NCBI GenBank assembly: GCA_964016885.1
Contig: OZ024743.1
Coordinates: 117,428,001-117,492,000, forward strand
Length of the DNA stretch: 64,000 bases
Reading direction: 5' to 3'
DNA from: Eledone cirrhosa
Taxonomy: Eukaryota
The notes under the pieces are model-generated. The model worked only from the letters and a program-made list of their open reading frames with translations, was not told the origin of the DNA and did not search any database. Position 1 is the first letter of the stretch, and each line of letters starts with the position of its first letter. Both the position numbers and the translations under genes were made by a program. This document shows, piece after piece, positions 1 through 64,000 of this stretch.

Positions 1-66
1 TAGCTCAGTTGGGATAGCGTTAGACTGAAGATCTAAAGGTCCCCTGTTCAATCCCGAGTTTCGGCA
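1..66 (+). tRNA. trnF-GAA: tRNA-Phe(GAA), 5' truncated by window edge, unit 1
   Basis: Anticodon arm TTAGA-CTGAAGA-TCTAA; G22T, G64A variants. Confidence 0.85.
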
Positions 67-372
67 TGCAGACTTATTATTTTCTCAAATATTTCTAATG
101 ATTTTGATAGAGAACTATATATGATTTAAATAACAATTAATCGAATGGTTCCTTTGTCAGTCATCAAAAAGTCACTTTTATTTTAGTAGACACCAAATAA
201 TACCAACTATCAGCAAAACGTCATATAGTTCAGGTGTGTTTTTGAACATTTAGTTCCGATTCAATAAAAGAGGAATATTAGACGACAATATCAGGTATTC
301 AGTTTATCAATTCAAATAATGTGTTGAACATTCTAAACGAAACCGTCTATATATGAATTTATAGCAAGAGCT

Positions 373-378
373 GTCTCT

Positions 379-412
<34 letters not shown>

Positions 413-446
413 TGAAAGGTTGGTGGTTCAAGTACACCCAGGGACG
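373..446 (+). tRNA. trnN-GTT: tRNA-Asn(GTT), unit 1
   Basis: GTCTCTGTGGCGCAATCGGTTAGCGCG..CTGTTAA..CAGGGACG cloverleaf; C61A variant. Confidence 0.88.
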
Positions 447-784
447 TAATAGTCTACTTTTGCTTTAGAAACATTACTAAAAAATCTGTATATTTAGGTT
501 TACTGCTTGCATTTAGAATTATTTGTAACACTAATACATGTTTCAATATATTAGCCTGATAAAGATTAATTTTGCTTTACGTTACCTAAACCATTTCATC
601 TCTACTGGATTGTATTTCACCAAAAATCTTCATATTTCTATCTTAAACGAACACTGATCATCATCTGATGGAACATATAAAGTGTATGTTATAAAAAAAA
701 TTCAAATGTTTTAACAATCTAAAGTAGATTATATTTATGTTTGTTTAAGTTCTTTCGTAAATATACATTCAGCAAGCACCATTG

Positions 785-857
785 ATCCGGCTAGCTCAGT
801 CGGTAGAGCAGGAGACACTTAATCTCAGAGTCCAGGTTTCGTGTCCAACGTTGGGTG
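785..857 (+). pseudogene. trnK-CTT: tRNA-Lys(CTT) pseudogene, unit 1
   Basis: CCGGCTAGCTCAGTCGGTAGAGCA 5' half matches tRNA-Lys; T33A, A58T, T-stem unpaired, G53T. Confidence 0.82.
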
Positions 858-1221
858 AAAATGGTATTGTTTCCATGATATGTTTTATAAAATTGACATT
901 AATATTAATATTACGAAATAATTATATGGTACATTCATGTATCATGATCAATTGATATTCACCCTAAATATCTAATTGCAAAGCGAAATTTTCAGTGAGT
1001 TTTCAAAGCATTATTATATATTTATGAAATTATTTTGCTATAGGTATGATATGAATTTACTAATATTAATTTTAGTATATAGAACTTGCAACAGGAATAA
1101 GCAAGTTCAATTCAAATATTTATGTTTTACATAAAAATTACTCGTTTCTAAATCATAAATAATTATATTTCTCGAAGTATTTGTTTAATATAAATATATT
1201 GTGGCGATACTGATGTAATTA

Positions 1222-1229
1222 TGACGTCA
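1222..1229. promoter_or_regulatory. CRE/ATF palindrome TGACGTCA at -31..-24 of tRNA-Phe (repeated in every unit)
   Basis: Perfect 8-bp CRE consensus seen directly; function not shown. Confidence 0.4.
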
Positions 1230-1252
1230 AATAGAGAGTCACTAGCTGTACA

Positions 1253-1325
1253 GCCGAAATAGCTCAGTTGGGTTAGCGTTAGACTGAAGATCTAAAGGTC
1301 CCCTGTTCAATCCCGAGTTTCGGCA
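1253..1325 (+). tRNA. trnF-GAA: tRNA-Phe(GAA), unit 2
   Basis: GCCGAAA..TTTCGGCA cloverleaf; A21T, G22T, G64A. Confidence 0.85.
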
Positions 1326-1338
1326 TGCAGACTTATTA

Positions 1339-1342
1339 TTTT
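1339..1342 (+). terminator. Pol III T4 terminator after tRNA-Phe (each unit)
   Basis: TTATTATTTT ~14 nt downstream of the discriminator base. Confidence 0.6.
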
Positions 1343-1606
1343 CTCAAATATTTCTAATGATTTTGATAGAGAACTATATATGATTTAAATAACAATTAAT
1401 CGAATGGTTCCTTTGTCAGTCATCAAAAAGTCACTTTTATTTTAGTAGACACCAAATAATACCAACTATCAGCAAAACGTCATATAGTTCAGGTGTGTTT
1501 TTGAACATTTAGTTCCGATTCAATAAAAGAGGAATATTAGACGACAATATCAGGTATTCAGTTTATCAATTCAAATAATGTGTTGAACATTCTAAACGAA
1601 ACCGTC

Positions 1607-1613
1607 TATATAT
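1607..1613 (+). promoter_or_regulatory. TATA-like element at -25..-19 of tRNA-Asn (each unit)
   Basis: TATATAT near the TFIIIB/TBP position; AT-rich background lowers significance. Confidence 0.35.
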
Positions 1614-1631
1614 GAATGTATAGCAAGAGCT

Positions 1632-1637
1632 GTCTCT

Positions 1638-1671
<34 letters not shown>

Positions 1672-1705
1672 TGAAAGGTTGGTGGTTCAAGTCCACCCAG
1701 GGACG
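1632..1705 (+). tRNA. trnN-GTT: tRNA-Asn(GTT), unit 2
   Basis: Array consensus cloverleaf, A and B boxes intact. Confidence 0.92.
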
Positions 1706-1716
1706 TAATAGTCTAC

Positions 1717-1720
1717 TTTT
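1717..1720 (+). terminator. Pol III T4 terminator after tRNA-Asn (each unit)
   Basis: CTACTTTTGCTTT ~12 nt downstream. Confidence 0.6.
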
Positions 1721-2043
1721 GCTTTAGAAACATTACTAAAAAATCTGTATATTTAGGTTTACTGCTTGCATTTAGAATTATTTGTAACACTAATACATGT
1801 TTCAATATATTAGCCTGATAAAGATTAATTTTGCTTTACGTTACCTAAACCATTTCATCTCTACTGGATTGTATTTCACCAAAAATCTTCATATTTCTAT
1901 CTTAAACGAACACTGATCATCATCTGATGGAACATATAAAGTGTATGTTATAAAAAAAATTCAAATGTTTTAACAATCTAAAGTAGATTATATTTATGTT
2001 TGTTTAAGTTCTTTCGTAAATATACATTCAGCAAGCACCATTG

Positions 2044-2116
2044 ATCCGGCTAGCTCAGTCGGTAGAGCAGGAGACACTTAATCTCAGAGTCCAGGTTTCG
2101 TGTCCAACGTTGGGTG
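2044..2116 (+). pseudogene. trnK-CTT: tRNA-Lys(CTT) pseudogene, unit 2
   Basis: As unit 1. Confidence 0.82.
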
Positions 2117-2511
2117 AAAATGGTATTGTTTCCATGATATGTTTTATAAAATTGACATTAATATTAATATTACGAAATAATTATATGGTACATTCATGTA
2201 TCATGATCAATTGATATTCACCCTAAATATCTAATTGCAAAGCGAAATTTTCAGTGAGTTTTCAAAGCATTCTTATATATTTATGAAATTATTTTGCTAT
2301 AGGTATGATATTAATTTACTAATATTAATTTTAGTATATAGAACTTGCAACAGGAATAAGCAAGTTCAATTCAAATATTTATGTTTTACATAAAAATTAC
2401 TCGTTTCTAAATCATAAATGATTATATTTCTCGAAGTATTTGTTTAATATAAATATATTGTGGCGATACTGATGTAATTATGACGTCAAATAGAGAGTCA
2501 CTAGCTGTACA

Positions 2512-2584
2512 GCCGAAATTGCTCAGTTGGGAGAGCTTTAGACTGAAGATCTAATGGTCCCCTGTTCAATCCCGGGTTTCGGCA
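2512..2584 (+). tRNA. trnF-GAA: tRNA-Phe(GAA), unit 3
   Basis: A9T, G26T, A44T. Confidence 0.85.
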
Positions 2585-2889
2585 TGCAGACTTATTATTT
2601 TCTCAAATATTTCTAATGATTTTGATAGAGAACTATATATGATTTAAATAACAATTAATCGAATGGTTCCTTTGTCAGTCATCAAAAAGCACTTTTATTT
2701 TAGTAGACACCAAATAATACCAACTATCAGCAAAACGTCATATAGTTCAGGTGTGTTTTTGAACATTTAGTTCCGATTCAATAAAAGAGGAATATTAGAC
2801 GACAATATCAGGTATTCAGTTTATCAATTCAAATAATGTGTTGAACATTCTAAACGAAACCGTCTATATATGAACGTATAGTAAGAGCT

Positions 2890-2895
2890 GTCTCT

Positions 2896-2929
<34 letters not shown>

Positions 2930-2963
2930 TGAAAGGTTGGTGGTTCAAGTCCACCCAGGGACG
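2890..2963 (+). tRNA. trnN-GTT: tRNA-Asn(GTT), unit 3
   Basis: Array consensus. Confidence 0.92.
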
Positions 2964-3301
2964 TAGTATTCTAGTTTTGCTTTAGAAACATTACTAAAAA
3001 ATCTGTATATTTAGGTTTACAGCTTGCATTTAGAATTATTTGTAACACTAATACATGTTTCAATATATTAGCCTGATAAAGATTAATTTTGCTTTACGTT
3101 ACCTAAACCATTTCATCTCTACTGGATTGTATTTCACCAAAAATCTTCATATTTCATTCTTAAACGAACACTGATCATCATCTGATGGAACATATAAAGT
3201 GTATGTTATAAAAAAAATTCAAATGTTTTAACAATCTAAAGTAGATTATATTTATGTTTGTTTAAGTTCTTTCGTAAATATACATTCAGCAAGCACCATT
3301 G

Positions 3302-3374
3302 ATCCGGCTAGCTCAGTCGGTAGAGCAGGAGACACTTAATCTCAGAGTCCAGGTTTCGTGTCCAACGTTGGGTG
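3302..3374 (+). pseudogene. trnK-CTT: tRNA-Lys(CTT) pseudogene, unit 3
   Basis: As unit 1. Confidence 0.82.
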
Positions 3375-3769
3375 AAAATGGTATTGTTTCCATGATATGT
3401 TTTATAAAATTGACATTAATATTAATATTACGAAATAATTATATGGTACATTCATGTATCATGATCAATTGATATTCACCCTAAATATCTAATTGCAAAG
3501 CGAAATTTTCAGTGAGTTTTCAAAGCATTATTATATATTTATGAAATTATTTTGCTATAGGTATGATATGAATTTACTAATATTAATTTTAGTATATAGA
3601 ACTTGCAACAGGAATAAGCAAGTTCAATTCAAATATTTATGTTTTACATAAAAATTACTCGTTTCTAAATCATAAATGATTATATTTCTCGAAGTATTTG
3701 TTTAATATAAATATATTGTGGCGATACTGATGTAATTATGACGTCAAATAGAGAGTCACTAGCTGTACA

Positions 3770-3842
3770 GCCGAAATAGCTCAGTTGGGATAGCGTTAGA
3801 CTGAAGATCTAAAGGTCCCCTGTTCAATCCCGAGTTTCGGCA
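3770..3842 (+). tRNA. trnF-GAA: tRNA-Phe(GAA), unit 4
   Basis: G22T, G64A. Confidence 0.85.
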
Positions 3843-4148
3843 TGCAGACTTATTATTTTCTCAAATATTTCTAATGATTTTGATAGAGAACTATATATGA
3901 TTTAAATAACAATTAATCGAATGGTTCCTTTGTCAGTCATCAAAAAGTCACTTTTATTTTAGTAGACACCAAATAATACCAACTATCAGCAAAACGTCAT
4001 ATAGTTCAGGTGTGTTTTTGAACATTTAGTTCCGATTCAATAAAAGAGGAATATTAGACGACAATATCAGGTATTCAGTTTATCAATTCAAATAATGTGT
4101 TGAACATTCTAAACGAAACCGTCTATATATGAATGTATAGCAAGAGCT

Positions 4149-4154
4149 GTCTCT

Positions 4155-4188
<34 letters not shown>

Positions 4189-4222
4189 TGAAAGGTTGGT
4201 GGTTTAAGTACACCCAGGGACG
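4149..4222 (+). tRNA. trnN-GTT: tRNA-Asn(GTT), unit 4, B box damaged
   Basis: GGTTTAAGTAC (C56T, C61A). Confidence 0.75.
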
Positions 4223-4560
4223 TAATAGTCTACTTTTGCTTTAGAAACATTACTAAAAAATCTGTATATTTAGGTTTACTGCTTGCATTTAGAATTATTT
4301 GTAACACTAATACATGTTTCAATATATTAGCCTGATAAAGATTAATTTTGCTTTACGTTACCTAAACCATTTCATCTCTACTGGATTGTATTTCACCAAA
4401 AATCTTCATATTTCTATCTTAAACGAACACTGATCATCATCTGATGGAACATATAAAGTGTATGTTATAAAAAAAATTCAAATGTTTTAACAATCTAAAG
4501 TAGATTATATTTATGTTTGTTTAAGTTCTTTCGTAAATATACATTCAGCAAGCACCATTG

Positions 4561-4633
4561 ATCCGGCTAGCTCAGTCGGTAGAGCAGGAGACACTTAATC
4601 TCAGAGTCCAGGTTTCGTGTCCAACGTTGGGTG
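4561..4633 (+). pseudogene. trnK-CTT: tRNA-Lys(CTT) pseudogene, unit 4
   Basis: As unit 1. Confidence 0.82.
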
Positions 4634-5028
4634 AAAATGGTATTGTTTCCATGATATGTTTTATAAAATTGACATTAATATTAATATTACGAAATAATTA
4701 TATGGTACATTCATGTATCATGATCAATTGATATTCACCCTAAATATCTAATTGCAAAGCGAAATTTTCAGTGAGTTTTCAAAGCATTATTATATATTTA
4801 TGAAATTATTTTGCTATAGGTATGATATGAATTTACTAATATTAATTTTAGTATATAGAACTTGCAACAGGAATAAGCAAGTTCAATTCAAATATTTATG
4901 TTTTACATAAAAATTACTCGTTTCTAAATCATAAATAATTATATTTCTCGAAGTATTTGTTTAATATAAATATATTGTGGCGATACTGATGTAATTATGA
5001 CGTCAAATAGAGAGTCACTAGCTGTACA

Positions 5029-5101
5029 GCCGAAATAGCTCAGTTGGGTTAGCGTTAGACTGAAGATCTAAAGGTCCCCTGTTCAATCCCGAGTTTCGGC
5101 A
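5029..5101 (+). tRNA. trnF-GAA: tRNA-Phe(GAA), unit 5
   Basis: Same variants as unit 2. Confidence 0.85.
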
Positions 5102-5407
5102 TGCAGACTTATTATTTTCTCAAATATTTCTAATGATTTTGATAGAGAACTATATATGATTTAAATAACAATTAATCGAATGGTTCCTTTGTCAGTCATC
5201 AAAAAGTCACTTTTATTTTAGTAGACACCAAATAATACCAACTATCAGCAAAACGTCATATAGTTCAGGTGTGTTTTTGAACATTTAGTTCCGATTCAAT
5301 AAAAGAGGAATATTAGACGACAATATCAGGTATTCAGTTTATCAATTCAAATAATGTGTTGAACATTCTAAACGAAACCGTCTATATATGAATGTATAGC
5401 AAGAGCT

Positions 5408-5413
5408 GTCTCT

Positions 5414-5447
<34 letters not shown>

Positions 5448-5481
5448 TGAAAGGTTGGTGGTTCAAGTCCACCCAGGGACG
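5408..5481 (+). tRNA. trnN-GTT: tRNA-Asn(GTT), unit 5
   Basis: Array consensus. Confidence 0.92.
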
Positions 5482-5819
5482 TAATAGTCTACTTTTGCTT
5501 TAGAAACATTACTAAAAAATCTGTATATTTAGGTTTACTGCTTGCATTTAGAATTATTTGTAACACTAATACATGTTTCAATATATTAGCCTGATAAAGA
5601 TTAATTTTGCTTTACGTTACCTAAACCATTTCATCTCTACTGGATTGTATTTCACCAAAAATCTTCATATTTCTATCTTAAACGAACACTGATCATCATC
5701 TGATGGAACATATAAAGTGTATGTTATAAAAAAAATTCAAATGTTTTAACAATCTAAAGTAGATTATATTTATGTTTGTTTAAGTTCTTTCGTAAATATA
5801 CATTCAGCAAGCACCATTG

Positions 5820-5892
5820 ATCCGGCTAGCTCAGTCGGTAGAGCAGGAGACACTTAATCTCAGAGTCCAGGTTTCGTGTCCAACGTTGGGTG
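5820..5892 (+). pseudogene. trnK-CTT: tRNA-Lys(CTT) pseudogene, unit 5
   Basis: As unit 1. Confidence 0.82.
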
Positions 5893-6287
5893 AAAATGGT
5901 ATTGTTTCCATGATATGTTTTATAAAATTGACATTAATATTAATATTACGAAATAATTATATGGTACATTCATGTATCATGATCAATTGATATTCACCCT
6001 AAATATCTAATTGCAAAGCGAAATTTTCAGTGAGTTTTCAAAGCATTCTTATATATTTATGAAATTATTTTGCTATAGGTATGATATTAATTTACTAATA
6101 TTAATTTTAGTATATAGAACTTGCAACAGGAATAAGCAAGTTCAATTCAAATATTTATGTTTTACATAAAAATTACTCGTTTCTAAATCATAAATGATTA
6201 TATTTCTCGAAGTATTTGTTTAATATAAATATATTGTGGCGATACTGATGTAATTATGACGTCAAATAGAGAGTCACTAGCTGTACA

Positions 6288-6360
6288 GCCGAAATTGCTC
6301 AGTTGGGAGAGCGTTAGACTGAAGATCTAATGGTCCCCTGTTCAATCCCGGGTTTCGGCA
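6288..6360 (+). tRNA. trnF-GAA: tRNA-Phe(GAA), unit 6
   Basis: A9T, A44T. Confidence 0.85.
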
Positions 6361-6665
6361 TGCAGACTTATTATTTTCTCAAATATTTCTAATGATTTTG
6401 ATAGAGAACTATATATGATTTAAATAACAATTAATCGAATGGTTCCTTTGTCAGTCATCAAAAAGCACTTTTATTTTAGTAGACACCAAATAATACCAAC
6501 TATCAGCAAAACGTCATATAGTTCAGGTGTGTTTTTGAACATTTAGTTCCGATTCAATAAAAGAGGAATATTAGACGACAATATCAGGTATTCAGTTTAT
6601 CAATTCAAATAATGTGTTGAACATTCTAAACGAAACCGTCTATATATGAACGTATAGTAAGAGCT

Positions 6666-6671
6666 GTCTCT

Positions 6672-6705
<34 letters not shown>

Positions 6706-6739
6706 TGAAAGGTTGGTGGTTCAAGTCCACCCAGGGACG
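6666..6739 (+). tRNA. trnN-GTT: tRNA-Asn(GTT), unit 6
   Basis: Array consensus. Confidence 0.92.
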
Positions 6740-7077
6740 TAGTATTCTAGTTTTGCTTTAGAAACATTACTAAAAAATCTGTATATTTAGGTTTACAGCT
6801 TGCATTTAGAATTATTTGTAACACTAATACATGTTTCAATATATTAGCCTGATAAAGATTAATTTTGCTTTACGTTACCTAAACCATTTCATCTCTACTG
6901 GATTGTATTTCACCAAAAATCTTCATATTTCATTCTTAAACGAACACTGATCATCATCTGATGGAACATATAAAGTGTATGTTATAAAAAAAATTCAAAT
7001 GTTTTAACAATCTAAAGTAGATTATATTTATGTTTGTTTAAGTTCTTTCGTAAATATACATTCAGCAAGCACCATTG

Positions 7078-7150
7078 ATCCGGCTAGCTCAGTCGGTAGA
7101 GCAGGAGACACTTAATCTCAGAGTCCAGGTTTCGTGTCCAACGTTGGGTG
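7078..7150 (+). pseudogene. trnK-CTT: tRNA-Lys(CTT) pseudogene, unit 6
   Basis: As unit 1. Confidence 0.82.
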
Positions 7151-7545
7151 AAAATGGTATTGTTTCCATGATATGTTTTATAAAATTGACATTAATATTA
7201 ATATTACGAAATAATTATATGGTACATTCATGTATCATGATCAATTGATATTCACCCTAAATATCTAATTGCAAAGCGAAATTTTCAGTGAGTTTTCAAA
7301 GCATTATTATATATTTATGAAATTATTTTGCTATAGGTATGATATGAATTTACTAATATTAATTTTAGTATATAGAACTTGCAACAGGAATAAGCAAGTT
7401 CAATTCAAATATTTATGTTTTACATAAAAATTACTCGTTTCTAAATCATAAATAATTATATTTCTCGAAGTATTTGTTTAATATATATATATTGTGGCGA
7501 TACTGATGTAATTATGACGTCAAATAGAGAGTCACTAGCTGTACA

Positions 7546-7618
7546 GCCGAAGTAGCTCAGTTGGGATAGCGTTAGACTGAAGATCTAAAGGTCCCCTGTT
7601 CAATCCCGAGTTTCGGCA
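7546..7618 (+). tRNA. trnF-GAA: tRNA-Phe(GAA), unit 7
   Basis: A7G, G22T, G64A. Confidence 0.83.
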
Positions 7619-7924
7619 TGCAGACTTATTATTTTCTCAAATATTTCTAATGATTTTGATAGAGAACTATATATGATTTAAATAACAATTAATCGAATGG
7701 TTCCTTTGTCAGTCATCAAAAAGTCACTTTTATTTTAGTAGACACCAAATAATACCAACTATCAGCAAAACGTCATATAGTTCAGGTGTGTTTTTGAACA
7801 TTTAGTTCCGATTCAATAAAAGAGGAATATTAGACGACAATATCAGGTATTCAGTTTATCAATTCAAATAATGTGTTGAACTTTCTAAACGAAACCGTCT
7901 ATATATGAACGTATAGTAAGAGCT

Positions 7925-7930
7925 GTCTCT

Positions 7931-7964
<34 letters not shown>

Positions 7965-7998
7965 TGAAAGGTTGGTGGTTCAAGTCCACCCAGGGACG
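7925..7998 (+). tRNA. trnN-GTT: tRNA-Asn(GTT), unit 7
   Basis: Array consensus. Confidence 0.92.
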
Positions 7999-8336
7999 TA
8001 GTAGTCTAGCTTTGCTTTAGAAACATTACTAAAAAATCTGTATATTTAGGTTTACAGCTTGCATTTAGAATTATTTGTAACACTAATACATGTTTCAATA
8101 TATTAGCCTGATAAAGATTAATTTTGCTTTACGTTACCTAAACCATTTCATCTCTACTGGATTGTATTTCACCAAAAATCTTCATATTTCTATCTTAAAC
8201 GAACACTGATCATCATCTGATGGAACATATAAAGTGTATGTTATAAAAAAAATTCAAATGTTTTAACAATCTAAAGTAGATTATATTTATGTTTGTTTAA
8301 GTTCTTTCGTAAATATACATTCAGCAAGCACCATTG

Positions 8337-8409
8337 ATCCGGCTAGCTCAGTCGGTAGAGCAGGAAACACTTAATCTCAGAGTCCAGGTTTCGTGTCCAA
8401 CGTTGGGTG
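8337..8409 (+). pseudogene. trnK-CTT: tRNA-Lys(CTT) pseudogene, unit 7
   Basis: As unit 1 plus GGAAA anticodon-stem change. Confidence 0.8.
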
Positions 8410-8804
8410 AAAATGGTATTGTTTCCATGATATGTTTTATAAAATTGACATTAATATTAATATTACGAAATAATTATATGGTACATTCATGTATCATGAT
8501 CAATTGATATTCACCCTAAATATCTAATTGCAAAGCGAAATTTTCAGTGAGTTTTCAAAGCATTATTATATATTTATGAAATTATTTTGCTATAGGTATG
8601 ATATGAATTTACTAATATTAATTTTAGTATATAGAACTTGCAACAGGAATAAGCAAGTTCAATTCAAATATTTATGTTTTACATAAAAATTACTCGTTTC
8701 TAAATCATAAATAATTATATTTCTCGAAGTATTTGTTTAATATAAATATATTGTGGCGATACTGATGTAATTATGACGTCAAATAGAGAGTCACTAGCTG
8801 TACA

Positions 8805-8877
8805 GCCGAAATAGCTCAGTTGGGATAGCGTTAGACTGAAGATCTAAAGGTCCCCTGTTCAATCCCGGGTTTCGGCA
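8805..8877 (+). tRNA. trnF-GAA: tRNA-Phe(GAA), unit 8
   Basis: G22T. Confidence 0.88.
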
Positions 8878-9183
8878 TGCAGACTTATTATTTTCTCAAA
8901 TATTTCTAATGATTTTGATAGAGAACTATATATGATTTAAATAACAATTAATCGAATGGTTCCTTTGTCAGTCATCAAAAAGTCACTTTTATTTTAGTAG
9001 ACACCAAATAATACCAACTATCAGCAAAACGTCATATAGTTCAGGTGTGTTTTTGAACATTTAGTTCCGATTCAATAAAAGAGGAATATTAGACGACAAT
9101 ATCAGGTATTCAGTTTATCAATTCAAATAATGCGTTGAACATTCTAAACGAAACCGTCTATATATGAACGTATAGTAAGAGCT

Positions 9184-9189
9184 GTCTCT

Positions 9190-9223
<34 letters not shown>

Positions 9224-9257
9224 TGAAAGGTTGGTGGTTCAAGTCCACCCAGGGACG
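9184..9257 (+). tRNA. trnN-GTT: tRNA-Asn(GTT), unit 8
   Basis: Array consensus. Confidence 0.92.
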
Positions 9258-9595
9258 TAGTAGTCTAGTTTTGCTTTAGAAACATTACTAAAAAATCTGT
9301 ATATTTAGGTTTACAGCTTGCATTTAGAATTATTTGTAACACTAATACATGTTTCAATATATTAGCCTGATAAAGATTAATTTTGCTTTACGTTACCTAA
9401 ACCATTTCATCTCTACTGGATTGTATTTCACCAAAAATCTTCATATTTCTATCTTAAACGAACACTGATCATCATCTGATGGAACATATAAAGTGTATGT
9501 TATAAAAAAAATTCAAATGTTTTAACAATCTAAAGTAGATTATATTTATGTTTGTTTAAGTTCTTTCGTAAATATACATTCAGCAAGCACCATTG

Positions 9596-9668
9596 ATCCG
9601 GCTAGCTCAGTCGGTAGAGCAGGAGACACTTAATCTCAGAGTCCAGGTTTCGTGTCCAACGTTGGGTG
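9596..9668 (+). pseudogene. trnK-CTT: tRNA-Lys(CTT) pseudogene, unit 8
   Basis: Last copy with G53T. Confidence 0.82.
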
Positions 9669-10063
9669 AAAATGGTATTGTTTCCATGATATGTTTTATA
9701 AAATTGACATTAATATTAATATTACGAAATAATTATATGGTACATTCATGTATCATGATCAATTGATATTCACCCTAAATATCTAATTGCAAAGCGAAAT
9801 TTTCAGTGAGTTTTCAAAGCATTCTTATATATTTATGAAATTATTTTGCTATAGGTATGATATGAATTTACTAATATTAATTTTAGTATATAGAACTTGC
9901 AACAGGAATAAGCAAGTTCAATTCAAATATTTATGTTTTACATATAAATTACTCGTTTCTAAATCATAAATGATTATATTTCTCGAAGTATTTGTTTAAT
10001 ATAAATATATTGTGGCGATACTGATGTAATTATGACGTCAAATAGAGAGTCACTAGCTGTACA

Positions 10064-10136
10064 GCCGAAATAGCTCAGTTGGGAGAGCGTTAGACTGAAG
10101 ATCTAAAGGTCCCCTGTTCAATCACGGGTTTCGGCA
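10064..10136 (+). tRNA. trnF-GAA: tRNA-Phe(GAA), unit 9
   Basis: C61A (B box). Confidence 0.83.
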
Positions 10137-10442
10137 TGCAGACTTATTATTTTCTCAAATATTTCTATTGATTTTGATAGAGAACTATATATGATTTAAA
10201 TAACAATTAATCGAATGGTTCCTTTGTCAGTCATCAAAAAGTCACTTTTATTTTAGTAGACACCAAATAATACCAACTATCAGCAAAACGTCATATAGTT
10301 CAGGTGTGTTTTTGAACATTTAGTTCCGATTCAATAAAAGAGGAATATTAGACGACAATATCAGCTATTCAGTTTATCAATTCAAATAATGTGTTGAACA
10401 TTCTAAACGAAACCGTCTATATATGAATGTATAGTAAGAGCT

Positions 10443-10448
10443 GTCTCT

Positions 10449-10482
<34 letters not shown>

Positions 10483-10516
10483 TGAAAGGTTGGTGGTTCA
10501 AGTACACCCAGGGACG
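10443..10516 (+). tRNA. trnN-GTT: tRNA-Asn(GTT), unit 9
   Basis: C61A. Confidence 0.87.
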
Positions 10517-10855
10517 TAATAGTCTACTTTTGCTTTAGAAACATTACTAAAAAATCTGTATATTTAGGTTTACAGCTTGCATTTAGAATTATTTGTAACA
10601 CTAATACATGTTTCAATATATTAGCCTGGATAAAGATTAATTTTGCTTTACGTTACCTAAACCATTTCATCTCTACTGGATTGTATTTCACCAAAAATCT
10701 TCATATTTCTACCTTAAACGAACACTGATCATCATCTGATGGAACATATAAAGTGTATGTTATAAAAAAAATTCAAATGTTTTAACAATCTAAAGTAGAT
10801 TATATTTATGTTTGTTTAAGTTCTTTCGTAAATATACATTCAGCACGCACCATTG

Positions 10856-10928
10856 ATCCGGCTAGCTCAGTCGGTAGAGCAGGAGACACTTAATCTCAGA
10901 GTCCAGGGTTCGTGTCCAACGTTGGGTG
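10856..10928 (+). pseudogene. trnK-CTT: tRNA-Lys(CTT) pseudogene, unit 9
   Basis: T-arm CAGGG-TTCGTGT-CCAAC, only 2 of 5 pairs. Confidence 0.82.
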
Positions 10929-11323
10929 AAAATGGTATTGTTTCCATGATATGTTTTATAAAATTGACATTAATATTAATATTACGAAATAATTATATGG
11001 TACATTCATGTATCATGATCAATTGATATTCACCCTAAATATCTAATAGCAAAGCGAAAGTTTCAGTGAGTTTTCAAAGCATTCTTATATATTTATGAAA
11101 TTATTTTGCTATAGGTATGATATGAATTTACTAATATTAATTTTAGTATATAGAACATGCAACAGGAATAAGCAAGTTCAATTCAAATATTTATGTTTTA
11201 CATATAAATTACTCGTTTCTAAATCATAAATGATTATATTTCTCGAAGTATTTGTTTAATGTAAATATATTGTGGCGATACTGATGTAATTATGACGTCA
11301 AATAGAGAGTCACTAGCTGTACA

Positions 11324-11396
11324 GCCGAAATAGCTCAGTTGGGAGAGCGTTAGACTGAAGATCTAAAGGTCCCCTGTTCAATCCCGGGTTTCGGTA
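11324..11396 (+). tRNA. trnF-GAA: tRNA-Phe(GAA), unit 10
   Basis: C72T. Confidence 0.88.
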
Positions 11397-11702
11397 TGCA
11401 GACTTATTATTTTCTCAAATATTTCTAATGATTTTGATAGAGAACTATATATGATTTAAATAACAAATAATCGAATGGTTCCTTTGTCAGTCATCAAAAA
11501 GTCACTTTTATTTTAGTAGACACCAAATAATACCAACTATCAGCAAAACGTCATATAGTTCAGGTGTGTTTTTGAACATTTAGTTCCGATTCAATAAAAG
11601 AGGAATATTAGACGACAATATCAGGTATTCAGTTTATCAATTCAAATAATGTGTTGAACATTCTAAACGAAACCGTCTATATATGAATGTATAGTAAGAG
11701 CT

Positions 11703-11708
11703 GTCTCT

Positions 11709-11742
<34 letters not shown>

Positions 11743-11776
11743 TGAAAGGTTGGTGGTTCAAGTACACCCAGGGACG
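11703..11776 (+). tRNA. trnN-GTT: tRNA-Asn(GTT), unit 10
   Basis: C61A. Confidence 0.87.
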
Positions 11777-12115
11777 TAATAGTCTACTTTTGCTTTAGAA
11801 ACATTACTAAAAAATCTGTATATTTAGGTTTACAGCTTGCATTTAGAATTATTTGTAACACTAATACATGTTTCAATATATTAGCCTGGATAAAGATTAA
11901 TTTTGCTTTACGTTACCTAAACCATTTCATCTCTACTGGATTGTATTTCACCAAAAATCTTCATATTTCTACCTTAAACGAACACTGATCATCATCTGAT
12001 GGAACATATAAAGTGTATGTTATAAAAAAAATTCAAATGTTTTAACAATCTAAAGTAGATTATATTTATGTTTGTTTAAGTTCTTTCGTAAATATACATT
12101 CAGCACGCACCATTG

Positions 12116-12188
12116 ATCCGGCTAGCTCAGTCGGTAGAGCAGGAGACACTTAATCTCAGAGTCCAGGGTTCGTGTCCAACGTTGGGTG
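12116..12188 (+). pseudogene. trnK-CTT: tRNA-Lys(CTT) pseudogene, unit 10
   Basis: As unit 9. Confidence 0.82.
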
Positions 12189-12583
12189 AAAATGGTATTG
12201 TTTCCATGATATGTTTTATAAAATTGACATTAATATTAATATTACGAAATAATTATATGGTACATTCATGTATCATGATCAATTGATATTCACCCTAAAT
12301 ATCTAATAGCAAAGCGAAAGTTTCAGTGAGTTTTCAAAGCATTCTTATATATTTATGAAATTATTTTGCTATAGGTATGATATGAATTTACTAATATTAA
12401 TTTTAGTATATAGAACATGCAACAGGAATAAGCAAGTTCAATTCAAATATTTATGTTTTACATATAAATTACTCGTTTCTAAATCATAAATGATTATATT
12501 TCTCGAAGTATTTGTTTAATATAAATATATTGTGGCGATACTGATGTAATTATGACGTCAAATAGAGAGTCACTAGCTGTACA

Positions 12584-12656
12584 GCCGAAATAGCTCAGTT
12601 GGGAGAGCGTTAGACTGAAGATCTAAAGGTCCCCTGTTCAATCCCGGGTTTCGGCA
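12584..12656 (+). tRNA. trnF-GAA: tRNA-Phe(GAA), unit 11
   Basis: Array consensus. Confidence 0.92.
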
Positions 12657-12962
12657 TGCAGACTTATTATTTTCTCAAATATTTCTAATGATTTTGATAG
12701 AGAACTATATATGATTTAAATAACAAATAATCGAATGGTTCCTTTGTCAGTCATCAAAAAGTCACTTTTATTTTAGTAGACACCAAATAATACCAACTAT
12801 CAGCAAAACGTCATATAGTTCAGGTGTGTTTTTGAACATTTAGTTCCGATTCAATAAAAGAGGAATATTAGACGACAATATCAGCTATTCAGTTTATCAA
12901 TTCAAATAATGTGTTGAACATTCTAAACGAAACCGTCTATATATGAATGTATAGTAAGAGCT

Positions 12963-12968
12963 GTCTCT

Positions 12969-13002
<34 letters not shown>

Positions 13003-13036
13003 TGAAAGGTTGGTGGTTCAAGTCCACCCAGGGACG
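12963..13036 (+). tRNA. trnN-GTT: tRNA-Asn(GTT), unit 11
   Basis: Array consensus. Confidence 0.92.
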
Positions 13037-13374
13037 TAATAGTCTTCTTTTGCTTTAGAAACATTACTAAAAAATCTGTATATTTAGGTTTACAGCTTGC
13101 ATTCAGAATTATTTGTAACACTAATACATGTTTCAATATATTAGCGTGATAAAGATTAATTTTGCTTTACGTTACCTAAACCATTTCATCTCTACTGGAT
13201 TGTATTTCACCAAAAATCTTCATATTTCTATCTTAAACGAACACTGATCATCATCTGATGGAACATATAAAGTGTATGTTATAAAACAAATTCAAATGTT
13301 TTAACAATCTAAAGTAGATTATATTTATGTTTGTTTAAGTCATTTCGTAAATATACATTCAGCACGCACCATTG

Positions 13375-13447
13375 ATCCGGCTAGCCCAGTCGGTAGAGCA
13401 GGAGACACTTCATCTCAGAGTCCAGGGTTCGTGTCCAACGTTGGGTG
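13375..13447 (+). pseudogene. trnK-CTT: tRNA-Lys(CTT) pseudogene, unit 11
   Basis: Extra T12C, A37C. Confidence 0.8.
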
Positions 13448-13842
13448 AAAATGGTATTGTTTCCATGATATGTTTTATAAAATTGACATTAATATTAATA
13501 TTACGAAATAATTATATGGTACATTCATGTATCATGATCAATTGATATTCACCCTAAATATCTAATTGCAAAGCGAAATTTTCAGTGAGTTTTCAAAGCA
13601 TTCTTATATATTTATGAAATTATTTTGCTATAGGTATGATATGAATTTACTAATATTAATTTTAGTATATAGAACATGCAACAGGAATAAGCAAGTTCAA
13701 TTCAAATATTTATGTTTTACATATAAATTACTCGTTTCTAAATCATAAATGATTATATTTCTCGAAGTATTTGTTTAATATAAATATATTGTGGCGATAC
13801 TGATGTAATTATGACGTCAAATAGAGAGTCACTAGCTGTACA

Positions 13843-13915
13843 GCCGAAATAGCTCAGTTGGGAGAGCGTTAGACTGAAGATCTAAAGGTCCCCTTTTCAA
13901 TCCCGGGTTTCGGCA
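13843..13915 (+). tRNA. trnF-GAA: tRNA-Phe(GAA), unit 12, B box damaged
   Basis: G53T creates an internal TTTT. Confidence 0.75.
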
Positions 13916-14221
13916 TGCAGACTTATTATTTTCTCAAATATTTCTAATGATTTTGATAGAGAACTATATATGATTTAAAGAACAATTAATCGAATGGTTC
14001 ATTTGTCAGTCATCAAAAAGTCACTTTTATTTTAGTAGACACCAAATAATACCAACTATCAGCAAAACGTCATATAGTTCAGGTGTGTTTTTGAACATTT
14101 AGTTCCGATTCAATAAAAGAGGAATATTAGACGACAATATCAGCTATTCAGTTTATCAATTCAAATAATGTGTTGAACATTCTAAACGAAACCGTCTATA
14201 TATGAATGTAAAGTAAGAGCT

Positions 14222-14227
14222 GTCTCT

Positions 14228-14261
<34 letters not shown>

Positions 14262-14295
14262 TGAAAGGTTGGTGGTTCAAGTCCACCCAGGGACG
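14222..14295 (+). tRNA. trnN-GTT: tRNA-Asn(GTT), unit 12
   Basis: Array consensus. Confidence 0.92.
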
Positions 14296-14633
14296 TAATA
14301 GTCTACTTTTGCTTTAGAAACATTACTAAAAAATCTGTATATTTAGGTTTACAGCTTGCATTCAGAATTATTTGTAACACTAATACATGTTTCAATATAT
14401 TAGCCTGATAAAGATTAATTTTGCTTTACGTTACCTAAACCATTTCATCTCTACTGGATTGTATTTCACCAAAAATCTTCATATTTCTATCTTAAACGAA
14501 CACTGATCATCATCTGATGGAACATATAAAGTGTATGTTATAAAACAAATTCAAATGTTTTAACAATCTAAAGTAGATTATATTTATGTTTGTTTAAGTC
14601 ATTTCGTAAATATACATTCAGCACGCACCATTG

Positions 14634-14706
14634 ATCCGGCTAGCTCAGTCGGTAGAGCAGGAGACACTTAATCTCAGAGTCCAGGGTTCGTGTCCAACGT
14701 TGGGTG
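14634..14706 (+). pseudogene. trnK-CTT: tRNA-Lys(CTT) pseudogene, unit 12
   Basis: As unit 9. Confidence 0.82.
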
Positions 14707-15101
14707 AAAATGGTATTGTTTCCATGATATGTTTTATAAAATTGACATTAATATTAATATTACGAAATAATTATATGGTACATTCATGTATCATGATCAA
14801 TTGATATTCACCCTAAATATCTAATTGCAAAGCGAAATTTTCAGTGAGTTTTCAAAGCATTCTTATATATTTATGAAATTATTTTGCTATAGGTATGATA
14901 TGAATTTACTAATATTAATTTTAGTATATAGAACATGCAACAGGAATAAGCAAGTTCAATTCAAATATTTATGTTTTACAAAAATATTACTCGTTTCTAA
15001 ATCATAAATGATTATATTTCTCGATATATTTGTTTAATATAAATATATTGTGGCGATACTGATGTAATTATGACGTCAAATACAGAGTCACTGGCTGTAC
15101 A

Positions 15102-15174
15102 GCCAAAATAGCTCAGTTGGGAGAGCGTTAGACTGAAGATCTAAAGGTCCCCTGTTCAATCCCGGGTTTCGGCA
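15102..15174 (+). tRNA. trnF-GAA: tRNA-Phe(GAA), unit 13
   Basis: G4A. Confidence 0.88.
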
Positions 15175-15480
15175 TGCAGACGTATTATTTTCTCAAATAT
15201 TTCTAATGATTTTGATAGAGAACTATATATGATTTAAAGAACAATTAATCGAATGGTTCATTTGTCAGTCATCAAAAAGTCACTTTTATTTTAGTAGACA
15301 CCAAATAATACCAACTATCAGCAAAACGTCATATAGTTCAGGTGTGTTTTTGAACATTTAGTTCCGATTCAATAAAAGAGGAATATTAGACGACAATATC
15401 AGCTATTCAGTTTATCAATTCAAATAATGTGTTGAACATTCTAAACGAAACCGTCTATATATGAATGTATAGTAAGAGCT

Positions 15481-15486
15481 GTCTCT

Positions 15487-15520
<34 letters not shown>

Positions 15521-15554
15521 TGAAAGGTTGGTGGTTCAAGTCCACCCAGGGACG
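15481..15554 (+). tRNA. trnN-GTT: tRNA-Asn(GTT), unit 13
   Basis: Array consensus. Confidence 0.92.
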
Positions 15555-15892
15555 TAATAGTCTACTTTTGCTTTAGAAACATTACTAAAAAATCTGTATA
15601 TTTAGGTTTACAGCTTGCATTCAGAATTATTTGTAACACTAATACATGTTTCAATATATTAGCCTGATAAAGATTAATTTTGCTTTACGTTACCTAAACC
15701 ATTTCATCTCTACTGGATTGTATTTCACCAAAAATCTTCATATTTCTATCTTAAACGAACACTGATCATCATCTGATGGAACATATAAAGTGTATGTTAT
15801 AAAACAAATTCAAATGTTTTAACAATCTAAAGTAGATTATATTTATGTTTGTTTAAGTCATTTCGTAAATATACATTCAGCACGCACCATTG

Positions 15893-15965
15893 ATCCGGCT
15901 AGCTCAGTCGGTAGAGCAGGAGACACTTAATCTCAGAGTCCAGGGTTCGTGTCCAACGTTGGGTG
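15893..15965 (+). pseudogene. trnK-CTT: tRNA-Lys(CTT) pseudogene, unit 13
   Basis: As unit 9. Confidence 0.82.
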
Positions 15966-16360
15966 AAAATGGTATTGTTTCCATGATATGTTTTATAAAA
16001 TTGACATTAATATTAATATTACGAAATAATTATATGGTACATTCATGTATCATGATCAATTGATATTCACCCTAAATATCTAATTGCAAAGCGAAATTTT
16101 CAGTGAGTTTTCAAAGCATTCTTATATATTTATGAAATTATTTTGCTATAGGTATGATATGAATTTACTAATATTAATTTTAGTATATAGAACATGCAAC
16201 AGGAATAAGCAAGTTCAATTCAAATATTTATGTTTTACAAAAATATTACTCGTTTCTAAATCATAAATGATTATATTTCTCGATATATTTGTTTAATATA
16301 AATATATTGTGGCGATACTGATGTAATTATGACGTCAAATACAGAGTCACTGGCTGTACA

Positions 16361-16433
16361 GCCAAAATAGCTCAGTTGGGATAGCGTTAGACTGAAGATC
16401 TAAAGGTCCCCTGTTCAATCCCGGGTTTCGGCA
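16361..16433 (+). tRNA. trnF-GAA: tRNA-Phe(GAA), unit 14
   Basis: G4A, G22T. Confidence 0.85.
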
Positions 16434-16739
16434 TGCAGACGTATTATTTTCTCAAATATTTCTAATGATTTTGATAGAGAACTATATATGATTTAAAGAA
16501 CAATTAATCGAATGGTTCATTTGTCAGTCATCAAAAAGTCACTTTTATTTTAGTAGACACCAAATAATACCAACTATCAGCAAAACGTCATATAGTTCAG
16601 GTGTGTTTTTGAACATTTAGTTCCGATTCAATAAAAGAGGAATATTAGACGACAATATCAGCTATTCAGTTTATCAATTCAAATAATGTGTTGAACATTC
16701 TAAACGAAACCGTCTATATATGAATGTATAGTAGGAGCT

Positions 16740-16745
16740 GTCTCT

Positions 16746-16779
<34 letters not shown>

Positions 16780-16813
16780 TGAAAGGTTGGTGGTTCAAGT
16801 CCACCCAGGGACG
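16740..16813 (+). tRNA. trnN-GTT: tRNA-Asn(GTT), unit 14
   Basis: Array consensus. Confidence 0.92.
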
Positions 16814-17150
16814 TAATAGTCTACTTTTGCTTTAGAAACATTACTAAAAAATCTGTATATTTAGGTTTACAGCTTGCATTCAGAATTATTTGTAACACTA
16901 ATACATGTTTCAATATATTACCCTGATAAAGATTAATTTTGCTTTACGTTACCTAAACCATTTCATCTCTACTGGATTGTATTTCACCAAAAATCTTCAT
17001 ATTTCTATCTTAAACGAACACTGATCATCATCTGATGGAACATATAAAGTGTATGTTATAAAAAAATTCAAATGTTTTAACAATCTAAAGTAGATTATAT
17101 TTATGTTTGTTTAAGTCCTTTCGTAAATATACATTCAGCACGCACCATTG

Positions 17151-17223
17151 ATCCGGCTAGCTCAGTCGGTAGAGCAGGAGACACTTAATCTCAGAGTCCA
17201 GGGTTCGTGTCCAACGTTGGGTG
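17151..17223 (+). pseudogene. trnK-CTT: tRNA-Lys(CTT) pseudogene, unit 14
   Basis: As unit 9. Confidence 0.82.
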
Positions 17224-17618
17224 AAAATGGTATTGTTTCCATGATATGTTTTATAAAATTGACATTAATATTAATATTACGAAATAATTATATGGTACAT
17301 TCATGTATCATGATCAATTGATATTCACCCTAAATATCTAATTGCAAAGCGAAATTTTCAGTGAGTTTTCAAAGCATTCTTATATATTTATGAAATTATT
17401 TTGCTATAGGTATGATATGAATTTACTAATATTAATTTTAGTATATAGAACATGCAACAGGAATAAGCAAGTTCAATTCAAATATTTATGTTTTACAAAA
17501 ATATTACTCGTTTCTAAATCATAAATGATTATATTTCTCGATATATTTGTTTAATATAAATATATTGTGGCGATACTGATGTAATTATGACGTCAAATAC
17601 AGAGTCACTGGCTGTACA

Positions 17619-17691
17619 GCCAAAATAGCTCAGTTGGGAGAGCGTTAGACTGAAGATCTAAAGGTCCCCTGTTCAATCCCGGGTTTCGGCA
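17619..17691 (+). tRNA. trnF-GAA: tRNA-Phe(GAA), unit 15
   Basis: G4A. Confidence 0.88.
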
Positions 17692-17997
17692 TGCAGACGT
17701 ATTATTTTCTCAAATATTTTTAATGATTTTGATAGAGAACTATATATGATTTAAAGAACAATTAATCGAATGGTTCATTTGTCAGTCATCAAAAAGTCAC
17801 TTTTATTTTAGTAGACACCAAATAATACCAACTATCAGCAAAACGTCATATAGTTCAGGTGTGTTTTTGAACATTTAGTTCCGATTCAATAAAAGAGGAA
17901 TATTAGACGACAATATCAGCTATTCAGTTTATCAATTCAAATAATGTGTTGAACATTCTAAACGAAACCGTCTATATATGAATGTATAGTAAGAGCT

Positions 17998-18003
17998 GTC
18001 TCT

Positions 18004-18037
<34 letters not shown>

Positions 18038-18071
18038 TGAAAGGTTGGTGGTTCAAGTCCACCCAGGGACG
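17998..18071 (+). tRNA. trnN-GTT: tRNA-Asn(GTT), unit 15
   Basis: Array consensus. Confidence 0.92.
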
Positions 18072-18408
18072 TAATAGTCTACTTTTGCTTTAGAAACATT
18101 ACTAAAAAATCTGTATATTTAGGTTTACAGCTTGCATTCAGAATTATTTGTAACACTAATACATGTTTCAATATATTACCCTGATAAAGATTAATTTTGC
18201 TTTACGTTACCTAAACCATTTCATCTCTACTGGATTGTATTTCACCAAAAATCTTCATATTTCTATCTTAAACGAACACTGATCATCATCTGATGGAACA
18301 TATAAAGTGTATGTTATAAAAAAATTCAAATGTTTTAACAATCTAAAGTAGATTATATTTATGTTTGTTTAAGTCCTTTCGTAAATATACATTCAGCACG
18401 CACCATTG

Positions 18409-18481
18409 ATCCGGCTAGCTCAGTCGGTAGAGCAGGAGACACTTAATCTCAGAGTCCAGGGTTCGTGTCCAACGTTGGGTG
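18409..18481 (+). pseudogene. trnK-CTT: tRNA-Lys(CTT) pseudogene, unit 15
   Basis: As unit 9. Confidence 0.82.
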
Positions 18482-18876
18482 AAAATGGTATTGTTTCCAT
18501 GATATGTTTTATAAAATTGACATTAATATTAATATTACGAAATAATTATATGGTACATTCATGTATCATGATCAATTGATATTCACCCTAAATATCTAAT
18601 TGCAAAGCGAAATTTTCAGTGAGTTTTCAAAGCATTCTTATATATTTATGAAATTATTTTGGTATAGGTATGATATGAATTTACTAATATTAATTTTAGT
18701 ATATAGAACATGCAACAGGAATAAGCAAGTTCAATTCAAATATTTATGTTTTACATATAAATTACTCGTTTCTAAATCATAAATGATTATATTTCTCGAA
18801 GTATTTGTTTAATATAAATATATTGTGGCGATACTGATGTAATTATGACGTCAAATAGAGAGTCACTAGCTGTACA

Positions 18877-18949
18877 GCCGAAATAGCTCAGTTGGGAGAG
18901 CGTTAGACTGAAGATCTAAAGGTCCCCTGTTCAATCCCGGGTTTCGGCA
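18877..18949 (+). tRNA. trnF-GAA: tRNA-Phe(GAA), unit 16
   Basis: Array consensus. Confidence 0.92.
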
Positions 18950-19255
18950 TGCAGACTTATTATTTTCTCAAATATTTCTAATGATTTTGATAGAGAACTA
19001 TATATGATTTAAATAACAAATAATCGAATGGTTCCTTTGTCAGTCATCAAAAAGTCACTTTTATTTTAGTAGACACCAAATAATACCAACTATCAGCAAA
19101 ACGTCATATAGTTCAGGTGTGTTTTTGAACATTTTGTTCCGATTCAATAAAAGAGGAATATTAGACGACAATATCAGCTATTCAGTTTATCAATTCAAAT
19201 AATGTGTTGAACATTCTAAACGAAACCGTCTATATATGAATGTATAGTAAGAGCT

Positions 19256-19261
19256 GTCTCT

Positions 19262-19295
<34 letters not shown>

Positions 19296-19329
19296 TGAAA
19301 GGTTGGTGGTTCAAGTCCACCCAGGGACG
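19256..19329 (+). tRNA. trnN-GTT: tRNA-Asn(GTT), unit 16
   Basis: Array consensus. Confidence 0.92.
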
Positions 19330-19667
19330 TAATAGTCTTCTTTTGCTTTAGAAACATTACTAAAAAATCTGTATATTTAGGTTTACAGCTTGCATTCAGA
19401 ATTATTTGTAACACTAATACATGTTTCAATATATTAGCGTGATAAAGATTAATTTTGCTTTACGTTACCTAAACCATTTCATCTCTACTGGATTGTATTT
19501 CACCAAAAATCTTCATATTTCTATCTTAAACGAACACTGATCATCATCTGATGGAACATATAAAGTGTATGTTATAAAAAAAATTCAAATGTTTTAACAA
19601 TCTAAAGTAGATTATATTTATGTTTGTTTAAGTTCTTTCGTAAATATACATTCAGCACGCACCATTG

Positions 19668-19740
19668 ATCCGGCTAGCTCAGTCGGTAGAGCAGGAGACA
19701 CTTAATCTCAGAGTCCAGGGTTTGTGTCCAACGTTGGGTG
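19668..19740 (+). pseudogene. trnK-CTT: tRNA-Lys(CTT) pseudogene, unit 16
   Basis: Extra C56T. Confidence 0.8.
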
Positions 19741-20135
19741 AAAATGGTATTGTTTCCATGATATGTTTTATAAAATTGACATTAATATTAATATTACGAA
19801 ATAATTATATGGTACATTCATGTATCATGATCAATTGATATTCACCCTAAATATCTAATAGCAAAGCGAAATTTTCAGTGAGTTTTCAAAGCATTCTTAT
19901 ATATTTATGAAATTATTTTGCTATAGGTATGATATGAATTTACTAATATTAATTTTAGTATATAGAACATGCAACAGGAATAAGCAAGTTCAATTCAAAT
20001 ATTTATGTTTTACATATAAATTACTCGTTTCTAAATCATAAATGATTATATTTCTCGAAGTATTTGTTTAATATAAATATATTGTGGCGATACTGATGTA
20101 ATTATGACGTCAAATAGAGAGTCACTAGCTGTACA

Positions 20136-20208
20136 GCCGAAATAGCTCAGTTGGGAGAGCGTTAGACTGAAGATCTAAAGGTCCCCTGTTCAATCCCGGG
20201 TTTCGGCA
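20136..20208 (+). tRNA. trnF-GAA: tRNA-Phe(GAA), unit 17
   Basis: Array consensus. Confidence 0.92.
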
Positions 20209-20514
20209 TGCAGACTTATTATTTTCTCAAATATTTCTAATGATTTTGATAGAGAACTATATATGATTTAAATAACAAATAATCGAATGGTTCCTTTGTC
20301 AGTCATCAAAAAGTCACTTTTATTTTAGTAGACACCAAATAATACCAACTATCAGCAAAACGTCATATAGTTCAGGTGTGTTTTTGAACATTTAGTTCCG
20401 ATTCAATCAAAGAGGAATATTAGACGACAATATCAGGTATTCAGTTTATCAATTCAAATAATGTGTTGAACATTCTAAACGAAACCGTCTATATATGAAT
20501 GTATAGAAAGAGCT

Positions 20515-20520
20515 GTCTCT

Positions 20521-20554
<34 letters not shown>

Positions 20555-20588
20555 TGAAAGGTTGGTGGTTCAAGTCCACCCAGGGACG
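20515..20588 (+). tRNA. trnN-GTT: tRNA-Asn(GTT), unit 17
   Basis: Array consensus. Confidence 0.92.
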
Positions 20589-20926
20589 TAATAGTCTACT
20601 TTTGCTTTAGAAACATTACTAAAAAATCTGTATATTTAGGTTTACAGCTTGCATTCAGAATTATTTGTAACACTAATACATGTTTCAATATATTAGCCTG
20701 ATAAAGATTAATTTTGCTTTACGTTACCTAAACCATTTCATCTCTACTGGATTGTATTTCACCAAAAATCTTCATATTTCTATCTTAAACGAACACTGAT
20801 CATCATCTGATGGAACATATAAAGTGTATGTTATAAAACAAATTCAAATGTTTTAACAATCTAAAGTAGATTATATTTATGTTTGTTTAAGTCATTTCGT
20901 AAATATACATTCATCACGCACCATTG

Positions 20927-20999
20927 ATCCGGCTAGCTCAGTCGGTAGAGCAGGAGACACTTAATCTCAGAGTCCAGGGTTCGTGTCCAACGTTGGGTG
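20927..20999 (+). pseudogene. trnK-CTT: tRNA-Lys(CTT) pseudogene, unit 17
   Basis: As unit 9. Confidence 0.82.
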
Positions 21000-21393
21000 A
21001 AAATGGTATTGTTTCCATGATATGTTTTATAAAATTGACATTAATATTAATATTACGAAATAATTATATGGTACATTCATGTATCATGATCAATTGATAT
21101 TCACCCTAAATATCTAATTGCAAAGCGAAATTTTCAGTGAGCTTTCAAGCATTCTTATATATTTATGAAATTATTTTGCTATAGGTATGATATGAATTTA
21201 CTAATATTAATTTTAGTATATAGAACATGCAACAGGAATAAGCAAGTTCAATTCAAATATTTATGTTTTACAAAAATATTACTCGTTTCTAAATCATAAA
21301 TGATTATATTTCTCGAAGTATTTGTTTAATATAAATATATTGTGGCGATACTGATGTAATTATGACGTCAAATACAGAGTCACTGGCTGTACA

Positions 21394-21466
21394 GCCAAAA
21401 TAGCTCAGTTGGGAGAGCGTTAGACTGAAGATCTAAAGGTCCCCTGTTCAATCCCGGGTTTCGGCA
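21394..21466 (+). tRNA. trnF-GAA: tRNA-Phe(GAA), unit 18
   Basis: G4A. Confidence 0.88.
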
Positions 21467-21772
21467 TGCAGACTTATTATTTTCTCAAATATTTCTAATG
21501 ATTTTGATAGAGAACTATATATGATTTAAATAACAAATAATCGAATGGTTCCTTTGTCAGTCATCAAAAAGTCACTTTTATTTTAGTAGACACCAAATAA
21601 TACCAACTATCAGCAAAACGTCATATAGTTCAGGTGTGTTTTTGAACATTTTGTTCCGATTCAATAAAAGAGGAATATTAGACGACAATATCAGCTATTC
21701 AGTTTATCAATTCAAATAATGTGTTGAACATTCTAAACGAAACCGTCTATATATGAATGTATAGTAAGAGCT

Positions 21773-21778
21773 GTCTCT

Positions 21779-21812
<34 letters not shown>

Positions 21813-21846
21813 TGAAAGGTTGGTGGTTCAAGTCCACCCAGGGACG
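21773..21846 (+). tRNA. trnN-GTT: tRNA-Asn(GTT), unit 18
   Basis: Array consensus. Confidence 0.92.
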
Positions 21847-22184
21847 TAATAGTCTACTTTTGCTTTAGAAACATTACTAAAAAATCTGTATATTTAGGTT
21901 TACAGCTTGCATTCAGAATTATTTGTAACACTAATACATGTTTCAATATATTAGCCTGATAAAGATTAATTTTGCTTTACGTTACCTAAACCATTTCATC
22001 TCTACTGGATTGTATTTCACCAAAAATCTTCATATTTCTATCTTAAACGAACACTGATCATCATCTGATGGAACATATAAAGTGTATGTTATAAAACAAA
22101 TTCAAATGTTTTAACAATCTAAAGTAGATTATATTTATGTTTGTTTAAGTCATTTCGTAAATATACATTCAGCACGCACCATTG

Positions 22185-22257
22185 ATCCGGCTAGCTCAGT
22201 CGGTAGAGCAGGAGACACTTAATCTCAGAGTCCAGGGTTCGTGTCCAACGTTGGGTG
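22185..22257 (+). pseudogene. trnK-CTT: tRNA-Lys(CTT) pseudogene, unit 18
   Basis: As unit 9. Confidence 0.82.
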
Positions 22258-22652
22258 AAAATGGTATTGTTTCCATGATATGTTTTATAAAATTGACATT
22301 AATATTAATATTACGAAATAATTATATGGTACATTCATGTATCATGATCAATTGATATTCACCCTAAATATCTAATTGCAAAGCGAAATTTTCAGTGAGT
22401 TTTCAAAGCATTCTTATATATTTATGAAATTATTTTGCTATAGGTATGATATGAATTTACTAATATTAATTTTAGTATATAGAACTTGCAACAGGAATAA
22501 GCAAGTTCAATTCAAATATTTATGTTTTACATATAAATTACTCGTTTCTAAATCATAAATGATTATATTTCTCGAAGTATTTGTTTAATATAAATATATT
22601 GTGGCAATACTGATGTAATTATGACGTCAAATAGAGAGTCACTAGCTGTACA

Positions 22653-22725
22653 GCCGAAATAGCTCAGATGGGAGAGCGTTAGACTGAAGATCTAAAGGTC
22701 CCCTGTTCAATCCCGGGTTTCGGCA
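22653..22725 (+). tRNA. trnF-GAA: tRNA-Phe(GAA), unit 19
   Basis: T16A. Confidence 0.9.
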
Positions 22726-23031
22726 TGCAGACTTATTATTTTCTCAAATATTTCTAATGATTTTGATAGAGAACTATATATGATTTAAAGAACAATTAAT
22801 CGAATGGTTCATTTGTCAGTCATCAAAAAGTCACTTTTATTTTAGTAGACACCAAATAATACCAACTATCAGCAAAACGTCATATAGTTCAGGTGTGTTT
22901 TTGAACATTTAGTTCCGATTCAATAAAAGAGGAATATTAGACGACAATATCAGCTATTCAGTTTATCAATTCAAATAATGTGTTGAACATTCTAAACGAA
23001 ACCGTCTATATATGAATGTATAGTAAGAGCT

Positions 23032-23037
23032 GTCTCT

Positions 23038-23071
<34 letters not shown>

Positions 23072-23105
23072 TGAAAGGTTGGTGGTTCAAGTCCACCCAG
23101 GGACG
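23032..23105 (+). tRNA. trnN-GTT: tRNA-Asn(GTT), unit 19
   Basis: Array consensus. Confidence 0.92.
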
Positions 23106-23442
23106 TAATAGTCTTTTTTGCTTTAGAAACATTACTAGAAAATCTGTATATTTAGGTTTACAGCTTGCATTCAGAATTATTTGTAACACTAATACATGTT
23201 TCAATATATTAGCGTGATAAAGATTAATTTTGCTTTACGTTACCTAAACCATTTCATCTCTACTGGATTGTATTTCACCAAAAATCTTCATATTTCTATC
23301 TTAAACGAACACTGATCATCATCTGATGGAACATATAAAGTGTATGTTATAAAACAAATTCAAATGTTTTAACAATCTAAAGTAGATTATATTTATGTTT
23401 GTTTAAGTCATTTCGTAAATATACATTCAGCACGCACCATTG

Positions 23443-23515
23443 ATCCGGCTAGCCCAGTCGGTAGAGCAGGAGACACTTCATCTCAGAGTCCAGGGTTCGT
23501 GTCCAACGTTGGGTG
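23443..23515 (+). pseudogene. trnK-CTT: tRNA-Lys(CTT) pseudogene, unit 19
   Basis: Extra T12C, A37C. Confidence 0.8.
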
Positions 23516-23910
23516 AAAATGGTATTGTTTCCATGATATGTTTTATAAAATTGACATTAATATTAATATTACGAAATAATTATATGGTACATTCATGTAT
23601 CATGATCAATTGATATTCACCCTAAATATCTAATTGCAAAGCGAAATTTTCAGTGAGTTTTCAAAGCATTCTTATATATTTATGAAATTATTTTGCTATA
23701 GGTATGATATGAATTTACTAATATTAATTTTAGTATATAGAACATGCAACAGGAATAAGCAAGTTCAATTCAAATATTTATGTTTTACATATAAATTACT
23801 CGTTTCTAAATCATAAATGATTATATTTCTCGAAGTATTTGTTTAATATAAATATATTGTGGCGATACTGATGTAATTATGACGTCAAATAGAGAGTCAC
23901 TAGCTGTACA

Positions 23911-23983
23911 GCCGAAATAGCTCAGTTGGGAGAGCGTTAGACTGAAGATCTAAAGGTCCCCTGTTCAATCCCGGGTTTCGGCC
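23911..23983 (+). tRNA. trnF-GAA: tRNA-Phe(GAA), unit 20
   Basis: Discriminator A73C. Confidence 0.88.
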
Positions 23984-24289
23984 TGCAGACGTATTATTTT
24001 CTCAAATATTTCTAATGATTTTGATAGAGAACTATATATGATTTAAAGAACAATTAATCGAATGGTTCATTTGTCAGTCATCAAAAAGTCACTTTTATTT
24101 TAGTAGACACCAAATAATACCAACTATCAGCAAAACGTCATATAGTTCAGGTGTGTTTTTGAACATTTAGTTCCGATTCAATAAAAGAGGAATATTAGAC
24201 GACAATATCAGCTATTCAGTTTATCAATTCAAATAATGTGTTGAACATTCTAAACGAAACCGTCTATATATGAATGTATAGTAAGAGCT

Positions 24290-24295
24290 GTCTCT

Positions 24296-24327
<32 letters not shown>

Positions 24328-24363
24328 GCTGAAAGGTTGGTGGTTCAAGTCCACCCAGGGACG
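24290..24363 (+). tRNA. trnN-GTT: tRNA-Asn(GTT), unit 20
   Basis: A38G. Confidence 0.88.
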
Positions 24364-24701
24364 TAATAGTCTACTTTTGCTTTAGAAACATTACTAAAAA
24401 ATCTGTATATTTAGGTTTACAGCTTGCATTCAGAATTATTTGTAACACTAATACATGTTTCAATATATTAGCCTGATAAAGATTAACTTTGCTTTACGTT
24501 ACCTAAACCATTTCATCTCTACTGGATTGTATTTCACCAAAAATCTTCATATTTCTATCTTAAACGAACACTGATCATCATCTGATGGAACATATAAAGT
24601 GTATGTTATAAAACAAATTCAAATGTTTTAACAATCTAAAGTAGATTATATTTATGTTTGTTTAAGTCATTTCGTAAATATACATTCAGCACGCACCATT
24701 G

Positions 24702-24774
24702 ATCCGGCTAGCTCAGTCGGTAGAGCAGGAGACACTTAATCTCAGAGTCCAGGGTTCGTGTCCAACGTTGGGTG
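24702..24774 (+). pseudogene. trnK-CTT: tRNA-Lys(CTT) pseudogene, unit 20
   Basis: As unit 9. Confidence 0.82.
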
Positions 24775-25169
24775 AAAATGGTATTGTTTCCATGATATGT
24801 TTTATAAAATTGACATTAATATTAATATTACGAAATAATTATATGGTACATTCATGTATCATGATCAATTGATATTCACCCTAAATATCTAATTGCAAAG
24901 CGAAATTTTCAGTGAGTTTTCAAAGCATTCTTATATATTTATGAAATTATTTTGCTATAGGTATGATATGAATTTACTAATATTAATTTTAGTATATAGA
25001 ACATGCAACAGGAATAAGCAAGTTCAATTCAAATATTTATGTTTTACATATAAATTACTCGTTTCTAAATCATAAATGATTATATTTCTCGAAGTATTTG
25101 TTTAATATAAATATATTGTGGCGATACTGATGTAATTATGACGTCAAATAGAGAGTCACTAGCTGTACA

Positions 25170-25242
25170 GCCGAAATAGCTCAGTTGGGAGAGCGTTAGA
25201 CTGAAGATCTAAAGGTCCCCTGTTCAATCCCGGGTTTCGGCA
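25170..25242 (+). tRNA. trnF-GAA: tRNA-Phe(GAA), unit 21
   Basis: Array consensus. Confidence 0.92.
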
Positions 25243-25548
25243 TGCAGACTTATTATTTTCTCAAATATTTCTAATGATTTTGATAGAGAACTATATATGA
25301 TTTAAATAACAAATAATCGAATGGTTCCTTTGTCAGTCATCAAAAAGTCACTTTTATTTTAGTAGACACCAAATAATACCAACTATCAGCAAAACGTCAT
25401 ATAGATCAGGTGTGTTTTTGAACATTTAGTTCCGATTCAATAAAAGAGGAATATTAGACGACAATATCAGCTATTCAGTTTATCAATTCAAATAATGTGT
25501 TGAACATTCTAAACGAAACCGTCTATATATGAATGTATAGTAAGAGCT

Positions 25549-25554
25549 GTCTCT

Positions 25555-25588
<34 letters not shown>

Positions 25589-25622
25589 TGAAAGGTTGGT
25601 GGTTCAAGTCCACCCAGGGACG
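25549..25622 (+). tRNA. trnN-GTT: tRNA-Asn(GTT), unit 21
   Basis: Array consensus. Confidence 0.92.
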
Positions 25623-25960
25623 TAATAGTCTTCTTTTGCTTTAGAAACATTACTAGAAAATCTGTATATTTAGGTTTACAGCTTGCATTCAGAATTATTT
25701 GTAACACTAATACATGTTTCAATATATTAGCGTGATAAAGATTAATTTTGCTTTACGTTACCTAAACCATTTCATCTCTACTGGATTGTATTTCACCAAA
25801 AATCTTCATATTTCTATCTTAAACGAACACTGATCATCATCTGATGGAACATATAAAGTGTATGTTATAAAACAAATTCAAATGTTTTAACAATCTAAAG
25901 TAGATTATATTTATGTTTGTTTAAGTCATTTCGTAAATATACATTCAGCACGCACCATTG

Positions 25961-26033
25961 ATCCGGCTAGCCCAGTCGGTAGAGCAGGAGACACTTCATC
26001 TCAGAGTCCAGGGTTCGTGTCCAACGTTGGGTG
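25961..26033 (+). pseudogene. trnK-CTT: tRNA-Lys(CTT) pseudogene, unit 21
   Basis: Extra T12C, A37C. Confidence 0.8.
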
Positions 26034-26428
26034 AAAATGGTATTGTTTCCATGATATGTTTTATAAAATTGACATTAATATTAATATTACGAAATAATTA
26101 TATGGTACATTCATGTATCATGATCAATTGATATTCACCCTAAATATCTAATTGCAAAGCGAAATTTTCAGTGAGTTTTCAAAGCATTCTTATATATTTA
26201 TGAAATTATTTTGCTATAGGTATGATATGAATTTACTAATATTAATTTTAGTATATAGAACATGCAACAGGAATAAGCAAGTTCAATTCAAATATTTATG
26301 TTTTACATATAAATTACTCGTTTCTAAATCATAAATGATTATATTTCTCGAAGTATTTGTTTAATATAAATATATTGTGGCGATACTGATGTAATTATGA
26401 CGTCAAATAGAGAGTCACTAGCTGTACA

Positions 26429-26501
26429 GCCGAAATAGCTCAGTTGGGAGAGCGTTAGACTGAAGATCTAAAGGTCCCCTGTTCAATCCCGGGTTTCGGC
26501 A
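26429..26501 (+). tRNA. trnF-GAA: tRNA-Phe(GAA), unit 22
   Basis: Array consensus. Confidence 0.92.
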
Positions 26502-26807
26502 TGCAGACTTATTATTTTCTCAAATATTTCTAATGATTTTGATAGAGAACTATATATGAGTTAAAGAACAATTAATCGAATGGTTCATTTGTCAGTCATC
26601 AAAAAGTCACTTTTATTTTAGTAGACACCAAATAATACCAACTATCAGCAAAACGTCATATAGTTCAGGTGTGTTTTTGAACATTTAGTTCCGATTCAAT
26701 AAAAGAGGAATATTAGACGACAATATCAGCTATTCAGTTTATCAATTCAAATAATGTGTTGAACATTCTAAACGAAACCGTCTATATATGAATGTATAGC
26801 AAGAGCT

Positions 26808-26813
26808 GTCTCT

Positions 26814-26847
<34 letters not shown>

Positions 26848-26881
26848 TGAAAGGTTGGTGGTTCAAGTCCACCCAGGGACG
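26808..26881 (+). tRNA. trnN-GTT: tRNA-Asn(GTT), unit 22
   Basis: Array consensus. Confidence 0.92.
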
Positions 26882-27219
26882 TAATAGTCTACTTTTGCTT
26901 TAGAAACATTACTAAAAAATCTGTATATTTAGGTTTACAGCTTGCATTTAGAATTATTTGTAACACTAATACATGTTTCAATATATTAGCCTGGATAAAG
27001 ATTAATTTTGCTTTACGTTACCTAAACCATTTCATCTCTACTGGATTGTATTTCACCAAAAATCTTCATATTTCTATCTTAAACGAACACTGATCATCAT
27101 CTGATGGAACATATAAAGTGTATGTTATAAAAAAATTCAAATGTTTTAACAATCTAAAGTAGATTATATTTATGTTTGTTTAAGTCATTTCGTAAATATA
27201 CATTCAGCACGCACCATTG

Positions 27220-27292
27220 ATCCGGCTAGCTCAGTCGGTAGAGCAGGAGACACTTAATCTCAGAGTCCAGGGTTCGTGTCCAACGTTGGGTG
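27220..27292 (+). pseudogene. trnK-CTT: tRNA-Lys(CTT) pseudogene, unit 22
   Basis: As unit 9. Confidence 0.82.
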
Positions 27293-27687
27293 AAAATGGT
27301 ATTGTTTCCATGATATGTTTTATAAAATTGACATTAATATTAATATTACGAAATAATTATATGGTACATTCATGTATCATGATCAATTGATATTCACCCT
27401 AAATATCTAATAGCAAAGCGAAATTTTCAGTGAGTTTTCAAAGCATTCTTATATATTTATGAAATTATTTTGCTATAGGTATGATATGAATTTACTAATA
27501 TTAATTTTAGTATATAGAACATGCAACAGGAATAAGCAAGTTCAATTCAAATATTTATGTTTTACATATAAATTACTCGTTTTTAAATCATAAATGATTA
27601 TATTTCTCGAAGTATTTGTTTAATATAAATATATTGTGGCGATACTGATGTAATTATGACGTCAAATACAGAGTCACTAGCTGTACA

Positions 27688-27760
27688 GCCAAAATAGCTC
27701 AGTTGGGAGAGCGTTAGACTGAAGATCTAAAGGTCCCCTGTTCAATCCCGGGTTTCGGCA
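27688..27760 (+). tRNA. trnF-GAA: tRNA-Phe(GAA), unit 23
   Basis: G4A. Confidence 0.88.
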
Positions 27761-28066
27761 TGCAGACGTATTATTTTCTCAAATATTTCTAATGATTTTG
27801 ATAGAGAACTATATATGATTTAAAGAACAATTAATCGAATGGTTCCTTTGTCAGTCATCAAAAAGTCACTTTTATTTTAGTAGACACCAAATAATACCAA
27901 CTATCAGCAAAACGTCATATAGTTCAGGTGTGTTTTTGAACATTTAGTTCCGATTCAATAAAAGAGGAATATTAGACGACAATATCAGCTATTCAGTTTA
28001 TCAATTCAAATAATGTGTTGAACATTCTAAACGAAGCCGTCTATATATGAATGTTTAGTAAGAGCT

Positions 28067-28072
28067 GTCTCT

Positions 28073-28106
<34 letters not shown>

Positions 28107-28140
28107 TGAAAGGTTGGTGGTTCAAGTCCACCCAGGGACG
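28067..28140 (+). tRNA. trnN-GTT: tRNA-Asn(GTT), unit 23
   Basis: Array consensus. Confidence 0.92.
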
Positions 28141-28476
28141 TAATAGTCTACTTTTGCTTTAGAAACATTACTAAAAAATCTGAATATTTAGGTTTACAGC
28201 TTGCATTCAGAATTATTTGTAACACTAATACATGTTTCAATATATTACCTGATAAAGATTAATTTTGCTTTACGTTACCTAAACCATTTCATCTCTACTG
28301 GATTGTATTTCACCAAAAATCTTCATATTTCTATCTTAAACGAACACTGATCATCATCTGATGGAACATATAAAGTGTATGTTATAAAAAAATTCAAATG
28401 TTTTAACAATCTAAAGTAGATTTTATTTATGTTTGTTTAAGTCCTTTCGTAAATATACATTCAGCACGCACCATTA

Positions 28477-28549
28477 ATCCGGCTAGCTCAGTCGGTAGAG
28501 CAGGAGACACTTAATCTCAGAGTCCAGGGTTCGTGTCCAACGTTGGGTG
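28477..28549 (+). pseudogene. trnK-CTT: tRNA-Lys(CTT) pseudogene, unit 23
   Basis: As unit 9. Confidence 0.82.
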
Positions 28550-28944
28550 AAAATGGTATTGTTTCCATGATATGTTTTATAAAATTGACATTAATATTAA
28601 TATTACGAAATAATTATATGGTACATTCATGTATCATGATCAATTGATATTCACCCTAAATATCTAATTGCAAAGCGAAATTTTCAGTGAGTTTTCAAAG
28701 CATTCTTATATATTTATGAAATTATTTTGCTATAGGTATGATATGAATTTACTAATATTAATTTTAGTATATAGAACATGCAACAGGAATAAGCAAGTTC
28801 AATTCAAATATTTATGTTTTACAAAAATATTACTCGTTTCTAAATCATAAATGATTATATTTCTCGAAGTATTTGTTTAATATAAATATATTGTGGCGAT
28901 ACTGATGTAATTATGACGTCAAATACAGAGTCACTAGCTGTACA

Positions 28945-29017
28945 GCCAAAATAGCTCAGTTGGGAGAGCGTTAGACTGAAGATCTAAAGGTCCCCTGTTC
29001 AATCCCGGGTTTCGGCA
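28945..29017 (+). tRNA. trnF-GAA: tRNA-Phe(GAA), unit 24
   Basis: G4A. Confidence 0.88.
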
Positions 29018-29323
29018 TGCAGACGTATTATTTTCTCAAATATTTCTAATGATTTTGATAGAGAACTATATATGATTTAAAGAACAATTAATCGAATGGT
29101 TCATTTGTCAGTCATCAAAAAGTCACTTTTATTTTAGTAGACACCAAATAATACCAACTATCAGCAAAACGTCATATAGTTCAGGTGTGTTTTTGAACAT
29201 TTAGTTCCGATTCAATAAAAGAGGAATATTAGACGACAATATCAGGTATTCAGTTTATCAATTCAAATAATGTGTTGAACATTCTAAACGAAACCGTCTA
29301 TATATGAATGTATAGTAAGAGCT

Positions 29324-29329
29324 GTCTCT

Positions 29330-29363
<34 letters not shown>

Positions 29364-29397
29364 TGAAAGGTTGGTGGTTCAAGTCCACCCAGGGACG
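29324..29397 (+). tRNA. trnN-GTT: tRNA-Asn(GTT), unit 24
   Basis: Array consensus. Confidence 0.92.
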
Positions 29398-29733
29398 TAA
29401 TAGTCTACTTTTGCTTTAGAAACATTACTAAAAAATCTGTATATTTAGGTTTACAGCTTGCATTCAGAATTATTTGTAACACTAATACATGTTTCAATAT
29501 ATTACCTGATAAAGATTAATTTTGCTTTACGTTACCTAAACCATTTCATCTCTACTGGATTGTATTTCACCAAAAATCTTCATATTTCTTTCTTAAACGA
29601 ACACTGATCATCATCTGATGGAACATATAAAGTGTATGTTATAAAAAAATTCAAATGTTTTAACAATCTAAAGTAGATTTTATTTATGTTTGTTTAAGTC
29701 CTTTCGTAAATATACATTCAGCACGCACCATTG

Positions 29734-29806
29734 ATCCGGCTAGCTCAGTCGGTAGAGCAGGAGACACTTAATCTCAGAGTCCAGGGTTCGTGTCCAACGT
29801 TGGGTG
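29734..29806 (+). pseudogene. trnK-CTT: tRNA-Lys(CTT) pseudogene, unit 24
   Basis: As unit 9. Confidence 0.82.
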
Positions 29807-30201
29807 AAAATGGTATTGTTTCCATGATATGTTTTATAAAATTGACATTAATATTAATATTACGAAATAATTATATGGTACATTCATGTATCATGATCAA
29901 TTGATATTCACCCTAAATATCTAATTGCAAAGCGAAATTTTCAGTGAGTTTTCAAAGCATTCTTATATATTTATGAAATTATTTTGCTATAGGTATGATA
30001 TGAATTTACTAATATTAATTTTAGTATATAGAACATGCAACAGGAATAAGCAAGTTCAATTCAAATATTTATGTTTTACAAAAATATTACTCGTTTCTAA
30101 ATCATAAATGATTATATTTCTCGAAGTATTTGTTTAATATAAATATATTGTGGCGATACTGATGTAATTATGACGTCAAATACAGAGTCACTAGCTGTAC
30201 A

Positions 30202-30274
30202 GCCAAAATAGCTCAGTTGGGAGAGCGTTAGACTGAAGATCTAAAGGTCCCCTGTTCAATCCCGGGTTTCGGCA
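30202..30274 (+). tRNA. trnF-GAA: tRNA-Phe(GAA), unit 25
   Basis: G4A. Confidence 0.88.
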
Positions 30275-30580
30275 TGCAGACGTATTATTTTCTCAAATAT
30301 TTCTAATGATTTTGATAGAGAACTATATATGATTTAAAGAACAATTAATCGAATGGTTCCTTTGTCAGTCATCAAAAAGTCACTTTTATTTTAGTAGACA
30401 CCAAATAATACCAACTATCAGCAAAACGTCATATAGTTCAGGTGTGTTTTTGAACATTTAGTTCCGATTCAATAAAAGAGGAATATTAGACGACAATATC
30501 AGCTATTCAGTTTATCAATTCAAATAATGTGTTGAACATTCTAAACGAAGCCGTCTATATATGAATGTTTAGTAAGAGCT

Positions 30581-30586
30581 GTCTCT

Positions 30587-30620
<34 letters not shown>

Positions 30621-30654
30621 TGAAAGGTTGGTGGTTCAAGTCCACCCAGGGACG
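30581..30654 (+). tRNA. trnN-GTT: tRNA-Asn(GTT), unit 25
   Basis: Array consensus. Confidence 0.92.
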
Positions 30655-30990
30655 TAATAGTCTACTTTTGCTTTAGAAACATTACTAAAAAATCTGAATA
30701 TTTAGGTTTACAGCTTGCATTCAGAATTATTTGTAACACTAATACATGTTTCAATATATTACCTGATAAAGATTAATTTTGCTTTACGTTACCTAAACCA
30801 TTTCATCTCTACTGGATTGTATTTCACCAAAAATCTTCATATTTCTATCTTAAACGAACACTGATCATCATCTGATGGAACATATAAAGTGTATGTTATA
30901 AAAAAATTCAAATGTTTTAACAATCTAAAGTAGATTTTATTTATGTTTGTTTAAGTCCTTTCGTAAATATACATTCAGCACGCACCATTA

Positions 30991-31063
30991 ATCCGGCTAG
31001 CTCAGTCGGTAGAGCAGGAGACACTTAATCTCAGAGTCCAGGGTTCGTGTCCAACGTTGGGTG
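30991..31063 (+). pseudogene. trnK-CTT: tRNA-Lys(CTT) pseudogene, unit 25
   Basis: As unit 9. Confidence 0.82.
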
Positions 31064-31458
31064 AAAATGGTATTGTTTCCATGATATGTTTTATAAAATT
31101 GACATTAATATTAATATTACGAAATAATTATATGGTACATTCATGTATCATGATCAATTGATATTCACCCTAAATATCTAATTGCAAAGCGAAATTTTCA
31201 GTGAGTTTTCAAAGCATTCTTATATATTTATGAAATTATTTTGCTATAGGTATGATATGAATTTACTAATATTAATTTTAGTATATAGAACATGCAACAG
31301 GAATAAGCAAGTTCAATTCAAACATTTATGTTTTACAAAAATATTACTCGTTTCTAAATCATAAATGATTATATTTCTCGAAGTATTTGTTTAATATAAA
31401 TATATTGTGGCGATACTGATGTAATTATGACGTCAAATACAGAGTCACTAGCTGTACA

Positions 31459-31531
31459 GCCAAAATAGCTCAGTTGGGAGAGCGTTAGACTGAAGATCTA
31501 AAGGTCCCCTGTTCAATCCCGGGTTTCGGCA
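31459..31531 (+). tRNA. trnF-GAA: tRNA-Phe(GAA), unit 26
   Basis: G4A. Confidence 0.88.
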
Positions 31532-31837
31532 TGCAGACGTATTATTTTCTCAAATATTTCTAATGATTTTGATAGAGAACTATATATGATTTAAAGAACA
31601 ATTAATCGAATGGTTCATTTGTCAGTCATCAAAAAGTCACTTTTATTTTAGTAGACACCAAATAATACCAACTATCAGCAAAACGTCATATAGTTCAGGT
31701 GTGTTTTTGAACATTTAGTTCCGATTCAATAAAAGAGGAATATTAGACGACAATATCAGGTATTCAGTTTATCAATTCAAATAATGTGTTGAACATTCTA
31801 AACGAAACCGTCTATATATGAATGTATAGTAAGAGCT

Positions 31838-31843
31838 GTCTCT

Positions 31844-31877
<34 letters not shown>

Positions 31878-31911
31878 TGAAAGGTTGGTGGTTCAAGTCC
31901 ACCCAGGGACG
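31838..31911 (+). tRNA. trnN-GTT: tRNA-Asn(GTT), unit 26
   Basis: Array consensus. Confidence 0.92.
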
Positions 31912-32247
31912 TAATAGTCTACTTTTGCTTTAGAAACATTACTAAAAAATCTGTATATTTAGGTTTACAGCTTGCATTCAGAATTATTTGTAACACTAAT
32001 ACATGTTTCAATATATTACCTGATAAAGATTAATTTTGCTTTACGTTACCTAAACCATTTCATCTCTACTGGATTGTATTTCACCAAAAATCTTCATATT
32101 TCTTTCTTAAACGAACACTGATCATCATCTGATGGAACATATAAAGTGTATGTTATAAAAAAATTCAAATGTTTTAACAATCTAAAGTAGATTTTATTTA
32201 TGTTTGTTTAAGTCCTTTCGTAAATATACATTCAGCACGCACCATTG

Positions 32248-32320
32248 ATCCGGCTAGCTCAGTCGGTAGAGCAGGAGACACTTAATCTCAGAGTCCAGGG
32301 TTCGTGTCCAACGTTGGGTG
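32248..32320 (+). pseudogene. trnK-CTT: tRNA-Lys(CTT) pseudogene, unit 26
   Basis: As unit 9. Confidence 0.82.
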
Positions 32321-32715
32321 AAAATGGTATTGTTTCCATGATATGTTTTATAAAATTGACATTAATATTAATATTACGAAATAATTATATGATACATTCA
32401 TGTATCATGATCAATTGATATTCACCCTAAATATCTAATTGCAAAGCGAAATTTTCAGTGAGTTTTCAAAGCATTCTTATATATTTATGAAATTATTTTG
32501 CTATAGGTATGATATGAATTTACTAATATTAATTTTAGTATATAGAACATGCAACAGGAATAAGCAAGTTCAATTCAAATATTTATGTTTTACAAAAATA
32601 TTACTCGTTTCTAAATCATAAATGATTATATTTCTCGAAGTATTTGTTTAATATAAATATATTGTGGCGATACTGATGTAATTATGACGTCAAGTACAGA
32701 GTCACTAGCTGTACA

Positions 32716-32788
32716 GCCAAAATAGCTCAGTTGGGAGAGCGTTAGACTGAAGATCTAAAGGTCCCCTGTTCAATCCCGGGTTTCGGCC
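32716..32788 (+). tRNA. trnF-GAA: tRNA-Phe(GAA), unit 27
   Basis: G4A, A73C. Confidence 0.85.
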
Positions 32789-33094
32789 TGCAGACGTATT
32801 ATTTTCTCAAATATTTCTAATGATTTTGATAGAGAACTATATATGATTTAAAGAGCAATTAATCGAATGGTTCATTTGTCAGTCATCAAAAAGTCACTTT
32901 TATTTTAGTAGACACCAAATAATACCAACTATCAGCAAAACGTCATATAGTTCAGGTGTGTTTTTGAACATTTAGTTCCGATTCAATAAAAGAGGAATAT
33001 TAGACGACAATATCAGCTATTCAGTTTATCAATTCAAATAATGTGTTGAACATTCTAAACGAAACCGTCTATATATGAATGTATAGTAAGAGCT

Positions 33095-33100
33095 GTCTCT

Positions 33101-33134
<34 letters not shown>

Positions 33135-33168
33135 TGAAAGGTTGGTGGTTCAAGTCCACCCAGGGACG
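33095..33168 (+). tRNA. trnN-GTT: tRNA-Asn(GTT), unit 27
   Basis: Array consensus. Confidence 0.92.
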
Positions 33169-33506
33169 TAATAGTCTACTTTTGCTTTAGAAACATTACT
33201 AAAAAATCTGTATATTTAGGTTTACAGCTTGCATTTAGAATTATTTGTAACACTAATACATGTTTCAATATATTAGCCTGATAAAGATTAATTTTGCTTT
33301 ACGTTACCTAAACCATTTCATCTCTACTGGATTGTATTTCACCAAAAATCTTCATATTTCCATCTTAAACGAACACTGATCCTCATCTGATGGAACATAT
33401 AAAGTGTATGTTATAAAAAAAATTCAAATGTTTTAACAATCTAAGGTAGATTATATTTATGTTTGTTTAAGTTCTTTCGTAAATATACATTCAACACGCA
33501 CCATTG

Positions 33507-33579
33507 ATCTGGCTAGCTCAATCAGTAGAGCAGGAGACACTTAATCTCAGAGTCCAGAGTTCGTGTCCAACGTTGGGTG
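33507..33579 (+). pseudogene. trnK-CTT: tRNA-Lys(CTT) pseudogene, unit 27, further decayed
   Basis: Extra C4T, G15A, G18A, G52A. Confidence 0.75.
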
Positions 33580-33974
33580 AAAATGGTATTGTTTCCATGA
33601 TATGTTTTATAAAATTGACATTAATATTAATATTACGAAATAATTATATGGTACATTCATGTATCATGATCAATTGATATTCACCCTAAATATCTAATAG
33701 CAAAGCGAAATTTTCAGTGAGTTTTCAAAACATTCTTATATATTTATGAAATTATTTTGCTATAGGTATGATATGAATTTACTAATATTAATTTTAGTAT
33801 ATAGAACTTGCAACAGGAATAAGCAAGTTCAATTCAAATATTTATGTTTTACATATAAATTACTCGTTTCTAAATCATAAATGATTATATTTCCCGAAGT
33901 ATTTGTTTAATATAAATATATTGTGGCGATACTGATGTAATTATGACGTCAAATAGAGAGTCACTAGCTGTACA

Positions 33975-34047
33975 GCCGAAATAGCTCAGTTGGGAGAGCG
34001 TTAGACTGAAGATCTAAAGGTCCCCTGTTCAATCACGGGTTTCGGCA
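33975..34047 (+). tRNA. trnF-GAA: tRNA-Phe(GAA), unit 28
   Basis: C61A. Confidence 0.83.
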
Positions 34048-34353
34048 TGCAGACTTATTATTTTCTCAAATATTTCTAATGATTTTGATAGAGAACTATA
34101 TATGATTTAAATAACAATTAATCGAATGGTTCCTTTGTCAGTCATCAAAAAGTCACTTTTAATTTAGTAGACACCAAATAATACCAACTATCAGCAAAAC
34201 GTCATATAGTTCAGGTGTGTTTTTGAACATTTAGTTCCGATTCAATAAAAGTGGAATATTAGACGACAATATCAGCTATTCAGTTTATCAATTCAAATAA
34301 TGTGTTGAACATTCTAAACGAAACCGTCTATATATGAATGTATAGTAAGAGCT

Positions 34354-34359
34354 GTCTCT

Positions 34360-34393
<34 letters not shown>

Positions 34394-34427
34394 TGAACGG
34401 TTGGCGGTTCAAGTACACCCAGGGACG
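34354..34427 (+). tRNA. trnN-GTT: tRNA-Asn(GTT), unit 28
   Basis: GAACGGTTGGCGGTTCAAGTAC, three extra changes. Confidence 0.8.
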
Positions 34428-34766
34428 TAATAGTCTACTTTTGCTTTAGAAACATTACTAAAAAATCTGTATATTTAGGTTTACAGCTTGCATTTAGAAT
34501 TATTTGTAACACTAATACATGTTTCAATATATTAGCCTGGATAAAGATTAATTTTGCTTTACGTTACCTAAACCATTTCATCTCTACTGGATTGTATTTC
34601 ACCAAAAATCTTCATATTTCTACCTTAAACGAACACTGATCATCATCTGATGGAACATATAAAGTGTATGTTATAAAAAAAATTCAAATGTTTTAACAAT
34701 CTAAAGTAGATTATATTTATGTTTGTTTAAGTTCTTTCGTAAATATACATTCAGCACCCACCATTG

Positions 34767-34839
34767 ATCCGGCTAGCTCAGTCGGTAGAGCAGGAGACAC
34801 TTAATCTCAGAGTCCAGGGTTCGTGTCCAACGTTGGGTG
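34767..34839 (+). pseudogene. trnK-CTT: tRNA-Lys(CTT) pseudogene, unit 28
   Basis: As unit 9. Confidence 0.82.
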
Positions 34840-35234
34840 AAAAAGGTATTGTTTCCATGATATGTTTTATAAAATTGACATTAATATTAATATTACGAAA
34901 TAATTATATGGTACATTCATGTATCATGATCAATTGATATTCACCCTAAATATCTAATAGCAAAGCGAAATTTTCAGTGAGTTTTCAAAGCATTCTTATA
35001 TATTTATGAAATTATTTTGCTATAGGTATGATATGAATTTACTAATATTAATTTTAGTATATAGAACATGCAACAGGAATAAGCAAGTTCAATTCAAATA
35101 TTTATGTTTTACATATAAATTACTCGTTTCTAAATCATAAATGATTATATTTCTCGAAGTATTTGTTTAATATAAATATATTGTGGCGATACTGATGTAA
35201 TTATGACGTCAAATAGAGAGTCACTAGCTGTACA

Positions 35235-35307
35235 GCCGAAATAGCTCAGATGGGAGAGCGTTAGACTGAAGATCTAAAGGTCCCCTGTTCAATCCCGGGT
35301 TTCGGCA
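35235..35307 (+). tRNA. trnF-GAA: tRNA-Phe(GAA), unit 29
   Basis: T16A. Confidence 0.9.
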
Positions 35308-35613
35308 TGCAGACTTATTATTTTCTCAAATATTTCTAATGATTTTGATAGAGAACTATATATGATTTAAATAACAAATAATCGAATGGTTCCTTTGTCA
35401 GTCATCAAAAAGTCACTTTTATTTTAGTAGACACCAAATAATACCAACTATCAGCAAAACGTCATATAGTTCAGGTGTGTTTTTGAACATTTAGTTCCGA
35501 TTCAATAAAAGAGGAATATTAGACGACAATATCAGCTATTCAGTTTATCAATTCAAATAATGTGTTGAACATTCTAAACGAAACCGTCTATATATGACTG
35601 TATAGTAACAGCT

Positions 35614-35619
35614 GTGTCT

Positions 35620-35653
<34 letters not shown>

Positions 35654-35687
35654 TGAAAGGTTGGTGGTTCAAGTCCACCCAGGGACG
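35614..35687 (+). tRNA. trnN-GTT: tRNA-Asn(GTT), unit 29
   Basis: C3G. Confidence 0.87.
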
Positions 35688-36023
35688 TAATAGTCTACTT
35701 TTGCTTTAGAAACATTACTAAAAAATCTGTATATTTAGGTTTACAGCTTGCATTCAGAATTATTTGTAACACTAATACATGTTTCAATATATTAGCCTGA
35801 TAAAGATTAATTTTGCTTTACGTTACCTAAACCATTTCATCTCTACTGGATTGTATTTCACCAAAAATCTTCATATTTCTATCTTAAACGAACACTGATC
35901 ATCATCTGATGGAACATATAAAGTGTATGTTATAAAAAAAATTCAAATGTTTTAACAATCTAAAGTAGATTATATTTGTTTGTTTAAGTCCTTTCGTAAA
36001 TATACATTCAGCACGCACCATTG

Positions 36024-36096
36024 ATCCGGCTAGCTCAGTCGGTAGAGCAGGAGACACTTAATCATAGAGTCCAGGGTTCGTGTCCAACGTTGGGTG
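36024..36096 (+). pseudogene. trnK-CTT: tRNA-Lys(CTT) pseudogene, unit 29
   Basis: Anticodon 3' stem TCATA. Confidence 0.78.
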
Positions 36097-36491
36097 AAAA
36101 TGGTATTGTTTCCATGATATGTTTTATAAAATTGACATTAATATTAATATTACGAAATAATTATATGGTACATTCATGTATCATGATCAATTGATATTCA
36201 CCCTAAATATCTAATTGCAAAGCGAAATTTTCAGTGAGTTTTCAAAGCATTCTTATATATTTATGAAATTATTTTGCTATAGGTATGATATGAATTTACT
36301 AATATTAATTTTAGTATATAGAACATGCAACAGGAATAAGCAAGTTCAATTAAAATATTTATGTTTTACATATAAATTACTCGTTTCTAAATCATAAATG
36401 ATTATATTTCTCGAAGTATTTGTTTAATATAAATATATTGTGGCGATACTGATGTAATTATGACGTCAAATACAGAGTCACTAGCTGTACA

Positions 36492-36564
36492 GCCAAAATA
36501 GCTCAGTTGGGAGAGCGTTAGACTGAAGATCTAAAGGTCCCCTGTTCAATCCCGGGTTTCGGCA
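36492..36564 (+). tRNA. trnF-GAA: tRNA-Phe(GAA), unit 30
   Basis: G4A. Confidence 0.88.
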
Positions 36565-36864
36565 TGCAGACGTATTATTTTCTCAAATATTTCTAATGAT
36601 TTTGATAGAGAACTATATATGATTTAAAGAACAATTAATCGAATGGTTCATTTGTCAGTCATCAAAAAGTCACTTTTATTTTAGTAGACACCAAATAATA
36701 CCAACTATCAGCAAAACGTCATATAGTTCAGGTGTGTTTTTGAACATTTAGTTCCGATTCAATAAAAGAGGAATATTAGACGACAATATCAGCTATTCAG
36801 TTTATCAATTCAAATAATGTGTTGAACATTCTAACCGTCTATATATGAATGTATAGTAAGAGCT

Positions 36865-36870
36865 GTCTCT

Positions 36871-36904
<34 letters not shown>

Positions 36905-36938
36905 TGAAAGGTTGGTGGTTCAAGTCCACCCAGGGACG
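36865..36938 (+). tRNA. trnN-GTT: tRNA-Asn(GTT), unit 30
   Basis: Array consensus; 6-bp upstream deletion. Confidence 0.92.
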
Positions 36939-37275
36939 TAATAGTCTACTTTTGCTTTAGAAACATTACTAAAAAATCTGTATATTTAGGTTTACAGCTT
37001 GCATTCAGAATTATTTGTAACACTAATACATGTTTCAATATATTACCCTGATAAAGATTAATTTTGCTTTACGTTACCTAAACCATTTCATCTCTACTGG
37101 ATTGTATTTCACCAAAAATCTTCATATTTCTATCTTAAACGAACACTGATCATCATCTGATGGAACATATAAAGTGTATGTTATAAAAAAATTCAAATGT
37201 TTTAACAATCTAAAGTAGATTATATTTATGTTTGTTTAAGTTCTTTCGTAAATATACATTCAACACGCACCATTG

Positions 37276-37348
37276 ATCTGGCTAGCTCAATCAGTAGAGC
37301 AGGAGACACTTAATCTCAGAGTCCAGAGTTCGTATCCAACGTTGGGTG
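37276..37348 (+). pseudogene. trnK-CTT: tRNA-Lys(CTT) pseudogene, unit 30, further decayed
   Basis: C4T, G15A, G18A, G52A, G59A. Confidence 0.75.
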
Positions 37349-37743
37349 AAAATGGTATTGTTTCCCTGATATGTTTTATAAAATTGACATTAATATTAAT
37401 ATTACGAAATAATTATATGGTACATTCATGTATCATGATCAATTGATATTCACCCTAAATATCTAATAGCAAAGCGAAATTTTCAGTGAGTTTTCAAAAC
37501 ATTCTTATATATTTATGAAATTATTTTGCTATAGGTATGATATGAATTTACTAATATTAATTTTAGTATATAGAACTTGCAACAGGAATAAGCAAGTTCA
37601 ATTCAAATATTTATGTTTTACATATAAATTACTCGTTTCTAAATCATAAATGATTATATTTCCCGAAGTATTTGTTTAATATAAATATATTGTGGCGATA
37701 CTGATGTAATTATGACGTCAAATAGAGAGTCACTAGCTGTACA

Positions 37744-37816
37744 GCCGAAATAGCTCAGTTGGGAGAGCGTTAGACTGAAGATCTAAAGGTCCCCTGTTCA
37801 ATCACGGGTTTCGGCA
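37744..37816 (+). tRNA. trnF-GAA: tRNA-Phe(GAA), unit 31
   Basis: C61A. Confidence 0.83.
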
Positions 37817-38122
37817 TGCAGACTTATTATTTTCTCAAATATTTCTAATGATTTTGATAGAGAACTATATATGATTTAAATAACAATTAATCGAATGGTT
37901 CCTTTGTCAGTCATCAAAAAGTCACTTTTAATTTAGTAGACACCAAATAATACCAACTATCAGCAAAACGTCATATAGTTCAGGTGTGTTTTTGAACATT
38001 TAGTTCCGATTCAATAAAAGTGGAATATTAGACGACAATATCAGCTATTCAGTTTATCAATTCAAATAATGTGTTGAACATTCTAAACGAAACCGTCTAT
38101 ATATGAATGTATAGTAAGAGCT

Positions 38123-38128
38123 GTCTCT

Positions 38129-38162
<34 letters not shown>

Positions 38163-38196
38163 TGAAAGGTTGGTGGTTCAAGTCCACCCAGGGACG
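38123..38196 (+). tRNA. trnN-GTT: tRNA-Asn(GTT), unit 31
   Basis: Array consensus. Confidence 0.92.
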
Positions 38197-38534
38197 TAAT
38201 AGTCTACTTTTGCTTTAGAAACATTACTAAAAAATCTGTATATTTAGGTTTACAGCTTGCATTCAGAATTATTTGTAACACTAATACATGTTTCAATATA
38301 TTAGCCTGGATAAAGATTAATTTTGCTTTACGTTACCTAAACCATTTCATCTCTACTGGATTGTATTTCACCAAAAATCTTCATATTTCTATCTTAAACG
38401 AACACTGATCATCATCTGATGGAACATATAAAGTGTATGTTATAAAAAAATTCAAATGTTTTAACAATCTAAAGTAGATTATATTTATGTTTGTTTAAGT
38501 TCTTTCGTAAATATACATTCAACACGCACCATTG

Positions 38535-38607
38535 ATCTGGCTAGCTCAATCAGTAGAGCAGGAGACACTTAATCTCAGAGTCCAGAGTTCGTGTCCAACG
38601 TTGGGTG
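38535..38607 (+). pseudogene. trnK-CTT: tRNA-Lys(CTT) pseudogene, unit 31, further decayed
   Basis: As unit 27. Confidence 0.75.
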
Positions 38608-39002
38608 AAAATGGTATTGTTTCCATGATATGTTTTATAAAATTGACATTAATATTAATATTACGAAATAATTATATGGTACATTCATGTATCATGATCA
38701 ATTGATATTCACCCTAAATATCTAATAGCAAAGCGAAATTTTCAGTGAGTTTTCAAAACATTCTTATATATTTATGAAATTATTTTGCTATAGGTATGAT
38801 ATGAATTTACTAATATTAATTTTAGTATATAGAACTTGCAACAGGAATAAGCAAGTTCAATTCAAATATTTATGTTTTACATATAAATTACTCGTTTCTA
38901 AATCATAAATGATTATATTTCCCGAAGTATTTGTTTAATATAAATATATTGTGGCGATACTGATGTAATTATGACGTCAAATAGAGAGTCACTAGCTGTA
39001 CA

Positions 39003-39075
39003 GCCGAAATAGCTCAGTTGGGAGAGCGTTAGACTGAAGATCTAAAGGTCCCCTGTTCAATCACGGGTTTCGGCA
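39003..39075 (+). tRNA. trnF-GAA: tRNA-Phe(GAA), unit 32
   Basis: C61A. Confidence 0.83.
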
Positions 39076-39381
39076 TGCAGACTTATTATTTTCTCAAATA
39101 TTTCTAATGATTTTGATAGAGAACTATATATGATTTAAATAACAATTAATCGAATGGTTCCTTTGTCAGTCATCAAAAAGTCACTTTTAATTTAGTAGAC
39201 ACCAAATAATACCAACTATCAGCAAAACGTCATATAGTTCAGGTGTGTTTTTGAACATTTAGTTCCGATTCAATAAAAGTGGAATATTAGACGACAATAT
39301 CAGCTATTCAGTTTATCAATTCAAATAATGTGTTGAACATTCTAAACGAAACCGTCTATATATGAATGTATAGTAAGAGCT

Positions 39382-39387
39382 GTCTCT

Positions 39388-39421
<34 letters not shown>

Positions 39422-39455
39422 TGAACGGTTGGCGGTTCAAGTACACCCAGGGACG
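39382..39455 (+). tRNA. trnN-GTT: tRNA-Asn(GTT), unit 32
   Basis: Same variants as unit 28. Confidence 0.8.
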
Positions 39456-39794
39456 TAATAGTCTACTTTTGCTTTAGAAACATTACTAAAAAATCTGTAT
39501 ATTTAGGTTTACAGCTTGCATTTAGAATTATTTGTAACACTAATACATGTTTCAATATATTAGCCTGGATAAAGATTAATTTTGCTTTACGTTACCTAAA
39601 CCATTTCATCTCTACTGGATTGTATTTCACCAAAAATCTTCATATTTCTACCTTAAACGAACACTGATCATCATCTGATGGAACATATAAAGTGTATGTT
39701 ATAAAAAAAATTCAAATGTTTTAACAATCTAAAGTAGATTATATTTATGTTTGTTTAAGTTCTTTCGTAAATATACATTCAGCACCCACCATTG

Positions 39795-39867
39795 ATCCGG
39801 CTAGCTCAGTCGGTAGAGCAGGAGACACTTAATCTCAGAGTCCAGGGTTCGTGTCCAACGTTGGGTG
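39795..39867 (+). pseudogene. trnK-CTT: tRNA-Lys(CTT) pseudogene, unit 32
   Basis: As unit 9. Confidence 0.82.
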
Positions 39868-40262
39868 AAAAAGGTATTGTTTCCATGATATGTTTTATAA
39901 AATTGACATTAATATTAATATTACGAAATAATTATATGGTACATTCATGTATCATGATCAATTGATATTCACCCTAAATATCTAATAGCAAAGCGAAATT
40001 TTCAGTGAGTTTTCAAAGCATTCTTATATATTTATGAAATTATTTTGCTATAGGTATGATATGAATTTACTAATATTAATTTTAGTATATAGAACATGCA
40101 ACAGGAATAAGCAAGTTCAATTCAAATATTTATGTTTTACATATAAATTACTCGTTTCTAAATCATAAATGATTATATTTCTCGAAGTATTTGTTTAATA
40201 TAAATATATTGTGGCGATACTGATGTAATTATGACGTCAAATAGAGAGTCACTAGCTGTACA

Positions 40263-40335
40263 GCCGAAATAGCTCAGATGGGAGAGCGTTAGACTGAAGA
40301 TCTAAAGGTCCCCTGTTCAATCCCGGGTTTCGGCA
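40263..40335 (+). tRNA. trnF-GAA: tRNA-Phe(GAA), unit 33
   Basis: T16A. Confidence 0.9.
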
Positions 40336-40641
40336 TGCAGACTTATTATTTTCTCAAATATTTCTAATGATTTTGATAGAGAACTATATATGATTTAAAT
40401 AACAAATAATCGAATGGTTCCTTTGTCAGTCATCAAAAAGTCACTTTTATTTTAGTAGACACCAAATAATACCAACTATCAGCAAAACGTCATATAGTTC
40501 AGGTGTGTTTTTGAACATTTAGTTCCGATTCAATAAAAGAGGAATATTAGACGACAATATCAGCTATTCAGTTTATCAATTCAAATAATGTGTTGAACAT
40601 TCTAAACGAAACCGTCTATATATGACTGTATAGTAACAGCT

Positions 40642-40647
40642 GTCTCT

Positions 40648-40681
<34 letters not shown>

Positions 40682-40715
40682 TGAAAGGTTGGTGGTTCAA
40701 GTCCACCCAGGGACG
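40642..40715 (+). tRNA. trnN-GTT: tRNA-Asn(GTT), unit 33
   Basis: Array consensus. Confidence 0.92.
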
Positions 40716-41051
40716 TAATAGTCTACTTTTGCTTTAGAAACATTACTAAAAAATCTGTATATTTAGGTTTACAGCTTGCATTCAGAATTATTTGTAACAC
40801 TAATACATGTTTCAATATATTAGCCTGATAAAGATTAATTTTGCTTTACGTTACCTAAACCATTTCATCTCTACTGGATTGTATTTCACCAAAAATCTTC
40901 ATATTTCTATCTTAAACGAACACTGATCATCATCTGATGGAACATATAAAGTGTATGTTATAAAAAAAATTCAAATGTTTTAACAATCTAAAGTAGATTA
41001 TATTTGTTTGTTTAAGTCCTTTCGTAAATATACATTCAGCACGCACCATTG

Positions 41052-41124
41052 ATCCGGCTAGCTCAGTCGGTAGAGCAGGAGACACTTAATCATAGAGTCC
41101 AGGGTTCGTGTCCAACGTTGGGTG
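41052..41124 (+). pseudogene. trnK-CTT: tRNA-Lys(CTT) pseudogene, unit 33
   Basis: As unit 29. Confidence 0.78.
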
Positions 41125-41519
41125 AAAATGGTATTGTTTCCATGATATGTTTTATAAAATTGACATTAATATTAATATTACGAAATAATTATATGGTACA
41201 TTCATGTATCATGATCAATTGATATTCACCCTAAATATCTAATTGCAAAGCGAAATTTTCAGTGAGTTTTCAAAGCATTCTTATATATTTATGAAATTAT
41301 TTTGCTATAGGTATGATATGAATTTACTAATATTAATTTTAGTATATAGAACATGCAACAGGAATAAGCAAGTTCAATTAAAATATTTATGTTTTACATA
41401 TAAATTACTCGTTTCTAAATCATAAATGATTATATTTCTCGAAGTATTTGTTTAATATAAATATATTGTGGCGATACTGATGTAATTATGACGTCAAATA
41501 CAGAGTCACTAGCTGTACA

Positions 41520-41592
41520 GCCAAAATAGCTCAGTTGGGAGAGCGTTAGACTGAAGATCTAAAGGTCCCCTGTTCAATCCCGGGTTTCGGCA
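41520..41592 (+). tRNA. trnF-GAA: tRNA-Phe(GAA), unit 34
   Basis: G4A. Confidence 0.88.
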
Positions 41593-41892
41593 TGCAGACG
41601 TATTATTTTCTCAAATATTTCTAATGATTTTGATAGAGAACTATATATGATTTAAAGAACAATTAATCGAATGGTTCATTTGTCAGTCATCAAAAAGTCA
41701 CTTTTATTTTAGTAGACACCAAATAATACCAACTATCAGCAAAACGTCATATAGTTCAGGTGTGTTTTTGAACATTTAGTTCCGATTCAATAAAAGAGGA
41801 ATATTAGACGACAATATCAGCTATTCAGTTTATCAATTCAAATAATGTGTTGAACATTCTAACCGTCTATATATGAATGTATAGTAAGAGCT

Positions 41893-41898
41893 GTCTCT

Positions 41899-41932
<34 letters not shown>

Positions 41933-41966
41933 TGAAAGGTTGGTGGTTCAAGTCCACCCAGGGACG
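41893..41966 (+). tRNA. trnN-GTT: tRNA-Asn(GTT), unit 34
   Basis: Array consensus; 6-bp upstream deletion. Confidence 0.92.
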
Positions 41967-42303
41967 TAATAGTCTACTTTTGCTTTAGAAACATTACTAA
42001 AAAATCTGTATATTTAGGTTTACAGCTTGCATTCAGAATTATTTGTAACACTAATACATGTTTCAATATATTACCCTGATAAAGATTAATTTTGCTTTAC
42101 GTTACCTAAACCATTTCATCTCTACTGGATTGTATTTCACCAAAAATCTTCATATTTCTATCTTAAACGAACACTGATCATCATCTGATGGAACATATAA
42201 AGTGTATGTTATAAAAAAATTCAAATGTTTTAACAATCTAAAGTAGATTATATTTATGTTTGTTTAAGTTCTTTCGTAAATATACATTCAACACGCACCA
42301 TTG

Positions 42304-42376
42304 ATCTGGCTAGCTCAATCAGTAGAGCAGGAGACACTTAATCTCAGAGTCCAGAGTTCGTATCCAACGTTGGGTG
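42304..42376 (+). pseudogene. trnK-CTT: tRNA-Lys(CTT) pseudogene, unit 34, further decayed
   Basis: As unit 30. Confidence 0.75.
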
Positions 42377-42771
42377 AAAATGGTATTGTTTCCCTGATAT
42401 GTTTTATAAAATTGACATTAATATTAATATTACGAAATAATTATATGGTACATTCATGTATCATGATCAATTGATATTCACCCTAAATATCTAATAGCAA
42501 AGCGAAATTTTCAGTGAGTTTTCAAAACATTCTTATATATTTATGAAATTATTTTGCTATAGGTATGATATGAATTTACTAATATTAATTTTAGTATATA
42601 GAACTTGCAACAGGAATAAGCAAGTTCAATTCAAATATTTATGTTTTACATATAAATTACTCGTTTCTAAATCATAAATGATTATATTTCCCGAAGTATT
42701 TGTTTAATATAAATATATTGTGGCGATACTGATGTAATTATGACGTCAAATAGAGAGTCACTAGCTGTACA

Positions 42772-42844
42772 GCCGAAATAGCTCAGATGGGAGAGCGTTA
42801 GACTGAAGATCTAAAGGTCCCCTGTTCAATCCCGGGTTTCGGCA
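42772..42844 (+). tRNA. trnF-GAA: tRNA-Phe(GAA), unit 35
   Basis: T16A. Confidence 0.9.
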
Positions 42845-43150
42845 TGCAGACTTATTATTTTCTCAAATATTTCTAATGATTTTGATAGAGAACTATATAT
42901 GATTTAAATAACAAATAATCGAATGGTTCCTTTGTCAGTCATCAAAAAGTCACTTTTATTTTAGTAGACACCAAATAATACCAACTATCAGCAAAACGTC
43001 ATATAGTTCAGGTGTGTTTTTGAACATTTAGTTCCGATTCAATAAAAGAGGAATATTAGACGACAATATCAGCTATTCAGTTTATCAATTCAAATAATGT
43101 GTTGAACATTCTAAACGAAACCGTCTATATATGAATGTATAGTAAGAGCT

Positions 43151-43156
43151 GTCTCT

Positions 43157-43190
<34 letters not shown>

Positions 43191-43224
43191 TGAAAGGTTG
43201 GTGGTTCAAGTCCACCCAGGGACG
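43151..43224 (+). tRNA. trnN-GTT: tRNA-Asn(GTT), unit 35
   Basis: Array consensus. Confidence 0.92.
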
Positions 43225-43562
43225 TAATAGTCTACTTTTGCTTTAGAAACATTACTAAAAAATCTGTATATTTAGGTTTACAGCTTGCATTCAGAATTAT
43301 TTGTAACACTAATACATGTTTCAATATATTAGCCTGATAAAGATTAATTTTGCTTTACGTTACCTAAACCATTTCATCTCTACTGGATTGTATTTCACCA
43401 AAAATCTTCATATTTCTACCTTAAACGAACACTGATCATCATCTGATGGAACATATAAAGTGTATGTTATAAAAAAAATTCAAATGTTTTAACAATCTAA
43501 AGTAGATTATATTTATGTTTGTTTAAGTTCTTTCGTAAATATACATTCAGCACCCACCATTG

Positions 43563-43635
43563 ATCCGGCTAGCTCAGTCGGTAGAGCAGGAGACACTTAA
43601 TCTCAGAGTCCAGGGTTCGTGTCCAACGTTGGGTG
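43563..43635 (+). pseudogene. trnK-CTT: tRNA-Lys(CTT) pseudogene, unit 35
   Basis: As unit 9. Confidence 0.82.
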
Positions 43636-44030
43636 AAAAAGGTATTGTTTCCATGATATGTTTTATAAAATTGACATTAATATTAATATTACGAAATAAT
43701 TATATGGTACATTCATGTATCATGATCAATTGATATTCACCCTAAATATCTAATAGCAAAGCGAAATTTTCAGTGAGTTTTCAAAGCATTCTTATATATT
43801 TATGAAATTATTTTGCTATAGGTATGATATGAATTTACTAATATTAATTTTAGTATATAGAACATGCAACAGGAATAAGCAAGTTCAATTCAAATATTTA
43901 TGTTTTACATATAAATTACTCGTTTCTAAATCATAAATGATTATATTTCTCGAAGTATTTGTTTAATATAAATATATTGTGGCGATACTGATGTAATTAT
44001 GACGTCAAATAGAGAGTCACTAGCTGTACA

Positions 44031-44103
44031 GCCGAAATAGCTCAGATGGGAGAGCGTTAGACTGAAGATCTAAAGGTCCCCTGTTCAATCCCGGGTTTCG
44101 GCA
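44031..44103 (+). tRNA. trnF-GAA: tRNA-Phe(GAA), unit 36
   Basis: T16A. Confidence 0.9.
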
Positions 44104-44409
44104 TGCAGACTTATTATTTTCTCAAATATTTCTAATGATTTTGATAGAGAACTATATATGATTTAAATAACAAATAATCGAATGGTTCCTTTGTCAGTCA
44201 TCAAAAAGTCACTTTTATTTTAGTAGACACCAAATAATACCAACTATCAGCAAAACGTCATATAGTTCAGGTGTGTTTTTGAACATTTAGTTCCGATTCA
44301 ATAAAAGAGGAATATTAGACGACAATATCAGCTATTCAGTTTATCAATTCAAATAATGTGTTGAACATTCTAAACGAAACCGTCTATATATGAATGTATA
44401 GTAAGAGCT

Positions 44410-44415
44410 GTCTCT

Positions 44416-44449
<34 letters not shown>

Positions 44450-44483
44450 TGAAAGGTTGGTGGTTCAAGTCCACCCAGGGACG
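44410..44483 (+). tRNA. trnN-GTT: tRNA-Asn(GTT), unit 36
   Basis: Array consensus. Confidence 0.92.
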
Positions 44484-44819
44484 TAATAGTCTACTTTTGC
44501 TTTAGAAACATTACTAAAAAATCTGTATATTTAGGTTTACAGCTTGCATTCAGAATTATTTGTAACACTAATACATGTTTCAATATATTAGCCTGATAAA
44601 GATTAATTTTGCTTTACGTTACCTAAACCATTTCATCTCTACTGGATTGTATTTCACCAAAAATCTTCATATTTCTATCTTAAACGAACACTGATCATCA
44701 TCTGATGGAACATATAAAGTGTATGTTATAAAAAAAATTCAAATGTTTTAACAATCTAAAGTAGATTATATTTGTTTGTTTAAGTCCTTTCGTAAATATA
44801 CATTCAGCACGCACCATTG

Positions 44820-44892
44820 ATCCGGCTAGCTCAGTCGGTAGAGCAGGAGACACTTAATCTCAGAGTCCAGGGTTCGTGTCCAACGTTGGGTG
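44820..44892 (+). pseudogene. trnK-CTT: tRNA-Lys(CTT) pseudogene, unit 36
   Basis: As unit 9. Confidence 0.82.
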
Positions 44893-45287
44893 AAAATGGT
44901 ATTGTTTCCATGATATGTTTTATAAAATTGACATTAATATTAATATTACGAAATAATTATATGGTACATTCATGTATCATGATCAATTGATATTCACCCT
45001 AAATATCTAATTGCAAAGCGAAATTTTCAGTGAGTTTTCAAAGCATTCTTATATATTTATGAAATTATTTTGCTATAGGTATGATATGAATTTACTAATA
45101 TTAATTTTAGTATATAGAACATGCAACAGGAATAAGCAAGTTCAATTCAAATATTTATGTTTTACATATAAATTACTCGTTTCTAAATCATAAATGATTA
45201 TATTTCCCGAAGTATTTGTTTAATATAAATATATTGTGGCGATACTGATGTAATTATGACGTCAAATAGAGAGTCACTAGCTGTACA

Positions 45288-45360
45288 GCCGAAATAGCTC
45301 AGTTGGGAGAGCGTTAGACTGAAGATCTAAAGGTCCCCTGTTCAATCACGGGTTTCGGCA
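45288..45360 (+). tRNA. trnF-GAA: tRNA-Phe(GAA), unit 37
   Basis: C61A. Confidence 0.83.
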
Positions 45361-45666
45361 TGCAGACTTATTATTTTCTCAAATATTTCTAATGATTTTG
45401 ATAGAGAACTATATATGATTTAAATAACAATTAATCGAATGGTTCCTTTGTCAGTCATCAAAAAGTCACTTTTAATTTAGTAGACACCAAATAATACCAA
45501 CTATCAGCAAAACGTCATATAGTTCAGGTGTGTTTTTGAACATTTAGTTCCGATTCAATAAAAGTGGAATATTAGACGACAATATCAGCTATTCAGTTTA
45601 TCAATTCAAATAATGTGTTGAACATTCTAAACGAAACCGTCTATATATGAATGTATAGTAAGAGCT

Positions 45667-45672
45667 GTCTCT

Positions 45673-45706
<34 letters not shown>

Positions 45707-45740
45707 TGAAAGGTTGGTGGTTCAAGTCCACCCAGGGACG
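45667..45740 (+). tRNA. trnN-GTT: tRNA-Asn(GTT), unit 37
   Basis: Array consensus. Confidence 0.92.
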
Positions 45741-46079
45741 TAATAGTCTACTTTTGCTTTAGAAACATTACTAAAAAATCTGTATATTTAGGTTTACAGC
45801 TTGCATTCAGAATTATTTGTAACACTAATACATGTTTCAATATATTAGCCTGGATAAAGATTAATTTTGCTTTACGTTACCTAAACCATTTCATCTCTAC
45901 TGGATTGTATTTCACCAAAAATCTTCATATTTCTACCTTAAACGAACACTGATCATCATCTGATGGAACATATAAAGTGTATGTTATAAAAAAAATTCAA
46001 ATGTTTTAACAATCTAAAGTAGATTATATTTATGTTTGTTTAAGTTCTTTCGTAAATATACATTCAGCACCCACCATTG

Positions 46080-46152
46080 ATCCGGCTAGCTCAGTCGGTA
46101 GAGCAGGAGACACTTAATCTCAGAGTCCAGGGTTCGTGTCCAACGTTGGGTG
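46080..46152 (+). pseudogene. trnK-CTT: tRNA-Lys(CTT) pseudogene, unit 37
   Basis: As unit 9. Confidence 0.82.
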
Positions 46153-46547
46153 AAAAAGGTATTGTTTCCATGATATGTTTTATAAAATTGACATTAATAT
46201 TAATATTACGAAATAATTATATGGTACATTCATGTATCATGATCAATTGATATTCACCCTAAATATCTAATAGCAAAGCGAAATTTTCAGTGAGTTTTCA
46301 AAGCATTCTTATATATTTATGAAATTATTTTGCTATAGGTATGATATGAATTTACTAATATTAATTTTAGTATATAGAACATGCAACAGGAATAAGCAAG
46401 TTCAATTCAAATATTTATGTTTTACATATAAATTACTCGTTTCTAAATCATAAATGATTATATTTCTCGAAGTATTTGTTTAATATAAATATATTGTGGC
46501 GATACTGATGTAATTATGACGTCAAATAGAGAGTCACTAGCTGTACA

Positions 46548-46620
46548 GCCGAAATAGCTCAGATGGGAGAGCGTTAGACTGAAGATCTAAAGGTCCCCTG
46601 TTCAATCCCGGGTTTCGGCA
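46548..46620 (+). tRNA. trnF-GAA: tRNA-Phe(GAA), unit 38
   Basis: T16A; 3-bp trailer deletion. Confidence 0.9.
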
Positions 46621-46923
46621 TGCAGACTTATTTTCTCAAATATTTCTAATGATTTTGATAGAGAACTATATATGATTTAAATAACAAATAATCGAATGGT
46701 TCCTTTGTCAGTCATCAAAAAGTCACTTTTATTTTAGTAGACACCAAATAATACCAACTATCAGCAAAACGTCATATAGTTCAGGTGTGTTTTTGAACAT
46801 TTAGTTCCGATTCAATAAAAGAGGAATATTAGACGACAATATCAGCTATTTAGTTTATCAATTCAAATAATGTGTTGAACATTCTAAACGAAACCGTCTA
46901 TATATGAATGTATAGTAAGAGCT

Positions 46924-46929
46924 GTCTCT

Positions 46930-46963
<34 letters not shown>

Positions 46964-46997
46964 TGAAAGGTTGGTGGTTCAAGTCCACCCAGGGACG
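46924..46997 (+). tRNA. trnN-GTT: tRNA-Asn(GTT), unit 38
   Basis: Array consensus. Confidence 0.92.
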
Positions 46998-47333
46998 TAA
47001 TAGTCTACTTTTGCTTTAGAAACATTACTAAAAAATCTGTATATTTAGGTTTACAGCTTGCATTCAGAATTATTTGTAACACTAATACATGTTTCAATAT
47101 ATTAGCCTGATAAAGATTAATTTTGCTTTACGTTACCTAAACCATTTCATCTCTACTGGATTGTATTTCACCAAAAATCTTCATATTTCTATCTTAAACG
47201 AACACTGATCATCATCTGATGGAACATATAAAGTGTATGTTATAAAAAAAATTCAAATGTTTTAACAATCTAAAGTAGATTATATTTGTTTGTTTAAGTC
47301 CTTTCGTAAATATACATTCAGCACGCACCATTG

Positions 47334-47406
47334 ATCCGGCTAGCTCAGTCGGTAGAGCAGGAGACACTTAATCTCAGAGTCCAGGGTTCGTGTCCAACGT
47401 TGGGTG
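47334..47406 (+). pseudogene. trnK-CTT: tRNA-Lys(CTT) pseudogene, unit 38
   Basis: As unit 9. Confidence 0.82.
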
Positions 47407-47801
47407 AAAATGGTATTGTTTCCATGATATGTTTTATAAAATTGACATTAATATTAATATTACGAAATAATTATATGGTACATTCATGTATCATGATCAA
47501 TTGATATTCACCCTAAATATCTAATTGCAAAGCGAAATTTTCAGTGAGTTTTCAAAGCATTCTTATATATTTATGAAATTATTTTGCTATAGGTATGATA
47601 TGAATTTACTAATATTAATTTTAGTATATAGAACATGCAACAGGAATAAGCAAGTTCAATTCAAATATTTATGTTTTACAAAAATATTACTCGTTTCTAA
47701 ATCATAAATGATTATATTTCTCGAAGTATTTGTTTAATATAAATATATTGTGGCGATACTGATGTAATTATGACGTCAAGTACAGAGTCACTAGCTGTAC
47801 A

Positions 47802-47874
47802 GCCAAAATAGCTCAGTTGGGAGAGCGTTAGACTGAAGATCTAAAGGTCCCCTGTTCAATCCAGGGTTTCGGCA
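47802..47874 (+). tRNA. trnF-GAA: tRNA-Phe(GAA), unit 39
   Basis: G4A; C62A restores T52-A62 pair. Confidence 0.9.
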
Positions 47875-48180
47875 TGCAGACGTATTATTTTCTCAAATAT
47901 TTCTAATGATTTTGATAGAGAACTATATATGATTTAAAGAACAATTAATCGAATGGTTCATTTGTCAGTCATCAAAAAGTCACTTTTATTTTAGTAGACA
48001 CCAAATAATACCAACTATCAGCAAAACGTCATATAGTTCAGGTGTGTTTTTGAACATTTAGTTCCGATTCAATAAAAGAGGAATATTAGACGACAATATC
48101 AGCTATTCAGTTTATCAATTCAAATAATGTGTTGAACATTCTAAACGAAACCGTCTATATATGAATGTATAGTAAGAGCT

Positions 48181-48186
48181 GTCTCT

Positions 48187-48220
<34 letters not shown>

Positions 48221-48254
48221 TGAAAGGTTGGTGGTTCAAGTCCACCCAGGGACG
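48181..48254 (+). tRNA. trnN-GTT: tRNA-Asn(GTT), unit 39
   Basis: Array consensus. Confidence 0.92.
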
Positions 48255-48590
48255 TAATAGTCTACTTTTGCTTTAGAAACATTACTAAAAAATCTGTATA
48301 TTTAGGTTTACAGCTTGCATTCAGAATTATTTGTAACACTAATACATGTTTCAATATATTACCTGATAAAGATTAATTTTGCTTTACGTTACCTAAACCA
48401 TTTCATCTCTACTGGATTGTATTTCACCAAAAATCTTCATATTTCTTTCTTAAACGAACACTGATCATCATCTGATGGAACATATAAAGTGTATGTTATA
48501 AAAAAATTCAAATGTTTTAACAATCTAAAGTAGATTTTATTTATGTTTGTTTAAGTCCTTTCGTAAATATACATTCAGCACGCACCATTG

Positions 48591-48663
48591 ATCCGGCTAG
48601 CTCAGTCGGTAGAGCAGGAGACACTTAATCTCAGAGTCCAGGGTTCGTGTCCAACGTTGGGTG
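48591..48663 (+). pseudogene. trnK-CTT: tRNA-Lys(CTT) pseudogene, unit 39
   Basis: As unit 9. Confidence 0.82.
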
Positions 48664-49058
48664 AAAATGGTATTGTTTCCATGATATGTTTTATAAAATT
48701 GACATTAATATTAATATTACGAAATAATTATATGGTACATTCATGTATCATGATCAATTGATATTCACCCTAAATATCTAATTGCAAAGCGAAATTTTCA
48801 GTGAGTTTTCAAAGCATTCTTATATATTTATGAAATTATTTTGCTATAGGTATGATATGAATTTACTAATATTAATTTTAGTATATAGAACATGCAACAG
48901 GAATAAGCAAGTTCAATTCAAATATTTATGTTTTACAAAAATATTACTCGTTTCTAAATCATAAATGATTATATTTCTCGAAGTATTTGTTTAATATAAA
49001 TATATTGTGGCGATACTGATGTAATTATGACGTCAAATAGAGAGTCACAAGCTGTACA

Positions 49059-49131
49059 GCCGAAATAGCTCAGATGGGAGAGCGTTAGACTGAAGATCTA
49101 AAGGTCCCCTGTTCAATCCCGGGTTTCGGCA
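49059..49131 (+). tRNA. trnF-GAA: tRNA-Phe(GAA), unit 40
   Basis: T16A. Confidence 0.9.
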
Positions 49132-49437
49132 TGCAGACTTATTATTTTCTCAAATATTTCTAATGATTTTGATAGAGAACTATATATGATTTAAATAACA
49201 AATAATCGAATGGTTCCTTTGTCAGTCATCAAAAAGTCACTTTTATTTTAGTAGACACCAAATAATACCAACTATCAGCAAAACGTCATATAGTTCAGGT
49301 GTGTTTTTGAACATTTATTTCCGATTCAATAAAAGAGGAATATTAGACGACAATATCAGCTATTCAGTTTATCAATTCAAATAATGTGTTGAACATTCTA
49401 AACGAAACCGTCTATATATGAATGTATAGTAAGAGCT

Positions 49438-49443
49438 GTCTCT

Positions 49444-49477
<34 letters not shown>

Positions 49478-49511
49478 TGAAAGGTTGGTGGTTCAAGTCC
49501 ACCCAGGGACG
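49438..49511 (+). tRNA. trnN-GTT: tRNA-Asn(GTT), unit 40
   Basis: Array consensus. Confidence 0.92.
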
Positions 49512-49849
49512 TAATAGTCTAGTTTTGCTTTAGAAACATTACTAAAAAATCTGTATATTTAGGTTTACAGCTTGCATTCAGAATTATTTGTAACACTAAT
49601 ACATGTTTCAATATATTACCCTGATAAAGATTAATTTTGCTTTACGTTACCTAAACCATTTCATCTCTACTGGATTGTATTTCACCAAAAATCTTCATAT
49701 TTCCTATCTTAAACGAACACTGATCATCATCTGATGGAACATATAAAGTGTATGTTATAAAAAAATTCAAATGTTTTAACAATCTAAAGTAGATTATATT
49801 TATGTTTGTTTAAGTCCTTTCGTAAATATACATTCAGCACGCACCATTG

Positions 49850-49922
49850 ATCCGGCTAGCTCAGTCGGTAGAGCAGGAGACACTTAATCTCAGAGTCCAG
49901 GGTTCGTGTCCAACGTTGGGTG
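49850..49922 (+). pseudogene. trnK-CTT: tRNA-Lys(CTT) pseudogene, unit 40
   Basis: As unit 9. Confidence 0.82.
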
Positions 49923-50317
49923 AAAATGGTATTGTTTCCATGATATGTTTTATAAAATTGACATTAATATTAATATTACGAAATAATTATATGGTACATT
50001 CATGTATCATGATCAATTGATATTCACCCTAAATATCTAATTGCAAAGCGAAATTTTCAGTGAGTTTTCAAAGCATTCTTATATATTTATGAAATTATTT
50101 TGCTATAGGTATGATATGAATTTACTAATATTAATTTTAGTACATAGAACATGCAACAGGAATAAGCAAGTTCAATTCAAATATTTATGTTTTACATATA
50201 ATTTACTCGTTTCTAAATCATAAATGATTATATTTCTCGAAGTATTTGTTTAATATAAATATATTGTGGCGATACTGATGTAATTATGACGTCAAATAGA
50301 GAGTCACTAGCTGTACA

Positions 50318-50390
50318 GCCGAAATAGCTCAGATGGGAGAGCGTTAGACTGAAGATCTAAAGGTCCCCTGTTCAATCCCGGGTTTCGGCA
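50318..50390 (+). tRNA. trnF-GAA: tRNA-Phe(GAA), unit 41
   Basis: T16A. Confidence 0.9.
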
Positions 50391-50696
50391 TGCAGACTTA
50401 TTATTTTCTCAAATATTTCTAATGATTTTGATAGAGAACTATATATGATTTAAATAACAAATAATCGAATGGTTCCTTTGTCAGTCATCAAAAAGTCACT
50501 TTTATTTTAGTAGACACCAAATAATACCAACTATCAGCAAAACGTCATATAGTTCAGGTGTGTTTTTGAACATTTAGTTCCGATTCAATAAAAGAGGAAT
50601 ATTAGACGACAATATCAGCTATTCAGTTTATCAATTCAAATAATGTGTTGAACATTCTAAACGAAACCGTCTATATATGAATGTATAGTAAGAGCT

Positions 50697-50702
50697 GTCT
50701 CT

Positions 50703-50736
<34 letters not shown>

Positions 50737-50770
50737 TGAAAGGTTGGTGGTTCAAGTCCACCCAGGGACG
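50697..50770 (+). tRNA. trnN-GTT: tRNA-Asn(GTT), unit 41
   Basis: Array consensus. Confidence 0.92.
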
Positions 50771-51108
50771 TAATAGTCTACTTTTGCTTTAGAAACATTA
50801 CTAAAAAATCTGTATATTTAGGTTTACAGCTTGCATTCAGAATTATTTGTAACACTAATACATGTTTCAATATATTACCCTGATAAAGATTAATTTTGCT
50901 TTACGTTACCTAAACCATTTCATCTCTACTGGATTGTATTTCACCAAAAATCTTCATATTTCCTATCTTAAACGAACACTGATCATCATCTGATGGAACA
51001 TATAAAGTGTATGTTATAAAAAAATTCAAATGTTTTAACAATCTAAAGTAGATTATATTTATGTTTGTTTAAGTCCTTTCGTAAATATACATTCAGCACG
51101 CACCATTG

Positions 51109-51181
51109 ATCCGGCTAGCTCAGTCGGTAGAGCAGGAGACACTTAATCTCAGAGTCCAGGGTTCGTGTCCAACGTTGGGTG
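51109..51181 (+). pseudogene. trnK-CTT: tRNA-Lys(CTT) pseudogene, unit 41
   Basis: As unit 9. Confidence 0.82.
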
Positions 51182-51576
51182 AAAATGGTATTGTTTCCAT
51201 GATATGTTTTATAAAATTGACATTAATATTAATATTACGAAATAATTATATGGTACATTCATGTATCATGATCAATTGATATTCACCCTAAATATCTAAT
51301 TGCAAAGCGAAATTTTCAGTGAGTTTTCAAAGCATTCTTATATATTTATGAAATTATTTTGCTATAGGTATGATATGAATTTACTAATATTAATTTTAGT
51401 ACATAGAACATGCAACAGGAATAAGCAAGTTCAATTCAAATATTTATGTTTTACATATAATTTACTCGTTTCTAAATCATAAATGATTATATTTCTCGAA
51501 GTATTTGTTTAATATAAATATATTGTGGCGATACTGATGTAATTATGACGTCAAATAGAGAGTCACTAGCTGTACA

Positions 51577-51649
51577 GCCGAAATAGCTCAGATGGGAGAG
51601 CGTTAGACTGAAGATCTAAAGGTCCCCTGTTCAATCCCGGGTTTCGGCA
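51577..51649 (+). tRNA. trnF-GAA: tRNA-Phe(GAA), unit 42
   Basis: T16A. Confidence 0.9.
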
Positions 51650-51955
51650 TGCAGACTTATTATTTTCTCAAATATTTCTAATGATTTTGATAGAGAACTA
51701 TATATGATTTAAATAACAAATAATCGAATGGTTCCTTTGTCAGTCATCAAAAAGTCACTTTTATTTTAGTAGACACCAAATAATACCAACTATCAGCAAA
51801 ACGTCATATAGTTCAGGTGTGTTTTTGAACATTTAGTTCCGATTCAATAAAAGAGGAATATTAGACGACAATATCAGCTATTCAGTTTATCAATTCAAAT
51901 AATGTGTTGAACATTCTAAACGAAACCGTCTATATATGAATGTATAGTAAGAGCT

Positions 51956-51961
51956 GTCTCT

Positions 51962-51995
<34 letters not shown>

Positions 51996-52029
51996 TGAAA
52001 GGTTGGTGGTTCAAGTCCACCCAGGGACG
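51956..52029 (+). tRNA. trnN-GTT: tRNA-Asn(GTT), unit 42
   Basis: Array consensus. Confidence 0.92.
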
Positions 52030-52367
52030 TAATAGTCTACTTTTGCTTTAGAAACATTACTAAAAAATCTGTATATTTAGGTTTACAGCTTGCATTCAGA
52101 ATTATTTGTAACACTAATACATGTTTCAATATATTACCCTGATAAAGATTAATTTTGCTTTACGTTACCTAAACCATTTCATCTCTACTGGATTGTATTT
52201 CACCAAAAATCTTCATATTTCCTATCTTAAACGAACACTGATCATCATCTGATGGAACATATAAAGTGTATGTTATAAAAAAATTCAAATGTTTTAACAA
52301 TCTAAAGTAGATTATATTTATGTTTGTTTAAGTCCTTTCGTAAATATACATTCAGCACGCACCATTG

Positions 52368-52440
52368 ATCCGGCTAGCTCAGTCGGTAGAGCAGGAGACA
52401 CTTAATCTCAGAGTCCAGGGTTCGTGTCCAACGTTGGGTG
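52368..52440 (+). pseudogene. trnK-CTT: tRNA-Lys(CTT) pseudogene, unit 42
   Basis: As unit 9. Confidence 0.82.
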
Positions 52441-52835
52441 AAAATGGTATTGTTTCCATGATATGTTTTATAAAATTGACATTAATATTAATATTACGAA
52501 ATAATTATATGGTACATTCATGTATCATGATCAATTGATATTCACCCTAAATATCTAATTGCAAAGCGAAATTTTCAGTGAGTTTTCAAAGCATTCTTAT
52601 ATATTTATGAAATTATTTTGCTATAGGTATGATATGAATTTACTAATATTAATTTTAGTACATAGAACATGCAACAGGAATAAGCAAGTTCAATTCAAAT
52701 ATTTATGTTTTACATATAATTTACTCGTTTCTAAATCATAAATGATTATATTTCTCGAAGTATTTGTTTAATATAAATATATTGTGGCGATACTGATGTA
52801 ATTATGACGTCAAATAGAGAGTCACTAGCTGTACA

Positions 52836-52908
52836 GCCGAAATAGCTCAGTTGGGAGAGCGTTAGACTGAAGATCTAAAGGTCCCCTGTTCAATCCCGGG
52901 TTTCGGCA
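52836..52908 (+). tRNA. trnF-GAA: tRNA-Phe(GAA), unit 43
   Basis: Array consensus. Confidence 0.92.
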
Positions 52909-53214
52909 TGCAGACTTATTATTTTCTCAAATATTTCTAATGATTTTGATAGAGAACTATATATGATTTAAAGAACAATTAATCGAATGGTTCATTTGTC
53001 AGTCATCAAAAAGTCACTTTTATTTTAGTAGACACCAAATAATTCCAACTATCAGCAAAACGTCATATAGTTCAGGTGTGTTTTTGAACATTTAGTTCCG
53101 ATTCAATAAAAGAGGAATATTAGACGACAATATCAGCTATTTAGTTTATCAATTCAAATAATGTGTTGAACATTCTAAACGAAATTGTCTATATATGAAT
53201 GTATAGCAAGAGCT

Positions 53215-53288
53215 GTCTCCGTGGCGCAATCGTTTAACGCGTTCGGCTGTTAACTGAAAAATTGGTGGTTCAAGTCCAACCAGGGACG
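53215..53288 (+). pseudogene. trnN-GTT: tRNA-Asn(GTT), unit 43, probable pseudogene
   Basis: Six extra changes: T6C, D-loop GG>GT, D-stem G>A, variable loop GG>AA, T-stem C>A. Confidence 0.7.
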
Positions 53289-53627
53289 TAATAGTCTACT
53301 TTTGCTTTAGAAACATTACTAAAAAATCTGTATATTTAGGTTTACAGCTTGCATTTAGAATTATTTGTAACACTAATACATGTTTCAATATATTAGCCTG
53401 GATAAAGATTAATTTTGCTTTACGTTACCTAAACCATTTCATCTCTACTGGATTGTATTTCACCAAAAATCTTCATATTTCTACCTTAAACGAACACTGA
53501 TCATCATCTGATGGAACATATAAAGTGTATGTTATAAAAAAAATTCAAATGTTTTAACAATCTAAAGTAGATTATATTTATGTTTGTTTAAGTTCTTTCG
53601 TAAATATACATTCAGCACGCACCATTG

Positions 53628-53700
53628 ATCCGGCTAGCTCAGTCGGTAGAGCAGGAGACACTTAATCTCAGAGTCCAGGGTTCGTGTCCAACGTTGGGTG
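53628..53700 (+). pseudogene. trnK-CTT: tRNA-Lys(CTT) pseudogene, unit 43
   Basis: As unit 9. Confidence 0.82.
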
Positions 53701-54095
53701 AAAATGGTATTGTTTCCATGATATCTTTTATAAAATTGACATTAATATTAATATTACGAAATAATTATATGGTACATTCATGTATCATGATCAATTGATA
53801 TTCACCCTAAATATTTAATAGCAAAGCGAAATTTTCAGTGAGTTTTCAAAACATTCTTATATATTTATGAAATTATGTTGCTATAGGTATGATATGAAGT
53901 TACTAATATTAATTTTAGTATATAGAACTTGCAACAGGAACAAGCAAGTTCAATTCAAATATTTATGTTTTACATATAAATTACTCGTTTCTAAATCATA
54001 AATGATTATATTTCTCGACGTATTTGTTTAATATAAATATATTGTGGCGATACTGATGTAATTATGACGTCAAATAGAGAGTCACTAGCTGTACA

Positions 54096-54168
54096 GCCGA
54101 AATAGCTCAGTTGGGAGAGCGTTAGACTGAAGATCTAAAGGTCCCCTGTTCAATCCCGGGTTTCGGCA
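54096..54168 (+). tRNA. trnF-GAA: tRNA-Phe(GAA), unit 44
   Basis: Array consensus. Confidence 0.92.
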
Positions 54169-54474
54169 TGCAGACTTATTATTTTCTCAAATATTTCTAA
54201 TGATTTTGATAGAGAACTATATATGATTTAAAGAACAATTAATCGAATGGTTCATTTGTCAGTCATCAAAAAGTCACTTTTATTTAAGTAGACACCAAAT
54301 AATACCAACTCTCAGCAAAACGTCATATAGTTCAGATGTGTTTTTGAACATTTAGTTCCGATTCAATAAAAGAGGAATATTAGACGACAATATCAGCTAT
54401 TCAGTTTATCAATTCAAATAATGTGTTGAACATTCTAAACGAAACCGTCTATATATGAATGTATAGTAAGAGCT

Positions 54475-54480
54475 GTCTCT

Positions 54481-54514
<34 letters not shown>

Positions 54515-54548
54515 TGAAAGGTTGGTGGTTCAAGTCCACCCAGGGACG
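54475..54548 (+). tRNA. trnN-GTT: tRNA-Asn(GTT), unit 44
   Basis: Array consensus. Confidence 0.92.
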
Positions 54549-54885
54549 TAATAGTCTACTTTTGCTTTAGAAACATTACTAAAAAATCTGTATATTTAGG
54601 TTTACAGCTTGCATTCAGAATTATTTGTAACACTAATACATGTTTCAATATATTACCCTGATAAAGATTAATTTTGCTTTACGTTACCTAAACCATTTCA
54701 TCTCTACTGGATTGTATTTCACCAAAAATCTTCATATTTCTATCTTAAACGAACACTGATCATCATCTGATGGAACATATAAAGTGTATGTTATAAAAAA
54801 ATTCAAATGTTTTAACAATCTAAAGTAGATTATATTTATGTTGGTTTAAGTCCTTTCGTAAATATACATTCAGCACGCACCATTG

Positions 54886-54958
54886 ATCCGGCTAGCTCAG
54901 TCGGTAGAGCAGGAGACACTTAATCTCAGAGTCCAGGGTTCGTGTCCAACGTTGGCTG
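54886..54958 (+). pseudogene. trnK-CTT: tRNA-Lys(CTT) pseudogene, unit 44
   Basis: Extra G71C. Confidence 0.8.
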
Positions 54959-55353
54959 AAAATGGTATTGTTTCCATGATATGTTTTATAAAATTGACAT
55001 TAATATTAATATTACGAAATAATTATATGGTACATTCATGTATCATGATCAATTGATATTCACCCTAAATATCTAATTGCAAAGCGAAATTTTCAGTGAG
55101 TTTTCAAAGCATTCTTATATATTTATGAAATTATTTTGCTATAGGTATGATATGAATTTACTAATATTAATTTTAGTATATAGAACATGCAACAGGAATA
55201 AGCAAGTTCAATTCAAATATTTATGTTTTACATATAAATTACTCGTTTCTAAATCATAAATGATTATATTTCTCGAAGTATTTGTTTAATATAAATATAT
55301 CGTGGCGATACTGATGTAATTATGACGTCAAATAGAGAGTCACTAGCTGTACA

Positions 55354-55426
55354 GCCGAAATAGCTCAGTTGGGAGAGCGTTAGACTGAAGATCTAAAGGT
55401 CCCCTGTTCAATCCCAGGTTTCGGCA
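55354..55426 (+). tRNA. trnF-GAA: tRNA-Phe(GAA), unit 45
   Basis: G63A (second T-stem mismatch). Confidence 0.83.
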
Positions 55427-55731
55427 TGCAGACGTATTATTTTCTCAAATATTTCTAATGATTTTGATAGAGAACTATTTATGATTTAAATAACAATTAA
55501 TCGAATGGTTCCTTTGTCAGTCATCAAAGAGTCACTTTTATTTTAGTAGACACCAAATAATACCAACTATCAGCCACACGTCATATAGTTCAGGTGTTTT
55601 TTGAACATTTAGTTCCGATTCAATAAAAGAGGAATATTAGACGACAATATCAGTTATTCAGTTTATCAATTCAAATAATGTGATGAACATTCTAAACGAA
55701 ACCGTCTATATATGAATGTATAGTAAGAGCT

Positions 55732-55737
55732 GTCTCT

Positions 55738-55771
<34 letters not shown>

Positions 55772-55805
55772 TGAAAGGTTGGCGGTTCAAGTCCACCCAG
55801 GGACG
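55732..55805 (+). tRNA. trnN-GTT: tRNA-Asn(GTT), unit 45
   Basis: T51C. Confidence 0.87.
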
Positions 55806-56143
55806 TAATAGTCTACTTTTGCTTTAGAAACATTACTAAAAAATCTGTATATTTAGGTTTACAGCTTGCATTTAGAATTATTTGTAACACTAATACATGT
55901 TTCAATATATTAGCCTGATAAAGATTAATTTTGCTTTACGTTACCTAAACCATTTCATCTCTACTGGATTGTATTTCACAAAAAATCTTCATATTTCTAT
56001 CTTAAAGGAACACTGATCATCATCTGATGGAACATATAAAGTTTACGTTATAAAAAAAATTGAAATGTTTTAACAATGTAAAGTAGATTATATTTATGTT
56101 TGTTTAAGTTCTTTCGTAAATATACATTCAGCACGCACCATTG

Positions 56144-56216
56144 ATCCGGCTAGCTCAGTAGGTAGAGCAGGAGACACTTAATCTCAGAGTCCAGCGTTCG
56201 TGTCCAACGTTGGGTT
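56144..56216 (+). pseudogene. trnK-CTT: tRNA-Lys(CTT) pseudogene, unit 45
   Basis: Extra C17A, G52C, G73T. Confidence 0.77.
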
Positions 56217-56611
56217 AAAATGGTATTGTTTCCATGATATGTTTTATAAAATTGACATTAATATTAATATTACGAAATAATTATATGGTACATTCATGTA
56301 TCATGATCAATTGATATTCACCCTAAATATCTAATTGCAAAGCGAAATTTTCAGTGAGTTTTCAAAGCATTCTTATATATTTATGAAATTATTTTGCTAT
56401 AGGTATGATATGAATTTACTAATATTAATTTTAGTATATAGAACATGCAACAGGAATAAGCAAGTTCAATTCAAATATTTATGTTTTACAAAAATATTAC
56501 TCGTTTCTAAATCATAAATGATTATATTTCTCGAAGTATTTGTTTAATATAAATATATTGTGGCGATACTGATGTAATTATGACGTCAAATAGAGAGTCA
56601 CTCGCTGTACA

Positions 56612-56684
56612 GCCGAAATAGCTCAGTTGGGAGAGCGTTAGACTGAAGATCTAAAGGTCCCCTGTTCAATCCCGGGTTTCGGCA
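56612..56684 (+). tRNA. trnF-GAA: tRNA-Phe(GAA), unit 46
   Basis: Array consensus. Confidence 0.92.
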
Positions 56685-56990
56685 TGCAGACGTATTATTT
56701 TCTCAAATATTTCTAATGATTTTGATAGAGAACTATATATGATTTAAAGAACAATTAATCGAATGGTTCATTTGTCAGTCATCAAAAAGTCACTTTTATT
56801 TTAGTAGACACCAAATAATACCAACTATCAGCAAAACGTCATATAGTTCAGGTGTGTTTTTGAACATTTAGTTCCGATTCAATAAAAGAGGAATATTAGA
56901 CGACAATATCAGCTATTCAATTTATCAATTCAAATAATGTGTTGAACATTCTAAACGAAACCGTCTATATATGAATGTATAGTAAGAGCT

Positions 56991-56996
56991 GTCTCT

Positions 56997-57030
<34 letters not shown>

Positions 57031-57064
57031 TGAAAGGTTGGTGGTTCAAGTCCACCCAGGGACG
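56991..57064 (+). tRNA. trnN-GTT: tRNA-Asn(GTT), unit 46
   Basis: Array consensus. Confidence 0.92.
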
Positions 57065-57402
57065 TAATAGTCTACTTTTGCTTTAGAAACATTACTAAAA
57101 AATCTGTATATTTAGGTTTACAGCTTGCATTCAGAATTATTTGTAACACTAATACATGTTTCAATATATTACCCTGATAAAGATTAATTTTGCTTTACGT
57201 TACCTAAACCATTTCATCTCTACTGGATTGTATTTCACCAAAAATCTTCATATTTCTATCTTAAACGAACACTGATCATCATCTGATGGAACATATAAAG
57301 TGTATGTTATAAAAAAAATTCAAATGTTTTAACAATCTAAAGTAGATTATATTTATGTTTGTTTAAGTCCTTTCGTAAATATACATTCAGCACGCACCAT
57401 TG

Positions 57403-57475
57403 ACCCGGCTAGCTCAGTCGGTAGAGCAGGAGACACTTAATCTCAGAGTCCAGGGTTCGTGTCCAACGTTGGGTG
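57403..57475 (+). pseudogene. trnK-CTT: tRNA-Lys(CTT) pseudogene, unit 46
   Basis: Starts ACCCGGC (canonical C2). Confidence 0.82.
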
Positions 57476-57870
57476 AAAATGGTATTGTTTCCATGATATG
57501 TTTTATAAAATTGACATTAATATTAATATTAAGAAATAATTATATGGTACATTCATGTATCATGAACAATTGATATTCACCCTAAATATCTAATAGCAAA
57601 GCGAAATTTTCAGTGAGTTTTCAAAGCATTCTTATATATTTATGAAATTATTTTGCTATAGGTATGATATGAATTTACTAATATTAATTTTAGTATATAG
57701 AACATGCAACAGGAATAAGCAAGTTCAATTCAAATATTTATGTTTTACAAAACAATTACTCGTTTCTAAATCATAAATGATTATATTTCTCGAAGTATTT
57801 GTTTAATATAAATATATTGTGGCGATACTGATGTAATTATGACGTCAAATAGAGAGTCACTAGCTGTACA

Positions 57871-57943
57871 GCCGAAATAGCTCAGTTGGGAGAGCGTTAG
57901 ACTGAAAATCTAAAGGTCCCCTGTTCACTCCCGGGTTTCGGCA
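57871..57943 (+). tRNA. trnF-GAA: tRNA-Phe(GAA), unit 47, damaged
   Basis: G37A, A58C. Confidence 0.72.
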
Positions 57944-58249
57944 TGCAGACTTATTATTTTCTCAAATATTTCTAATGATTTTGATATAAAACTATATATG
58001 ATTTAAATAACAAATAATCGAATGGTTCCTTTGTCAGTCATCAAAAAGTCACTTTTATTTTAGTAGACACCAAATAATACCAACTATCAGCAAAACGTCA
58101 TATAGTTCAGGTGTGTTTTTGAACATTTAGTTCCGATTCAATAAAAGAGGAATATTAGACGACAATATCAGCTATTCAGTTTATCAATTCAAATAATGTG
58201 TTGAACATTCTAAACGAAACCGTCTATATATGAATGTATAGTAAGAGCT

Positions 58250-58255
58250 GTCTCT

Positions 58256-58289
<34 letters not shown>

Positions 58290-58323
58290 TGAAAGGTTGG
58301 TGGTTCAAGTCCACCCAGGGACG
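58250..58323 (+). tRNA. trnN-GTT: tRNA-Asn(GTT), unit 47
   Basis: Array consensus. Confidence 0.92.
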
Positions 58324-58659
58324 TAATAGTCTACTTTTGCTTTAGAAACATTACTAAAATATCTGTATATTTAGGTTTACAGCTTGCATTCAGAATTATT
58401 TGTAACACTAATACATGTTTCAATATATTAGCCTGATAAAGATTAATTTTGCTTTACGTTACCTAAACCATTTCATCTCTACTGGATTGTATTTCACCAA
58501 AAATCTTCATATGTCTATCTTAAACGAACACTGATCATCATCTGATGGAACATATAAAGTGTATGTTATAAAAAAAATTCAAATGTTTTAACAATCTAAA
58601 GTAGATTATATTTGTTTGTTTAAGTCCTTTCGTAAATATACATTCAGCACGCACCATTG

Positions 58660-58732
58660 ATCCGGCTAGCTCAGTCGGTAGAGCAGGAGACACTTAATCT
58701 CAGAGTCCAGGGTTCGTGTCCAACGTTGGGTG
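58660..58732 (+). pseudogene. trnK-CTT: tRNA-Lys(CTT) pseudogene, unit 47
   Basis: As unit 9. Confidence 0.82.
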
Positions 58733-59127
58733 AAAATGGTATTGTTTCCATGATATGTTTTATAAAATTGACATTAATATTAATATTACGAAATAATTAT
58801 ATGGTACATTCATGTATCATGATCAATTGATATTCACCCTAAATATCTAATAGCAAAGCGAAATTTTCAGTGAGTTTTCAAAGCATTCTTATATATTTAT
58901 GAAATTATTTTGCTATAGGTATGATATGAATTTACTAATATTAATTTTAGTATATAGAACATGCAACAGGAATAAGCAAGTTCAATTCAAATATTTATGT
59001 TTTACAAAAAAATTACTCGTTTCTAAATCATAAATGATTATATTTCTCGAAGTATTTGTTTAATATAAATATATTGTGGCGATACTGATGTAATTATGAC
59101 GTCAAATAGAGAGTCACTCGCTGTACA

Positions 59128-59200
59128 GCCGAAATAGCTCAGTTGGGAGAGCGTTAGACTGAAGATCTAACGGTCCCCTGTTCAATCCCGGGTTTCGGCA
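59128..59200 (+). tRNA. trnF-GAA: tRNA-Phe(GAA), unit 48
   Basis: A44C. Confidence 0.9.
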
Positions 59201-59506
59201 TGAAGACTTATTATTTTCTCAAATATTTCTAATGATTTTGATAGAGAACTATATATGATTTAAATAACAAATAATCGAATGGTTCCTTTGTCAGTCAACA
59301 AAAAGTCACTTTTATTTTAGTAGACACCAAATAATACCAACTATCAGCAAAACGTCATATAGTTCAGGTGTGTTATTGAACATTTAGTTCCGATTCAATA
59401 AAAGAGGAATATTAGACGACAATATCAGCTATTCAGTTTATCAATTCAAATAATGTGTTGGACATTCTAAACGAAACCGTCTATATATGAATGTATAGTA
59501 AGAGCT

Positions 59507-59580
59507 GTCTCTGTGTCACAATCGGTTAGCGCGTTCGGCTGTTAACTGAAAGGTTGGTGGTTCAAGTCCACCCAGGGACG
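59507..59580 (+). tRNA. trnN-GTT: tRNA-Asn(GTT), unit 48, D stem/A box damaged
   Basis: TGTCACAAT instead of TGGCGCAAT. Confidence 0.75.
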
Positions 59581-59916
59581 TAATAGTCTACTTTTGCTTT
59601 AGAAACATTACTAAAAAATCTGTATATTTAGGTTTACAGCTTGCATTCAGAATTATTTGTAACACTAATACATGTTTCAATATATTAGCCTGATAAAGAT
59701 TAATTTTGCTTTACGTTACCTAAACCATTTCATCTCTACTGGATTGTATTTCACCAAAAATCTTCATATTTCTATCTTAAACGAACACTGATCATCATCT
59801 GATGGAACATATAAAGTGTATGTTATAAAAAAAATTCAAATGTTTTAACAATCTAAAGTAGATTATATTTGTTTGTTTAAGTCCTTTCGTAAATATACAT
59901 TCAGCACGCACCATTG

Positions 59917-59989
59917 ATCCGGCTAGCTCAGTCGGTAGAGCAGGAGACACTTAATCTCAGAGTCCAGGGTTTGTGTCCAACGTTGGGTG
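59917..59989 (+). pseudogene. trnK-CTT: tRNA-Lys(CTT) pseudogene, unit 48
   Basis: Extra C56T. Confidence 0.8.
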
Positions 59990-60384
59990 AAAATGGTATT
60001 GTTTCCATGATATGTTTTATAAAATTGACATTAATATTAATATTACGAAATAATTATATGGTACATTCATGTATCATGATCAATTGATATTCACCCTAAA
60101 TATCTAATAGCAAAGCGAAATTTTCAGTGAGTTTTCAAAGCATTCTTATATATTTATGAAATTATTTTGCTATAGGTATGATATGAATTTACTAATATTA
60201 ATTTTAGTATATAGAACATGCAACAGGAATAAGCAAGTTCAATTCAAATATTTATGTTTTACATATAAATTACTCGTTTCTAAATCATAAATGATTATAT
60301 TTCTCGAAGTATTTGTTTAATATAAATATATTGTGGCGATACTGATGTAATTATGACGTCAAATAGAGAGTCACTCGCTGTACA

Positions 60385-60457
60385 GCCGAAATAGCTCAGT
60401 TGGGAGAGCGTTAGACTGAAGATCTAAAGGTCCCCTGTTCAATCCCGGGTTTCGGCA
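60385..60457 (+). tRNA. trnF-GAA: tRNA-Phe(GAA), unit 49
   Basis: Array consensus. Confidence 0.92.
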
Positions 60458-60763
60458 TGCAGACGTATTATTTTCTCAAATATTTCTAATGATTTTGATA
60501 GAGAACTATATATGATTTAAATAACAATTAATCGAATGGTTCCTTTGTCAGTCATCAAAAAGTCACTTTTATTTTAGTAGACACCAAATAATACCAACTA
60601 TCAGCAAAACGTCGTATAGTTCAGGTGTGTTTTTAAACATTTAGTTCCGATTCAATAAAAGAGGAATATTAGACGACAATATCAGCTATTCAGTTTATCA
60701 ATTCAAATAATGTGTTGAACATTCTAAACGAAACCGTCTATATATGAATGTATAGAAAGAGCT

Positions 60764-60769
60764 GTCTCT

Positions 60770-60803
<34 letters not shown>

Positions 60804-60837
60804 TGAAAGGTTGGTGGTTCAAGTCCACCCAGGGACG
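60764..60837 (+). tRNA. trnN-GTT: tRNA-Asn(GTT), unit 49
   Basis: Array consensus. Confidence 0.92.
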
Positions 60838-61173
60838 TAATAGTCTACTTTTGCTTTAGAAACATAACTAAAAAATCTGTATATTTAGGTTTACAGCTTG
60901 CATTCAGAATTATTTGTAACACTAATACATGTTTCAATATATTAGCCTGATAAAGATTAATTTTGCTTTACGTTACCTAAACCATTTCATCTCTACTGGA
61001 TTGTATTTCACCAAAAATCTTCATATTTCTATCTTAAACGAACACTGATCATCATCTGATGGAACATATAAAGTGTATGTTATAAAAAAAATTCAAATGT
61101 TTTAACAATCTAAAGTAGATTATATTTGTTTGTTTAAGTCCTTTCGTAAATATACATTCAGCACGCACCATTG

Positions 61174-61246
61174 ATCCGGCTAGCTCAGTCGGTAGAGCAG
61201 GAGACACTTAATCTCAGAGTCCAGGGTTCGTGTCCAACGTTGGGTG
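61174..61246 (+). pseudogene. trnK-CTT: tRNA-Lys(CTT) pseudogene, unit 49
   Basis: As unit 9. Confidence 0.82.
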
Positions 61247-61641
61247 AAAATGGTATTGTTTCCATGATATGTTTTATAAAATTGACATTTATATTAATAT
61301 TACGAAATAATTATATGGTACATTCATGTATCATGATCAATTGATATTCACCCTAAATATCTAATAGCAAAGCGAAATTTTCAGTGAGTTTTCAAAGCAT
61401 TCTTATATATTTATGAAATTATTTTGCTATAGGTATGATATGAATTTACTAATATTAATTTTAGTATATAGAACATGCAACAGGAATAAGCAAGTTCAAT
61501 TCAAATATTTATGTTTTACATATAAATTACTCGTTTCTAAATCATAAATGATTATATTTCTCGAAGTATTTGTTTAATATAAATATATTGTGGCGATACT
61601 GATGTAATTATGACGTCAAATAGAGAGTCACTCGCTGTACA

Positions 61642-61714
61642 GCCGAAATAGCTCAGTTGGGAGAGCGTTAGACTGAAGATCTAAAGGTCCCCTGTTCAAT
61701 CCCGGGTTTCGGCA
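61642..61714 (+). tRNA. trnF-GAA: tRNA-Phe(GAA), unit 50
   Basis: Array consensus. Confidence 0.92.
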
Positions 61715-62020
61715 TGCAGACGTATTATTTTCTCAAATATTTCTAATGATTTTGATAGAGAACTATATATGATTTAAATGACAATTAATCGAATGGTTCC
61801 TTTGTCAGTCATCAAAAAGTCACTTTTATTTTAGTAGACACCAAATAATACCAACTATCAACAAAACGTCGTATAGTTCAGGTGTGTTTTTAAACATTTA
61901 GTTCCGATTCAATAAAAGAGGAATATTAGACGACAATATCAGCTATTCAGTTTATCAATTCAAATAATGTGTTGAACATTCTAAACGAAACCGTCTATAT
62001 ATGAATGTATAGAAAGAGCT

Positions 62021-62026
62021 GTCTCT

Positions 62027-62060
<34 letters not shown>

Positions 62061-62094
62061 TGAAAGGTTGGTGGTTCAAGTCCACCCAGGGACG
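62021..62094 (+). tRNA. trnN-GTT: tRNA-Asn(GTT), unit 50
   Basis: Array consensus. Confidence 0.92.
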
Positions 62095-62430
62095 TAATAG
62101 TCTACTTTTGCTATAGAAACATTACTAAAAAATCTGTATATTTAGGTTTACAGCTTGCATTCAGAATTATTTGTAACACTAATACATGTTTCAATATATT
62201 AGCCTGATAAAGATTAATTTTGCTTTACGTTACCTAAACCATTTCATCTCTACTGGATTGTATTTCACCAAAAATCTTCATATTTCTATCTTAAACGAAC
62301 ACTGATCATCATCTGATGGAACATATAAAGTGTATGTTATAAAAAAAATTCAAATGTTTTAGCAATCTAAAGTAGATTATATTTGTTTGTTTAAGTCCTT
62401 TCGTAAATATACATTCAGCACGCACCATTG

Positions 62431-62503
62431 ATCCGGCTAGCTCAGTCGGTAGAGCAGGAGACACTTAATCTCAGAGTCCAGGGTTCGTGTCCAACGTTGG
62501 GTG
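62431..62503 (+). pseudogene. trnK-CTT: tRNA-Lys(CTT) pseudogene, unit 50
   Basis: As unit 9. Confidence 0.82.
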
Positions 62504-62898
62504 AAAATGGTATTGTTTCCATGATATGTTTTATAAAATTGACATTAATATTAATATTACGAAATAATTATATGGTACATTCATGTATCATGATCAATTG
62601 ATATTCACCCTAAATATCTAATTGCAAAGCGAAATTTTCAGTGAGTTTTCAAAGCATTCTTATATATTTATGAAATTATTTTGCTATAGGTATGATATGA
62701 ATTTACTAATATTAATTTTAGTATATAGAACATGCAACAGGAATAAGCAAGTTCAATTCAAATATTTATGTTTTACATATAAATTACTCGTTTCTAAATC
62801 ATAAATGATTATATTTCTCGAAGTATTTGTTTAATATAAATATATTGTGGCGATACTGATGTAATTATGACGTCAAATAGAGAGTCACTCGCTGTACA

Positions 62899-62971
62899 GC
62901 CGAAATAGCTCAGTTGGGAGAGCGTTAGACTGAAGATCTAAAGGTCCCCTGTTCAATCCCGGGTTTCGGCA
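62899..62971 (+). tRNA. trnF-GAA: tRNA-Phe(GAA), unit 51
   Basis: Array consensus. Confidence 0.92.
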
Positions 62972-63277
62972 TGCAGACTTATTATTTTCTCAAATATTTC
63001 TAATGATTTTGATAGAGAACTATATATGATTTAAATAACAAATAATCGAATGGTTCCTTTGTCAGTCATCAAAAAGTCACTTTTATTTTAGTAGACACCA
63101 AATAATACCAACTATCAGCAAAACGTCATATAGTTCAGGTGTGTTATTGAACATTTAGTTCCGATTCAATAAAAGAGGAATATTAGACGACAATATCAGC
63201 TATTCAGTTTATCAATTCAAATAATGTGTTGAACATTCTAAACGAAACCGTCTATATATGAATGTATAGTAAGAGCT

Positions 63278-63351
63278 GTCTCTGTGTCGCAATCGGTTAG
63301 CGCGTTCGGCTGTTAACTGAAATGTTGGTGGTTCAAGTCCACCCAGGGACG
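63278..63351 (+). tRNA. trnN-GTT: tRNA-Asn(GTT), unit 51
   Basis: G10T and a variable-loop G>T. Confidence 0.82.
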
Positions 63352-63687
63352 TAATAGTCTACTTTTGCTTTAGAAACATTACTAAAAAATCTGTATATTT
63401 AGGTTTACAGCTTGCATTCAGAATTATTTGTAACACTAATACATGTTTCAATATATTAGCCTGATAAAGATTAATTTTGCTTTACGTTACCTAAACCATT
63501 TCATCTCTACTGGATTGTATTTCACCAAAAATCTTCATATTTCTATCTTAAACGAACACTGATCATCATCTGATGGAACATATAAAGTGTATGTTATAAA
63601 AAAAATTCAAATGTTTTAACAATCTAAAGTAGATTATATTTGTTTGTTTAAGTCCTTTCGTAAATATACATTCAGCACGCACCATTG

Positions 63688-63760
63688 ATCCGGCTAGCTC
63701 AGTCGGTAGAGCAGGAGACACTTAATCTCAGAGTCCAGGGTTCGTGTCCAACGTTGGGTG
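63688..63760 (+). pseudogene. trnK-CTT: tRNA-Lys(CTT) pseudogene, unit 51
   Basis: As unit 9. Confidence 0.82.
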
Positions 63761-64000
63761 AAAATGGTATTGTTTCCATGATATGTTTTATAAAATTGAC
63801 ATTAATATTAATATTACGAAATAATTATATGGTACATTCATGTATCATGATCAATTGATATTCACCCTAAATATCTAATTGCAAAGCGAAATTTTCAGTG
63901 AGTTTTCAAAGCATTCTTATATATTTATGAAATTATTTTGCTATAGGTATGATATGAATTTACTAATATTAATTTTAGTATATAGAACTTGCAACAGGAA

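What the first reader, a model, noticed from the sequence alone, without database searches (positions are those of the whole stretch)
1..64000. A >64 kb tRNA-gene macrosatellite: ~51 tandem Phe-Asn-psiLys cassettes (~153 tRNA-like loci)
Seen: an uninterrupted head-to-tail 1.26 kb unit with three co-oriented tRNA sequences and homogenised AT-rich spacers, with no transposon or unique DNA, open at both ends. Known: tandem tDNA arrays exist (Xenopus laevis 3.18 kb repeat, human 1q23 tRNA repeat, Entamoeba tRNA arrays), so the class is not new, but I do not recognise this particular unit. Inference: it evolves like satellite DNA by concerted evolution. It could be a dosage or stage-specific (e.g. 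oocyte) tRNA source, or a structural domain (TFIIIC/condensin platform, pericentromeric or subtelomeric block).
Basis: partly seen in the sequence, partly recalled or inferred. Interest (0 to 1): 0.75.

Follow-up and report, generated by a model that had tools for sequence, protein, structure and literature searches.

The report
Cephalopod Phe-Asn-Lys tRNA gene array
This is a real 341-kb run of 272 head-to-tail repeats, each carrying a phenylalanine, an asparagine and a broken lysine tRNA gene, and it holds most motif-counted copies of the first two genes in a likely cephalopod genome; stranded old copies at its ends show those two stayed almost unchanged while the lysine gene decayed, so it is likely a still-working tRNA gene array of a known kind.

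Summary
Observation confirmed: all 64,000 bases are one ~1,259-bp unit carrying Phe(GAA), Asn(GTT) and a Lys(CTT) pseudogene, 153 loci. The array is closed: 272 units, 341 kb, interstitial on a 379-Mb scaffold of a likely octopod cephalopod, with decayed, insertion-broken copies at both ends. It holds 213 of 255 Phe-motif and 236 of 257 Asn-motif hits in the assembly, all as private variants (Phe with a U52·C62 mismatch). Against the stranded end copies, Phe and Asn changed at 1 of 147 sites, spacers at 78 of 1,035 and Lys at 7 of 73 (p=0.0006), so selection likely kept two genes while the third died array-wide. New mutations are about 2.2-fold in excess just upstream of Phe and Asn, a likely footprint of germline Pol III transcription. 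Damaged copies are common and not depleted. Expression, copy-number variation and cross-species conservation were not tested. The class is known (Arabidopsis SYY, Xenopus, zebrafish, human 1q23). This scan noted similar single-amino-acid arrays elsewhere in this genome, and I found two Lys arrays. Verdict: new member of a known kind; the open question is whether it is a maternal-type tRNA source.

The parts
1..64000 (+). Interior of a head-to-tail tRNA gene array (core units 55-104 of 272 start in the window); whole array 341,257 bp at G000:C4:117,362,945-117,704,201
1253..2511 (+). One complete 1,259-bp unit (Phe - 306 bp - Asn - 338 bp - psiLys - 395 bp)
1253..1325 (+). tRNA-Phe(GAA), array-type: C51 and T52 instead of the dispersed genes' T51 and G52, giving a U52·C62 T-stem mismatch; T52 in 272 of 272 units; TTTT run 14 nt downstream. 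Repeats about every 1,259 bp (50 complete copies, last 62899-62971)
1233..1252 (+). 20-nt 5' flank of Phe: 28 derived alleles over 272 units against 12.5 expected
1632..1705 (+). tRNA-Asn(GTT), array-type: T at gene base 41 (Sprinzl 40, G·U wobble in the anticodon stem) in 272 of 272 units; TATA-like stretch about 25 nt upstream, TTTT run 12 nt downstream; 51 copies (first 373-446)
1612..1631 (+). 20-nt 5' flank of Asn: 26 derived alleles against 11.5 expected
2044..2116 (+). tRNA-Lys(CTT) pseudogene: 12 differences from this genome's working Lys gene, among them A33 and T58 (272 of 272 units) and three broken T-stem pairs; 51 copies (first 785-857, last from 63688)
1..66 (+). Phe gene cut by the window start

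Best explanation
The window lies inside a 272-unit tandem tRNA gene array that likely grows, shrinks and homogenises by unequal crossing-over, and whose Phe and Asn genes are likely still transcribed by RNA polymerase III and kept usable by selection on the array as a whole, while the Lys gene is a dead passenger. Shown: size, closed ends, local similarity gradient, private Phe and Asn variants, conservation of Phe and Asn against the end copies, neutral-rate change in Lys, excess of new alleles just upstream of Phe and Asn. Inferred: (1) a three-gene Phe-Asn-Lys block was amplified long ago; (2) turnover replaced the core while end copies, cut off by insertions, decayed; (3) unit variants that damage Phe or Asn arise freely and spread locally but do not sweep the array, because that would remove most of the output, whereas Lys-damaging variants swept since working Lys genes sit in other arrays; (4) the upstream excess is transcription-associated mutation, and being inherited it must have arisen in the germ line or early embryo. 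Copy number itself is likely drifting rather than tuned to Phe/Asn demand.
For: Edge-majority versus core consensus: Phe 0 of 73, Asn 1 of 74, Lys 7 of 73, spacers 78 of 1,035 sites differ; Phe+Asn vs spacer p=0.0006, Lys vs Phe+Asn p=0.002, Lys vs spacer p=0.49 (18 edge pieces). With 14 of 18 pieces and both ends required to agree: 1 of 143 vs 45 of 660, p=0.002; Lys 6 of 73. Fixed:polymorphic 1:131 in Phe+Asn vs 78:631 in spacers, p=3e-5; Lys 7:57, p=1.0. Alleles in 14 or more units: 3 of 131 in Phe+Asn vs 52 of 631 in spacers, p=0.015. 5' 20-nt flanks 2.24x and 2.26x expected, above all 742 distant sliding windows (max 1.71); a canonical Lys array on the same scaffold shows 2.64x (12 vs 4.5; 26 of 29 units used); this pattern marks active tRNA genes in PMC6130373 (passages). 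Rfam tRNA scores 62.9 (Phe) and 67.4 (Asn) bits against 69.8 and 70.8 for dispersed genes. 145 of 272 Phe and 161 of 272 Asn copies keep all consensus stem pairs, box bases and anticodon. Conversion from dispersed genes does not explain the conservation, since Phe keeps its private C51/T52 in core and ends and Lys was not reset. Unequal exchange: nearest relative within 10 units for 85%, runs of identical units at lags 2-5, an insertion copied at a 3-unit period.
Against: Within the core the genes are not depleted of variation: Phe 71 derived alleles vs 50.7 expected, Asn 60 vs 52.3, Lys 57 vs 51.4; only 87 of 272 Phe and 139 of 272 Asn equal the consensus; an Asn T-loop change sits in 35 units; 6 Phe copies read AAA. 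Every Phe copy has a T-stem mismatch (computed cloverleaf -17.9 vs -21.9 kcal/mol), and the core fixed a new wobble in Asn. The genome has 24 canonical Phe and 20 canonical Asn motif hits elsewhere, so it need not depend on this array. The flank signal is not clean: psiLys is also raised at -15..-5 (15 vs 7.9; 1.4% of 769 distant windows reach that), the Lys vs Phe+Asn contrast is only p=0.034 one-sided, and C>T plus G>A make up only 5 of 28 and 2 of 26 flank alleles, whereas PMC6130373 reports these as the commonest classes. End copies are few and related to each other, spacer differences are not polarised, and alleles on units are linked, so the p-values are optimistic. The edge test speaks for the long past, not necessarily for today.
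Confidence: 0.6

Rival explanations
1. The array worked in the past but is now silent tDNA-derived satellite DNA: all three genes drift, Lys simply died first, and the dispersed canonical genes supply Phe and Asn tRNA.
For: No depletion of polymorphism in Phe or Asn; about 40-47% of copies break a stem pair, box base or anticodon; fixed non-canonical bases in both genes; 24 and 20 canonical motif hits elsewhere, most fetched ones being clean genes with distinct flanks.
Against: No Phe/Asn allele exceeds 35 of 272 units, against 59 in Lys and 133 in spacers; excess of young alleles upstream of Phe and Asn; no CpG hypermutation (26 of 60 vs 131 of 327), which gives no sign of heavy germline methylation.
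Confidence: 0.2
2. The array is a maternal (oocyte) or otherwise stage-specific tRNA locus whose private isodecoders are stocked in eggs, while dispersed canonical genes serve somatic cells, as in zebrafish and Xenopus. This is a stronger version of the best explanation.
For: The array's Phe and Asn differ from the dispersed genes and are nearly confined to it (236 of 237 array-type Asn motif hits); selection and a likely germline transcription footprint. In zebrafish maternal-type isodecoders lie in large clusters and somatic ones are single (10.1101/869651 section 4; PMC11417395 passages).
Against: The two Lys arrays on the same scaffold carry mostly the same sequence as dispersed Lys genes, so array versus dispersed is not a consistent two-type split here. 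An inherited mutation footprint is expected of any gene active in the germ line. Private variants also follow from plain concerted evolution.
Confidence: 0.14
3. The array is kept mainly as a chromatin or chromosome-structure element (TFIIIC/condensin platform, pericentromeric or subtelomeric block).
For: Hundreds of internal A/B boxes in 341 kb; tRNA repeats are proposed boundaries elsewhere (PMC4041453 abstract).
Against: Interstitial, 117 Mb from the nearer scaffold end; one locus only (43 of 43 spacer-motif hits); no long satellite in the flanks sampled. Conservation covers the whole Phe and Asn bodies, not just the boxes, while Lys lost its B-box A58 in all units.
Confidence: 0.04
4. The array length is an assembly expansion.
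For: 31 of 272 units duplicate another unit exactly; read depth was not measured.
Against: 241 distinct units, longest identical run 5 units, smooth distance gradient, no N in 404 kb, decayed and insertion-broken ends. Four runs in two studies hold at least 55% of the unit's sampled words; one of them may be the source sample.
Confidence: 0.02

Closest known systems
Arabidopsis chromosome 1 Ser-Tyr-Tyr (SYY) tRNA array (PMC2886086: abstract and section 17 seen; PMC12308677: abstract seen)
   Same: Three-tRNA-gene unit in a tandem array; unequal crossing-over and concerted evolution; non-functional copies towards the ends; private isodecoders.
   Different: 27 units against 272 here; two amino acids against three; here one member of the triplet is dead in every unit. 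SYY is shown to be expressed in root-tip cells; expression here is untested.
Xenopus laevis 3.18-kb oocyte-type tRNA repeat (PMC1635290 passages and reference list seen; the primary paper PMC306215 was not held)
   Same: Tandem repeat of a unit that encodes several different tRNAs, in an animal that also has dispersed genes.
   Different: 8 genes per unit against 3. That its unit includes Phe, Asn and Lys is recalled, not checked; no homology of spacers was tested or is claimed.
Zebrafish chromosome 4 maternal-type tRNA clusters (10.1101/869651 abstract and section 4; PMC11417395 passages)
   Same: Large clusters holding most copies of an anticodon, beside few dispersed genes with other sequences.
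   Different: Maternal expression was measured there; here nothing on expression is known.
Human 1q23.3 tRNA VNTR (PMC4041453 abstract and outline seen)
   Same: Macrosatellite whose unit carries tRNA genes.
   Different: 7.3-kb GC-rich unit, 9-43 copies, CTCF site; here 1.26 kb, 31% G+C, 272 copies.
Large heterogeneous tDNA clusters of Nematostella and teleosts (PMC2888827 passages); very high tRNA gene counts in giant squid (PMC6962438 passages)
   Same: Clusters of fifty or more parallel tDNAs of mixed type with pseudogenes; K-N is a frequent pair in zebrafish; cephalopod genomes are known to carry thousands of tRNA loci.
   Different: The squid passages suggest many loci are SINE-like and do not describe tandem arrays; this unit was not found in the searches made.

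Membership tests
Heterogeneous tandem tDNA cluster (PMC2888827 definition) | Adjacent tDNAs less than 1,000 nt apart, of different amino-acid types | tested here: met
   Gaps of 306, 338 and 395 bp between Phe, Asn and psiLys in the consensus unit
Heterogeneous tandem tDNA cluster (PMC2888827 definition) | Members are recognisable tRNA genes or pseudogenes | tested here: met
   272 Asn(GTT) and 262 Phe(GAA) ARAGORN calls in the 404-kb region; Rfam 62.9 and 67.4 bits for consensus-type copies
Array under concerted evolution (Arabidopsis SYY type) | Units homogenised, similarity falls with distance, degenerate copies at the ends | tested here: met
   1.7% at lag 1 to 3.25% at lag 250; end copies 64-85% identical
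Array under concerted evolution (Arabidopsis SYY type) | Paralogues cluster within species when compared with an orthologous array | not tested
   No related genome is held and no reads of other organisms were laid
Macrosatellite / tRNA VNTR (human 1q23.3 type) | Copy-number variation between alleles | not testable with these tools
   One assembly only
Macrosatellite / tRNA VNTR (human 1q23.3 type) | GC-rich multi-kb unit with a conserved CTCF site | tested here: not met
   Unit 1.26 kb, 30.8% G+C; CTCF binding itself not tested
Maternal-type tRNA cluster (zebrafish, Xenopus) | Cluster encodes isodecoders distinct from the dispersed genes | tested here: met
   Phe differs at 2 of 73 and Asn at 2 of 74 bases from dispersed genes; 236 of 237 array-type Asn motif hits are in the array
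Maternal-type tRNA cluster (zebrafish, Xenopus) | Transcripts enriched in oocytes or eggs | not testable with these tools
   No expression data were examined
Entamoeba-type tRNA arrays (features recalled) | Short tandem repeats in the spacers | tested here: not met
   TRF finds 0 arrays of period up to 500 in the window
Centromeric or subtelomeric satellite (features recalled) | Terminal position, or presence on many chromosomes | tested here: not met
   One locus (43 of 43 spacer-motif hits), 117 Mb from the nearer end; CENP-A not testable
tRNA pseudogene (Lys member) | Loss of invariant bases and stems, neutral rate of change | tested here: met
   A33 and T58 in 272 of 272 units; 4 broken stem pairs; 7 of 73 fixed changes, equal to the spacer rate

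The most novel reading that the evidence does not exclude
Octopod cephalopods run a two-tier tRNA system like that of frogs and zebrafish: this array is a germline or oocyte locus that supplies the bulk of Phe and Asn tRNA as private isodecoders, including a working tRNA-Phe with a U52·C62 T-stem mismatch held unchanged through a whole turnover of the array, while a few dispersed canonical genes serve somatic cells. The diagnostic bases make this directly readable from tRNA-seq.
Probability: 0.15. Interest if true: 0.68.

Novelty: new member of a known kind. Interest (0 to 1): 0.38.

Why it matters
As a class it is ordinary, and this genome arrays many of its tRNA types. Its value is as a natural experiment: two constrained genes, one dead gene and spacers travel in the same unit, and stranded end copies record the old state. 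That separates array-level selection (no damaging sweeps) from copy-level drift (many damaged copies) and shows how homogenisation can kill a gene in all copies at once. Because array and dispersed Phe and Asn genes differ at fixed bases, one tRNA-seq experiment would show whether a mollusc has maternal-type tRNA clusters, which the papers I read document only in vertebrates.

Tried and rejected
TRF on the window gave 0 rows because the unit exceeds its 500-bp period limit. Rfam at E up to 1 on bases 1-4000 found only tRNA as a real family; the weak antisense and plastid hits are below their gathering scores and taken as chance. A vertebrate-type Lys motif had 0 hits in the genome; a looser motif found 60. 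No spacer homology was found between the unit and the dispersed or clustered Phe, Asn and Lys loci fetched, so the unit's origin is not traced; the exception is a short array-type Phe fragment at C4:33.18 Mb. A first idea that the pseudogene is a Lys(CTT)/Lys(TTT) chimera was dropped: the end copies show stepwise single changes from the CTT gene. A within-array depletion test for selection was negative. A paper search on a 52-62 T-stem mismatch listed two papers that I did not open, so the functional cost of U52·C62 is not known to me. Look-ups of earlier findings near the window, by sequence and by words returned nothing. 5 of 6 ORFs among the end copies had no Pfam match.
Full report
Observation. 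The window is one repeat from end to end: the consensus unit covers 64,000 of 64,000 bases at 98.0-99.4% identity. ARAGORN finds 50 Phe(GAA) and 51 Asn(GTT) genes on the + strand, a further Phe is cut by the window start, and 51 Lys-like copies are found by BLAST. Units are 1,252-1,260 bp and differ by 1.7% on average (49 complete units).

Extent and place. The window is G000:C4:117,428,001-117,492,000 in a 3.0-Gb assembly. Fetching both sides shows a closed array of 272 units over 341,257 bp, C4:117,362,945-117,704,201, with no N in 404 kb. It lies 31% along a 378.8-Mb scaffold. 14 of 20 sampled 3-kb stretches around it have no trace of the unit, and TRF finds no long satellite in the flanks examined. 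On both sides lie broken copies of 64-85% identity, separated by inserted DNA; one insert encodes a reverse-transcriptase fragment (Pfam RVT_1, E 8.5e-9; 1 of 6 ORFs tested). A spacer motif occurs 43 times in the genome, all in this array, so it is a single locus.

Organism. The genome has molluscan hemocyanin genes, with seven functional-unit matches in a row on C1; one unit scores 658 and 648 bits against chains 4yd9_C and 1js8_A and 459 against 8tnv_A. That these entries are squid, octopus and a gastropod, and that seven units is the octopod-type layout, is recalled. I infer a cephalopod, likely an octopod.

How it turns over. 241 of 272 units are distinct; the nearest relative of a unit is within 10 units in 85% of cases; distance rises from 1.7% at lag 1 to 3.25% at lag 250; the longest identical run is 5 units at lag 4. 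Units at the two ends are furthest from the consensus (39 and 47 changes against about 14 inside). Nine units near the left end share a deletion of about 190 bp, and three units at a 3-unit period near the right end share an insertion with a roughly 19-bp target duplication; that insert is a dispersed repeat with 1,196 candidates and 96-98% identical copies on many scaffolds. This is what local unequal exchange gives (inference; the model proposed for the Arabidopsis array, PMC2886086 abstract). It also argues against an assembly expansion, though read depth was not measured.

The genes. Compared with this genome's dispersed genes, array Phe differs at 2 of 73 bases, Asn at 2 of 74 and Lys at 12 of 73. 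Phe has T52 in 272 of 272 units, leaving a U52·C62 mismatch in the T-stem; Asn has a G·U wobble in the anticodon stem in 272 of 272; Lys has A33 and T58 in 272 of 272 and four broken stem pairs. Rfam scores are 62.9 and 67.4 bits for consensus-type Phe and Asn against 69.8 and 70.8 for dispersed genes; the Lys copies in L008 are not found, while a dispersed Lys scores 64.8. Phe and Asn are followed by TTTT within 14 nt. By exact motif, the array holds 213 of 255 Phe hits and 236 of 257 Asn hits (236 of 237 array-type plus 20 canonical; the two Asn motifs differ in length, so the share is approximate). Canonical genes exist elsewhere: 24 Phe motif hits, 16 of them in one cluster on C6, and 20 Asn hits, 11 on C17.

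Selection. The end copies record an older unit. Their majority base differs from the core consensus at 0 of 73 Phe, 1 of 74 Asn, 7 of 73 Lys and 78 of 1,035 spacer sites (18 pieces; Phe+Asn vs spacer p=0.0006, Lys vs spacer p=0.49). Dropping 4 pieces under 75% identity and requiring both ends to agree gives 1 of 143 against 45 of 660 distant spacer sites, p=0.002, and 6 of 73 for Lys. In 6 of the 7 Lys differences the ends carry the canonical base, so Lys decayed stepwise and the damage swept the core. Against this, variation inside the core is not depleted: Phe 71 derived alleles vs 50.7 expected, Asn 60 vs 52.3, Lys 57 vs 51.4, and only 145 Phe and 161 Asn copies of 272 keep all stem pairs, box bases and anticodon. 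The two results fit together if damage arises freely but cannot sweep: fixed to polymorphic is 1:131 in Phe+Asn and 78:631 in spacers (p=3e-5), and alleles in 14 or more units are 3 of 131 against 52 of 631 (p=0.015). The end copies are few and related, spacer changes are not polarised and alleles are linked, so these p-values overstate certainty. Lys, with the same G+C content and alignment quality as the other two genes, is the internal control.

A likely transcription footprint. Active tRNA genes show raised mutation in their inner 5' flank, peaking 10-15 nt upstream (PMC6130373 passages). Here the 20 nt before Phe and Asn carry 28 and 26 derived alleles against 12.5 and 11.5 expected, above all 742 distant windows (maximum 1.71x); Lys has 17 against 12.8 (15 windows were examined). 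A canonical Lys array on the same scaffold gives 12 against 4.5 (26 of 29 units kept by length). Limits: Lys is also raised in the narrower -15..-5 window (15 vs 7.9), the contrast with Phe and Asn is p=0.034 one-sided, and the flank spectrum is not rich in C>T and G>A (5 of 28 and 2 of 26). I read this as moderate support for germline Pol III activity, not proof.

Mechanism. Most likely (0.6): a working Phe/Asn array that turns over by unequal exchange, under selection at the level of the whole array, with a dead Lys passenger whose job is covered by other loci (60 Lys motif hits, 21 and 33 of them in two other arrays on C4). Rivals: now silent (0.2), maternal-specific (0.14), structural element (0.04), assembly artefact (0.02). 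Expression, chromatin state, copy-number variation and conservation in related species were not tested.

Comparison with what is known. It meets the definition of a heterogeneous tDNA cluster (PMC2888827 passages) and works like the Arabidopsis SYY triplet array (PMC2886086 abstract and section 17; PMC12308677 abstract), at ten times the unit number. It resembles the Xenopus multi-tRNA repeats (PMC1635290 passages; primary paper not held) and the zebrafish chromosome 4 clusters that encode maternal isodecoders (10.1101/869651 abstract and section 4; PMC11417395 passages), but the defining expression feature could not be tested. It differs from the human 1q23.3 VNTR in unit size and G+C (PMC4041453 abstract). 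Very high tRNA gene counts are reported for giant squid (PMC6962438 passages). Eight paper searches listed nothing that describes this unit or a cephalopod tRNA array; for most listed papers I saw only the title and start of the abstract, no supplements were read, and most subscription journals are not covered. Earlier notes of this scan report Met, Val, Pro and Thr arrays of 52-129 kb or 44 genes in the same genome (unchecked); my own finding of two Lys arrays agrees with that picture.

Verdict. Real, larger than reported, closed and interstitial; a new member of a known kind.

Noticed in passing
G000:C4:79,560,580-79,617,896 (L087-L093): Irregular array of 43 ARAGORN-called Lys-type genes, 13 identical to the canonical Lys(CTT); two copies have anticodons mutated to GTT and ATT on a Lys body.
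   Followed up: partly
G000:C4:128,674,437-128,741,695 (L094-L101): Tandem array of 32 Lys(CTT) genes with a ~1.9-kb unit, bracketed by one inverted copy at each end; used as control for the flank signal.
   Followed up: partly
G000:C6:85,450,585-85,467,740 (L105-L107): Cluster of 17 Phe(GAA) genes in mixed orientation with a shared 3' trailer and no T-run within the 20 nt shown.
   Followed up: no
G000:C17:1,407,682-1,426,158 (L070-L072): Cluster of 12 canonical Asn(GTT) genes in mixed orientation with diverged flanks.
   Followed up: no
G000:C4:117,679,345, 117,683,324 and 117,687,303 (L056-L057): A SINE-like dispersed repeat of about 180 bp inserted once in the Lys-Phe spacer and copied at a 3-unit period, a small higher-order repeat.
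   Followed up: partly
G000:C4:117,713,527 (right end copies): One end copy of the Lys gene still passes ARAGORN as tRNA-Lys(CTT), keeping T33 and A58.
   Followed up: yes
window 2014-2043 and equivalents: The TATA-like stretch 16-24 nt upstream of the dead Lys gene shows no variant in 272 units, and its -15..-5 flank is mildly hypervariable; residual Pol III initiation at the pseudogene is possible but not significant after multiple tests.
   Followed up: partly
G000:C4:33,179,330 (L068:5329-5381): A lone 53-bp fragment of the array-type Phe 3' half with its trailer, 84 Mb from the array.
   Followed up: no
G000:C4:117,390,979-117,401,051 and 117,682,398-117,686,377: Six Phe copies carry an AAA anticodon, amplified locally from what look like two separate mutations.
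   Followed up: no
G000:C1:173.75-173.91 Mb and C26:21.93-22.02 Mb: Hemocyanin genes: three tandem copies on C1 and an inverted pair on C26.
   Followed up: partly
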